Assembly: GCF_964355755.1 (NCBI RefSeq)
Contig: NC_092677.1
Span: 5,726,101-5,790,100, forward strand
Source: Antedon mediterranea
Taxonomy: Eukaryota; Animalia; Echinodermata
Direction of reading: 5' to 3'
Length of the DNA: 64,000 bases
Shown: one piece after another, positions 1-64,000 of the stretch
Position numbering within the stretch: the stretch's first letter is position 1
Layout of the letters: every line of letters starts with the position of its first letter
Notes under the pieces: model-generated
The model's database searches: none
Seen by the model: only the letters and a program-made list of their open reading frames with translations
What the model was told of the DNA's origin: nothing
Made by a program: the position numbers and the translations under genes

Positions 1-895
1 CCATCATAATGTTGAAGACAGGCCGATTTTCTTTAAAAAATGCTATTTTGATACATGTAATATACGTTTTTACAAATGTATTGATTTGTGATGATTGGAA
101 CATTCCAAATTATTTGGTTTAACCATAGAGGTATAGATTTAGATTTATGGGCCACCTTGGAGAATAAACATAAATAGTATTGCAATGCTGTACAATACTG
201 TTAAGGTATTAACCACTTTTGATCGCAATTTGAATCGCGAATTTCTTACTGTGAGTGTTGGTACTGTTAGATATAATATAAACAAATATACAAATAAACT
301 TTATTACTGTGAGTGTGGGTAGGCCTTACTGTTAGATTATAAACATATAATATACAAATAAATAAACGTTATTACTGACAGTTGTTTCTCAACGTTTGTA
401 TTAATTAATAATTTAAAAATATATAAACGTACGTAGTGGTGTATCGTTACATGTACTTTACTATTTCAATCGACTATGACAGTGAGAGTTTTAACAAAGT
501 ATTAAATCGTAAATGTTTTACTGTATTTAGTGGTATATTATTTATAGGCCTATAAAACATTAAAAACAATATTTCGTTACTGAGTGGATAAGAATATATT
601 TTAAATATTTCCTCTTTGTACCTATCTTCTTCCCCCATCCCTCAACCCTTAATGTTACATACAAAACACAAATTGGGTTTGTTTAAATAGTCCAAATAAA
701 AAAATTTGACTCATTTTGTTTCTCTCTCGGAAGTAATTCCCAGGGTGCTAATTTTAGCTGACTACATAAATCATCGTGTATATTTATTCGTTTCTGAAAC
801 CTCCATTTTTTTCTCGCTGGAAAATACTGTGTATTCGAGAACCATCTGTGGGCACGACCTAGATGGTACGCGAGCGAAGCGAGCGTGCCATCTAG
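1..895 (+). mobile_element. Non-autonomous Helitron-like element (family H1), 3' part
   Basis: Matches copies at 11556-12670 and 37423-38876. Ends in the hairpin ctagatggtacgc-gagcgaagcga-gcgtgccatctag followed by T. Confidence 0.75.
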
Positions 896-1263
896 TTATA
901 GAAATGCTGCATAAAAAGCATACAGTAAACCTCTCATATCCTTTTAAATCACAGTTTTTATGTATCTTCATTAGAATGCTAAATATTAGTCAATGATTTG
1001 TTTTTAATTAAATATGGAAGCAAATTGTCTCTTTTCTTTTTGACGATCCGTTAATTTTCATGGGCAATAATGAGCATTTAGAAAAAACTTGACTTTAGGC
1101 CTAATTAACTAATACAAAATTGATTCTATTATTACTCACAATATAGAGTTAAAATAGATGGGTTTGATTCTTTAATGTATCCATTATTATTATTATATAC
1201 ATTGACATTATTCACAATCCAGTGAATCAAACAATAAAGTATTCTAATTTAGTTTTTACTTAC

Positions 1264-2063
1264 AATATACATTTAGAATAGACGGATTTGAGCTTTTAAT
1301 ATCTCCATTCGTTGTTCGTATCTCGCACTGAAATGTTCGTTTAGAATCATTTCTCCTTGGCCGTGACATCACCAAGACAGCTTTCCCAGGTTTTATGTTT
1401 AATTTAAAACGTCCATTTTCTATCTTCTTATCATTCACAAGGTTTATTGTATATCCATTTTCATATAGTTCATCCCATTGTACTGCATTAGGTGTAGTAG
1501 AAGTAAATTGTGAATAATCACAAGTTATCACCACTTCAGCATCACCTTCTTTAGCTGTCTGATCAGACGTTGTCACCAACTGAGAATAAGCTTTAATAAA
1601 TACCGAATTAAAAAATGAAAAAAAAAATCAGTAGTTAAATCAGTGTATGTATTTAGTTATGATTGAAAACAAAATAACGATTGTCGCTGCATATTTTATA
1701 ACTCTATTACATCACACATTTTCACACACAAATATTGTGACACTGTTTATTATAAAACATTATTAAACAATTGACAACAACATTAGAAAACGACTTTACC
1801 CTTTTTGGTAATATCCAGCAATATTACAAGGAAACACATGCCTACAAAAAACTGAAAACAAATATATTTGTTAGTGATGCCATGAAGTGCCGCTAACCGC
1901 ATAGGCCTACTGGTTTAGTTAGTTTACTATGTAGTCAAAATTGGCATCTCAGAGGACGTTTGACTAATAAGGCTCGTTGCCTTGCCTAGGTAGTTCTAAA
2001 GTACATTAACAAAGATAATTTCCTTACTTTTTTATATCTGGTCCTTCTGTTTAATCCAAACAT
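1264..2063 (-). CDS. Ig-superfamily receptor A, 5' exons (leader + V-type Ig); gene continues off the left edge
   Basis: Exons 2063-2028 (MFGLNRRTRYKK), 1851-1800 (FFVGMCFLVILLDITKK) and 1590-1264 (AYSQLVTTSDQ..VITCDY..VQW..FQCEI..LNVY). All GT-AG with phases 0 and 1 compatible. Leader exon 2 is homologous to 63452-63500 of gene C. Confidence 0.85.
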
Positions 2064-3648
2064 TTTTAGCCGCCAAGAAACCAAAGATCTTTAGATTTAT
2101 GTGGTCCTACCAAACCGAAGTATGAATTTAGTATCGGCTACCAAAGAACTAGATATGACCGTAGCGTACTGCCCTCTTTATAACAAACTTTGTCATAAAC
2201 TGTATTAATAACTAAATTGACAAGCAATAATAATAGTTATCTGATAATAGTAGCTACGTGATGATGTCATGATCTAATAAAAATCAAAACGTGGAATCAT
2301 GGCTTCCCTCTCGTTATTGGGTTCAGAATGTTTTAAGTCCATGTCCATGTTAGGTCTACAAGTTAATGAATAAAATTAGAAAAAACGGCTGAGTGGAACA
2401 ACGTTTTTCATTATAATTTTTAGATAAAATGTTATACATGTTCAATATGTCTTTATATCTATACAGCAATCGTGTTTTAACTTTGCACAATCAATTCTGC
2501 TATCATGTCTCGTTGAATACGCTGATGACCATTCATATTTTGTTTTATTAAATGTCCTTTATTATGTTAATTTGATTCTTACGTATTTCTGTTGCTATTC
2601 GCTATTGTTCGTACTGTATACAATGTATTTATTAGCATGGGGCAAACCCTCGATTAGCAAAATCTATTTTTGTTTTCTCCAATTTGCCGTTGGTGAATAC
2701 AGAATAATAATATAATATCATGATATACTTGGCCGAGTGTTCACTCAATAAATGAGGTTGGTTGCCATTGTTGTGTCCTGGGCGTAAAATATTGAAGGCG
2801 TTGACCAAAAATGTATTTAACATAAGTTAATGTTGCTAGGAGAATTTTAAACATTGAAAAAGCAGGGAAAGGTGAAATTGCGCTCTTCCTTGGAAAAAGT
2901 AACATTCTTATCAAAATTCATCTATAAGGTCTGAGGCTTATTAGCAAGACGAACATAATCGAAACTCAACGTGCACAAACTCAATTTCTTTTTACGAGAT
3001 CGAAACAAACAAAATAAACAAAACATAAAGACTATGGCTGTAAATTGCAGTGTTACCGTCATAATATCAGTAGGTATATAATTCATAAATCGACATGCAG
3101 TATATTTTACATAATAATAGCGGTAAGTAGCTTAGTTTATTCATAATTATTTAAAATTTAAGGCCCTATACATTTGAGTGAAGATGATGGTTATAACAAC
3201 CACGTTAAGTTAGGACAAACAAATTATAACATTTGACATTTGATTTGATTGAGCAAAGATCTTATAAATCATTATGCCCTATACGGAAACAGTTTGATTG
3301 AGAGTCTTGGAGAGAAGCAATTAAACAGCATTGAAGGATGCCTTTGGTAATCTTTTATTTCTATATTTTATTGTTGTTATTTTCTATTTTTAATGTTTTG
3401 TAATGAAAATGGCAAAGTAAATAAAACAAAAATGGTGAAGATCGACGCCGACGATATAAAAAAAACTGTAGTTTTTATTCGTTTATTAATTTTTTTTTGT
3501 ATATTCATCATGCTGGACTTTATGGGGATTCATAGTTTCATAACAATGGTATGTAACAAACTACTGATTGTAAAATTAATAGAACAAATTTTCGTTAGAT
3601 CATAATTAATAGTCCTATTATTGAAATTCCATATTTTCACCCTCAGAT
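2064..3648. promoter_or_regulatory. Putative shared bidirectional promoter region between divergent receptors A and B
   Basis: About 1.6 kb between predicted start codons on opposite strands. Positional inference only; no specific sites claimed. Confidence 0.4.
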
Positions 3649-6600
3649 ATGGCGTTATTGTTGACATTACTTACACTTTCTTTAATCGGTAATTACTTAT
3701 GTATTACTCTCTGTAATCTAGTGAGCTATATTAATCGTAATGTAGATATTTTTCAAACATTTGTAACCGTTTAATAAACAAGAAAACCAAGATGTTGGTG
3801 GTGAAAATGCACTTGGAAACTAAACAGTGATTTTACCATAATAATAAATAAGAATGTTTCAATCATCCTTATTCTAATATGTTACAATGTTTGGTAATGT
3901 TTTTTTTCAATATCTTCTTCAACTTGCTTGTTTTGTGACGTAGCTACAAAATAAAAAAGTCTATAAATCATTAAAATTTTATTAAGAATTACTATTTACT
4001 TCACTACTTTTTATCCTGCAACGTTTGGTTTTCTTTATCCATCAAAAGCACATTGTCAATCTGTGACAACATCTGACCAGGAAGCAAAAGAGGGTGATGC
4101 TGAAGTGGTGATGACTTGTGATTATTCACAATTTACTGCTGTTGCACCACCTTCAATACAATGGGATGAACTGTATGAAGATAGATCTACAACAAACCTT
4201 GTGAATGATAAGAAGATACAAAATGGACGTTTTAAATTAAACATAAAACCTGGGAAAGCTGACTTGGTGATGTCACAGCCAATGAGAGATGATTCTCATC
4301 GAAAATTTCAGTGTGAGATACGAACAACGGATGGGGATATTAGAAGCTCAAATCCATCTATTCTAACTGTATATTGTAAGTAACTGACTAAATTAGAATG
4401 CCGTTTTTATTCACTAGAAATGGTATCTGCATTGCGCGGCAATACCTAGCACAGTAAATAATGTCAATGTAGAAATAAAATAAAATGCAAGTTTTGATAA
4501 TTATTAAATTATTCTGGCAAAAATTTGTTTTTACGTCGCTGTGTTAGAAATGCTATTGATCAATTGTCATAAATTAAACGAAAGCTTAAAAACTTATTGA
4601 TCGATTGAGAGACATATTTTGCATACAACATGTTTGTGAGTTGCGTATAAAGCTAAATAAATCACATTGCAGTGTGGATATAAACTTTGCATTTGTTTTT
4701 TCTCAGACTTGGATCGTCCATTTCTTAATAACTCAACTAGTGTTGTCTTTGAAAATCAACCAATAACATTTACCTGTAGTAAACCTGATGGTGTTCCTAT
4801 TCCTCGCATTACTTGGTATAAAGATGGACAGACAGTCAACAGCAACAACCCTTCTAGATATGAGATTACAAATAACATTGCAGAGTCAGTTCTTAAGATT
4901 AAATCAGCTACTGAAGAAGATGCTGGAAAATATACATGTAAAGCAGAAAGTGATCAGTTTAAAGGAGATGATGCTAAAACAAGTGTTGAAAAACATTTAA
5001 ATATATATTGTATGTAAAAGTATTTTAGTTTAAATAAAAAAAATTACTTAAAAAATAAAACAACAATAATGGATGGAACATTGTTTTTTTATGCTCTTAA
5101 TTGTACATATAATTGTTTACTTATGCTTTTCTAGATATCATTGTAACATTTAAACCTGAAGATGGCTTTGCAACATGTACAGCAGAGGGCTATCCCAAAT
5201 TATCATCAGTATTGATATTACAAGATGGAGAGGTGGTTAAGAAAGGACAAAATTCAGTAGCTTTAAGGACTAATGACAGAATATGCAAGTCAAGTCTCAC
5301 GTGTTATGCAGAGAATGAAAAGATTAACAATACAGCGATTCTAGAGACCTGTAACGCAGGTAATTTTCTCAATCAAATGGTTATGTTTGTCCAATGAAAT
5401 TTTATAGCCACATACTATGAAGTCCTAATGCCAACCCAGACAGCGTCGTACGACGAGGCCCGATGAAACGTCTTGACTCGTCGGTGCTGTCTGAGTTGAA
5501 TCTCGACGAGACAAGACGTTTTGTCAAGCGTAGTTTCTAGGTTGTTGGGAGAACATTAAACATGTTTAATTTTCTCCCAAAGCGACGGCTCGTCGAACAA
5601 CGCTGAATTAACTGCAGGTTTATTATCAAACGAATCATTTAGCAAACATTAAAAAAATGTAATGTATTGATAGTATATTTCAACATTGACTTTTTTAGGT
5701 GGTTGTTCGTATGCAATAGGTATTGTGATCATAACTACAGCAATAACTGCAATTACTTTTTGCTCTCTCCCGATGTTTATAATAACACGTTATGTTTATG
5801 TAAGTGGCCTTTATCAGTATGATTTGACTTTCGTTGAAACTTAATAAGTTTGTAATAAATCAATGTACATACGTTTACTTATAATTAACTCTTACCGATA
5901 TTCTTTTAAGGTAAAACGAATACAAGATCTCATTTCCAAATTTCAAATTCTTAAACAATATGAGGCATTGCAATTTTCTTCAAATTCTGATTACAAAGAG
6001 CTCAACAAAGGTGCTATGGTGGAGGCTGGTGTTACCAAGACGTCAAATAACGCAAGATCTAGAATAAGAATACAAGTAAGCGATTTGTAGAAACTTAACG
6101 TTCCAATGAGTATATTCAGTTTCGGCAACTAAACATGGCACGGATTTATAATAAAGTGCGACCAAAAGTAATGAAAAAAGTGCCCAGTTATGCTAATTAT
6201 TTTGTCTTAAAAAATCTGCAATCTGATTAAAATTGCAGCATGGAGTAATTTAACCTCAATGGTAGCAACATGATTTGGTAATTTAAAAACTAAATAAACA
6301 AGATTATTTACAAACACCTTCCTGTTCCTTTACACCATCTATTGTTAAACAGAGAGAAGTAAGAGAAATCGAACGTCAACACCATCAGTACCAAGGACTG
6401 CAAGTTTCAGCAAGCTCTGATGTCGACATAGATGATGAGGGATATGTCAAGCCTACGTTAAATAAAGTAGTATGCATTGCAAAAGTAGAGGTAACATAAA
6501 TAAAAATTTCGCTTACGTCACTATTAAACTGTGTATCACTAGGCCATCCAAGACATGCAGAAACACCTATTTTAACTTATATCTTATTTTTATTTATCCT

Positions 6601-7104
6601 CTATATAGGAAAAGGAAGAAATAGAATTCGAATGCAAAAATCCTCAGTATCAAGGACTAGTAGCTTCATTTGATGACAGAGGCGACGGCAGACGTGATAC
6701 TAGGGTCTCAAATAATGAAGGAGTACTTGTGTCAAAACTTAAGGTAACTAACAACGTACCATGTTTAACCGCATGGTGCATGCTTTTTAAACTACACTTC
6801 TACAACCAACCAGATATGAAACAGCGGATTGCTTATTCGATAATGTGATTTTTACTATTCAATACGGCTATGCGGCTCCATTTTCGTGACATGCCCCACA
6901 CCGTGATTCAATTTAACTAAAATACTTAATCATGATCATAATTCAATATTGATATTGTTTCTACAGGAAAAAGGAGAAATTGAAATTGAATGTCAAAATC
7001 CAGGGTACCAAGGTCTTCAAGTTTTGGCAAGTCCTATTCCTATGATTTTCATCAAGGAAAAGTGTGCTGAACGACATTATTGTAAAAAGTTTTATCCTGA
7101 ATAG
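3649..7104 (+). CDS. Type I membrane Ig-superfamily receptor B (SP-3Ig-TM-ITAM tail), about 523 aa, apparently intact
   Basis: Exons 3649-3688 (MALLLTLLTLSLI), 4049-4375 (V-type Ig), 4707-5009 (I-type Ig: TFTC..ITWYKDG..DAGKYTC), 5135-5359 (short Ig), 5699-5799 (TM: AIGIVIITTAITAITFCSLPMFII), 5911-6075 (YEALQFSSNSDYKEL), 6353-6490, 6609-6743 and 6967-7104 (TAG). All GT-AG; summed length 1572 nt with no internal stop. Confidence 0.88.
5420..5600. repeat. GC-rich palindromic insert (MITE fragment) in an intron of B
   Basis: Inverted repeats caacccagacagc...gctgtctgagttg and ttaaacatgtttaa in an otherwise AT-rich intron. Confidence 0.4.
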
Positions 7105-7744
7105 AAAATGCTGGTGATTAGTATAACATATATATATATACTACCAGAGAAGACTACTCCTCTCTGATATTACGAACATAATAACATTCTGATAGAAAGA
7201 ATACAAAGAGAGAAATAAAATCTTACAGTGCATAAATTACTTTATATTCTAATGACCCAAGGACAGTTTATATACAGTAATTAATATGAAACCATAATTA
7301 TAAACAGAAACTATGGTGCTTGAATAATCTGAGACAAAAGTTTACACGGCACAACATAAGGTTTTGTTAACCTCTCTAATTTATGTTTAAATTAATAATA
7401 CTTATTATCATTTTTAACCATATACCGTAGCAATTTTGAGGATTCTTTTAAGACTAATTTAAATACAGGACAATATCATTATCATAATCACTATATTTAC
7501 TAGTAGTTATTGAATATGTTTCGTAGTTATAGTGTCACGTGCTTCATTTAACATATAGAGATAGAAGCGATTTCAGAATCATCCATAGTATAGAAAACAA
7601 CGAGGCAAATCATATTTCACTAACAAAGACAGCTGCACCATGGGGCATATACAACTGGAGGACACTCCTTCAGGTTATTTAAAGATGAACACTTTTTTTT
7701 TAAATATGCAATTATAATGTTACGTAATAGTTGTTCACTTTTAA

Positions 7745-7860
7745 CAACAAGGACATATACATGGCTGCAGTCGCGTGCTAAAATTTGAGTTAGTGTTTAC
7801 CGACCGACCAACCGACCGACATAGTGAGCTGTAGAGTCGCATTTACATGCGACTAAAAAA
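7745..7860. mobile_element. Short interspersed element with (ACCG/ACCA)n core (HINE/DINE-1-like)
   Basis: acaagg..gtcgcgtgc..(accg)n..catagtgagctgtagagtcgc..gactaaaaa. Related copies at 15920-16072 and 44990-45103. Confidence 0.6.
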
Positions 7861-8342
7861 TAAATCGGGAAAAAATGTACAAGAGTACACAAACAAACCA
7901 AAATATTTTGTTAATGTGGTATAACCATAAATGCAATTATTCTAATGTTCTATTTACAATGTAAAATAGAATAATAACTATTATAACAATAATTACCTGT
8001 ATGAACGATTTAAAAAGGTGAAGATGAATCGTCGGAAAAGTATTCTCCATGTTAAGGGTAATCTAATAATTTCAAAATCTTTCGCACAGGCGATGCACGC
8101 TCAAGCAGTGCGTCAAATAAAGTAAAGTTGTAATTGTGTGTACAATTTCTGTAGAGAACCAACAGTAATACAATAATAACAATTGTATTATTACTTCGTA
8201 ATGTATTATTACTGAAAGCAGTTCCCAGTGATTGATCACATTATTGAACTACTATCCTTGCCATTACCAAAAACAACGTTTATTCGACAGTGACTGACAG
8301 TGTGGTAAAAACGCACAATTTGAATATTCGTAACTAAAACCA

Positions 8343-11300
8343 ATATATAAATTTACGTAAGGGCAAAATTCGATAAATCGCGCGTTACATCTAGATACAA
8401 GATACAAGATACAAGATAACTTTATTGTCAAAATCGTTAACAATTTCGAGATATGTTTTGTACCTGAGTGGAATAAATAATACGATGTGATAACTATATA
8501 AATAAATACAAATGATACAAGTGACTATCTTGAAAAGTTTTTGTTAAATAAATTGCATGCTATGTACATTGGTGAAAATCTGAAACGGTTTGTGGATATT
8601 TTTCCTGTGTCCGTCTAACCATTCCTGATCTACTTATAATGATATCTGAATGTAATGGGTGTGATGGGTCTAGTATAATTGTGTCAAATTTCTTAAGTAT
8701 CAATATATTAAACATTTCATCTAAAGATTTCATTTCTACACCGATAACTCTGCTGGCCTTGTTTACTAATCTCTGAATTTGACTTTTACTGTTTACATTG
8801 ATATGAGAAAACCAAACAATAATACAATAAGAAATGATTGATTGAACAACAGAGAATAAAACATATGAATGAGATGAGAACTAACATTAAACCGTTTCAT
8901 TTTGTATATAAAGTACATTTTCTTATTAGCCTTGCTACGGAGTTCTTTAGTGTTGCTCTCCCAATTTAGTTTATTATCAATTATTAATCCCAAGTACTTA
9001 TGACTTTCTATTTCAACAATTTCATTATCGATTTCAATATTTACATGATTAGTTTTATTTTTCCTTCTAAAATCGACAATAACCTCTTTAGTTTTTTTGG
9101 CATTTAGTTCATGAAAATTTTGTTTACACCAGACTACAAAATGTTCAACATATTCATTAAACAGGGATGTATTATTATTTGAAATTAAACCAACTAGGCA
9201 AGTATCATCTGCAAACTTAACATTGAATGATTTACTTGGGTCAATATCACTATAAAAATCAGAATATAATGAAAAAAGTAAGGGTGAGAGAACGCATTCC
9301 TGTGGTGCACCTGTATTACAAGTTAACTGCTTAGATACGCTACCCCTAAACTTAAAAATCTGTGTTCTTTCATTTAAGAAATCAGAAATCCAGAGATTTA
9401 ATCGTGGATTTATTCCTAACTTTAATAATTTATCTGTAAGTAAATGAGGCTGAATTGTATTGAACGCTGCAGAAAAATCTAAAAATAATATTCTAGCATA
9501 GTTATTTGGATATTCAAGATGACCATACACCTTTAACTGCGTCAACTACGCCCCTTTTTTCCCTATAAGCAAATTGGTTGCTATCAATCTTACCCTTTGT
9601 CTAATTATTTAATATATTTTTTATAATTTTCTCAAAGCATTTCATGGAGATGGCTGTTAATGCCACTGGCCTATAGTCATTGCAAACAGTACATTTATCA
9701 TTTTTTGGAATCGGTCTGATAATAGCAGACTTCCAAAGTTTTGGTACATGACATACATCAACCGACCACTGAAATAGGTAATGAAAAATATACTTAAATT
9801 GAAAATAACAGGTCTTCAGAACTTTCCCTGAGATTTGATCTGGCCCTGTGGCTTTCTTTGACTTGACTTTTTTTAGGGTTTGTTCCACATCAGTTATATT
9901 AATTAGGATATTGTTATTTCCTTCTTCTCTGATTGAGCCCATAATATTTCATTTTGTTTTTCCCGTAAATCCGAAAAGTCACTTTTTTCAAAACCTGACA
10001 TAAAAAGTATTTAGGTTATCCGCTGTGAAGTCAGTATCCTTACTCTTATTTACTGCAACTTTGTAATTACCCGTAACTTTATTCATACTTTTCCAAACGT
10101 TCTTGATATCACCTGACTTAAATGTGTCCTCAATGTGTTTGGCATAGTTCTGCTTATCTCTTTTAATTACTCGTCTCACTTCTCTTTGTCTATTTTTACT
10201 GGCTTCGAAATCTCCTTGTTTAAAGGTTTCATATTTGTCTTTCATTAGTAATCTTAATTCCTTTGAAACCCATGGTTTATTATTTGCATAGATTTTTACG
10301 AATTTGATTGGTAAAAGGGTGTCCTCACAAAACTTAATATATGCTGAGCATCTTTCTACCGTGTCGTCAAGTGAATCGCTCTTAAACGTATCCCAATCTG
10401 TCCTATCAAAACAGTCCTCTAGATCATTTATAGCAACTTCTGACCATATCTTGACCGGTTTTTTAATGATGTTAAATTTTCTTAATTTCTGCTTATACTT
10501 TGGCAATAATTGAATAAGATTGTGATCCGATTTCCCAATTCCGTTTTTTGCTTTTGCTAGGTACGCATTCGGTATATTTCCATAACATTCATCCAATATG
10601 CTGTCTTTCCTCGTCGGTACCTTTACGTATTGATGCCAATGAGGTAGTGTTCTTTTAAGCATGCAATGATTGAAGTCGCCTAACACCAGCTTTAACGCAT
10701 CTGGTGACTGATCGCTCTCTAATAATCTCATTTCCTGTGCGATTTTTTCCCCTGCTTCTATACGACTTCCTTCTTGTTGAACATTTGCAACTGACACAAA
10801 GATCTGTGGTATTTCTCTCGGCAAGTAAAAAGGGCGTAGTGCAATCACAATGAATTCAACATCTTGACAGCAACTACCTTGATGTTGTTACACCAACGTG
10901 TGTTAATGTATGCACAGCGGGATGCACAGACACCACCGCCTCCCTCCTTTCCTGTAACATGGAGATCTCTATCTCCCCGCACGCATGAGAACCCATCAAT
11001 ACTGACATCTGCAGTGGTATGTTGGTCTTTAAACCACGTTTCGGTGAAACACAGTAAGCTAGATTCTCGGAAGTCTTGTAATGCCATACACGCTTCCAGT
11101 TGATCGAGCTTGTTACACAGGGATTGAGCATTTCTAAAAATAACAGTTTGGTAGAGGAAGACGATTTAATCGTCTGAGCCTTCCCTTAATTCCTCCTCTG
11201 CGTCCCCTTTTACGCGGCTTTGGATTGTAATTGAGATTTAGGTTGCTAGGCCCATCTGTGTTTGGATTTGGCCTTAATTGCAACAACTCCTCGCGGCTGT

Positions 11301-12670
11301 ATGTGATTTTTACGGGCTGGTGATTTCCCATCGCAGCTACCGGAACCATTATTTGGGCTGCGTAACTGCAGCATAATTCACTCGAAAAAAGAACAAACTG
11401 GTACAGAGCCATAGACTAATCATTTTTCTCCGATTCATATTCATGATTTACGTTGAAAATAAACACTGTGCAACACTTATAACAACACAAACGACATTTA
11501 GTGCAGATTCTACTTCAGCTACGATGTCGCATGTCTCGCACAGCGCCACCCCAACCATCTAGAATGTTTACTCGATGGTATATAAAGTTCGTTCGTACTT
11601 TCGGTACTGATTTTAACCAACTGATGTAACCCTGTTTACTAATTAAATTGAGTTAGATAATTGGTTCTTGACGATTAAAAGGAAATTACGTTCAACGATT
11701 TTCCCCAAATAGGGGTGTTTTCCGATCGTGGTATACACTGTCTAATGGATATAGGCCTTTGTCCATCTTGAAAAATACCCGCACACAATATTACGAGGAT
11801 GCTTCGCATTTATCTATCTCCTTCTACGATAATTGTTTTTAATAGCTGAAAACTGGTTGCACAGCTCGAGCACAGCATCATAATGTTGAAGACAGGCCGA
11901 TATTCTTTAAAAAAAATACTATTTTGATACATTTAAATTAATTTGGTTTAACACAAGTAGGTAAATTTATTGGCCCTTATGGGATCGGATAAACTTAAAA
12001 CCTTTAGATATAGTATTGCAATACTTTGACAATACTGTAAATAAGTATTAACCATTTTTGGTCGCCATTTGAATCGCAAATTTCATTTTTTTTACAAATA
12101 AATTTATTACTGTGAGTGTGGGTACGGTACTGTTAGATATGTAAACACATAGTATACAAATAAACTTTATTACTGACAGTTTCTTCTCACCGTTTGTATT
12201 AATTAATAATTACAAAAAATATAAACGTCGTAGTGGTGTATCGTTACATGTACTTTACTATTTCAATCGGCTATATCAGTGAGAGTTTTAACACAAAGTA
12301 TTAAATCGCAAATGTTCTACTGTATTAGTGGTATATAAGCCTACAGCATAAAACATGAAAACACATTTAGTTACTAAGTGGATAAAGAATATATTTAAAA
12401 ATTGTTCCTCTTTGTACCCATCCTCTTCCCCAAACCTAATTGCATACAAAACACATACATTGGGTTTATTTAAATGATTACAAATAACAATTTGAACTCA
12501 TATTTGTGTGGAAATTACTTCCGAAGGTGCTCATTTTTTGACTACATAAATCATCGTGTCTATTTATTCGTTTCTGTAAACGACAATGTATTATATAGTC
12601 CTGCTGAACGTACATTTGAAATCGCCAGTTCTTTTACGCTGAAATTACTGTGTATTCGAGAACCATCTAG
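8343..12670 (+). mobile_element. Helitron-like H1 copy split by a LINE insertion
   Basis: 5' end (tatataaatttacgtaagggcaaaattcg) at about 8345-8395. The remainder resumes at 11556 and ends at aaccatctag (12670). The uninterrupted junction is visible at 37461-37495. Confidence 0.75.
8396..11555 (-). mobile_element. Near full-length non-LTR retrotransposon (Rex1/Babar-like, APE+RT), frameshifted
   Basis: N-terminal YSREELLQLR..RKRGRRGG; APE motifs CFTETW, GDFN, SDH; RT motifs DYRPVAL, LDFSAAFNTI, GAPQ..LSP, FADD. (TATCTTG)n 3' tail. 8-bp TSD catctaga at 8388-8395 and 11556-11563. Confidence 0.92.
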
Positions 12671-14124
12671 TTGGGTAAATTGTGGGAAAACCACAATGCG
12701 ACACCAATCACGATAGCCAAAATGCCTGCGTTTTTGCACAAAGGAGTACGTGGCATTTGCAATTGTTTTGACTCTACCGTAGAGTGTTCCTATAATTAAT
12801 CACATTTAAAGTCGAGAGTCGAGAGTCAGCGAGTTGCGACCTCCGCCATGATTAGTAGTGAGTCTAACATTAATGTTGTCAATTGTTTTAATAATAATGT
12901 ACCACGCATTTTAAAATTACATATGACCTGAAGTTATTTATTGTGTATTTACGATGGCGGATTGTGAAGATAAATACGGTGACTAAAGCCAGATTTTACA
13001 CGTACATCACGTTAAAATCACTGCATATCCTCCAAAATGTTAAACAGACAAACGAAAAGACAGAAAGACAATTCAATAAACCTAGTTGATTTTATAACCT
13101 TAAAAAAAGATATAAAATCATGAGATGTGTTGAATATTATTAATAAAGCTAGAGTAATTCTTATCAAATTGTATAAATCTATAAAAATCAACTGTAAATA
13201 CTTTAATTTGGAATTATTTTTATATTATTATATATTACATAGTACTTTTACTTGCATAACAACATTAATAAATTAATTTTATTTCACATTTTAATTGTAG
13301 CGTTGTAAAAACAATGACAATTACGAAATACTTGATGAAGATGATAACATTTGCGACTATTTAAGATATAATATTATTTGCTGTTGTAAGTTTTATAGTA
13401 AACTAATTTTATTACCGATTTAAAAACTATATTTTCGTCTGGCTATGCCGGAATAGCCTGGTTGCAGAACAATTAATATACACATTTGCGGGAAAAAAGT
13501 ATAGGAAATTTTGTTTTTTGGGTTATTCTTATAGAGTATACCATATAGAATGTCATAAAAAAAATCCCCATCCCAGGGTCTTGGGGAAAATTGTTTATGA
13601 CACTTTTAAATTTTGGCCTATATAACACACACAAATTCCTATTAACACACAACAATACCGTACCGTATATATAGGGGATAGAGAAAATCAATTAACGGTT
13701 TTTGTTACTTGCAGTTGTGTTTTAATGATTAAAATTAGTAGAGGCCTACCTTAATAACTACTTCTCATAGTAGTGGATGAATCAAGTCGATACGATGACA
13801 TCATCATGCCAGAATCCAATATGGCGTCCAATTTTGGGGGAAAAACAGGGTATTTCTAGACCCCCGCAAACCTCCAAAAAAACATAGCAAACCCCACCGA
13901 ACCAACATAAAAGTGATTGAATCATAGAGTGTACGACCCACTGGGTATGTCCATGTAAAAAAATATTAAATTTCTACTGTTAACTACTTATTTTGGGGAT
14001 AAAACATCATTTTTTGGTTAAAAATTAGATATCATTAAACAAAAATTATTATGTATGTTTTCTACAAATAAATGTATACACTGTATCATCAGAATCATTA
14101 AATTCTCTTTGTTACATATAACCA

Positions 14125-17100
14125 TCATGATATATTAATGGATCTCTTTTCTTTAGGAAGATTTTTTTTCTTCTTAATTTCTTTGTTAGAAATCAACTGC
14201 ATTCCAATGGTATAACCCTCTGTTTCTGAACCATAACTGTAAACACACACTATTCCTTCTGCTTCTTCTTTCCCTTCTTTTACACTGTAGTAAGCTAGGT
14301 CAGATTCTTCAGCATTCACTGGACCTAGTGTACATAACTGAGACCAGGATTTACAACCATTTTCACTTAAGTAAATTGAAAGATAGTTATTTGTTTTCTT
14401 TCCATGATTTGCCATTATTGTTGGATGACACCAACCTCCCTTTTTTGGTAAGGATACAATACCACCCTAGATAATAACAAAAAAAGTAATGTAACTATTA
14501 GCTCATATTAAAGGCAAATCAAAATGAAATTAACATACTTTGTTCTATTTTAGTTAACAATTTATCTGAAATTGATTGTTGTGGGCTAAGCTATGCAAAC
14601 ATTGTTTACTAAAGAATAATGACATTTTGAAATCCAGGATCAAATTAGAATTAGTGAATTTGTACTGGCTTATAGGGAATGGGTTTGCTGGGAAATATAT
14701 CTCGGTATATTTATTCAAAAATTCACATTTAAAAGTACATACATGGCCGGACATGGCTGTATGTATTACACATTAATAAAACAATTTTAACTATAGAAAA
14801 CACTATCAACTATATATAAATAATACAAGCAAAAAATAAATTAATTAAAGTTTGTTCAAAAGTTCAACCATAAAAGAAACTGGACTAGTCTGGAAACGTT
14901 TAGTTTTATAACTATAATTTTCCACTCCACAAATGAGGAATTTGCTTGGAGATGAGGGTGCTTGCTGACACCCGAGCTATACACACCCTGCCGATAGGAA
15001 TGCATAGTAGTACAGGTTAAAAATTGAAGGAATGCCATATTGCATAGTACCTGGCATTCAGGAATTGCTTCCTTATCCTTATCATTGACCAAAAACGAGT
15101 CCAATCCTGTATCTCCGGTTACATGTAAACGATGTTGGAAGTCCTCAGATAAACATCTGATGTAAACTTCATTCTTTGCTAATTCAACAACCTAATAAAT
15201 ACAGATTTTAATAATATGACAAAGTGACATTTAGAGTAGTCAAGTAAATGTGCGTTTAACGTGTGTTATATTGATATAACCAACGGCCTCGTAATCTTAC
15301 TTGTAAATGTCCAAATGTAGCATCTAATGTTATAACAGCAGTTTTTATTTTCCAGTTTTCGCCATCATCAGTACTTATCATTACTAATAGTCTTTCTGGA
15401 AAAAAACAACCCGAAATACAAATACCTTTATTTATCATACTTTGTTGACTGCTAATTATTATGTTAATTTAACGTGATACCGATATAAGTGTATCTCTGG
15501 GTGACAATGATGTCTTTTGTTGTGCAAATGAAGTTGTTACAATGATTAAAAGTGGCAGTACAATACAATACAATAATTGTTCTAAAAACCAACAATAAGA
15601 AATTAAAAAAAGGAACATATTGTAGTTGGTAATGTTCTTGTATGAATGTCTCCTCAATACATTATTATGCATACTCTCATTATTCACAGTCTTGCAAACT
15701 GCTGCAACAATCAATTTCCCAGAATGTAAGCGTACACCATTACTAAGGTCTGAAAAACAAAATATATTTTGCTATTAAATATAATATCTGAATTGTCATA
15801 TCATAGTTTGTTGTACAACCACAGTAGAAACATTTCATCGCAAGTTTTATATTTTTAAATGTATACCAGATACCACATGGTATTATAAACTTTCCTTCTC
15901 AATATGTTCTAAAAAGAAAACAAGGCCATATACATGGCTGCAGTCGCGTGCTCAAGTTAGTGTTTACCGACCAACCAACAAACCGACCAACCAACCGATC
16001 AACCAACCAACCGACCGACCTACCGACCAACCGACATAGTGAGCTGTAGAGAGACGTTGCACGCGACTAAAAAGTGTAGATTTAAATTATATTCATGTAT
16101 CATATTAATGGGTTTATAATCAAACAACCAATACGATCCAATTGAAATTATACTTACTTATACTATCCACTTGAAAGTCTGTTAAATCAAGTTGTATGTC
16201 AAATGGTCCTTTCCAATTCTCTCCATTATCATCAGATTTCATCCTTATCATCTTCCTTTCTTTTGTGTTGTTGTTTTGTTCAACACACATTAGAATCACC
16301 TTCCCGTTTTTTGTCACAATTGGTACTATATTCTGAAAGCTGTGTAGTAAATTGTATAAATACTATTATTAAAATCAGTCAAGGTCCAAACACACAATTT
16401 AAAAAAGTTCGGTAGGAAGTTTGGGATGAATGATTGGAATGAGAAATGGATGAGAAATTCTAATTACTGTAATGTAAAGTTACTTAATAATTTGTTTTTT
16501 CGTACACATTTTACTGGCATGCAACCCATGCAGATTAAACTTAAGTCCTGGTAGATAATTCAAACAAACACTCGAGTTCATTCTCCTCTTTCTTTCATAG
16601 GTGGGTATATACACAAGAGGCACTCTACCTCAGTTTCATCTCAATTATTTCCTCTTGCAATTTCTACCTTCTATTTTTGTGCTAGCTAAAATCTTTTGCA
16701 TGTACAAAAATAACTAACAAACACGGTTTTTGCCTCACTGCTTTTATCTGGGAAGCAACTAATACAATATAAAAGTTGCGTTTGACATTTTTTTTTACAT
16801 TCAGATATAAAGTAACCGCATTTCAGAACACGATAAATGTCGTTAGTTCTGTCCGTCATATACCAACTTAAAATGTATTCACATGTAGGCCTAAGTTAAG
16901 TCGGGCCTGGTTAGACTAACTATATATACACATTCCTTGAATTTAATTACCACTGACTATTATCCAGCTACTTTGCCAACATAGCATTTTTTTAATCAAT
17001 GTATTCATATCGCAATTACACACCTTGTATCCGTATATAGAATCAATTTTGGTTTTTGCCATTCAATGACACTGTTCCCATTCAATCTTCCTCTTCTCAT

Positions 17101-17719
17101 TATTACATCCAAATTGTTTTTCTCACAAAAGACAAGAAAATGAGAATTAAAAAATACTACTGCGAGATGTCTATAAAGCAAGAGAAAAACAAACTGTATA
17201 TTAACATCAACAACAACGTTTAAAATGAAGTGATTTTTTTTTACTATTAGCTGACATTGACAAAAAATTATTATATTGTCTAACCTCAACCTTGAAATTA
17301 AAAAAAAATCATTTCAGGTTCATTTTAAGTCGTTCTTTATAATTGTATTTACTTATTGTTTGCCAGTCTAATTGAAATGGTTAAATTTAAATCTAATACA
17401 ATAATGAAAAGGTATTTTGTCTGTTTTATAATATATTTTACAACATTTTATTTTTTTTAAATCAGTGTCCACATGTTTTGTTTGTTTATTTATTTCTGTC
17501 TTATGTCTCAGTATCACAGTACTATACAAAAAGAATCTTTTAAAAAAATGCTAATTTTAAAATAGGTGTACTAAGATAAACAACAAGAACACGATCAAAA
17601 AGATTTACGTATTTCAAACAAGGTTACAGCTACAATTTAGAGAATTTTGAGAAATAGTCACAAAACCTACCTGTATTTCTTAGCTTGTTCTTTATCATCA
17701 GCTGTGGTAAACACGTTCC
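14125..17719 (-). CDS. Sialidase-like (GH33/NEU, Asp-box propeller) domain of copy E, predicted catalytically inactive
   Basis: Open, phase-compatible exons 17719-17671, 17170-17024, 16339-16158, 15749-15675, 15395-15301, 15191-15051, 14466-14125. Motifs in NEU order: VF..YRHL, FLVFCEK..MRRG..W, NIVPIV, SDDNGENW, NGVRLHSGKLIV, STDDGENW, QVVE, ECQGGIVSLP, EESDL. Confidence 0.8.
15920..16072. mobile_element. Short (ACCG/ACCA)n-core element (HINE/DINE-1-like)
   Basis: Same family as 7745-7860, with an expanded tetranucleotide core and gtcgcgtg/cacgcgac inverted repeat. Confidence 0.6.
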
Positions 17720-17973
17720 CTAAAAAACGCCGAAAATATTAAATTGGGACAAAAAATTCACTTAATATTTTATGTGTAATGGTATCTACTGTCAGACAGA
17801 AAATGAATTACTGTGAATATTTTTAGATGATATAAACAATATTTGTCAACATACCACATAGTAAAGTTCAAGCTATCTTATTGGTTAAGTTCATTAGATA
17901 CAGGAATGCTTCGCAGATCATTCAATATTTTAAAATATTGTAGAAAAACAGATAGTATTAAAAATTGACTTAC

Positions 17974-19571
17974 ATTCTACATGCAAGTGGGCTGTTTGTG
18001 CATATATTTTCATAATTTTGCCCTTCATTATGTCTTGTATGGTTTTAAGTTCACATTTGTACTCTCCAGAATCAGTTACTGACACTTCATCAAACTCTAA
18101 GCTTGTTTCATTATGATTATAAGTTGCTTTACATCTTTCTGATATTTTTTCAATCTTCAGTTCAGATTTATCTGAAGAAAATATCAATTTGGGTTTACCA
18201 GCAATCGTCTTGTACCAATTGACCGTTTGTAGTTCTTCCTTGATTTCATACTTGCAAGTTAAAACAGCTTTTTTTCCGTCACTCACAAGACAGTCATTCA
18301 GTTTCATTTCTAAAAGTAGTGAAAACACACATTTTTTATGCTGGTCTTACAGTTTAATTATGAATTGTGAATTTGTAGAAGAGTATGATCTAAACATATA
18401 AATGTCCATCGACTTTTAGAAACCCATCAGTGTGATATGCCTACTGTAGCATATGTTTAGACACGTTTACGTTTATATTTTACAATAATACAGGAAAGTA
18501 ATACTGTACAAATTTAAATTACCTTCAAGAACTGTTAGCTGTGTAGTATCTTTCAGTATGTTTTCACCATCAACTGGCTTCACTTCACATTGATACTTGC
18601 CAACATCAACAAGTTTAACATTCTTTATCTTCAAAGACAGATTTTTTTTGTTTTGGTAACTTGTTACTTCAAATCTAGAATCTTTAGAACAATCCTCAAT
18701 CTCTGTTGTGCCATCTTCCTTAATCTTCTTCCACTTGTAATCTGTAAATTCCATAAATGCTGGTCCATATCTGCACTGCATTTCGAAATTACCGATACCA
18801 TTTTTTGTTGAGTACTTTGGATGTTGTATTTTAATCCCTTCAAATATATGAATTTACATAATTTGAATTACACAATGGTATTGTTGTTTCTTAAAAATGT
18901 AACGATTGCCGTTTATAATTTAAAAAAAAATTACAAATGAAAAGTAAAATTACATCTTTTATTAAATGTTAGCTGTGTAGTATCTTTCAGTATGTTTTCA
19001 CCATCAACTGGCTTCACTTCACATTGATACTTGCCAGAATCACCAAGTACAACATGCTGCATCTTCAAAGACAGAATGCTACTTTGGTAACTTCTTACTT
19101 CAAATCTGCCATCTTTAGAACAATCCTCAATCTCTGTTGTGCCATCCTCTTTAATCTTCTTCCACTTGTAACCTGTTAATGGCATATCTGATGGTCCATA
19201 TCTGCACTTAATTTCAAAATCACCGATACCATGTTCTGTCGAATACTGTGTATTTATCATTTCAACCCCTAAAGACATATACCATTAGGATAGACACACA
19301 ATGTTATGCTTTGGAATTGTCATTTTTGAAGAAATAATAAAGGAAACTTGGTCATCAAACTATATTTAAGTAGCATATTGATTTTGCAGTGATATTTTTA
19401 GTACTATAAATTGATTATTGAAAGAAAATTTAAACTCACAACAAACAGATACTTTGTTGACACCTTGACCCTGCTGTCTACTGCCCTCTATACTGCAGTT
19501 GTACTCTCCTGAATCAGATCTCACGAGATTAAAACATTTTAGGCTGATTCTTCCTCTACCACTTGTAACCA
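17974..19571 (-). CDS. Ig-domain exon array of copy E (half-domain + three V/I-type Ig) upstream of the pseudo-sialidase
   Basis: Phase 1-1 exons 19571-19440 (VTSGRGRISL..DSGEYNC), 19268-18954, 18837-18523 (tandem near-duplicates, C..W..DxGKYQC) and 18309-17974 (VLTC..WYK..DSGEYKC). In frame with the exon at 17719. Confidence 0.85.
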
Positions 19572-20299
19572 CTGAAAACAAATTAAATGCAGACGTGTAA
19601 TGTGCTCTTTAATATTTTCGTTAATTTTGTTCACCATTAATTTGCTTTTTTGTTTCGTTTGCTGTTTCCTAAAGAAACAAATCATATGAAGTTTAAAGAC
19701 ATTTAGTATATTACTACAATCACAACTCATTATCTTTAAATAATATAGAGCAAAACTTACTCCAGATAATTAGAGCAAAGTCGTAATTCAACGTTTTGAT
19801 CTTTTATTGGCTCATCCGGAATTTGGAATAAATTATTTAACAAATTAAATGGCTCAGTAGAAAGTGTTGATGTTTCACATACCAACTAAATCCACTCTTA
19901 ATGAGTAGTATACACAAATTTCGTTAACCCAAAACTAATTTCCTCTTTTTCTAAGTTTTTAAAAAGCATTCTGAAATCATACATTTTAGGTTGGTATTCA
20001 TAAGTATACAATAGTGTTTCAAAATTAATAATACTAATTTTAACTTCTTTAGCTCAAAACTATTGATATTGTTTTGCATATTAATCAATCATTCAATCAA
20101 CCAATTAAAAAAGTAAATTTGAAGTACACACAAATTATTATTTTATCTACAATACAACGCAACAATTAAAAAATAGCTACAGCAATTAATATTATACAGT
20201 TGAAAATAAATGTAATTGATCATTATTATATAGTTTAAATTAAATTTAAATTAATCATGAAAAACAAAACATTCAATTTATAACTGAAATAATCTCTTC

Positions 20300-23200
20300 T
20301 TGAAATCAAAATCTCACATCCATATATGGTGTTTTTTCTTCATTACTTAATTTGTCTTAATTTACTTGGTTGTAAATCCAGATCTGCATATTTAATCTCC
20401 ATTTTCTATAGAATAAATTATCATAAAAATAATCAAGAAAGAAGAAACTGGAATGTTCAGTTTTTAAAGGGGTAATTTATTTTTTGTCAGCAAATAGTTG
20501 AATTTCGGAATGGAAACAACTTCTGCCAACACAATGTTATTACATCCGTGTTTGCAATCTTAATTTGTTAGTTAAATATTTTGCCAATAACATGTAATTC
20601 AAAAATTATAACTACCATGTATATTTCTTCATCAATTTTAATCTTTGGTATTCCTATATAAGTCAATCAATTAAACCTAATCAACATTATTAAATATATG
20701 TAATAAATCATCAATATTTATGAGAGAGATTAAACGTGCAAATGAAAGATGAGGATATTGATAGAATCAGATGGCATGTTAAGTAACTATTAGTACGGTA
20801 AATAATGAACTTCAAATAGTGTTCTGACAATTAACAAAATTGCACCTTTCATTACTATTGTAATGTAACTAACCTGTCAATATCAACTTAAAAAACATTA
20901 AATTGTATATCTAAAGAAATATATTTATTCATTCATTTCATTTCATTCATAATGGTATATTTATTAAAATCGTCTTCACAGAAAATCTGAATTGTGACAA
21001 TTTTTTACATTATTAAAAGGTATATTTAAAATGTTTTAAAAAGATAGCATAAAATAACATCAAAAATTGAGAACCACACAATCCATCATATAAAAACATT
21101 AAAATAAACGAGCACAACATCAAAACAAGTAAAAATCTAAATATCCACCTGTACCTTTCTTGACAAGCCTTCCCTGGGATACTTCCATGGTGTATGTTGT
21201 GTTTGTATTTTACTAATCTTTCCGGGGGTACTGGCTTGTGATATTAGGATCAACATATTGAAGCTCTTTCTATAAATTATCATAAGCTAATCAATACATA
21301 TTCGAAAAAAAAAACATTCATTAAATTCTAATTAAAATCAAAACAATCTTATCAAAATAAGCTTGAGACAAAATTAATACCACACGTAAGGCCAACATGG
21401 TGAAAGAAGAAGAAAATAAAAGGGCCCAAATTGGCGCTTCTTTCTTTGTCTTATAACAAACTCGTATTAGAAACAAAACGGAGGTTTAGATAAAAACAGT
21501 TGAACAAGTAACATAATCTTTTAAAAGCTATGGCGGACATCAATACTATTTCTTCTATTTCGATTTTAATAAAAGTAATTAGTAAATTAAAAGCATTTCA
21601 TTTTTTTTAAACATTTTTTATTGTTATAATAGATAAATGATATCACCAATGGATTTTCTGCCACGCAACTTTAGCATAAATGACAGGTTATTTCGTAACA
21701 AATGGCATATAAGAAACACGCTTTATACTTGCATAACTTATTTCCTTCTGTGAAAATATTTTAAATACTTTTACTTGTATGGCTTGTTGTTAAAAAAAAT
21801 ATTTCCTTCTAGAATTAATCCTCCTTCCATTTTTAAAAATGTAAGTGAAATATCTCGGTTTCAATTATTTGTTCACCTTCTTTTAAAAAAAAGTACTAGT
21901 TACTGTTATTAACATCTTTTTAGTTTTTGAAGCTTTTTGAATAAAAAAAACTTACTGTAGTACTGATGCTGAAGTCCTTGTTAATTAAACAAGGAACATA
22001 GATAATGTATTACATCATCTAAATTAGTTGCTCGAAAAACCTTTTTGAAATTGTAATGAACTAGACATTTCAAACAACAAACACATGTCTACAATAAAAT
22101 GCATTGTTCATATGACTTTTCGGTGGATCAATAGCATTTTATTACAATAATAAAATACATGGAATTAAATTTGAAAAAAAAAGTATTATGGAATCAGATT
22201 TTTAAAATAAATATTTTGATAAAATAAATAGTTTATTTATAAACCCGCTTACCTTTAATTAATAAGTTTAAATGAATATGAATGCTTAGAAAAATATGAA
22301 AGTAAATAATATTTAAACTAAATACATTTTATTTATATGTTATAGTTAAACATTTGTGATAATTGTTTGTTTGTTTCATCATTATTCTATGGATTGATTA
22401 TTTCACAATGCGTTGATTGATTGATTGATTGATTAAATAAGCGATCTGAGAGTAAATGCAAGACTGTTTAAAAACAGTCGACTCTGTAAAAACTGAAACT
22501 TAGCTTTTTGAAATGCTTTTCAGTAAGTAACAAATTTGCCCATTTCTTAACCAGCAGTTTAATAAAGACAATAATAGTTTACCTTTTTCTTCAGTTGTAT
22601 TGTTGACATTCCCATCAGATGTCTGTTGATGTTCTGATACAAGTTGACTATATTCCGTATTATCAGGGCTTGTCTTTGAAAAAAGAAACATTTTATATTA
22701 AAGAATATTTCAAATAATTTACACAATATACCTAGTGTAAGTCCATCATAACAGTACATGAAGATATAAATGAATGATAAGCATTGACCTTTTAATCATT
22801 TAGATTAAACGGATATTTAGAGTTTTCCATCCAAGTTAAAACTATATATGAAGCCACATAACTGTTTAGAAAGAACAATATATACATACTGCCAATAACA
22901 AATAAATTTGGTTTTGTCAGTCGTATTTAAAAAAATACATACAGTGTTATATAGAGTGAAATGCTTGAAAATGATGATCTATGAAACCAAACCGAAAGAC
23001 ACATTAATTGGGTCTTATTTGTTTTGGAGTTTTCTTTATCATTCTGTTGTCTTTTATAATTTAAATCATGAAGAGAAATGGTGGTAATGAAATACATTCT
23101 CATCATAGCAAACCTGGTCTCCAGACCTATTATCAGTTGATGCAGCCTGGTTAGGTGAACTTGAGTGAACAGGGACCTCTGCATCATCAGAACCTTCTCT

Positions 23201-24656
23201 TCCATTGACCATCATTTGATACTCTTCACCACATCTATTTGTATTATCACTGCCGTAGTTAACAAAATAACAATTATTAAATCCTAAAGTTGTTTTGTCC
23301 CCACAAACATAAAAAAGGCAGATTAATAAAATCAGACTTTGAACAGGTCATTTTGCAGCTATGATAAAATAATTCAAATTTATAGAAAAAAGACAGCAAG
23401 AAAAATGTTTTCATTAATAAAAAAAAAGTACAAAATAAACGGTTGAATTTAACCAACCATTTTTTGCTTTAAATGACAGTTTTTTAAAGGGAATATATTT
23501 TCAATCCAATTTTTTGTAAAGTAAAGCATCTTTAAAGTGTTGCTACAATATCAACATCGCCACTTCAAACACCACCACCTCAGTAACTCAATAGCAAAGT
23601 TTTTAACCATGTCCATCAAGATGTGTTAATAAAAAGCTTTTGTAATTGTGTTCAAATATAATAATAAATCAAGCATAGTAATGTTGCAGACTAAACTCAC
23701 CTGTATTTCTTTTTATCTTTATTACTGTAATCAACTATTAAACAAAAACAATAACAAAGATTCATCTTATGAACAAGTAATTGATATTGAATCTGACACT
23801 TGAGGCATGATTTACATGCAATTCTGTACTCTGCATGCAAAATTCACTCCCATTAGGTAAAAAAGTGCAATCTGTATTTCAAAATATACTTACCATTGGA
23901 AAAAAATAACATAAACGGTTAATGAAGGCTCTTGTTGGAAACAAGCTTTGGGCTTATAACCTTTGTGTGAATGAGCTAACAATGTTTCTTTACCCCTTTA
24001 CAATTATTATTAAGCCAATGATCTACCGTACTCAATAATGAAAAAAAAAAACACATAATTACTTACAAGATTTGTTACAGTAATCAAAACAACAAAATCC
24101 ACAAAAGTAAGCACAGCAATAACAGACAAACTGACAGACTGTTTTACAACTACTGAATTGCTTTTGATTTGAACTAAGCACTTTGTCTTCTTTTTTTACT
24201 TCAAAAGTCTTGAACCTTGCAATACTTGGACGGTATCTAAAACTCATCACAACTGGTTCACCACCTTCAACTGTCACTGTATCAATATCTTTATTGCTCC
24301 AATCAATATTCTTGCAATACATGAAATCTAAAAATCAAAGAAATTATTATGGTAAAACTAATATTGTTTTCATATTTAAATCCCGAAAATGTTATTTTCA
24401 TGAAATATTCAATAAAACATTCAGAAAACGGAAAATCAGAAAATACAAATGTTTGAAAACATTACATAGAACATAATAGTATAAAATAGAATCCTTTTAT
24501 TAATAATATGACATGTAAAATATAAAGGAACTATTAACTGATTACATCAATTAGCTTTCTTGTAGGTGTCAATTTTTTACTTACAAACAAGAAGCAGTAA
24601 CCATAAGAACAAACCAACAATCAAAACAATCAGGATGATGTACAATAAACCTGAAC
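20300..24656 (-). pseudogene. TM and cytoplasmic-tail exons of receptor copy E (ectodomain missing, ITIM exons damaged)
   Basis: TM 24656-24585 and exons 24327-24067, 23734-23701, 23249-23114, 22673-22583 are open. The ITIM exon starting at 21747 has TAA between ISYASI and VIYAKV. Exons 21269-21155 and from 20405 downward are frameshifted relative to 48472-49178. Confidence 0.75.
23286..23531. mobile_element. Degenerate MITE of the same family as 54705-55031
   Basis: Starts aagttgttttgtcccc, shares the internal aaatcagactttgaa..ttttgcag block, and ends catctttaa. Confidence 0.5.
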
Positions 24657-25179
24657 CTGAAAAAAAGAAAAAATACAGTGAAAAACAAATGGATACAGAA
24701 TAGTATTACAACTATATATTTTACAGATATTTGAACTACCATTATACTCTGAACATTGAGTACAAGTAAGTTTAAGAGTCTGGGCAGAAAACATATTTGT
24801 TTACATATTTCAATTTGTATTGGCCACTTTTGTGTAAAGTAAATCAAGGAAGAAAAAATTAATACTAATGCATTATGCATCTAATTACGCAGTAATACTT
24901 TGCTATTTAAACAAAATGAAGGTAACGTTATAAACACAAATTATAAGATTCCTGTACATAATATTGCTGAAGGTTAAAAAAGGTAACAGAACATGTTCAT
25001 GTGTTCGATAAAGAACATAAGTTTAACGTGTGTGGCTTCTTGTGGAACATGGTATGCACTTCACTATAAATACTGTACTACGCTAGAGGTTATTATCCAC
25101 ATTTGTTTAGGTGTATAATAAAGTCAATTAAATAATGGAAAGTAACATTTAAACTATAATATTGCCTATATATTATATA

Positions 25180-25485
25180 TATAAATTCGATAAATCGCGC
25201 GTTACTTGATGGTATATAGTTGGTTCATACTTTCAGTACTGATTTTAACCATCTGATAATTAGTTATTGACGATTAAAACAAAATTAGGTTCAACGATTT
25301 GCCCCAAATGGGGGTGTTTTCCTAAAGTGGTATACACTGTCTAATGGATGTCGATGGTGAAAAATAGCCGCACACAATAATACGAGGATGTTTTGCATTT
25401 AACCTATCTTCTTCTACGATAATTGTTTTTCAATAGCTGAAAACCAATTAAGAGCTCGAGTACAGCATCATAATGTTAAAGACGT
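25180..25485 (+). mobile_element. Helitron-like H1 5' fragment
   Basis: Matches 37423-37800 and is truncated at the LTR-like segment. Confidence 0.7.
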
Positions 25486-26870
25486 ATTTGCATTGTGTGT
25501 GGAGTGCCTTGCGTTCACTTTGAAGCTTTATATATGTAAGCAGCACAGAAATTAGACCCCTATAAAAATTAGACCCCTATAAAATGTAGTTCAAAGACCT
25601 GTGGAGTATCACATGACCTCCTTTGCATCTAAGGTTGGGTCTCAGGAATTTGACTTATCATTAAATAGTCAGATACTGAGACACCAACAAGTGCATTTAC
25701 GTCGTGTGTTATTTCACAGGTGAGTACATTTATTTTCATTATTTTAGACTTTTTATACTTTTATGTATAAATGAAATACTTTTGTCTGCTTAGACAAGTA
25801 TTAATTTAATCTTTTATTATCGTTTATAGATGTAGAATAGAATGGTTTAATGTATAACCTGAATTATTATAATAGGATAAATGATTATGATTATTAATTA
25901 TACATATCCTATGATAGGGACTATAATGTATTGTAATTCTCTATGTTAACTAGTAACTTTTGGAACTGTAAACATACATTATTATAATATTATAAGCATA
26001 GGTATATGATAGTCCCATATCCCCCTGCACTGAGTTAGTGACCTTGTTAATAGAGTACAAGGTATACAGGGGTATGCTACTGAAACTGGAATGTTGCTAT
26101 GGTAACAGAGGTCAGTAGGCTGTTTAGGGTATGCGTGTCTCAAGGGTACCATCTATCAGTTAAGTTAAGTTGATTTTTATACTTTAAAGTATAAACCCAG
26201 ATGTAATTTGATTTGAGTTACGATTAAATAGTCAGATACTGAGACACCAACAAGTGCATTTACGTCGTGTGTTATTTCACAGATCATTTTGGGACCCGTA
26301 AAAAATTTGGCGATCCTGCCAGGACCATACAAAGGGCGTGTGGCGCAGTGTGTTGGACGTTGGACTACCGATCGTCAGACCTAGGTTCAAATCCAACTCT
26401 CGCCGCATTGCTTGTATCCGTAGGCAAGATACTTTACTTACGTTGCCTCTCCATCCAGGTGTATAAATGGGTACCCAGTTAGATCTAGACACAACTTTGC
26501 GCTGGTTACCGGCTGCATTATGGGAGTATGTTTCCATACATGTTTGATCCCAAAAAAATACTGGGGTAATAATGCTTGTAAAGCGCCTTACTCATGAAAA
26601 GGGCGCTATATAAATGCGGTATTATTATTATACTTATATTAAAGAAGTTGAGCAAAGAGGTATCACTTTAGAGAATTTAAGTATGGAGCAACAGAACCTG
26701 GCTCAAAAGTTATTCAAGTTAACAAAAGATATCCGGGGGAAACTGTATGATCTGGGAAAGAACCAGCTCCAAGAACTTTGTAACCTTTTAAAGATTGGTG
26801 GAACGGACCAAGAGTTAATCAAGGACAAGGATGAACATGGACTGATAAAGTTCATTGGGAGATATTCCCA
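25486..26870 (+). mobile_element. Truncated LTR-retrotransposon 5' end (LTR part, PBS, gag-like start)
   Basis: tggcgatcctgccagga (26308-26324) looks like a tRNA-Arg(ACG) primer-binding site, just after ggacccgtaaaa. About 58-bp internal direct repeat at 25660 and 26223. Helical gag-like ORF at 26640-26865. Confidence 0.55.
26334..26632 (+). mobile_element. tRNA-derived SINE
   Basis: A box tggcgcagtgtg and B box ggttcaaatcc. Central ggcaag..ccaggtgtataaatgggtacc block. 3' end gtaaagcgcc..ggcgctatataaat..(tat)n. Confidence 0.85.
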
Positions 26871-28865
26871 TCCCATGGTAGAATACTACTTACATGTTAG
26901 TTTAGCCTACCTGGGCTAACCTACCTCACCTCTCACATGCCCTCCTGAAAAAACGCGACCGAAATTACTGGAACCCTACCCTAGCCTACCAGACCTAGAT
27001 AGTAGTGATCCGTAGTACCATGGAACTATAATAAATGGTAGACGTACTAGTACTGTGTAGTATATGTTAACATGTATGGCTCTACAAGGCCTTTTATGCT
27101 CATAGGATGGCTTTTTTGGGCGTCCCAATGTAGGCCTATACCTATAGCTAGGACAGATTTCCCATTCCTGCAGGCCTGTAGCCTATGCTCTAGTAGGGCG
27201 GCCGGGTGTACTCTGGTCGATTCACCCCTGGTCGACTCGTACCCATGCCAACTCGTACTTAACTTCCTACCCTAAACTCGTATCCAACCAAATAATTGGT
27301 TGATTTCCCGCTAGACTAGTAGGCCTAGCCTAGCTACAATATTCATTATGCCCTGTTAAAAAGATAGATGAGCTACTAGCTAGACTAATTCCGTAATTCG
27401 TATAATAACAACAATAATTGACTAGAAGGCCTAAAAGCGGCGGAAAACACCTATCCATTCTTGCATGGCAGTACGAAAACCTGCCTATGGTTGTACATCA
27501 TTGTAAATTGTCAACACACACTGTGCTACAGACAGTGTACCATGTGTTAAAAGTACAGCATTTATAGCAGACAGCAACGTGTATAACTTGCTATAGTTTT
27601 ACAGATAGCACCTTTGGACAGTAGCAGAATCGGGTGAATCAGACGATTGGTAAATATTCTCAACCAGGCCTATTTGGATATTTTTCTGTTTTGTGTGTTT
27701 TTAGAGAGTAAATATAAACAGAATAATGAATAGTTAAATGTTACCTTGGGTGCTGATCTATGAAGAAATATAACACCAATATATTGCCCCAATTACTAAA
27801 CGTTTTCTGGATAGATATCAAAGGTCAAAATAATTACTTTCGCATTGACTATATACACAGACATTTTTTATTAGAGTGGATATCCTTCTGAGTTGTTTGA
27901 CACAAAAAATGCTCATCTAAACCCATAGCTCACAAAGATACAAATATATAAATATAATAGTTGAAAGCTTCCGGTCATTTTCTGTAAAAATAGTTTCATT
28001 AGAGTAAATAAATATGGTTCTTCTGAATTGTTTAACACAAAAGTTACGCTTATTGGTCACCGAGATACAAAAAATATATTTAGTGAGATATGAAATAAAG
28101 AATATATGTTAACGGTCAAAACGATGACAAAACACTTTTTCATTAGAGTGAATATAAACATAGACCTTTTGAATATTTTGACACAAAAAATGCTCATCTA
28201 CGCCCATTGGTTACAAAGATATGAATATACCAATATAATAGGTCAAAGGTCAAAAGAGTAGTTTCCGGTCATTTTTTGTAAAAAGTTTTATTAGAGGGAA
28301 TATAAATAAGGGTCTTCTGAATTGATTAACACAAAAATTACGAAGTTACGACTATTGGTCACCGAGATACAAAAAATTTAATTAGTGAAATAATATAAAA
28401 TAATGAATATATGTCTAAGGTCAAAATGATGTCGTGTAGTCATAATACACAAAACGTTTCATTAGAGTGAATATAAACATAGACCTTCTGGGTATTTTGA
28501 CACCAAAAACGCTTGTTTACGCCCAGTGGTTACCGAGATATGAATATGCCAAAATAATAGGTCAAAGGTCAAAAACATGGATTCCGGTCATTTTTGATAA
28601 AAAACTTTCATTAGAGTGAATAAAAATATGGGTCTTCTGAATTGTTTGACACCAAAATTACCAAGTTCGGCCAAGCGGTTACTGAGATATACAAATATAT
28701 AATTTGACCCTCATGACCTCTTGACCCCTTAAAAAAGTATGTTTCACTTAACCGATTTTGGTAGATTTTGGACATTTTTCTTCCAGGAACATATAGAATC
28801 AAATAAAAAAGGTTCGGAAACTATTGCAATTTGTTTTGGGTCTATCGGTAGATTGACTGGACTAT
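26870..28865. mobile_element. DNA-transposon remnant with about 300-bp subterminal tandem repeats; right end abuts the B' TM exon
   Basis: Repeated blocks (cattagagtgaatataaa..gacacaaaaa..accgagata..ggtcaaaggtcaaaa) at 27870-28700. Terminus ttgactggacTA. Related sequence at 38400-38600. Confidence 0.6.
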
Positions 28866-30510
28866 AACTGCAATTACTTTTTGATCTCTCCCGATGTTTA
28901 TAATAACACGTTATGTTTATGTAAGTGGCCTTTATGTGTATGATATGACTTTCGTTGAAACTTAATAAGTTTGTAATAAATCATAGTATGGATTTTTACT
29001 GATAATTAACTGTTCTTACCGGTATTCTTTTAAGGAAAAACGAATGCAAAATATATTTTCCAAATTTAAAAGTCTTAAACAATATCAAACATTGCAATTT
29101 TCTTCAAATTCTGCTTACAAAGATTATGGAAGTTCACTCTGGAATGGCCTACCTTATGAATTAAGAAAACAAAACAATTAAAACCGTTTTAAATCACTTC
29201 TTAAGATTCATTTATTGTTGCCGGTGGTCTAGGATGGTTCCAGTAAAATATATTTAAATATGGTATAAAAGTTATAATAATAATGAGAACATGCATTGAA
29301 GTTTAGTTTTAGTTTAAGTTTTAGTTTAAGTTTAGTTTAAGTTGTTTTCAAATTTTGTTTAAATGTGCCGTAGGGCCCCTCGGAAGAGCAGTTTATTTTA
29401 TTACTGAGAGGGCTACCCTACTGAAAGAATACGAAATAAAATAAAATAAAATAAACAAAGGTGCTACGGTGGTGGCTGGTGTTACCAAGACGTCAAATAA
29501 AGCAAGATCTATAATAACAATACAAGTAAGCAATTTGCAGCAACTTAACGTTCCAATGAGTATATTCAGTTTCGGCAACTAAACAAGGCACGGAATTTCT
29601 AATAAAATGGGATCAAAAGCAATGTGAATAAAAGTGCCCAGTTATGCCAATATTTTCCCTCAAAATCTGAAAACCGATTTAATTTGCAGCATGGAGTAAT
29701 TTAACCTCAAATGGTAGCAGCATGATTGTGAAAAAAGAAGCTATCATCTGGTAATTTCAAAACTAAATAAACAATCGGACAACAAGTTTACTTACAAACA
29801 CCTTCTATTGTTTAACAGAGAGAAGTAGGAGAAATCGAACGTCAACAGCATTACTACCAAGGACTGCAAGTTTCAGCAAGCTGTGATGTCGACATCTGAT
29901 GACGAGGGATATGTCAAGCCTACGTCTAATAAAGTAGTATCCATTGCCAAAGTTTAAGTAAACATTAATACAAATCTTGCTGACGTCACTATTAAACTGT
30001 TATTTTGCATCACTAGGCCATCCAAGACATAAAACAACACCTATTCAACTAATATTATTTTTATTTATCTTGTTTAGGTTTAGGAAAAAATAGAAATAGA
30101 AATCGAATGCAAAATTCTTCAGTACCAAGGAATACAAGTATCTTCATTTGATGAAAAGGGCGACACCAGATGTGCTTCTAATGCCACAAATAATGAATGA
30201 GTACTTGTGTCTCAAAACCTAAGGTAACTAGTATGTACTGACGTACTGTAGGTAGCTAATAATAGCAACAATAACAATAATAAAATAATAATGGAAAATT
30301 GTGTTTTACGGTGGTGTAGGCCTATGCTTTTGATTGATTGCTTATTCGATAATTACAGTACTGTCACGCGGCTCCTTCTTCGGCGACATGCATGTCCCAC
30401 CTATTGATTCAATTAAAATATACTTAATGATGATTATATCTAATATTGATATTTGTACAGGAAAGACCGATGTCAAAATCCAGTACCAAGGTCTGCAAGT
30501 TTTAGTATAG
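28864..30510 (+). pseudogene. Truncated paralog B' of receptor B (mid-TM to tail only)
   Basis: Aligns to 5744-7030. TGC has become TGA in the TM exon, the ITAM exon is split by an insertion, and the YQGL exons at 29818, 30083 and 30461 carry stops or indels. Confidence 0.88.
29123..29453 (+). mobile_element. Retroposon 3'-end fragment inserted in the B' ITAM exon
   Basis: Absent from B. Ends in a GC-rich block plus an (AAAAT)n tail. Lies between TACAAAGA and AACAAAGGT. Confidence 0.65.
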
Positions 30511-31862
30511 TAGTGATATCTATCACATACTACAAAATTAACAAATAAAAATAGAAGTACTGTAGACGGAAAGAAAGAATAATTTTACAGTAGGTCCACA
30601 GCTTACATAAAGTTCTATATTAATACTCCAATGGCCGACGAACTGTTAATATAAACATATAACAAGTAATTAATGTGAAACCGTAACACAAACACAGCAA
30701 TCTGTTGGTTGAATGACCTGAAAAAAATGTTTTAAAAGAAATAATATTTTGGTAACCTCTATAATCCATGTATAAAATAAGTATTTCTTATTCTGATTCT
30801 GTAATCATTTAAAATAAGATAAATTTGACAAAAAGAAATGAATCTGAATGAATCATTTATGTGTAATTTAAATTTAACAACAATCTTAATTACTGTAAGA
30901 TACAGTGTGTTCGTAAAATTACTCTAGAGAATAAGTTGTAGGATTTTTCAAATGTAGTTTAAAACATTCTCAGATAATTCTGGTTATTTTGATACTCCAT
31001 TAGGCATTAGTCATAACCACTTTCTTGTGATTTACATAGTTTAATACTTTCATAGTACAATTCTGGTTAATTTGTTAATAAAATTCCCCTAGAATGATTT
31101 TGCATCAACGCAAACTTAAACTTAGAAGAAATCAAATGTCTATCCTATTTGCTAATAAATGCCTTTTTGTTAAACAGTCTTACTGTTTATAATAACACAA
31201 CATATAATATAAACATTTATAAGTGTTTCAATATATAACATAACAATGTCATTGAACAACAATATAACGATCACAAGATATACTATAATATAGTCACTTC
31301 TTGACTATAATTATTAGGCCTAATTAGTATTAGTGCTTCATTAATGAGCTAGCTTAATAACGGGATTCATAAAACAAAATTCATACTAATAACACAGAGC
31401 TGTATATTAATAGATTAATAATTTCACTGTTAACCACACATATACCTTAATAGAGCAGCAGATTAAGAGATTTATCAAACGGTACTTTCATTATCGTGGT
31501 TATTTTTTTTAATTATTTGAAAAACAATGTTATGTATAGAATATTTAATATGTTATAGTTATCTATACATTTTAAAATTGTAAGCAATCTTTAAGTTTTG
31601 TATATACACGGTACGGTAGTCTTGTGATTTTTAATGGTTTGTATTTTATATTTTGAATTTCATTTCTGAGACGGAGTAACCGACTTGAGTCTTTTTTTTA
31701 AAACTGTGGTGATTTTTAGAAATCTCAGACTTTGTATTATTTTTACTTTTTGAATAAAATAAACGAAGTCTAACTAAAGTGATAGAATCGTGTTTCTAAG
31801 AATATTTTTTAAAATGGAAACGTAACTATCAACTGAAGATAATTTGCAATCAAACAGTTCGT

Positions 31863-34800
31863 TTAGAAAATATGGTCACCCATCTCTAGTTTTTGTTTCA
31901 ACTGAATGTCTTTTTTTTCTTGCATAATCTCTTTGACAGAAATCAACTGCATTCCAATGCTATTCCCCTTTGTTTCTGAACAATATCCATAAACACACAC
32001 TATTCCATTTGCTTCTTCTTTCCCTTCTTTTACACTGTAGTAAGCTAGGTCAGATTCTTCTGCATTCAGTTTTTCAAGAGTACATGACTCATACCAGGAT
32101 TTACTACCATCTTCACTTAAGTGAAGTGTAAGATCCTTATCTGGTTCAGTTCTACGACTTGCTATTGCTATTTGATAGTGGAATCGATCTTTCATTGTTG
32201 GTAGGCGTGCAACACCACCCTAGATAATGATATAATTTAGGTAATAATAATAAACAATTAAAGTTTTATACACTTTAAAGGCAATTTAGCATCCAAAAAA
32301 TGGTAAAAATAAAATAAATTGATTCCGTAAGATCACCGTAGGTTAAAAATGATATGCTGCTTGTTTTAATTAAATAATTATCAACCTTCACAATTGTTCT
32401 TATTCAAACAGTCTTAAAGGTTGAGAACCTGTATTGTTGCAACAGTTTATGGACATGAAATTAAAAAAAAACACGTTACATATGACATTTTCATGAAAAG
32501 TAATGGAAAATAACTATAATAATGATTGGAAAATAACTATAATAATGAGTAGAATATAAAATGATACAATTATTTAAATAAATTAAATATTAAATATGCA
32601 TAATGTAAATGTAAATTTTTAATTTTTATGAGTTTATAACAACTAAATGTGGCAAAAATCAGTGGAACGGTTCTTTTTACACCGAATTGTCATACCATTA
32701 TATTTTTTATTTACTTATAGAGTATTGAATTAAATAAGATAAAAAAAATGGTTATTTTCTTCATTAGCTTCTTTGACAATGGACTTTACGAAACACGACG
32801 GGAAGCCACAGGACGGTGCTCATAAATAAGTTTTGCATGAGCTTTTGAAGACGATAAAGTTGCCATTTTCCTGTTTACGGAGAACGACTAGAAATAATAT
32901 ACATATAACCTTAAATACAGTTCAAATTACACTTAAACGTGAACATTTCAGAACTCTAATTATATTTGAACTTATAATTTGATTGTTAAACGACATTTGT
33001 AATAAAATTCTGCGCGGCGTTTGAATGCGAGGCTCCTAGGCTTGGAAGGCTAGGCCTATGCTGTATCACCAGAGCCAAGCGATTCAGAAGGGCCCCACGT
33101 CGCGAGACAGGGGAGGGGAGAGAGAGATACTGTCGGTCATCGTCGTCCTTGCGCAAGGATTCGTAACTAATAAAACGGCTATGTTGACTGTAGCGAACAC
33201 GGGTTATTCGTCGTCCTCCCCTTACCGTTGTGTTTTGTAAAGTTCCTATTACCTGGAGGTCGAATACATTACTAAAATAGAAAATGTTGGTACTAAGGCA
33301 CCAGGTAGGCCTATCTATATAATAAATCCTATTCCTAACACAAAGTAGTTACAAGTAGGTCTATGGTTATTATTATGGTAAAAATGTATTTGTAACAAGA
33401 TATTTTATGGCACCTGACATTCCATGTTTGCCTCTAACGATGCAAGCCGAATTGTCAAACTTTCACTATCAAATCCATCACCGTAAACTTTGAAAAAAAG
33501 TATACTGTTCTCCAATGAACAGATGATGCAAACTCGATTCGTTGCATATTCAACAACCTTATTAAACAAATAACACAGAAACTTTAAAACAATACATGGG
33601 ATCGGAATGCGTGTAAACAAAAACGTGCTATTTATTCAATAATAATTTAATTTGAAATGAAACTGTTTAAATCTAACCTGTAAGTGCTTTCCTAAGGTAG
33701 CATTTGAAGGTTTAAAAAGAGGTATCATTTTCCAGGTGTGACCACCATCAGTACTTGTTATTACCAATATTTTATCTGTCAAAAAAAATATACCACTAAA
33801 TACAGTAAAACATTTTCGATTTAATATTTTACTTTAATACTGTCACTGTCATAGTTGATTGAAATAGTAAAGTACATGTAACGATACACCACTAAGACGT
33901 TTATATTTTTTAAAATTATACGTTGAGAAGCAACTGTCAGTAATAAAGTTTATTCTAATATAGGTTTATATATCTAACAGTACCCACACTTACAGTAAGA
34001 AATTTGCGATTCAAATGTCGACCAGAATTGGTTAATACTGTACGTATTTACAGTATTGTCAAAGTATTGCAATACTATATCTAAAGGTTTTAAGTTTATC
34101 CCCCAAGGGCCCATAAATTGTTTTATACCAAATAATTATACTGGGAGTCCATTCATCGTAAATCAATACATTTGTATAAACGTATATTAAATCTACCAAA
34201 ACAGTATTTTTTTAAAAAGAAAAATCGGCCCGTCTTTAACATTATGATGCTGTACTCGAGCTGTTCAACCGGTTTTCAGCTAATAAAAACAATTATCGTA
34301 GAAGGAGAAAGGTAAATTCGAAGCATCCTCGTATTATGTGCGGGTATTTTTAAAAAAGGACATCCATTAGTCAGTGTATACCACAATCGGAAAACACCCC
34401 TATTTGCGGAAAATCGTTGAACTTAAATTCGTTTTAATTGTCAATAACTAATTATCTAACTCATAATAAATAGGGTTACTTCAGCTGGTAAAAATCAGTA
34501 CCGAAAGTACGAACCAACTTTATACCATCGAGTGACATTCTAGAAGTAACGCACGATTTACCGAATTTTGCCCATGCGTAAATTTATATTATATATTAGT
34601 AGCAGCAGATATATATTTTTTTTTGTGAAAGAAGTATTGGTTTTTGTTTGTTTTCATAAATAAAATATACTTTCAATTTGTGGCCTGATTAAAATAAAGT
34701 TTTTAAACGGACAGTCTAATTTATTTTTAATTATTATACACATTCTAAGACAAATGATAATCATTTTCACAAGTTGCATTGGAAAACATGTTATAGATTT

Positions 34801-37800
34801 TGCCTTTCAATTCATGTTCATCTTCCCTCTTTGTTTTCGAGATCTTAAATTATTTATCTTGAATTATTTATTCATTTTTAAATTAAAAATGTTGTATATT
34901 CATATAAAGTTAGAGGAAATTTAAATCCTCGATAAGAGTTTGCCTTTCAATAACATTTAGACGTAATCTAATCTTCGAGTCTACATGCTGTGACATTCAA
35001 ACATAATTATTCTATTTAGCATTTTATTTTAAAGTGGCTAATATCTATACTACTGTTTTTTTTGTGTCTTGTGTGAGTTCATCTCACGTTTATTTAAATT
35101 CTCATTGGTGATATATTATATATACATATAAGTACATTTGTGACAATTAAAAGTAAGTGTTTAGAGTAGTTTAAAATCTATACTAATTGTTAAAGAAATC
35201 AACAACTAATAATATATGTATACTAGACCTACGCGGTCGTATGTGCCAAAGTGCCCGAATGATATGTAGGTAGGTATGTATAGGCCTAATGTTTGAGAAC
35301 CTCTATTAATTTACGAGTTACTTTCTTACGGTCATCAGTTTTCAGTTTCACAATTCCCGCAATAACCACTTTTCCTGAATCTAAACATACACCATTACCA
35401 AGGCCTGAAACAAGTTCATTTAAAAAAGGTAATTTCATTAATAAACAATAGCAATAATAAAACAATAATTAGTTATCACCTTTTCATAATTACAAACCAA
35501 ATTTACGTTTTAGAATTTCTACTTGAAAGCGTGCCAAATCAAGTTGTACTTCAAATGGTCCTTTCCAATTCACTCCATTATCATCGGTTTTCATCCTTAT
35601 TATCTTCCACTCTTTGGTTTCAATATTTTGTCTAACACATATTAGAATCATCTTTCCCTTCGTCTTATCTGTCACAATTGGTACTAGGTTCTTAAAGCTG
35701 TAAATTAAATAAAGTCAAACAAATATGTTTCATTTAAATGTGAAGAACCATCAATAAAATTCCAAAATCTAAAGGTTGCGGTTTTCCTTCAATCAATACC
35801 AAATTTAAGGTATTGTGACACTTTTGACGGTTTTTTTCTTTCAATTGCAGAAATACTGTAGGCAAGTAAAATAAAACATGCGAAATACATTTCTATTACT
35901 TCAATAATTAACTCCCAATTAAATCTCTTAACAAAAGTAACTTATTTACTGCCTATAATTATATATCCCTAATAATTACTTTGTATCGTTTTCCTGTAAA
36001 ATCACCCGTGTTTTTTCCCATACAATCAAACAATTTCCGTTCATCTTTCCTCTTCTCATTATTACATCTGAGTTGTTTTTCTCACAAAAGACGATAAAAT
36101 GAGAATTTATGAAGACTACTGCCGAGTGTCTAAAAACAAGAGAAAAATTATTGGCCTATATTAATGATACAACAAAATAAGATAAAAAGAAAGTTGAAAA
36201 ATAGTTTCAAAAGTGTATATAACCAGACAAACCTATAAACCACTAAACAAAAAAATACACCTATACACCCATACACCTATAAAAGTGACAACAAAATGCA
36301 TGGATCAAATCTTAATACTTAATAAAAGAATCTATAATTTTGTTCAGTACTTGTGTCAAAAAAAATGTGAAATAGTAAATTTTTAAGCTACACGACAAAT
36401 CCTAAAAGCTACGAAAAATTATAAAAGCTACAACAAATTATAAAAGCTACGACAAATGTTTATAGTTTTGCTGTGATGCTTGAACGTGTTATTGGCACTA
36501 ATTACAGGCTACTATATTTAATCGATTGTGCAGTTTTGAAGGATTTATTATTTTATATTATATATTATTAAAACATATTTAGGCAGGATAACAAAATTCA
36601 GAAAAGAAAAGATCACAAAATTTCAACTACAACAACATTAAACAAATACATGAAATAAAAACAAAACAAAAACAATCTGGGACTATAGAACATTAGTGAT
36701 AAAACGTGTGGAAATACAATTATTTTTTTAATAAATGCTTTTTATAATTAATTTTAGAACTATTCACAGACACACTATCTATTTTACAGGGATCTTATTC
36801 CTAGTAATTTGGCATAGGTGGTATAACATTCAGAGAAAGGGAATATCCCGTAGAGTATCCATGTTGGTCGTAGACCATTTCAATATCGTTGTACAGACGT
36901 GGAGGTGCAATACCATGTGTACATAATACAAGCTACAGCGTAGCACTACGTTCATCTACCTTTACCTTTACCTTTATAATATCAATCCCACGATAGTTCT
37001 TGAAGTCAAACTTATTTTTTACAACTCGAGCGGCACGTTTTTGTAACCTTAAAAGAATATTTCTATTTTTTTGAAACGTAGTTCCCCACACAGAGATAGC
37101 ATAGTCCATACAGAGCTGGATTACACTGATATATAGCATATTTAAAAGAGATTCACTAAGCGTTACAGACAAATTATTTAGGATGTTGATTTTGTATCAT
37201 ATAGTTTTATTTAATTGCCGGATATGAGCATTCTAATTTAGATTCTCATCAATTTGAAGTCCAAAATAACGGATATTCTTCACGACATCAAAGGTTTCAC
37301 TACCAACATGAATATGAATATTCAGAGAGAACTGAGGGTGAACATTACGATTCATAATTAACATAAATTTAGTTTTACCAGAATTTACTCGTAATTTATT
37401 ATGATTATACCAATTTCCAACATCTATATATAAATTTACGTAAGGGCAAAATTCGGTAAATCGCGCGTTATTTCTAGAATGTTTACTCGATGGTATATAA
37501 AGTTGGTTCGTACTTTTGGTACTGATTTTAACCGCCTGATGTAACCCTGTTTACTAATTAAATTGAGTTCGATAATTAGTTATTGACGATTAAAACGAAT
37601 TTAGGTTCAACGATTTGCCCCAAATAGGGGTGTTTTTCGATCGTGGTATACACTGTCTAATGGATGTCCGTCTTGAAAAATACCCGCAGACGATAATACG
37701 AGGATGCTTCGCATTTTCCTATCTCCTCCTACGATAATTGTTTTTAATGGCTGAAAACCGGTTGAACAGCTCGAGTACAGCATCATAATGTTGAAGACAG

Positions 37801-39649
37801 GCCGATTTTCTTTAAAAAATACTATTTTGATAGATTTAATATACGTGCAATGCCAACTCCATCTATTCCACCAGCAACTGACTACTCCTGGCAACTAGAA
37901 GATGGTCAGTTGAAGCCGGTATTTTGCAACAATCCACCAGCACCAAAGCTCTTCTAGAAATTCGTCGATGTACCTGCAATGGTTCATGTTCAACAAATCG
38001 CTGTAGTTGTAAGAAAAACAACTTGCTCTGTACTGATGCATGTGAGTGCGGTGATGGATGTGAGAATACAAAGGACTCGAATGTAGAGCTAGTAGACGAT
38101 ATCGATGAACTTTATTGACTGGAGAGGGTAATCTGACTATATTCAATTTTTATGGTATGTATTTATTTATTATAACAGTTCCATTGGTGATTTGAAATAT
38201 TGATTTTGGAACAAGGAATATCATCAACACAACCACAAGTACCGGTACAAGTTATAAACAATACTAGACAAATCTATAGTCTCTCAGTTGTGGATATTAC
38301 ATGCATTAGGGCAAGAGGTCAGATATGGCATTTATGTTTGCTTTAAAACAAAACATTTAATTACAGTAAATATAAAAAGGCATACTGCAAACAATTTGAA
38401 ACAAATTTCAAGTCTGTGTGACCATTAGTTACCGAGATATGATGATAGAAGGTCAAAGGTCAAATGGTCAGAAATGGCATTTTCAGTCATTTCTGGTCAA
38501 AATATTCCATTAGAGTAAATAGAAATATGTACCTTACAAACATTTTAAGATTAAAACCAAGTCTCTACGATTAGTGGTTGCCAAGATATAAGTACTTGAT
38601 AGCATAAGCGGCCATTTTGAAAAAGCGCCCCCAGCGAATGAAAAACGCGTTTAGAATTTGGACAACAAGTTGGAAGTTGTTCGTTGTGATGTCCTTGATC
38701 ACTTAAAAGTGAAAAATCAAACTTGGCTAAATATATGAAGTAAAATACAAATGCTGCCTGACTAGTACGTACATTTGAAATCGCCAGTTTTTTAACGCTG
38801 AAATTATTTATGTATTCGAGAACCATCTGTGGGCACGACCTAGATGGTACGCGAGCGAAGCGAGCGTACCATCTAGTTATTCATAATTGTTTGCAGTTTG
38901 ACGTTGATATTTTCCACTGCATTTCCAGTAGTGTAGATGACAAAATTATCTGCAAAAATACTACATGATCCTGGGTATACATATTGAGGAAGGTCATTTA
39001 TTAATAGTAGAAATAGAATTGGTCCAAAGACACTACCTTGTGGTATGCCAACTTTGACTTTTGCTTTTTTAGATAATTTATAATGACATTTAACTTTTTG
39101 TTTACGCTGGGAAAGATAACTTTTGAACCATTTAATTTCATTACCTTTTAGCCCATAATTCTCCAATTTAGTAAGTAGAATTGTGTGATCAATGGAGTCA
39201 AAGCATTGAGATATATCGAGAAAACAGGCTCCAATCAATTCACGGTCATTTACATTTTCCATCCATAACACGATGGAGGCAAGTAACAATGGAGTGGTTC
39301 TTTCTGAACACATATTGATCCACGCTTATGAAATCATTTTCATTTAAATAATTAACTAACTGGTTTTGTATTAATCTTTCAACAATTCTTGAAATATGGC
39401 ATACCACAGATATCGGTCTATAGTTACTCGTAGTTTGCTTACATCCCTTTCCTTTATATATAGGTGTTGTTTTAGCCAGTTTCCAGTCATCTGGCACAGT
39501 ACCTGAATCAATAGATAAGTCTATTAACGAGGAAAGGGATTTTGCACTAATTGAATTTTGTAAGGGAATTGGGAAATACATGAATTAAACTGGTAATTAC
39601 AAAATTTACCTGTATGTGTTACTATCATCAATTAAAGGGAACACCTCAT
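31863..39649 (-). CDS. Sialidase-like (GH33/NEU) domain of copy C, predicted catalytically inactive
   Basis: Open, phase-compatible exons 39649-39610 (YEVFPLIDDSNTYR), 36129-35980, 35697-35507 (TDDNGVNW), 35404-35330 (LGNGVCLDSGKVVI), 33775-33678 (STDGGHTW), 33557-33414, 32219-31863. Intron positions match copy E. Confidence 0.8.
33787..34590 (-). mobile_element. Helitron-like H1 copy, 3'-truncated
   Basis: Reverse complement of the H1 5' region (compare 37430-37830 and 1-540). Confidence 0.75.
36600..39581 (-). mobile_element. CR1/L2-type LINE RT fragment, degenerate, interrupted by a Helitron
   Basis: Motifs PDDWKLAK.TPIYK, NYRPIS, FLDISQCFDSIDH, GIPQGSVFGP, FADN, DYAISVWG, LQKRAAR. Confidence 0.88.
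37423..38876 (+). mobile_element. Helitron-like H1 copy with both termini, carrying a foreign internal segment
   Basis: 5' TC..., 3' hairpin ...CTAG, inserted between A and T with no TSD. Removing it restores the LINE frame (TIMN-NVGNWY). 37850-38766 is non-H1 sequence with a Cys-rich CXC-like ORF remnant. Confidence 0.85.
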
Positions 39650-39779
39650 CTAAAAAAAAAACGGTTTGATAACAATGTAATGTACCATAACATAAATAAA
39701 GGATACTGTGAGTGAAAATAAATATATAAAAAATAGCTTTGTTTTAAAATTTACACTGTATACACGATTTAATAAAAAT

Positions 39780-39829
39780 GATGATAATAATAATACGACG
39801 ACGACAATAACAATAACAATAATAAACAC

Positions 39830-39870
<41 letters not shown>

Positions 39871-39871
39871 T
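39780..39871. repeat. (AAT/AAC/GAC)n microsatellite
   Basis: Directly visible trinucleotide run. Confidence 0.95.
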
Positions 39872-40085
39872 TGTGGACGTATCGTGCAAACAAACAAAAG
39901 TTGAACGTAAACATTAAGTATACCTTAGATGCATTTTACCTAGTATTAATAACAACACAAAGTGTTACTAGAGAGGACACTATTACAAATTGAAAAAAAA
40001 ACGCAAAAACGATACTATATTTTATAATATAATTTAAGTATAAAAAAAAAAAAAAAAAAAAAAAAAATAATTTAAGTATTATAAA

Positions 40086-40410
40086 TTAGTATTTTTTATA
40101 CAGAATACAGAAATGTATTGGTACAGGATTTTGCATAACATTTGTCAAGAATGTTGTTTTGTCTGGTAGGCTTGTCAACAAACTGATATTGAAACATGAG
40201 TTTAGGTCTCCGATAATAAAAACAGGTGCATCTGGGGATTCATTTTCGATTTCACGTACCCTCATCGAAATCCCCTTTGCAGAATCCTTGTTGTTTGCTT
40301 TGTCATGAACGTATGTCACTATAACATATATCTTATTAAATTATCGGGGAAGATAAAACGGTCTTAGACCGATTGTAATTAGCTCCATATCCTTATGGAG
40401 ACAAAAGGAA
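40086..40410 (-). mobile_element. Rex1-like LINE endonuclease fragment
   Basis: ELITIGLRPFYLPR..PDAPVFIIGDLN, similar to 9988-10848. Confidence 0.7.
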
Positions 40411-40610
40411 TTAAAAGAAATACTTACATCGAAAACGTAAGTGCCCTGATGGCTTATGTTTCATATCTAAAAGTAATGAATATATCCTTTTAAATTACAG
40501 ATTAATTAATAGAAAAGAATAACTTTTAAAACAATAATGCATTTTTTCTTTTCATTTTAACATTCTTTTAAATGTAAAATTGCAAAATTTCACTAGCCTA
40601 GTATACTTAC

Positions 40611-43600
40611 ATGTTTCACAAACTTGTAGTTGGCATTTTGCGGAATGAATCACATTTTCCTCTCCTTCTATTACGCATTGGCAAAGGTAGTCACCGGCAT
40701 CAGAAGTTGCAACTTCAGGAATTTTAAGGACACCACTTTGCTTATCTGTATTACATTCAACTTTGAATTTGTAAAATTTATTAACATCGATTTTTTCCCA
40801 TTTTTTACATTCCAATTTATAAAAAATAAATTCTTTAATTTGTTGTTGTATTGGTGACATATCAAAATACATTTTAGCAGTTTTTCCAGCAACATATGAG
40901 TTCACGTTATTTCGAACAGGAGCTGTAAACAATTGTAAAATAAAGAACTGAAATAAGTTAAATATATACAACTAGATTATAATTCCAATTATAATATATT
41001 ATATTCAGTGATTAAATGAGATGTTTAAATACAATAAATCAAGCACATGTGACGCTGTAGTATGTACATTTTCGAGTATAATTATAGGCCTAACTACTAG
41101 CCGTATTTCATATTAATAACGATTATGACTGAGAATAAATATAAAGTACCATCACATCACTACGACGTTTATATTTTTTTGTAACTATTAATTATATTAA
41201 TTAATACAAACGTAGAGAAGGAACTGTGTAATCAAGTTTATTTGTATATTATTTATTTATAATCTAATAGTAGTGCCTACCCACACTCACAGTAATACAG
41301 TTTATTTTTGTATATGTTTATATATCTAACGGTACCCACACTCTCAGCAAGAAATTTGCGATTCAAATGGCGATCAAAAGTGGTTAATACGTATTTGCAG
41401 TATTGTCAAAGTATTGCAATACTATATCTAAATATTTTAAGTTTATCCCAAAAGGACTCTCATAAATTTACCTGTTTGAGTGTTGTGCGAAATAATTTTA
41501 CTGGGAGACTGAGAGATTGGAATGTTCCATCTCAAATCAATACATTTGTATAAATCTATAAAAATAGTATTTTTTAAAGAAAACGTGTTCAACAATATGA
41601 TTCTGTACTCGAGCTGTTCAAATAGGTTTCAGCTATTAAAACAATTATCTTAGAAGGTAAATGCGAAGCATCCTCGTATTATTGTGTGTGGGTATTTTTT
41701 TTAGATGGACATCCATTAGACAGTGACCATGATTGTAAAACACTCCTATTTGAGGAAAATTGTTGAACATAAATTCGTTTTAATTGTAACTAATCAATTA
41801 TCTAACTATATTTAATTAGTAAAAAAGGTTACATCAGATGAAAGGGTAACATCTGATGTAACCTTGTTTACTAATTAAATTGAGTTACAGAACTCTTTTC
41901 ATGGTTAGGGAAAAGTGATCATAATATAATTCTACAAGAAACGCATAGTGACGTAAACTGTGAAAATCACTGGGTGTCTAAAAGAGTGGGGGTCTAAAAT
42001 CATTTTTAATCATGGTAAAACAAATAGTGCAGGGATTGCCGTATTGTTTAAACATAATTAAGATCTTGTTGTAGATACAATTGTGGGCGATGAACATGGT
42101 AGATTTGTTATTATAGATATACATATTGAAAGCAAGAATTATACGCTGGTTAATGTATATGCCCCAAATAAGGATGACCCTAATTTTTTTATTCATTTGG
42201 CAGATCAAATTAAAGAATTTAAAACCGAAACTATCATCATTGGAGGAGATTTTAATTGTGTTTCGAATATAATGTTGGATAAAGAGGGAGGCAGAAAAAG
42301 TACAAATAAAAAAGCTCGTCTTGAAATTTTAAATAATATGGATGAATTTAATTTAACTGATATATGGAGAAATCAAAATAAAAATACAAAGAAATTTACA
42401 TGGCGATCTACCGGGCTCCCTCCTATTCAATGTAGATTAGATTTTTTTCCTTATCTCAAAACACCTGTTAAATGTCGTGGAGCATACTGATATAAAACCG
42501 GGTTATAAAACTGACCACTCTAAAATCACTTTATCTTTCAATCTTACAAAACAAGGTAGGGAACCTGGGTTCTGGAAATTTAATTTTTCACTACTGAATG
42601 ACCAGCAATATGCTACCGAAGCGAAATTACTAATTTCCAAAAACTATCAAAGAAAATGAAAATATGAATCCTGGTCTGTTATGGGATTTTATAAAGTTCC
42701 AATTGAGAGAGTTAACAATACGCCACGCAAGTAGAATAAAAAGACAGAGAAATGAAAGGGAGAAACAATTAAATGAAGACATAGAGAAACTAGTTAGAAA
42801 TGAAAAAGGAACAATTAGAAAAAATAAATGAGGTCAACACAAAAAGCGCAATGATTAGATCTCGTGCCAGATGGATAGAGGAGGGAGGAAAAAACTCAAC
42901 ATTTTTTATCAATCTAGAAAAGAATAATTTTAACAAAAAACATATCACAGAACTGATAGATAAAAACAATGGAAGAAAAGTAAAACCACATGACATTCTA
43001 GAAGAAGAAAAACAATTTTATGCTGATCTATATAAATCTAGATAAAACGAGGACATTTTGGACAATAACTTCTTCCCTGAAGAAAAAAAGGTTGTTCTCA
43101 GTGGAGAAAAAAGTCTAGTTTTTGAAGGAGAGCTAAGCTTAGAAGAATGTTGACAAGCACTGGACGCTATGCCAAATAATAAATCGTCTGGATCAGATGG
43201 TTTTCCTGCGGATTTCTATACATTTTTTTGGCAAGAAATCAAATCTGTTGTTGTTAACGCAATTAATTGGGCATTTATAAAAGGAAAAATTAGCTGTTCA
43301 CAAAATAGAGGTATTATTACCCTGCTCCCAAAAAAAGATAAAAACTATCACTGCTAAAAAATTGGAGGCCTATTTCCCTTTTAAATACGGATTACAAAAT
43401 TGCTACAAAAGCGATAGCTACAAGGCTTAAGAAAGTTCTCCCCTTAATAATAGATCCCGATCAGACCGGCTTTATGAAAGGGAGATACATCGGTAACATC
43501 CGATTAGTTTTGGCTACATTACACAGATTGTGAAAAAATAACATGTATGATTCTTGCTTTGGATTTTGAAAAAGCCTTCGATAAAATTGAATGGAAATAT

Positions 43601-45899
43601 TTAGATAAGGTTTTATCGTATTATAATTTTGGGAAGGATTTTAGAAAATGGATAAATGTGTTTTATACCGGCGCCTGTAGCTGTGTGATTAATAATGGTT
43701 ATTTGTCTATTTTTTTAAATCTATCAAGAGGTCTCCGACAAGGATGCCCTCTCTCTCCATACTTATTTATTTTGTGTGCCAAAATATTGTCTTCTTATAT
43801 TCGCCACAATCCAACAATTAAAGGTGTTACAATTAATAATCAAGAAATTAAACTAATGCAATATGCCGACGATACTGTTGCCATTCTCGATGGTTCTAAA
43901 GAGTCTATTTTGGGTACTATGAAGTTCTTGAAAATTTTTGCTAATATTTCTGGATTAAAAATAAATCAAGATAAAACACAAGTGATGTGTATAGGATCGG
44001 ATAAACATATACTAAATACTAAATAAATTTGAAGAGGATAACAAACTAAAAAAACTTACTTGGACAAAAGGTCCGATATGGTTACTCGGAGTAAAATTTA
44101 CACGCGATCCTTCGGATCTGTTTACTCTGAACCTATTACCTCAGCTTGACAAAATTAAAACGCTTACTAACATTTGGTCAGCAAGAAATCTCACCCCAAT
44201 TGGCAAGATAACGATAATTAAGACTCTAATAGTGCCCATGCTTACTTTCTTGTTTACTGTTATAACCAATCCACCTATATCATTTTTTAAAACATTAGAT
44301 AAAATTCTGTACTCTTTATTTACCGAATGTTGCCCTTAGGTATATTTATATATAGATACTTTATTTATTTATTTATTTATTTATTCTGGTTTATTAAAAA
44401 CAAAGACATGGCAGTACAAAACTGAATTGCGTCCAGGATACATACTTAATATATAATATGCCATTTACATTTTCAATTTCTGAATATGGTTTTGTTTACA
44501 TTGAAGTACAATTTTTGCAAAATATTAGGGTTAGATTATGCTATACTAGGTTATATTCAGTTACATACGAATACGTATTGTGTTAAAAATTAATTTCTAC
44601 ATACCTTTAACTGTTAACTTTTTACAACAGCTGTATATGTTCTGTCTTCCTTCAATTTCCACTTCACATAAATATGTTCCTTCATCTTCAGGTACAACAT
44701 TCATGATTTCAAGGTTTACCTTGTCCTTATCCACAAATTGATAGCGTGACGTTGGATCAGGTGATTGTGATGATGTCAGCAGCTTCTTTTCTTCCCCTTC
44801 AACATTTTTATACCAATTGATATTGGATATTTTTGCAGAATCATCAAACCATTCTATATTTAGTAACAATTTGACCCAATTCACATTCGCTTTAACAGTG
44901 AGATGTATTTGGATAGCATCTATAAAACAATTTTGGAGAAACAAAACATCAGATTAGCAATTTTATTTTTCGTACTACTAGGCAACATAAACGAGACCAA
45001 CAGATATAAGTCGCGTGCTAAAACGCATAGTGATACCGGACCGACAGACCGACCGACCGACCGACATAGTGAACTATAGAGTCGCGTTCACGCGACTAAA
45101 AAGGAATAATTGCAATAGGCTTACATTATTACCAATATATTTTCATTAATTAATAAAACAATTGTAAAATTGTAAAACATAATAAAATAAAAAGGTTCAT
45201 CCTCTTGACTGCATGCTCTATTAAGTGTAAATAAAATTTAAAGTAAAATCACCTTTCTTAACTGTCAGCGGTGTAGTATGCGTCAGTTCTTTTTCTCCAT
45301 CAACTGGCTTCACTTCACATTGATACTTGCCACTATCACCAAGTACAACATTCTTTATCTTCAAAGACAGAGTGCTATTTTGGCAGCTTTTTACTTCAAA
45401 TCTAGGATCTTTAGAACAATCCTCAATCTCTGTTGTGCCATCTTCCTTAATCTTCTTCCACTTGTAACCTGTTAATGGCATATCTGAAGGTCCATATCTG
45501 CACTTCATTTCAAAATTACTTACACCACGTTCTGTTGAGTACTGTGGATTTACCACTTTAATCCCTTAACAAAATGTGAATATTTTACAATTTCAGTCCC
45601 TTAAACATAAAATTACAGATACACATTTGCAATGGAATTTGCTGTTTACACATTTTTATTATAAGAATCTTGGTTACTAAACTATTTTAAAGCTAGCATG
45701 AATGAAAAAACTACCATATTGATTTTGTGTTATTTACAGATTGATTAAAATCAATAAAACTCACAATAAACAGATAAATTGGCGACACCTTGGCGATGAT
45801 GCTTTCTACTGGGTTTTATTTTGCAGTTGTACTTCCCCGAATCGGATTTCAATTGATTTGAAAGTGTTAATTTGATGCTTCCTCTACCATTTGTAAACA
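40611..45899 (-). CDS. Ig-domain exon array of copy C (half-domain + three Ig) upstream of the pseudo-sialidase
   Basis: Phase 1-1 exons 45899-45765 (FTNGRGSIKL..DSGKYNC), 45564-45253, 44919-44605 (DEGTYLC) and 40922-40611 (DAGDYLC). In frame with the exon at 39649. Confidence 0.85.
41150..41887 (-). mobile_element. Helitron-like H1 copy; its 5' tip reappears at 44318-44357 beyond a LINE
   Basis: Reverse complement of H1, with a short inverted piece at 41850-41887. tttaccgaat..tatatataga follows the LINE. Confidence 0.7.
41888..44317 (+). mobile_element. L1/Tx1-clade LINE ORF2 fragment (APE+RT), frameshifted
   Basis: Motifs LQETH, NVYAPN, GGDFN, RLDFF, TDHS, WKFNFSLL, GSDGF, WRPISL, LDFEKAFD, GLRQGCPLSP, QYADD. 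Confidence 0.92.
44990..45103. mobile_element. Short (ACCG)n-core element (HINE/DINE-1-like)
   Basis: Same family as 7745-7860. Confidence 0.6.
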
Positions 45900-48471
45900 C
45901 TTCAAAGAAAATATCTCAATTTTAAAGCAGGACCTACAATCAATTAATTTGTTATCTTTGTTTGCTATTCAACAGAGAAAAATATTATTTTCTAGTGTAT
46001 TACTATATTATAATTTTTCTTTATTTTTCGAGACAATTTTTCAGTATCAATGTAGAACTGCTGGTTTTAAAAATGGATTGCAGAAATACATGAAATAAAA
46101 GGAAACAAACAGTGAAATAATACGTTTTAATAGACCAGTGATTCACAGTAAGCAAAAACACATGGGTCAAATAAATTCACTTAATGAGTATACACAATTT
46201 GTACTAATATGTATACTTTGATATTCAAGAACATACATAACCAACCCAATACTTCAGAAACTAATTCACTTCACCTTTTCTGACATAAATATAAATTGGC
46301 TAAAATAACATTGGTGTTTGTAAATGTCATATTGGATGAAGATGGTTATTACTTACTTGAGTAAGAAGCTTCTGATCTGTAAACAAAAAAGTAAATCTTA
46401 AAACTTCACATGATCTTTAATTATTTATAATAAGTTTAAAACATACTGTATTTGCAAAGGGCTTTAATAAGAAAAAAAGCTTTGTTTACATGCTACACAC
46501 AACTAATAAAGTATAAAGTATATAACTATAAAGTAGAAATGGTATAATAAAATATTAAAATGATATGTCTATGCAGTGACTGGATAGGCATACTATTATA
46601 TAATTATTAATAATTAACTATTATAAGTTTTATTTCCTCTACATAGAACGTTGTTTAATGCAATTATAAACCAAAGAGTTATGATAATAAGCAGGCTAAA
46701 ATCAATAGTTGTTGAGATAATAAGATAAACTGTTAATATGGTATGAATGGCATGGAATGATATATAATATAATTGTTCACAAAATAATATCTAACGAATA
46801 TAGCATAGATTAATTGTGTTTTAAATAAATTAATGAAAGAATATAATAAAGCATTTACTAAATGGAAAACACAAAGCCGGTGTTATTGTCTGTAGAAAGT
46901 GTTATAGAATCTTTGAACAAAACTGATTTCATTGAGAGAAAAAACGATTTTAGGTACAATTACTTATGATAGAATCAGTGGTATGATGATGACTAAATTT
47001 CAATATTAATATTATCATTTACTTGTTATGATAATTAATATAGTGAAAATGATGTACATAGTATAGTAGTGTAATAATGAATAGTATAACGAATTTAGGA
47101 CAACAGCAAAGATTATTAGCATTAACTTATGAATATCAGAATATAGAATACATACATAGTAAAGATGGTGATGGTAAAATGCAATAAAATCATTAGGCCT
47201 AAACCATAAAGATTTTGCTACAAGTTTGGTTTTGCTAGTTTGTTTTAATTATTATTTTTACACCACAGACAGATTCTTTAAGATTGTATAAAAGCAAAGT
47301 GAATCATACGAATCATTGTATGATTTTTGTGAGATCTAGTGGAATTGCAAAACCACTCAATTTTACAAGCTTTGAGTTATATATCTTTGTTGTACTGGTC
47401 TCACAAAGTTATAGTACAGAAAATAGAGATTTGATGTGAATATGTAAAGTTTCGTGTTTGTAAAGATGAAACGACATTTACCTAAAACTAGCTTTAGTGT
47501 ATATGTAATTTTGCTTAAATTCTTTTAAAGCTCTATCAGAAAAATAAAAATTAAACAATCTAAACAAAATAAAATTTGCTGCACTATTAACAAAATAAAA
47601 TAACATTACCTTTCATATGAGTCTGTTGCTAGAACAATAAATAAAAAAATCTTTATCTTTAAATATGTTATGGTTAGCTGTGGAGAGGACAGACTCTGTT
47701 TTTTGATTAACTGTAATTTTTGTATGGTGTAAGTTTGAAAATTCTTTTTCTAATTATTGACAATTAGCTTTATGATAAAAAATTATGCAATATTAGTGAT
47801 AATAACATTTGAGAGTAACATTTATCCTTGATTTGCTATAATCATAGTATAAATACCAATTTTTTTTGCATATTTGAATCAATCAATCAACCAATCAATC
47901 GATCAGTAAATAAATTTGAATAGATAGTAGTTAAGTACTATTTCATACAACACAATAATCACAATAAAAATTCCATATATGTAATATAAATAATAAGAAT
48001 TACAATCATTTATATTAAATTTTATATTTCCTGCTGTTTCTCTTTTTTGACTGTTATCCATTTCCCTTGTATGTCAGACCTGCCTTGCTTTTGTTTCATT
48101 TTCATCGTTTTGAGCTTTGCCCTTTATTTGACATTTTTATGTGGTTTTAATAAATATACTATTATGAATTAATGAATATTATATATTTTAAACTGAACAG
48201 ACAAAAATAGCCATTGAGGTCATATTTCAAATTACTCACGATTACTCTTTGATTTTTCAAGATTTAGTTATGTATAGTACAGTTGCATAGTTTTTCGTAA
48301 ATAGGCTACTAGAAAGTTTTTCTACTTTACAAATTACCTAGGATGACGAATAGTAAAATTATACATCTAAATAAATTACTTTATAATACTATGGATAACA
48401 GGAGGACCTGATTTTATATTTACTATTTCAAAAACATTTATTTTTGTTATTATCTAATACACCTGTATTAC

Positions 48472-49448
48472 CTTTCTTTACAAGCCTTCCCGTGGATACT
48501 TCCATATATGGTGTTTGTTGTCCATTATGTATAATCTTTCCTGAAGTACAAGCTTGTAAATCAAGATCTGCATATTGAATCTCTTTATTCTATAAATCAT
48601 CAAAACTAATCAATACATTAATACATATTCTTAAAAAACAGTTAATACAATTATTGAACCAGAAATAAAGCAATTAGATAAATAACTATGATTTAACGTA
48701 TCAGTTTCTAAAGAGTTTGTAATTCATTTTTTTATATATGTATTTTCTACAGCATATTTAGCAAGATTGCCTAAACATTAGAAATACCTTGTATTTATCT
48801 TCTTCAAGTTTAACCTTTGATGTTCCTATTGTACCATAAAAACAATCAATTAAGAATAACAAACATTATGGATAGGAAATTGCAATTGAGATTTAAATCA
48901 AAGATGTTGGGTTGTGTGACAGAGTTTGTTATTAACTAATGCAAAATTCATTTAAAATAGCTTTGGATATGTTCTTCTGATAAATTGAAAGTAACCCAAT
49001 AATTATCAACCTTGCAAAGAAAGAAAGAGTATTTTTAAATAATGATATAGGCCTAGATTATACCTTTCTTGATCAGCCTTCCCTTGGATAATTCCATATA
49101 TGGTGTTTTTCTGTCATTGCTTATTATCTTTCCTGAGGAACTGGCTTGTAAATGAAGATCTGCATATTGAATCACTTTCTAATAATAATCATAATCTAAT
49201 CAATACATGTTACCAACATATTTTAAAAGAAAATTAGCATTCATTCAATTCTAATAAAAAAATCCATACTTAGGGCCAACATAGGGAAGGACCTCTGAAT
49301 AAAAAAAAAGTCACAATTGGTAGTACCCTGTTTGTTAAACTTGCTCAAAAATATTATTTTAGGTTAATCGATTTTTATTAACATTTGTTTTCCTTAAAAT
49401 TTAAAAATACCTTTCTTTTATCTTCTTTATGTTTAATTTTTGACGTTT
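48472..49448 (-). CDS. Duplicated ITIM/ITSM exon cassette of receptor C
   Basis: Exons 49448-49411 (ETSKIKHKEDKRK), 49178-49064 (IQYADL..TPYMEL), 48825-48788 (GTSKVKLEEDKYK) and 48589-48472 (IQYADL..TPYMEV). Phases alternate 1-0 and 0-1. Confidence 0.78.
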
Positions 49449-50536
49449 CTATAGTACAATAAACAAGCTAATACATTAAACGATTACAAATTATTATTAT
49501 ATATATTATTAATATGGTAAACTTTAGAAATACTTTTGAGATGTTTGAGAATATGACATGTTATTAAATAATGCAAAATGCATTTTAACGCAGATTTATA
49601 TTCTCTATGTTTACATTCATTTTAAAAGAAACAAAATATGTTGCTTTTCAATTATGCACTTTAAAACAAAAAAGAGGGTTTCTTGTAAAATGAAACAATA
49701 AAATAAAACTTAAATAAAACATAAATAAAATATAATTTAGATTTATCTGTACTACAAACGTATATAAAGTACACAAATATATAAAACATAGATAATTAAT
49801 TATAAATGTGTTATCTAAAACACATGTCAAATTAAACTAAAAAATATTAACTAAAAATATGTACTAAACAAAATTAATAAATCTACTAAAACGTACTATC
49901 GTTAACAAATAGAGCATGCATTTCTGAGAAATAAATGACAATTAATTCTTGGTTGAGTTCAACATTGTTTCAGGCATGCATTCTGAAATGTACTGTTATT
50001 CAGAATGATAGAAATAAAAAGGTTAGAAGAACTAATAACATAAAATTAATTTATTTGCAACACAAGCTTTACTTTAAAAATACGATGTAAAATCGTTTTT
50101 AGGAAAGGTATAGCATAAATGCTAAATTAAAACAGGTTTATTGCTGGTGTTCTTCCTATTTTATATAATTTGGCGTTTGGTAAAAGGAACTCAATTGAAT
50201 TAAAAAAAAAATCCATATTTGAACTTTTATAATATCAAATAATCTTACACTACATTGTAGACACAGGACTTTTTAAATGCAATCTGAGTAAAATTCCATC
50301 AACTAATTTTACTAGGTTTCGTAGCCTGGTTCTATCGGTTTATACTAGGTCAAGTTTTTTTTCCACAACAAACTCGTATTACAAAAACATTTTAACAACG
50401 ATGAGGTGTAAATTAATAATAAATAAATAACTAAATAATGAATAATCACAATTGAACATACTCTCCATAAGTACGTGGGGGGCGTAACGCATACTATTAT
50501 TGTTAGTGAATGAAAGCTGTTATGAAAATTGTATAA

Positions 50537-53500
50537 TTAAATGATATCACCAATGAATTTTCTTCCTCTTTTATTAACTTTTGCGTAAATAACAGGATCT
50601 TCCGTAACACATGACATAGGTGTACTACATTTTACACTTGCATAGACTATTTCCCGCTGTGAAAATATTGTTATCATTTAACTAAATATGTTATATAATT
50701 AGCCCACGGCGCTTTATTCAAGAAAAAGATTAATTACAAAATTTGATTGATTTATAATTTGATTTATTCGATTTTATATATTCAATTCTGGTGATATCTA
50801 ATTGATTCAAAGATTTTAATTGTTATTTAATAATTGTTAAAAAAAATTGTAGTAGAAAAGTACTAGTTACAAAACAACAACAACAAATGTAATTTTATTT
50901 TTATAGCAATTCAAATAAAGATAAATTCTTACTGTGTGACTGATGCTGAAGTGTCCTCCTTAATTTAACCAAGAATAAGATAATTACTTCTAATAATAAA
51001 ATACGGTTTCGATCCAAGTCGGCCCTAAACCGTCTCGGCCAAAGTCAAGTCGGCCCCAAGTCAACTCGGCCCCAAGTCAACTCGGCCTCAAGTCAACTCG
51101 GCCTCAAGTCAACTCGGCCTCACGTCAACTCGGCCAAAAAATAATCGGTCAACTCGGCCCCGTTAAAGTATGGAACGCAAAAAGTGCAAATGAAGGGGAT
51201 TGATAAAATAATATTTCTTCACAATTTTTTAACTATGAATAATTCTGACTTTTAATGAATATTATTATTTAGACAATAATATATTTAGCAAAAAAAATAG
51301 GAAGGATTTCACCAACTTTCCTTTATTTACGTTTAATCAAATTTCGTAGCTGAGCCTCCCTGCGCGTTTGCCAGCTTTTTCGATATCTACAACTGCTACG
51401 TGTTTTCGCTGACCAGGGGATTCCTCTTTTTTAAAAACGCAAATCATGCACAAAAACGATGTACGATCATTTTTTCTATGGGGTGGAACGTACTAGGCCT
51501 CCGTCTTCGATTTCCTAAAATACGGTACCTGCACGTGTTTTTTGTAACACGCGGGTACTTCTATTCATCGGCAATGAGTTCATTTTTTTATATGATATTA
51601 TATTTTTTATTCATTTTTTTTAAAACGTGGATAGTAAGAATCGTAATAATATTAAGCACTTTTTGCGTTCCATACTTTATTGTGGCCGAGTTGACCGATT
51701 AGTTTTTGGCCGAGTTGACGTGAGGCCGAGTTGACTTGAGGCCGAGTTGACTTGAGGCCGAGTTGACTTGGGGCCGACTTGACGTGGGGCCGACTTGACT
51801 TTGGCCGAGACGGTTTGGGGCCGACTTGACCTGCACCCTAAAATACATCTAATAATAGCATTATTTGCTCAATAGAAAAAGGTTCAAGGGAACCTAAGAA
51901 TAAAACTGCACTTGCTTGTTTCATGTAATTAACATTAATACAAACACTAAATTAAATTTTGTGATAATATATTGTTTTTTTTTTTGTTTCATATATTATT
52001 TCCCAATACATAAACTGTTTATTGATTAATTGATCGATTGATTGATTGGTGATATGAGGTTTAAATGCAATAATTAATAAATTATTAAAAGAATGGAAAC
52101 TTTACCTTTGTCTTTAGATGTTTTTTGTTCTGATAAAAGTTGCCTCTCTTCAACATAAGCAGAGCTTGTCTTTGAAAAAAAGCAAAGAATATTAAAGAAT
52201 GATTCAAATAATGTATACTCTACATAAAAAAAAAACCTATTATATAATAAAATACCTATGGAAGGTTCATTATTAGATGCAGTTGATTGATTAGCATTTA
52301 CCTTTCAATCTTTTAGTATAACTGTATTGTGAAAATATAATGTTGGGTTTCCTTACCAACACATTTAATATGGTCGAACTTAAAGGTGTATACAACCATT
52401 TAGAACTGTTTAGTTTTACATTTTAAAAGTTGTAGTGTAATCTGTTCATTGAAAGTGTATCTGATTTTAGTGAAGAATAATTCATGTCTCAAAACATAAA
52501 TTGAAATAATGTTCTAAATCAATGAAATCTATGAAAAACCCAGCTGAAAGAAAATTGATTGGGGTCTTGTTTAAAATATTGAGGTTTTCTTCTTTTGTCT
52601 TTGTAATTTAAACCAGAAAAACTAATAGAAGAAACAAGAACTTGTTCATAACAAACCTGAACTTCTTGTGCAGTAGCTGCTGCTTCAGTTGCTTCAGCCT
52701 GGTTAGTAGGTGAACTTGATTTAGTTACAACAGGGCCCTCTGCACCATCAGGAACATCTCTTTCATTCGCCATCATTAATTGATACTCTTCTCCAGTTGT
52801 ATTACCATTTCTGTTAAGACAATAAAAACTATTACACTATTCAAAGTATTGCTAAGATACTACCATTTGTAACACCACTACCTTAATAGCAATTTTTAAC
52901 CATGCATGTTTAACAATATTTATCATGTATTACAAAATGAAAACGTTTGTATTAAACTCACCTGGAGCTTTCATGTTTCTTTTTATCTATATCATTGTAA
53001 ACAACTGTTTAAATAAAACAAGAAACAAAATGTAATGAAGACAAATTGGTATTAAATTTAACATTTGAGGCATTGACTGACATACAATGATGTATTCTTC
53101 ATGCAAAATTCACACTATGAAGTAAAATAGTTCAATCTGTATCTATAAAATACATAAAAGAAACGAAAAAAAAACAATGTATATATAAAGGACCCTTGGA
53201 AACAAGCTTTTGGGCTTTTATGTGTATGCTTTTGGTTTTATTTGTGTAAATGACCAACAAATGTTTCTTTACCACATTTGAATTATTGCATTTTATTGAC
53301 TATTTAATAAAAATAAATATCATCAAATACAGAGTGCAGAATAATGATAGTTCTTAGACAATCAATATAACTTACCCGATTTGTATTCAATACAAAAGAA
53401 TCCACAAAAGTAAAGACAGCAATAACAGACAAACTGACAGACTGATTTCCAACTACTGAATTGCTGTTGATTTGAACCAAGCACTTTGTCTTCTTTCTTT

Positions 53501-56500
53501 ATTTCAAATGTCTTGAACCTTGCAATACTTGGACGGTATTTAAAACTCATCACAACTGGTTTACCACCTTCAACTGTCACTGTATTAATACCTTTATTGC
53601 TCCACTCAATATTCTTGTAATACATGAAATCTAAAAATTAAATAAACAAAACTAAACTGGTAAAACTAGTATTTTTTTATTTTATTAATTTAGTCCCCGA
53701 AATATTTATTTACATGAAATATTCAATAAAACCTACAGAAAAAGGAAATTCAGAAAAATAGAAATGTTTGAAACATAACTCAGAACATAATAGTATAACA
53801 TTGAAGCGTTATTATGAATATGGCATGTAAAATATAAAGGCACTATTAGCTTAATAAAATAATTATCTTTACGCCATGGTTTCCTCGATATTTCCGTAAT
53901 TCAATAAGAATTTTACTTACAAACAAGAAGCAGTAACCATAAGAACAAACCAACAATCAAAACAATCAGGATGATGTGCAATGAACCCGAACCTGTTTAA
54001 AAAAATACTATTTCCAATATTACAGTGTAAAAACAAATGGATACAGAATTACAAATATAATTTTACAGATATTTAAACCAGAGAAAAGTAAAATTACTGT
54101 AATTATTTCACTTTCTCTGATTTTAAACTAATATTATAATATTATTGTTTAAAAACGCTGGCTAAAATCGTTTCATCTTTTTTTTAAATAACACAAAGCA
54201 AATGTAATAATATAAATTAATGCTGCTATTATGCATTCTTATTAAACGCAAGCAAGTGTAAGAAGATTGGGCTGAAATCAAATTAATTTACATATTTCAA
54301 CATTTATTGGCCCCTTTTGAAAATAAAGCAAGGCAGAAAACCCCTATTAATAATAATAATAAATGTCGTTACAGTTTTAAAAATTAATGGCGTTTGACGG
54401 ACTATAAAGCATCATTTTCTAATTATGCAGTTACAATTTGTTATAAACACAAATCATAAAATACATGATGGTATTGCAGGTTCAGTAACATCAAAGTTCA
54501 TTATTGAGCAACGTCATGCTACAGCTACTCTGTACGACTGAGAGCTGTCTGTGTTACGATGGTTTAGACGGTAATCTTGTTTACATAAATTCTGTTTTGT
54601 TCGATAAAGGAATTAGTACATGGTATGCACTGCAATGTAGTACAAGACGAGGTTTGTCCAAATATGTTTTCAGTTAAACTGAAGTTAATTAAATACCGCG
54701 TTAAAGATGTATTGTCCCCCAAAAGAATGAAAAATGAAGATTAATTAAATCAGACTTTGAATAGGTTTTTTTGCAGTTTCAATAAAGTTCATCACTTCCG
54801 TAGAAAAAAAATGAAAATAAATTATGTTTTCCGTTATAAAATGACAAAATAAATGGTAAAATTTAGCCAAAAATTCATTGGCTGGCAGCCAATTTGACTA
54901 TTTTTTTGCAGGTAAGAAATTTTTTTTAAAATCTAATTTTTGGTCAAAGTGGATAACTATTATGTGAAATTATAATGGTATATTCAACAAAAACATTTTA
55001 CATAATTATTTTTTTCAGGGGACAATACATTTTAAATAAAAAAACACCTCCTTAAAATAAACGCCTCTATTTAACATACATAGGCCTAAACATTTAAACT
55101 GCATAATGCAATTGGTATAATTACCTGGGACACAGTTACCTAGTGTTGTTGTACCATTTAGCTTTTCATTCTCTGCATAACATGTAAGACTTGTTTGACA
55201 TGTCTCATCATTAATTACTATAGTTGCTGTATTTTCTCCTTTCTTAACCACTTCTCCATCTTGTAATATCAATACTGATGATAGCTTGGGATAGCCCTCT
55301 GCTGTACATGTTGCAATACCATCTTCAGATGTAAAAGTAACAACAATAACTGAAGCGACAAAATCAGTTAATTTAGCAAAATGTATATAGATTGTGTAGG
55401 TAAATGTCTGTAATAGTATTACATTTTTTCTTAAATGAATTATAGATAACATACATTACATCATGTTATAATACATTTACAAAATCAGCAGAAGTGCATA
55501 TGATGGTCCTCTCTTTACTATGAATATACATTTTAACAACTAGGATATGGAAAACTTGACTTGCAAGAAATTTAGCTCACACTGGGAGTTGACCAGTTAG
55601 GTATGTACATTTTAATTTAAAAATTACAAAACCTGGTGATAATGTTGCAAAAAACTTCACGATTTGTCAATAAAAAATGCATGTACAAGCTATTAATTGT
55701 CATGTACTGTTAATTGTTAAGTAAAGTAATGTTTACCTACAATATACTATCAACTGTATTTCAACACTTGTTTTAGCATCCTCTCCTTTAAACTGATCAC
55801 TTTCTGCTTTACATGTATATATCCCACCATCTTCTTCAGTAGCAGATTTAATCTTAAGAACTGACTCTGTACTGTTATTGGTAATCTTATATCTAGAAGA
55901 ATTGTTGGTGTTGACTGTCTGTCCATCTTCATACCAAGTAATGTGAGGAATAGGATCACCATCAGGTTTACTACAAGTAAAGGTCACTGGTTGACCTTCG
56001 TAAACTGTTCTATGTGAGGCAGAAAGAAGTGGATGATCCAAATCTGAAAAACATAGTTTTTGAATTTAGTATCTGTTGTGTAATGTAGGGATTTCTGAAA
56101 AAAATCATTTATTTGTATTATAATCTACTTATAGAGGAACAGTAATAATATTATATGATTGAATAAAGTGTGAATATAATACATTAAATTGTCTTGTCAA
56201 TGTTTATTAATTTTAAATAAATAAATACCATAATTGATTTAACGAGAGCATTTTACCTATTTACTAATTATTTTTTTATGTACATTACGTGACTACTGTA
56301 ATTCTGAATAAATTGAAATTCAAAATAAATTAATAAACCACTTATACCAATTAAACAAACTGTATTTAAAATTAAATATAACTAGAGGGTGAGCGTGCTT
56401 CGCTCGCTTCCCGTCTAGGAAGTGTAGACGATGGTTCTCGGAATGATAATGACTCTGGTAAAAAGTTTTAGAAGGACATTCTGGCTTGGACGATTTCGAT

Positions 56501-59500
56501 CGGTTACCATTATTTAAATGCGTTTGATATTGGTAAAACTAAACCTACTCACTCACAGTGTCTTAGATGATTAATAGCGTTTTACGTATAGTGTTTATTG
56601 TAGATATGAAAAGTGGTAAAAAAGAATAACAAATGCTTGGTAAATTGTAGATAACAGTCCGATGAAATCTACTAAAAAATAGTATAATTGTGTAATAAAT
56701 ATAATACAATATTGTGTGTATAAATGTGGATGGGCGTTAATTAGATGGCATTTGGATATGGGTGGGGGGGGGGGGGAGTGGCGATAATTATTTTAATTGA
56801 TGTTTTAATGGGGAAGTGTTCCGGGCGTTTATTCAAATCAATACCATCCTAATCGGTATAATTAATACATTATTCCGCGACACAGTGAGCCGTTTTGGCC
56901 TAAGAAGGAAGACATTTTAGACGGCTTGCAATATGGGCAGAAGTATCTATGGTTCTGACGGGACACAGATAGCGCATAGTATACATGAGTCCTGGCAGCT
57001 TACTTGTTTTAAAACTCCCTGGTTGAAACCAACTATAGTTGAGGGCGCATCATGAGTTAGCAACCGTATAAACAGTGCTCCGTCTTCATTAAAAATAAAG
57101 TAAAGTTTTGCCAAAAATAGCCATAAGACAACTGTGCTACATAAGTGAGTATTACAATTTGGTTAATGCTGTCATCGTCTTTTGATCTAAAACTAAGAAA
57201 ATGGTCAGAAAAAAGGACCAAACTGAACGTACCCCTCCGGACACCTCAACGACCCAGGCGACACCCACCGAAGAAACCAGCTAAATCCAGTTATTAAGGC
57301 GGGAGATTAAAACGCTAACAACTGAAATGCAAACAAAACTGGACTCCATACTTAAAAATCAAACCTCAATTATGAATAGAATTGACTCAATGGAGGCAAA
57401 ACAATTAGATATGGAGAAATCCATTACTTTTACCTCCGATTCAATCAACGATCTTGAAAAGAAAGTAACAACGTATGATAGCGAAATGAAAGATATTTCA
57501 ACAACACTTGAAACAGAAAAGAAAAAAATTACCAGTATACAAAATGATATTCTGAATCTTGAACGGTATTCAAGGAGTTTTAACCTGAGATTTGGTGGGA
57601 TAACTGAGGAACCAAACGAAGATGCAACAAAAAAGATTAAGGAATTACTAAATAAAACACTCAACCTAAACGACATCGTCATTGAAACGGCTCATCGCAC
57701 AGGAAAACCATCAACAATAAGTGGTAAGCCAAGACATATCATTGTTAAATTTATATATCGACCACAGAGATTTGAAGTACTCAGAAGAGCTAAGTCGATA
57801 TTGAAAAATTCCGAGATGTTTGTACTAGAAGATAAGCCAGTAGCAGATATTATCAAAAGGCGAGGCCTGCGAGAAGTTATGAAGAAAGCGTATGAAGAAG
57901 GTAAAAAGACTGTCTTTAGAAATGGCAACCTTTACATTAACGGTAAAATGTATACATAACTTCTTTATTTTCGTTCGTTTGTTTTTAATTGAATTCAATT
58001 TGTGACTATATCCTGCCTAACTATAACAGCATTAAACCATATGCAGAAAATGGGTACCACTTATTGTATCCACTAGGAGAATTCAAACTGTACGGAATTG
58101 AAACATCAACACGATCGCGATTATGTGTTTACATAACCTAAACATTAGCAGGTGAAAGAATTGGCACACTGACTTAAATACCATGTTACGTAATCTGTTG
58201 CTGTGTTGTGTGTCACATACTTTGCCTATTGGTTTTGTAGACCGACAAACATAAATACATCTAAATATACAAACTATAGAAACGTACTTACCAATATTAT
58301 TAGAAAACGAAAAAAGGATTACTATTTTAATAAATTTGAAAAAAATAAAAATAATATGAAAGAAACGTGGAATGCCATTAATCAACTTTTAGGTAGGAAG
58401 ACAAAATCCCAACTGCCATCAAACCTAAAATATGGGACAGAGACATACACTAACCCAGAAACAAAATCCGATGCATTCAATTCTTACTTTATTAATATTG
58501 GGAAACAATTAGCTGACAAAATTAACCATGATAACAACCCTGCCATTGATCCAACGTCATATTTGACTGGTAACTACCTTAATTCTATGTATTTCAGACC
58601 CACAACAGAATACGAAATAATGACATACATTAATAAATTAGAAACAGATAAAACACCAGGTCACGATGATATCAGTGCTCACTATATCAAGTACAATCCC
58701 GTCTACCTTACAAAACCTAATTCACACTTAATAAACGTTTCACTCGCCACTGGCCGATTCCCTGATGAACTAAAATGTGCCAAAACTATACCTGTTTTTA
58801 AAAGTGGCGATAGGCAAAACCTTAATAATTATCGACCCATATCAATCTTACCATATATAATAATATATATATTTTTTTTATTATTCAACTGTCATTTATG
58901 ATTATTGATTATTGTCTCTATTGTTTACATATATATTTACTAATTGTTATTGTTTTTATTGTAATTTATTTATTTATTAATTTTTTCCAATTTTTAATTG
59001 TTACATAGGACATCACATTTTAAAGCTTTGCTTATAATGTCATGCCCGATTCAATCAATCAATATATAACTTTTGCTTAAAACCATGTTCAACTGTAGGC
59101 CGTTGCCAATATACTGTAATCTCCCTAAACACTGCTACTTTTAATACTTACAATATTATATGTTTTCATCTTTTCCATTGATTGTAAACCTCTAATTAAA
59201 CTTTCCAGTATTTTATTATTCAACTTCTGTTTCCAATAATATTCAATATAAACAATTAATTTTTATTTTTATCATTACTGTAAATAATCATTGTATATAT
59301 TTTATAATTAATATTTATATTGGTCTTGTTTTTTTGTAAAAATGTACTGTAATATTATACCTTATTATGGTTACCATTTTAACAAATGTACGATTGATTG
59401 AATAAAGTTCACATATATAAAAACCATGCAGGGAACTTGCAAGGTGATTGACACACCTTACCGTGAACCCGGAAATTACTTACCGCGCGTAGAGTTAAAA

Positions 59501-62500
59501 TTTACCAATTGAAATTAGAAAATTTCTTATAAAACCCTTTATAATATCTTCCTAAGATAGAAATATGGAACAATATCGTAATAGTGGAAACTAATGTTAT
59601 AAAATCTACGTTTCGCGGTACATCTGAGATAGATAGGGTAGGTATCCAAGGCGGAGTTTAGTACCGAAGTTTTCCACCGCCTACGTCAGAATTAACCATA
59701 ATTTATATATAGAAGCTTAAATATTAAATATACTGTATAAAGATAGAAGATGCTGCTACTGTGAAATACATTAAATGGTAACAAATAGGGTGATCCCTCC
59801 GCTTGAACACTGAACTCACTTAGTATAAATTGAACTGAACGTTTTGCAACATGTGTATACCCAGTACTACCAAGGAACTAAATCTGAAAATCCCAAAATA
59901 GATTTTCTTTGATCGTTTCTGCCTTGTATAATGTACTTTTTAAAATTATACTTTAAAATCGAATTTTGTTTTAGTAATATTCTGAATGTAATGTTAGTAT
60001 TTGAATAAAATGTCAACAGGAATTTTATATTGTTTTATACTGTACGCCTTATTCTTTTAATCACTAGAAATGGCCTATATATATTAGTGAAGCCTATAAG
60101 GCTTATAAATTACCAGGTATAGGACATTCTGATCGTAATTGTATTAATCTTATTCCGAAATATAAACAGAAACTTAAACAGCAGAAACCTATTGTTATAG
60201 AAAGATTAGTGTGGTCTGAGGATAAGGTTAATGAGTTAAAAGGGTGTTATGAAGCCACTGATTGGAATATGTTTATGGACTCTTCGGAAACTTTAAATGA
60301 GGCTACAGTAGCAATTGTTGAATACATAAAATTCTGTCAAAATCTGATCTTACCCAAAAAGAAAATTAGAATATCTAATAATAATAAGCCTTGGCTCACA
60401 AAAGATGTAAGAAAGGAATTACTTAAGAAATATATTGCATCCAAAAACAAATGCAACGAGATGGAAAAGAAAAAGATTCAAAAATGTGTAAATAAGAAAA
60501 TCAAATCATGTAAAAAAGAATAGGCCTATGGAGAAAAAAATGAGAACAAATTCAAGTGCCGGGACACCCGTCAGGCCTGGAATGGAGTTAGGAAAATTAC
60601 AGGTATGGGGAAGAAAAATAATGAAATGGAACACAGTTTTAAACCAAATGATTTTAATATTTTTTATTCTAGATTTGATGAAATAAATTTTAAATGTGAA
60701 ATGACTGCATCTGCTGAAGGGTTTAAAAATGAAATGAATGATAAAAGTGCAATAAAAATTGATGTAGATGATGTTAAGAAATATATGGAAAGGGTAAATG
60801 TTAGTAAAGCAAAGGGTCCGGACGGTGTATCAGAGCGTTTGATTAGATCATGTGCCTCTCAGCTTTCACCAATAATAAGCCAGCTTTTCCAGTGTTCACT
60901 GAAAACGGGGGTGTTACCTGATCTATGGAAGGTCTCTGAGATTATACCTGTTCCGAAAATGTGTAACCCTAAAATCATTAACGACTTCAGACCAGTGGCA
61001 TTAACATCTATTCTAATGAAGATCCTTGAGAAAATTGTTAGAAGTCAACTAATGTCTGAATGTAGTGATTTTATGGATAATAACCAATTTGCATATCAAT
61101 GTAATAGAGGGGTCGATAATGCTATTATAACCTTGTTAGACCTGGTGGTTTCACATTTAGATAAGAAGGGGACCTATGCTCGAGGGCTATTCATAGACTT
61201 TTCATCTGCATTCAATTTGATGCAGCCTCATATTTTAATGAATAAAATGTCTGAAAGCAGTACCTTCATCTAGTTCAGTGTCGTGTCGTCATTAATCATT
61301 CGTAAAAATATAGGTAAAAACCCCGATAATAATAATAACTGAGGAAGCATTGTGTCGACGGATCGTTAATCAGTACTCGAAAAAAGAGAAGGTGGTAGAA
61401 TGGGTGCGTATACACACAAGGAATAGCCCACAATAAAGTGCCCTAACCTGTTCAACTGTACTTCCTGTTTGTGTCGGCGGGGTCGCGAGCACGTGATGCT
61501 TAAGATATCTCGCCATAACATGAGCCGTCGAACGCAATTTAATGAATTTAATCGAATTACCGCTCTCGTAAAATTTAACTAGATCAGTACTTATCTCGCC
61601 CTAAGTTCGATATGAACCCAACTTATGGGTTGGTGATTTTCTTACAAATCGGCTACAGTATGTTAACGTTGGTAAATCTATCTCAGAGATTAGAAGGATC
61701 AACAGTGGTGCACCCCAGGGGTGTTTTCTGTCACCAAGTTTATTTACAATATAATACTAGTGAATGTCGATCTTCATGTAGCATGTGTCATATAATCAAA
61801 TACGCAGATGACATGGTACTGATTGGTCTATTGAAAAATGCTGACGATCATGTGTATAAGGCTGAATATGTTAAATTAATGTCATGGTGCAATGGCAATT
61901 ACCTTAAGATTAATTTTAATAAAACTAAAGAAATTATATGGGATTTTAGGAAAAAGAAAAATGAAAAAAGTTATCTGATAGTTAATGATCAGACAATTGA
62001 ACGTGTTCATGAAACCAAATATCTTGGTACACATATTGATGATCAACTTAGTTTTGAAAAAAATACGGCCAAGATAATTAAGAAAGGTCACCAAAGGTTA
62101 TATTTCCTAAGAAAGCTAAATACATTTAATGTTAGCTGTGGTACTTTAAAATTATTCTATGAAACAGTTATTCAATCAGTACTAGTTATCTCTTTTATTG
62201 CTTGGTTCGGTAATTTAAATGAAACACACAAGAAAAGTCTCATTAGAATTACTAAGATAGCATCAAATATAATTGGTTGTACGGTTAATGATTTAAAATA
62301 TCTTTATGAAAAACAGGTCTTAAGTAAATTAAGTAAAATTTTAGAAGATAAGAAACATCCATTACATATGAGATTTTTTAAGAACAAGTCTGGCCGGTTA
62401 CGGGCTCCTAGAGCTGATACGTCAAGAAACCGACTGTCTTTTGTACCAAATTCAACTCATATTTTTAACTCAAAGATTGTTAGATCATAATAGCGCACAT

Positions 62501-63500
62501 GCAATATATATTTTAAAGTTTTACTGTTGATGGATGTTTTAATTAATGTTTTTAAATTGTAAATTTGTTCTATGTATGATGTAATTATGAATGTTTTACC
62601 ATATTTTTCTGTCGAGGAAAACAATTTTTCCATGTAAAATTTATTTTATATGGAACGAATAAAGATTTGATTTGATTTGATTTGATTATACATTTATACG
62701 TTTTATATTAGAATGTGACGCAATTCATATATTTTTGCGATGCCACTTCTTTTTAATAAAACATAATTGAATTGAATAGAACTCAGAGTATGTTCTATTG
62801 TAGTATAATAGTACTTATACTTCCAATATTTTATTTATTTTTATTTTGCTTTAATCCAGTGGCTATGAATTAAAGTTTGGCTCAAACATTCAGATTGCTA
62901 CTCACAATATACAGTTAGAATAGATGGATTTGATCTTTCAATAGCTCCATTTGTTGTTATCAGACACTGAAATCTTCGTAGAGAATCATTTCTCATTGGC
63001 TGTGACATCACCAAGTCAGCTTTCCCAGGTTTTATGTTTAATTTAAAACGTACATTTGCTACAAGTTTTGTTGTAGATCCATCTTCATTTACTTCATCCC
63101 ATTGTATTACATCAGGTGTAGTAGAAGTAAATTGTGAATAATCACAAGTTATCACCACATCAGCATCACCTTCCTTGGTTGTCTGGTCAGATGTTGTCAG
63201 CAACTGACAGTCTGCATCTAAACAAATTAAGTAGATAATCAGTATATATCAGTATATAGCTTGTATGAATACTACAAGTAACTCTAACAACTAAGCTATA
63301 GATATTGCTAAGAAAATATAAACAAAAATGCACCTGAAATGGCAATGCATTGATGGTGAAACATGGTATAAAAACATTCTCTAAAAACATATGTTTTAAA
63401 TAATGATTTTAGAAACACATTTATATATTTTATGTATGAAAAGAAACTTACCCTTTTTAATAACCAGTAATATTACAATAAAATACACAGCTACAAATAA
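50537..63500 (-). CDS. Type I membrane Ig-superfamily receptor C (leader-3Ig-TM-ITIM tail), short isoform; start exon not located
   Basis: Exons 63500-63452, 63217-62906 (V), 56043-55741, 55349-55125, 53992-53921 (TM: IILIVLIVGLFLWLLLLV), 53630-53376, 53004-52962 (VVYNDI), 52810-52657, 52169-52106, 50958-50933 and 50656-50537 (IVYASV, VIYAKV, TAA). Every junction is GT-AG and phase-consistent. Confidence 0.85.
51005..51838. mobile_element. Foldback-type MITE with long TIRs built of 16-bp tandem repeats
   Basis: (aagtcaactcggccyc)n at the left end is mirrored at the right. GG..CC termini. 8-bp TSD taaaatac at 50997-51004 and 51839-51846. Confidence 0.88.
54705..55031. mobile_element. MITE with TTAA flanks (Kolobok-like termini)
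   Basis: ttaa-agatgtattgtcccc ... ggggacaatacattt-taa inverted termini. Confidence 0.65.
56382..59713 (-). mobile_element. Second Helitron-like element (H2) hosting a LINE
   Basis: The reverse strand begins tctatatataaatt (59713) and ends cgagaaccatc..gcgagcgaagc..ctctag|t (56382), the same terminal grammar as H1. Confidence 0.6.
57070..59415 (+). mobile_element. Internally deleted CR1-like LINE (coiled-coil/RRM ORF1 + partial ORF2 + 3' UTR)
   Basis: ORF1 57327-57959 (LERYSRSFNLRFGGI, IETAHR, RHIIVKF). ORF2 remnant (ETWNAIN, FNSYFINIG, PGHDDI, FPDELK, NYRPIS). Confidence 0.85.
60117..62686 (+). mobile_element. 5'-truncated Rex1/Babar-like LINE
   Basis: GHSD..LIPKYKQKL, NNKPW, GPDG, DFRPVAL, IDFSSAFN, YADD, KYLG, QRLYFLRKL. 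(GATTT)n tail. Related to 8396-11555. Confidence 0.9.
61255..61600. mobile_element. Small insertion interrupting the LINE RT
   Basis: Non-RT, GC-richer sequence with imperfect inverted ends (agtac..atctagtt / aactagat.agtac). Confidence 0.45.
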
Positions 63501-64000
63501 CTGGAAAGAACAGAAAATAAATGTATGTCATTAAATAAGAGACAATATTAATCTACAAACAAATTATATAATTTCTCTGAAATACTTTATTCAAAAATGA
63601 TAATCTAATAATGCAGTCAAAACTGTGAAATATGAAGAAACAGTGTGTCTATATAGTTATTCTGTTGTTCATGAGCATATTATCCACATTCATTTACAAA
63701 TTTCGAATGTTTTTTCTCTTTGGTATAGACTATGTGATACTTGCTGATTGTGTCATGTGCTTAACGTTATTACGTTTCAAAATGTCATGGGTAAGTATGC
63801 TCTGGCCTTAATCTAACCATCCACTTTAAATATACGAGTTTCATGGTACTGAGTGTGAAATCTTAAAACGCAAGCAATAAGCCAAATCCAAGCGTTAAAC
63901 AAACACAAGAAAAGAAAATTGTAACTACTGTTACTTCTATGAATTTTTTTTGAAACTGGAATATTTTCTTTCACCACAGCTAGATTAAAAACAAGTACCG

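Follow-up and report, generated by a model that had tools for sequence, protein, structure and literature searches.

Paired receptors have been described mainly in vertebrates; among invertebrates, a cnidarian and a tunicate are known to have ITAM/ITIM receptor families. CEACAM3 carries an ITAM in the receptor's own tail, and Siglecs are characterized by a non-canonical cysteine pattern and by an F-strand Arg that is invariant in their V-set domain. In PMC13358205, vertebrate paired receptors are described as products of linked genes with similar ectodomains, ITIM versus ITAM signalling, signs of sequence exchange and frequent loss of the activating partner. The Hydractinia Alr genes are described in 10.1101/2022.03.04.482883 as clustered and as encoding Ig receptors, of which some carry ITAMs and two carry ITIMs; domains 2 and 3 lack paired cysteines, and most members add an Fn3-like fold. 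The Botryllus fester/FcoR genes are arranged head-to-head in pairs, each gained or lost as a whole, and have ITIM or hemITAM tails, according to 10.1101/2024.10.16.618699.

The window, the 64,000-nucleotide stretch of DNA analysed here, contains two intact receptor genes, B with an ITAM and C with ITIMs, besides a partial gene A and a headless E/B' pair, and all homologues found were crinoid (Antedon mediterranea and Anneissia japonica). B and C share linkage, similar ectodomains and ITIM versus ITAM motifs with the vertebrate paired receptors, and the own-tail ITAM of B resembles that of CEACAM3. Unlike the vertebrate proteins, to which they have no orthology, their ectodomains are 73% identical rather than near-identical, and the B transmembrane (TM) segment has no charged residue for a DAP12-type adaptor. 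No vertebrate inhibitory receptor is known to have a 1050-aa post-TM region in which Ig domains are combined with a sialidase fold. The sequence around the F strand differs between family members (FQCEIRT in B, FQCLITT in C and FKCEVQE in XP_071958844), which does not fit a Siglec. Clustered invertebrate Ig receptors with ITAM/ITIM motifs are a feature shared with Alr, but B and C retain the Ig2 and Ig3 cysteines and Ig3 runs straight to the TM, which places them outside the Alr definition; no Alr match appeared among the 8 scored of 72 candidates. The apparent gain and loss of head-to-head pairs as units is like fester/FcoR, but those genes encode a receptor plus a co-receptor with the motifs on FcoR, whereas B and C are both three-Ig receptors with opposite motifs. 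B and C are likely an on/off receptor pair with similar antibody-like outer parts, a type known mainly from vertebrate immunity. The predicted proteins point to a probable lineage-specific paired system with an undescribed inhibitory-receptor architecture, and an immune or allorecognition role may be proposed for the family.

Genes of the cluster

Gene B (3649..7104, + strand) is predicted to encode a 523-aa three-Ig receptor from nine exons with GT-AG junctions and one stop. The leader (3649-3688), Ig1 (4049-4375), Ig2 (4707-5009) and Ig3 (5135-5359) exons are followed by the TM exon without a charged residue (5699-5799) and the tail exons (5911-6075, 6353-6490, 6609-6743 and 6967-7104), all on the + strand. 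The ITAM, YEAL-x7-YKEL (5959..6003, +), starts with YEAL at 5959 and has YKEL at 5992, and the later tail exons add three YQGL repeats and a DDEGY motif. A cytosolic position is clearly predicted for these motifs in the single-TM protein. An ITAM appeared by chance in 1.45% of 20,000 shuffles of the B tail, and YxxL/I motifs are enriched there (5 versus 1.04 expected, p 0.0014; 6 versus 1.22 in the orthologue). A stricter ITAM consensus has an upstream acidic residue, which the B motif lacks. The A. mediterranea orthologue XP_071958823 is 71% identical to B in the ectodomain and 62% in the TM plus tail, and its YQAL-x8-YKEL bears out the expected conservation of the ITAM in relatives. The B ITAM exon as query scored 0 of 6 candidates; this blank says little, since XP_071958823 is present as a cluster member.

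Gene C (31863..63500, - strand) has 29 exons that encode 1374 aa in one frame, with the start codon likely in an upstream exon. The leader (63500-63452) and ectodomain Ig exons (63217-62906, 56043-55741 and 55349-55125) precede the TM exon (53992-53921) and a crinoid-specific exon (53630-53376), in which a basic loop like the first half of an Ig domain is followed by the Cys-rich hydrophobic segment VCQFVCYCCLYFCGFFCI. An in-frame, 441-nt ITIM/ITSM block of six exons (48472..50958) contains IVYASV, VIYAKV and two ITIM+ITSM pairs. The post-TM Ig region (40428..47628) comprises two micro-exons, the second half of an Ig domain (45899-45765), three complete Ig exons (45564-45253, 44919-44605 and 40922-40611) and a 39-nt remnant. 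Seven exons (31863..39649) encode a terminal BNR/sialidase-fold propeller with largely replaced catalytic residues; all C features are on the - strand. The sequence-only reading recognized the C TM, which is present, but did not mention the second hydrophobic segment downstream, and it ended C after TPYMEV. The frame instead runs on through 14 more exons to the propeller with 28/28 GT donors and one stop; every one of the 28 junctions follows GT-AG and keeps the phase. The supposed separate Ig/sialidase gene 'D' between the receptors was rejected as a gene of its own and is the 3' part of C. RefSeq A. mediterranea models have the same build, and four of them are 57-63% identical to C over 923-1197 aligned residues. 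Pfam gave no match for the Cys-rich exon of C or its homologue in Anneissia, nor for the C-terminal end of XP_071958835, and an eel 'obscurin-like' match to the Cys-rich exon was rejected as homology because its score is a sum over repeats.

All motifs named in the earlier reading were found in the genes to which it assigned them. The C motifs lie at 53005 (VVYNDI), 50650 (IVYASV), 50593 (VIYAKV), 49172 and 48580 (IQYADL) and 48514 (TPYMEV), and the pairs are IQYADL/TPYMEL and IQYADL/TPYMEV with tyrosines 22 aa apart. The C linker contains 7 ITIM/ITSM-like motifs versus 0.66 expected, a count matched in 0/20,000 shuffles that includes two pairs derived from one tandem duplication and uses linker limits set after the motifs were seen. 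VVYNDI spans an exon junction and is not retained in E or in the A. mediterranea relatives. VVYNDI, VCYCCL and LAYYSV were rejected as ITIMs because they are not conserved or lie within a membrane segment or folded domain.

The matching ectodomains and unrelated tails proposed for B and C were upheld. The ectodomains have 73% amino acid identity over 279 aa and per-exon DNA identities of 86/86/79%, the Ig2 (303 nt) and Ig3 (225 nt) exons are identical in length, and the TM and tails gave no meaningful match (best E 0.024). The shared run ATCTAEGYPKL is at 5170 (+) in B and 55314 (-) in C. Ig1 of both proteins has the canonical Cys pair, and both cysteines are kept in Ig2 and Ig3. This similarity is not above the family background. 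C Ig2/Ig3 are closer to A. mediterranea proteins (84%/77%) than to B (75%/68%), and by these identities neither B nor C has the other as its nearest relative, with domain trees that are mostly unresolved. Near-identical patches occur in Ig3 (3 mismatches in 75 nt, 0/5000 permutations under uniform spread) and Ig1 (a 61-nt identical run, p 0.0016); they may be a sign of gene conversion, purifying selection could also account for them, and the Ig-domain trees give no B versus C clade resolution. The unnamed A. mediterranea RefSeq proteins XP_071958823, -824, -844, -647, -880/881/882, XP_071957667 and XP_071947493 belong to the same family and have the same architectures at 57-74% identity. Their annotation goes no further than uncharacterized, lachesin-like or JAM-like, and the literature searched contained no description of the pairing. 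In A. mediterranea, models of the B type and the C type are next to each other by accession (823/824 and 841/844). The contigs of four sequencing runs extend through introns and carry no sign of splicing. Summed DNA contig depth, which is not a copy-number measure, hints at a several-fold excess of C-type modules over B-type TM/ITAM exons.

Only the 5' part of gene A (1264..1839, -) lies in the window, with the rest to its left. A is likely C-type because its leader exon, MCFLVILLDITKK (1839-1800, -), is C-type and not B-type; its Ig1 exon (1590-1264, -) has 87.5% DNA identity to B. A and B are divergent with start codons 1.8 kb apart, and C and E are in the same cluster, which is close linkage. 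Gene E (14125..24656, -) is a C-type copy without ectodomain exons in which 18 of 22 exons are open. The open exons include the TM, Cys-rich, Ig and propeller exons, and the stops are confined to the ITIM block and one linker exon. B' (28864..30503, +) is a pseudogene of the B TM and tail without Ig exons: its TM is 5'-truncated with a stop, its ITAM exon is interrupted by an insertion (29124-29453), and later exons contain a frameshift and stops. A tblastn search found no Ig ectodomain exons between E and B'. The proposed repeat of the layout as A/B, E/B' and C thus holds for the divergent A/B genes but does not form an array of working pairs, since E/B' lacks Ig exons, B' is broken and the ITIM-type exons of E contain stops. 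E/B' was rejected as a working pair on the same grounds.

The ITIM cassette and proposed signalling

The paired-receptor interpretation is partly supported: the ITAM and the ITIM/ITSM pair are conserved, but C is not a simple three-Ig ITIM receptor and E/B' is a headless remnant. XP_071958880/881 keep the pair and its 22-residue spacing (3 motifs versus 0.29 expected), in agreement with the predicted conservation in relatives, and XP_071947494 retains a single TEYSNL. Skipping the 441-nt block of C leaves the frame intact. A homologous block in an A. mediterranea locus is included in isoforms X1/X2 and skipped in X3. Among RefSeq models of six C-type A. mediterranea loci, one has the block, at the locus whose X3 isoform skips it, and the other five have no block. 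The brake is therefore not the conserved core of the family, as it is missing from five of six loci and is broken in E while other exons are open. The ITIM block may be an optional cassette, in which case splicing or exon loss would yield C-type receptors with and without the brake.

The chances are about even that the two gene types with similar three-Ig ectodomains are an activating/inhibitory receptor pair. The ligands of B and C would be related and located on microbes or other cells. A Src-family kinase would phosphorylate the B ITAM and the YQGL/DDEGY repeats, and phosphorylated B would recruit a Syk/Shark-type kinase. The ITIM+ITSM pair of C, with its 22-aa spacing, may recruit a tandem-SH2 SHP phosphatase, and the activating signal of B through its ITAM would be damped by the ITIM/ITSM motifs in the predicted cytosolic tail of C. 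The B+C head-to-head unit appears to duplicate and decay together (A/B, E/B'). A more specific scheme is advanced tentatively: the paired system may have evolved in feather stars and been inherited head-to-head, with an inhibitory partner of a new type. In this partner, splicing would include or omit the ITIM/ITSM cassette in a loop of a split cytosolic Ig domain, and a cytosolic Ig array and a dead sialidase propeller would follow. The headless E may even provide the C ectodomain with another 3' half, one that lacks the brake.

The block's absence from most C-type models and its decay in E are also consistent with a fast-evolving adhesion or cell-clearance family rather than an immune pair, a reading that is unlikely but deserves weight. 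C would be nectin/IgLON-like with the Ig/propeller scaffold as its main output and the ITIM block a side feature of a few paralogues, and B would be an engulfment-type ITAM receptor that has its ectodomain in common with C solely through recent duplication. The closest structures to the ectodomain model are Necl-4, PTP-delta, NCAM and IgLONs (a low-confidence model with generic three-Ig matches), XP_071958835 combines the same ectodomain with a tail of a third type, and phagocytosis in flies is also driven by ITAMs, according to 10.1101/2022.03.04.482883. This explanation is countered by the head-to-head recurrence of opposite types (A/B, E/B' and the neighbouring A. mediterranea accessions) and by the patchy near-identity of the B and C ectodomains. 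Expansion, decay and tail swapping also fit pathogen- or self-driven receptor families, as PMC13358205 presents them.

Topology of the C tail and the propeller

Several features of the sequence make a cytosolic long tail of C the favoured prediction. C would be a single-pass protein with the Cys-rich segment on the inner leaflet, where it is probably S-acylated. The rather improbable alternative is a two-pass C in which the TM and the Cys-rich segment both cross the membrane. The linker, extra Ig domains and propeller would then be extracellular in a two-armed adhesion protein or lectin, the dead sialidase would bind sialic acids, the tyrosine motifs would be silent and B would have no inhibitory partner. 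The Cys-rich segment, 18-19 residues long and kept in all C-type proteins, is hydrophobic enough to cross a membrane (mean hydropathy 1.75-2.0 in a 19-residue stretch), but its approximate insertion energy is unfavourable (+0.7 to +1.8 versus -6 to -8 for the TM, on a rough scale). N-glycosylation sequons per 100 aa fall from 2.1-3.7 before the TM to 0.6-1.1, near chance, after it in C and four full-ectodomain relatives, which argues against an extracellular location. The disulfide pair is kept in 18 of 32 post-TM Ig domains, as a two-pass protein would predict, and the other 14 have no B-strand Cys. XP_071958835 has the same Ig type (60% identity) after a single TM, and XP_071944339-41 and XP_071958848 have Ig plus propeller without a signal peptide or TM; both arrangements oppose two passes. 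The absence of the ITIM block from most C-type models speaks for silent motifs, and the conservation of the ITIM/ITSM motifs and spacing between species (XP_071958880/881) speaks against them. The half-Ig exons of C cover complementary Ig-profile positions (18-73 and 81-118), and both would therefore be needed on one membrane side; the N-half match is weak at 2.7-4.9 bits, exceeded by at least 10/499 shuffles. AlphaFold of XP_071958882 from 8 sequences was of low confidence (mean pLDDT 46, residues 333-566 below 50) and is no test of the split Ig, and ESM Atlas V-set Ig clusters for the half-Ig region at just 0.84-0.86 are a lead.

The C propeller has six blades with Asp boxes, as in GH33 sialidases, in a model with pLDDT 58 whose C-terminal 135 residues are below 50. 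The top Foldseek match was human NEU2 (E 1.3e-9), and BNR_2 matched with E 1.5e-15. C shares the fold, Asp-box-like repeats and first motif Arg with GH33 sialidases (human NEU2 and Clostridium NanI/NanJ), and unlike them its propeller is fused to an Ig receptor. This first Arg of the Y/FRIP motif, a point for the extracellular lectin, is kept as YRHS in C with the Ile replaced, and five relatives have YRRP, HRHP, YRHP, TRHP and YRQP. In the alignment to NanJ the ECQVVE Glu is His and the FMRN Arg is Ser. The last blade has K/E-x-L and EESDL at the sialidase Arg and YSD places by motif reading rather than tool alignment, and a comparison of the last propeller exon with PDB sequences found no sialidase. 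The assignment of catalytic residues draws in part on PMC5482835 and PMC5669518. Apparent replacements affect the Glu, the nucleophile Tyr and both the second and the third Arg, and the C propeller is thus likely inactive and not an enzyme. With the favoured cytosolic tail, the Ig array and dead propeller would form a docking scaffold.

It is very unlikely that a short C stops just beyond the last ITSM and that a separate cytosolic Ig/propeller gene was fused to it by prediction pipelines. If the last ITIM exon is read past its donor, 14 aa and a stop follow, with AATAAA close by (common in AT-rich DNA), and the TM-less models above exist. Against this, the 28/28 GT-AG junctions are in phase across the supposed break, six A. 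mediterranea loci connect the TM/Cys exon to downstream Ig exons (three with named isoforms), E has the same exon order, and a non-exhaustive search for the leader or start exon that a downstream gene of its own would have found none.

Meaning for the receptor family

The literature searched contained no Ig receptor that continues after its TM into further Ig domains and a pseudo-sialidase propeller. The C tail is unusual and directly testable under either topology, as a cytosolic scaffold or as an extracellular sialic-acid lectin. A paired system in an echinoderm, its ectodomains matched and its opposite motifs conserved across species, would close a gap near the root of the deuterostomes. 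If true, it would support the view that ITAM/ITIM balancing has been repeatedly attached to newly evolved receptors.

Anatomy of genes B and C

Gene B (3649..7104, + strand), the ITAM-type receptor, has nine exons, all GT-AG, that encode a predicted 523-aa protein in the order leader, three Ig domains, uncharged TM and 190-aa tail. The tail contains YEAL-x7-YKEL, three YQGL motifs and DDEGY. YxxL/I occurs 5 times compared to 1.04 expected, and an ITAM appears in 1.45% of shuffled tails. Compared with B, XP_071958823 is 71% identical over the ectodomain and 62% identical over TM plus tail; it retains the ITAM as YQAL-x8-YKEL, with more numerous repeats. Of the whole finding, gene B and its conserved candidate ITAM have the strongest support.

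Gene C, the ITIM/ITSM-type receptor, was assembled by mapping A. mediterranea proteins onto the window and then resolving micro-exons. The frame runs through 29 exons (63500 to 31863, - strand; 28/28 GT donors, one stop) and encodes 1374 aa ending in a BNR propeller; the sequence-only reading had ended the gene too early. The order is leader, three Ig domains, TM, basic loop, Cys-rich hydrophobic segment, low-complexity linker, a 441-nt six-exon block (48472..50958), half an Ig, three Ig domains and the propeller. All motifs listed in that reading were located, and its matching ectodomains with differing tails were borne out: each of the two genes has an Ig2 exon of 303 nt and an Ig3 exon of 225 nt, and B and C are 73% identical over 279 aa with unrelated TM plus tail. 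A 39-nt in-frame exon at 40428-40466 (-) resembles the two ends of an Ig exon whose middle has been deleted (YMK...GHLRF).

The 441-nt block is in frame and its removal leaves the frame intact. It contains IVYASV, VIYAKV and two IQYADL/TPYME(L/V) pairs; VVYNDI, listed earlier among the C motifs, is not conserved. ITIM and ITSM tyrosines are spaced 22 aa apart in C and in block-bearing A. mediterranea models, a distance similar to that in PD-1 and in Siglecs of the CD33 type. Four A. mediterranea models are built like C (57-63% identity). XP_071958880/881 have a homologous block (VTYADL, IKYVDL, TSYFEL) that isoform XP_071958882 lacks. The RefSeq proteins compared are computed models, not validated transcripts, and their named isoforms suggest transcript support behind them. 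Conservation of the tyrosine motifs holds for the ITAM in XP_071958823 and the ITIM/ITSM in XP_071958880/881, but not for the five other C-type loci examined, where the linkers have no ITIM block and one retains a single TEYSNL. This absence counts against a general inhibitory role of C-types.

The array and its copies

Self-BLAST placed the three Ig exons of B inverted in C, Ig1 of gene A (1264..1839, -; 5' part) inverted beside B, and second copies of the TM plus tail of C (E, 14125..24656, -) and of B (B', 28864..30503, +). The repeated A/B, E/B' layout exists as copies, but E/B' fails as a working pair: no Ig exon was found in the E-B' interval, and in B' the TM is truncated and contains a stop, the ITAM exon is split and the frame is broken again farther on. 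The gap at the position of the missing ectodomains (25648-26282 and 27808-28704) contains a pair of 72-bp direct repeats, degenerate tandem repeats (unit ~270-300 bp) and a 101-aa ORF (26614-26919) with no Pfam match.

E has 18/22 open exons; its six internal stops are all confined to ~400 of 3121 nt, in the ITIM block plus a doubtful linker exon, a pattern indicating that the putative brake is lost and the remainder kept intact. E shares the strand of C, lies downstream of it and has a TM acceptor in phase with the C Ig3 donor (55125); it may be a pseudogene or an alternative ITIM-less 3' half for the C ectodomain. The A leader matches that of C (19/21 nt) and a C-type model (E-value 7e-7), and the B leader matches a B-type model; A is therefore likely a C-type gene, as predicted earlier, with its tail beyond the window. 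A short duplicated Ig1-exon end lies directly downstream of A Ig1 (1141-1188, -).

Adjacent accessions of B-type and C-type models (823/824, 841/844) hint, by numbering rather than by coordinates, at linkage in A. mediterranea. Two near-identical patches between B and C are suggestive of gene conversion, but C Ig2 and Ig3 resemble A. mediterranea proteins more than they resemble B. In DNA runs (run X1), summed contig depth was ~45-60 for unique sequence and 1000-4000 for Ig exons; the bin that includes the C Cys-rich exon had ~870, and the B TM and ITAM exons ~200. These depths reflect different likeness thresholds and are not a copy number; they hint at a large family with more C-types than B-types.

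G+C content of the window is 31%, and its short exons are set among retroelement fragments. LINE-type fragments lie at 8560-11400, 38870-39590, 42060-44340 and 57285-62490, and 5/9 ORFs scanned matched RVT_1 or endonuclease. The first Ig intron is 6.9 kb in C, lengthened by insertions, versus 0.33 kb in B. An ~810-bp element in a C intron (51015-51828) has 173-bp terminal inverted repeats, 96% alike, and very high summed depth, and is likely a MITE.

Topology and propeller of C

The most likely reading, held at about even odds, is that B would activate through its ITAM and Syk/Shark, that C with the cassette would inhibit through ITIM+ITSM and SHP, and that the cytosolic Ig array and dead propeller of C would form a scaffold. 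Anatomy, frames and motif conservation are observed; we infer splicing in the species studied, topology, partners, ligand and immune role. A non-immune family functioning in adhesion or clearance is unlikely.

Whether the C ITIMs could work depends on topology. A two-pass, lectin-like C would fit the hydropathy of the Cys-rich segment (up to 1.75-2.0), the presence of both Cys in 18/32 post-TM Ig domains and an N-half Ig match only within the top few percent of shuffles. However, in C and four full-ectodomain relatives, N-glycosylation sequons per 100 aa drop from 2.1-3.7 before the TM to 0.6-1.1 beyond it (B and the single-TM relative show a weaker contrast, and two models with short ectodomains give no information), and XP_071958835 carries the same Ig type behind a single TM. 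Two Ig-plus-propeller models, possibly partial, have no leader or TM, the B-strand Cys is missing in 14/32 post-TM Igs, and the exons after the TM and after the linker align to two halves, complementary to each other, of an Ig profile made from the family itself. On balance a single-pass C with a cytosolic tail is probable and a two-pass C unlikely. Least probable is a short C in which the downstream exons of the 29-exon frame are a separate gene.

The C propeller matches Pfam BNR_2, sialidase clusters and bacterial sialidases (16 PDB sequences, E up to 0.01), and the structure nearest to its predicted model (pLDDT 58) is human cytosolic NEU2. The first motif Arg is present, and alignment to NanJ places His at the catalytic Glu and Ser at the second Arg. 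As read from the motifs, EESDL occupies the place of NEU2 Tyr334-x-Asp336 in the last blade (numbering from PMC5669518, residue roles partly from PMC5482835). These replacements make the propeller a likely pseudo-enzyme.

Family distribution and known paired receptors

A B Ig1 search scored 8/72 candidates as homologues, all from A. mediterranea (65-74% identity). The exon after the C TM retrieved 7 proteins from 1.84 billion representatives: five from A. mediterranea, one from Anneissia japonica and a repeat-driven eel match. These matches make a related crinoid the likely source of the window, and the family therefore looks crinoid-specific by homology. In XP_071958835 the three-Ig ectodomain is joined to a third kind of tail, made up of a single TM, TIYSNV, four Ig domains that lack Cys and a C-terminal region that looks helical and is without a Pfam match. 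The A. japonica protein XP_033114273 is a 144-aa model that lacks both leader and first TM and has the Cys-rich module near its N-terminus. It may be a partial model, or the trace of an older cytosolic protein, anchored to the membrane, that later fused to the Ig receptor.

No echinoderm precedent for the family, nor a description of the gene C architecture, was found among the papers listed by the literature searches (titles and abstract starts, mostly open-access). Head-to-head FF/FcoR pairs (10.1101/2024.10.16.618699) and ITAM/ITIM in Hydractinia Alr (10.1101/2022.03.04.482883) have been described. The A/B/C set is a member neither of Alr nor of any named vertebrate paired-receptor family. 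The head-to-head array of the sequence-only reading is confirmed in part, and its paired-receptor interpretation is partly supported: judged from sequence, the A/B/C set behaves like a paired receptor system (such systems are defined in PMC13358205).

Follow-up and report, generated by a model that had tools for sequence, protein, structure and literature searches.

In the 64,000-nt window of Antedon mediterranea DNA, a receptor-like gene on the minus strand (copy D) was reconstructed as a DNA-level splice chain of 28 exons, all with AG/GT borders. The only stop in the chain was the TAA at its end (31863), and the frame was open over 1358 codons from the first immunoglobulin (Ig) exon (63217). 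The chain was as described in the initial annotation, which had given its span as 31863..53992, but the gene begins well upstream of that span, because a signal-peptide-like exon (63452..63500) resembled the N-termini of homologues P0003 and P0010, with the start-codon exon further upstream. The ectodomain consisted of a V-like Ig1 (62906..63217, weak Pfam V-set match), an I-set Ig2 (55741..56043, Pfam E 1.5e-17) and a short Ig3 (55125..55349), which had two Cys and matched the homologues without a Pfam match. It was followed by a transmembrane (TM) exon (53921..53992) with a hydropathy of 3.2 over 19 aa. The predicted signal peptide, Ig ectodomain and single TM give copy D the layout of a type I receptor.

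Behind the TM, one exon (53376..53630) encoded the N-half (A'-C' strands) of a predicted split Ig domain and then a Cys-rich hydrophobic string, and three low-complexity linker exons (52106..53004: 53004-52962, 52810-52657 and 52169-52106) were common to all TM-bearing homologues. The ITIM cassette (48472..50958) comprised six exons (50958-50933, 50656-50551, 49448-49411, 49178-49064, 48825-48788 and 48589-48472), ran from phase 1 to phase 1 and aligned to the cassette of homologue P0008. Four ITIM-consensus and two ITSM-like motifs were found in it with the consensus (I/V/L/S)xYxx(L/V). As originally noted, its last exon ended in AG before the donor gtaata, in phase 1 and with no stop, and 45899 was confirmed as a phase-1 acceptor.

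A total of 41066 chains were tried across this junction, of which 3122 were in frame and stop-free, and these were scored against homologue junctions. Rank 1 of 3122 was the chain through a 19-nt micro-exon (47610..47628, phase 1 to 2) and a 20-nt micro-exon (46357..46376, phase 2 to 1), which is probably the link from 48472 to 45899. The first of the pair was absent from the initial annotation, which had suggested micro-exons near 46357-46376 and 46275-46299; the former is used in the best chain, and the latter was rejected with the 46376+46299 route (rank 1760/3122). Direct splicing from 48472 to 45899 ranked 2967/3122, and splicing 48472 to 46376 to 45899 hit a stop. An in-frame Met arose at the 46357/45899 junction. 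Because the A. mediterranea model P0007 begins with the corresponding Met, an internal start may exist, and the claim of no separate start between tail and Ig block has to be qualified in this respect. The micro-exon peptides upstream of this Met were conserved in homologues.

The predicted split Ig was completed by its C-half, strands D-G, in the exon at 45899 (45765..45899). Three further Ig exons were located at 45253..45564 (canonical Cys pair, Pfam V-set E 3.6e-8), 44605..44919 (E 3.6e-9) and 40611..40922 (E 2.3e-5), and then a 39-nt linker exon (40428..40466) that was optional for the frame. The pseudo-sialidase occupied seven exons at 31863..39649 (39649-39610, 36129-35980, 35697-35507, 35404-35330, 33775-33678, 33557-33414 and 32219-31863); a candidate exon at 32888 was not needed for the chain. 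The frame thus remained open through all these exons as had been claimed, and the run-on from the receptor tail into the Ig block holds at the DNA level. Two of five listed read sets, aligned over 40300-56300, were DNA-like, and the joints listed in them were not splice joints and had no bearing on expression. Taken as a sequence reconstruction, the exons from 63500 to 31863 very probably belong to one gene.

The homologues were predicted RefSeq gene models. Among the A. mediterranea models, 11 with a TM were found, from about six genes, and all of them continued from the TM into the half-Ig or Ig block. Four were complete TM-to-sialidase models (P0003, P0004, P0011 and P0013); P0006 and P0008 ran from ITIM to Ig. 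No shorter receptor form ending at the tail was found in a search that gave 3 proteins among 1520 candidates, and the TM-less Ig-sialidase models were P0001, P0002 and P0007 (three accessions). The uncharacterized relatives XP_071958824, XP_071958844, XP_071958647/8, XP_071957667/8, XP_071958880-82 and XP_071947493-95 had the family and exon order of copy D, with 55-68% identity in the best-aligned 5' and junction segments; they were unannotated and varied in Ig number, and in no single model were ectodomain, ITIM cassette and complete sialidase found together as in copy D. The ITIM-bearing homologue gene stopped within the third post-TM Ig. The ITIM motifs were conserved between copy D and P0008, which carried the cassette, while P0005 skipped it. 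Alternative isoforms in RefSeq are generally based on aligned transcripts; isoforms X1-X3 of XP_071958880-82 differed exactly by the phase-1 cassette, which was kept in two and skipped in the third, and those of XP_071947493-95 differed by one junction micro-exon. The open chain, the conserved micro-exon junction and the RefSeq models supported the proposed single protein, 3Ig-TM-tyrosine motifs-Ig(n)-pseudo-sialidase. The copies of the family lay in a tandem array, with shuffled domains and differing numbers of Ig domains, and to judge by these predicted proteins the receptor-pseudoenzyme family is real and unusual.

The first post-TM Ig domain appears to be split, its halves bracketing the Cys string and the ITIM block in the models; this split and the cassette character of the ITIM block had not been noted in the initial annotation. 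The N-half mapped to positions 4-38 of the Ig profile and the C-half to positions 64-103, and the joined halves scored 18-24 bits compared with 10-19 bits for the C-half alone. The N-half alone was weak (3.7-7.6 bits, where the 99th percentile of 1200 shuffles was 5.8). One V-set protein of 147 aa aligned to the Atlas model of P0008 over 99 residues, which spanned 341-630 (TM-score 0.51). In the AF2 model of the distant relative P0119, strands 41-92 and 234-279 were confident and residues 96-228 between them were disordered, and the strands matched two-domain scFvs across about 360 columns. The sequence match between the N-halves of P0119 and Antedon was not detectable, so the two splits may be non-homologous, and an Atlas feature search with P0119 gave no usable match. 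In the AF2 model of P0005 from an 11-row alignment both Ig halves had pLDDT <50, and complex prediction of the two halves, in which the alignment was not used, scored 0.23 against a mark of 0.34.

Two of the post-TM Ig domains (44919-44605 and 40922-40611) lacked the B-strand Cys by eye, in agreement with the initial annotation, and the latter also lacked the C-strand Trp; several post-TM Ig domains retained the canonical Cys pair. Sequons were enriched in the ectodomains (40 vs 19.7; 0/500 shuffles), not enriched in the post-TM Ig domains (36 vs 35.3; 237/500) and not clearly enriched in the propeller (39 vs 31.8; 49/500), all counts pooling related sequences that are not independent. P0119 contained one hydrophobic segment only. 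The post-TM part is likely to be cytosolic on these sequence features and models, which favour a cytosolic side for the motifs too, the Cys segment being borderline in hydrophobicity.

Pfam gave weak BNR matches in single sialidase exons of copy D, and BNR_2 was above the cut-off in 4/4 homologues (47-70 bits vs 31.4). The propeller was GH33/NEU2-like, with human NEU2 as the best PDB sequence match (E 9e-16) for a query profile that included an intact sialidase; P0002 alone gave no sialidase match in PDB at E 0.001. A six-blade propeller with Asp-box repeats was seen on the model of the homologue P0119, not on the copy D protein, and this model matched NEU2 with Z 31.9 and rmsd 2.9 over 318 aligned residues, bacterial NanA being tied within 1. 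As for the arginine triad of copy D, the first Arg was kept, as in every pseudo-sialidase covering that region, and the second and third were Ser and Asp. The Tyr nucleophile was replaced by Glu and its partner Glu by His, both of which were intact in P0032, P0041 and P0049, and the Tyr position varied among relatives (E, C, S, N). The blade-1 acid/base loop was shortened, with a nearby Asp remaining where the alignment was not firm. These replacements bear out the label "pseudo", and the residue pattern indicates that the propeller is in all likelihood catalytically inactive. In a quick tree of 104 of 108 sialidase rows (three short rows, the truncated P0009 and also copy E being left out), 13 pseudo-sialidase rows (support 92) joined the intact P0032/41/49 (98) and P0071/P0112 (99); no named NEU was in the tree. 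The propeller was retained in the distant relatives P0066 and P0119 (about 25% identity).

Copy E (14125..24656, minus strand) ran from a TM through a split Ig with the Cys string and a decayed ITIM block to three Ig domains and a pseudo-sialidase, and was open over 902 codons when the ITIM block was skipped, with one atypical donor (GTGTGT). The exon order earlier noted as the same as in copy D held only for the part that begins with the TM; the interval from 31863 to 24657 yielded no ectodomain exon, and 3/5 ITIM-block remnants carried stops in the D frame although the flanks stayed open. The D-vs-E dN/dS of 0.65-0.86 is compatible with rapid evolution of an immune gene, and also with weak constraint or a decaying copy E. 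Divergence was greater in the 3' part than in the 5' part.

The best explanation of the sequence, and one we hold to be reasonably probable, is a type I receptor. Its post-TM part, which is likely cytosolic, would begin with a split Ig that loops out the Cys string and the optional ITIM cassette, and would continue as a rod of Ig domains to a propeller without most catalytic residues. The Cys string may be palmitoylated and lie on the inner leaflet rather than cross it, and the two Ig halves may form one folded domain, by which the disordered loop with the motifs is closed. By comparison with known ITIM receptors, a ligand outside would lead to tyrosine phosphorylation and recruitment of an SHP-type phosphatase, and forms with and without the cassette would be inhibitory and non-inhibitory as in paired receptors. 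In the least certain step, the Ig rod would keep the propeller at a distance from the membrane, where signalling or cytoskeletal partners would dock on it; the chances that the propeller docks host proteins are about even.

With the same gene and topology, the dead sialidase might instead be an integrated decoy or sensor. It would imitate a sialidase of the host or bind a microbial product inside the cell, and the binding would switch the ITIM output. The tandem array with its domain shuffling and variable Ig number, the high D-E dN/dS with the more diverged 3' part, and the intact animal-type sialidases as closest relatives are in line with this. However, the retention of the propeller in P0066 and P0119 suggests a fixed module rather than an exchangeable decoy, and among the models seen it was never replaced by another integrated domain, so this reading is unlikely, though it stands foremost among the alternatives. 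The least probable of them is that the propeller still binds glycans, in the way of inactive trans-sialidases, or has an altered activity on, for instance, sialic-acid variants of crinoids: the kept first Arg, the intact fold of the P0119 model and the high sialic acid diversity of echinoderms given in PMC9630641 speak for it, against the loss of two of the three carboxylate-binding Arg, of Glu and of Tyr, whose position is variable.

The other two alternatives concern topology and gene number. The Cys-rich segment could be a second TM helix. The Ig rod and pseudo-sialidase would then lie outside and serve in adhesion or in the manner of a lectin, and the tyrosine motifs would have no part in signalling. 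Its Kyte-Doolittle value of 1.7-2.0 over 19 residues was within the TM range, AF2 gave a helix there with low confidence, both Cys were retained in several post-TM Ig domains, and propeller sequons were slightly above chance. This reading ranks after the decoy and is judged quite unlikely, since the segment was marginal on an insertion scale (+0.7 to +1.8 vs -6 to -8 for the TM) and had Lys/Arg on each flank, the split-Ig models require both flanks in one compartment, the post-TM Ig domains had no sequon excess, the ITIM motifs were conserved in D and P0008, and P0119 had no second hydrophobic segment. Two genes or transcripts are a still poorer prospect, in which a short ITIM receptor would end near 48.2 kb, a soluble cytosolic Ig-pseudo-sialidase would start from an internal promoter, and the fused models would stem from the chaining of predictions or from occasional read-through. 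The TM-less models, the in-frame junction Met, and a good phase-1 acceptor at 48192 leading to an immediate stop, with an AATAAA at 48128 that is at chance level in 25% GC DNA, favour such a division, but 11/11 TM-bearing models entered the Ig block and 0 ended at the tail, the micro-exon peptides upstream of the Met were conserved, and the half-Ig at 45899 would lack strands A-C unless a post-TM exon completed it.

Inhibitory receptors of the Ig superfamily (IgSF) with ITIM/ITSM motifs (CD33-related Siglecs, SIRPalpha, CEACAM1, BTLA, G6b-B and CD22) resemble copy D in the type I Ig ectodomain, TM and motif consensus, in the tandem multigene array, and in having isoforms that carry or lack the motifs. 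When the post-TM part of P0008 was compared by Atlas features, its look-alikes included G6b-B, CEACAM1-like, BTLA and CD22 clusters at 0.89, which are leads only. The tails of these known receptors generally end after the motifs, whereas in copy D the motifs lie in the predicted split-Ig loop and are followed by several Ig domains and a 340-aa propeller; orthology is not claimed. GH33 exo-sialidases of the NEU2/NEU3/NEU4 clade, such as human cytosolic NEU2, share the six-blade propeller with Asp boxes, but in copy D the catalytic Glu, the Tyr nucleophile and all but the first Arg of the triad are replaced, and the domain is fused behind Ig domains and a TM. Dead domains in receptor tails are used for docking in PTK7/Ryk pseudokinases and LAR-type RPTP D2 domains; those are dead signalling enzymes, in contrast to a dead glycosidase here with intracellular Ig domains as putative membrane spacer. 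Plant NLR integrated decoys are dead or foreign domains fused into an immune receptor, and copy D is without NB-ARC/LRR. Inactive trans-sialidases of Trypanosoma cruzi are surface proteins with a sialidase fold that lacks the Tyr nucleophile and keeps the Arg triad, which is lost in copy D. No description of this architecture was found in the literature by title or the start of the abstract, subscription papers lying outside the coverage. PMC9630641 describes the NEU2/NEU3/NEU4 clade as deuterostome in origin.

One expects the Ig domains of a receptor to lie outside the cell and a sialidase to be an enzyme. A single protein of this family appears to go against both rules, with a split Ig carrying signalling motifs as a spliceable loop as an added feature. 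Its dead NEU2-like propeller offers a test case for non-catalytic roles of the sialidase fold. More speculatively, and with little probability, these proteins could be an old echinoderm family of immune receptors for inside-out sensing, in which the split Ig clamps the spliceable ITIM loop and binding at the dead sialidase, as decoy or sensor at the tip of the intracellular Ig rod, opens or closes the clamp; if true, animals would have a counterpart to the integrated-decoy receptors of plants, on an IgSF scaffold. There are few descriptions of immune receptors in crinoids, the earliest-branching living echinoderm class, and an ITIM family that has multiple copies and evolves fast may provide an entry to self/non-self recognition in these animals.

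Copy D, the receptor gene on the minus strand, was reassembled one exon at a time. The 28 exons between 63217 (Ig1) and 31863 (stop codon), all AG/GT, gave 1358 codons without an internal stop, and a signal-peptide-like exon (63500-63452, minus strand) was located ahead of Ig1. The exon phases, and the 3.5 Ig domains and seven sialidase exons, described in the initial annotation were recovered in this rebuild, and its two Ig domains lacking the B-strand Cys were confirmed. For the junction from 48472 to 45899, every chain of up to two AG/GT exons of 6-60 nt each was enumerated, and the in-frame, stop-free chains (3122 of 41066) were scored against junction peptides from six A. mediterranea genes. 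Micro-exons 47628-47610 and 46376-46357 ranked 1 of 3122, and the micro-exon route proposed earlier (46376-46357 and 46299-46275) did not hold, falling to rank 1760 among the 3122. The direct splice from 48472 to 45899 came at rank 2967 of 3122. The junction is considered to be used because the two tiny exons match homologues in peptide and phase, which is otherwise hard to explain. The ITIM block runs from phase 1 to phase 1, and skipping it keeps the frame. Copy D is very probably a single receptor-to-sialidase gene. The last two ITIM/ITSM exon pairs (49448-48472) form an internal tandem duplication of about 80% identity, and therefore motif number alters through exon duplication.

The family is already present in RefSeq as uncharacterized models; the nearest named homologues are all from the feather star Antedon mediterranea, and none is identical to the window copies, which points to an Antedon-like crinoid as the source. 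Searches with the last sialidase exon against longer proteins (4 of 51 candidates), the TM-tail region against shorter proteins (3 of 1520) and the TM-tail-Ig region at similar length (5 of 3693) gave, with cluster members, 15 A. mediterranea proteins. These are predicted models; RefSeq models with multiple isoforms generally rest on transcripts. A TM was present in 11 of the 15, representing about six genes by accession runs and isoform labels, and all 11 ran on into the half-Ig. P0003, P0004, P0011 and P0013 reached a complete sialidase domain, P0010, P0014 and P0015 terminated in Ig domains, P0005, P0006 and P0008 terminated within the third post-TM Ig, and P0009 was a truncated isoform. 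In P0006 and P0008, a tyrosine-motif block alignable to the copy D cassette was followed by the same micro-exon peptides; this block was skipped in P0005. A rival explanation is two separate transcripts instead of one receptor. Counting against the full reading, ectodomain, cassette and complete sialidase were combined in none of the 15 models, P0001, P0002 and P0007 had no TM, and P0007 began at a Met created by the last micro-exon junction. P0012 was an Ig-only fragment.

The exon after the copy D TM opens with strands resembling A'-B-C; the one at 45899 supplies D-G only. On a profile built from 41 intact post-TM Ig domains, the N-half occupied positions 4-38 and the C-half positions 64-103; joined, they scored 18-24 bits, and the N-half alone 3.7-7.6 bits, overlapping the top of 1200 shuffles. 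The halves were unresolved in the AF2 model of P0005. In the Atlas model of P0008, one V-set protein aligned over 99 residues across 341-630 (TM 0.51), a length that exceeds either half. A search of 1.84 billion representatives (E 0.001) gave, among the best 150 of 168 matches, relatives at 35-40% (P0018, P0019 and P0021) and two distant Ig-plus-propeller proteins (P0066 and P0119). In P0119, the TM leads into an Ig N-half that has the canonical Cys and Trp; 135 disordered residues bearing tyrosine motifs come next, and then the Ig C-half, an Ig and the pseudo-sialidase. No sequence match was found between its N-half and that of Antedon; common ancestry of the two split Ig domains is likely. 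At residues about 585-650 of P0013/P0009, an 8-residue Ser/Pro/Thr repeat of about nine units is inserted into a post-TM Ig, which makes it the second Ig domain with an inserted loop; copy D has one unit at this site.

Behind the N-half lies a Cys-rich 19-mer, whose Kyte-Doolittle value of 1.7-2.0 would suit a second TM. Against such a two-TM topology, the segment is marginal on a membrane-insertion scale, is flanked by basic residues on both sides and is bracketed by the halves of one predicted Ig domain, and the twofold sequon excess of the ectodomain is missing from post-TM regions. For these reasons we infer an inner-leaflet segment, putatively palmitoylated. The post-TM part is probably cytosolic.

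Copy E, a related minus-strand copy, spans 24656 (TM exon) to 14125 (stop) in 16 exons, 902 codons with the ITIM block skipped. Three of its five ITIM-block remnants carried stops, the micro-exon pair was not evident, and the stretch ahead of its TM (31863-24657) yielded no ectodomain exon; copy E resembles the cassette-less homologues, or else a 5'-truncated copy. Between D and E, dN/dS was 0.86 in the TM part, 0.77 in the Ig part and 0.65 in the sialidase part, suggesting weak constraint or diversifying selection, and dS climbed from 0.08 to 0.49, which points to a mosaic history. Speculatively, copy D Ig3 (phase 1) could join the copy E TM exon in frame, giving one ectodomain with two alternative tails. 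Between copy D and the headless copy E sits a remnant (28864-30811, plus strand; 72-89% to 5743-7424) of the alternative TM and tail found behind the plus-strand ectodomain copy at 4045-5790, which begins mid-TM and carries a stop; this position and start suggest a rearrangement breakpoint.

The window is animal DNA of 30% GC; it contains several related Ig-receptor copies along with remnants of retroelements. A further 3-Ig ectodomain copy lies at 4045-5790 on the plus strand (Ig1 about 4045-4376, Ig2 4708-5010, Ig3 5135-5359). The TM-like exon behind it (about 5700-5800) is of another type, split-Ig and sialidase exons were absent by tblastn, and this copy appears to join the copy D ectodomain type to another tail. 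The signal-peptide exon and Ig1 of another copy (1851-1133, minus strand) extend beyond the window edge, with a short duplication of the Ig1 exon 3' end at about 1208-1133. Decayed LINE-like reverse-transcriptase/endonuclease remnants, from translations inspected by eye, were located in introns and between receptor copies (8563-11415, 36936-39584, 41981-43400 and 56950-61600), and an inverted-repeat element containing tandem units of 16 bp lies inside the ITIM block region (51015-51830). In run X2 over 40300-56300, summed contig depth, which is not copy number, was 10-50x higher on the exons for the ectodomain, the N-half after the TM and the first complete post-TM Ig than on the ITIM cassette, hinting at many paralogues and a copy-specific cassette.

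For the propeller, 4 of 4 homologues scored above the BNR_2 cut-off, and human NEU2 was the top match of a profile built from seven sequences, one of them an intact sialidase; P0002 as sole query gave Ig matches only. The P0119 model matched NEU2 over 318 residues at Z 31.9 and rmsd 2.9, and bacterial NanA tied with it. In a quick tree with unnamed rows and long branches, the 13 pseudo-sialidase rows (support 92) clustered with intact sialidases of animal type (support 98 and 99). Compared with NEU2 and intact sialidases at positions which we take to be catalytic, copy D retained the first Arg, with the catalytic Glu changed to His, the Tyr nucleophile to Glu, the second Arg to Ser and the third to Asp. 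Judged by these residues, the protein does not qualify as an active GH33 enzyme; the fold is predicted to be retained. The propeller might keep residual glycan binding or act as an integrated decoy; that it is instead a protein dock, neither decoy nor lectin, we consider an evenly balanced proposition.

No description of this receptor-sialidase architecture was found in titles and abstract openings of the open-access literature. We file copy D among ITIM-bearing IgSF receptors, from which it differs in its predicted intracellular tandem Ig domains, in a predicted Ig domain whose two halves flank the motifs, and in its glycosidase pseudoenzyme. Most likely, these proteins are a family of type I inhibitory receptors. 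Once a ligand binds, their spliceable ITIM loop would become phosphorylated and a phosphatase would be recruited, and an intracellular Ig rod would hold out the dead propeller as a dock for proteins.
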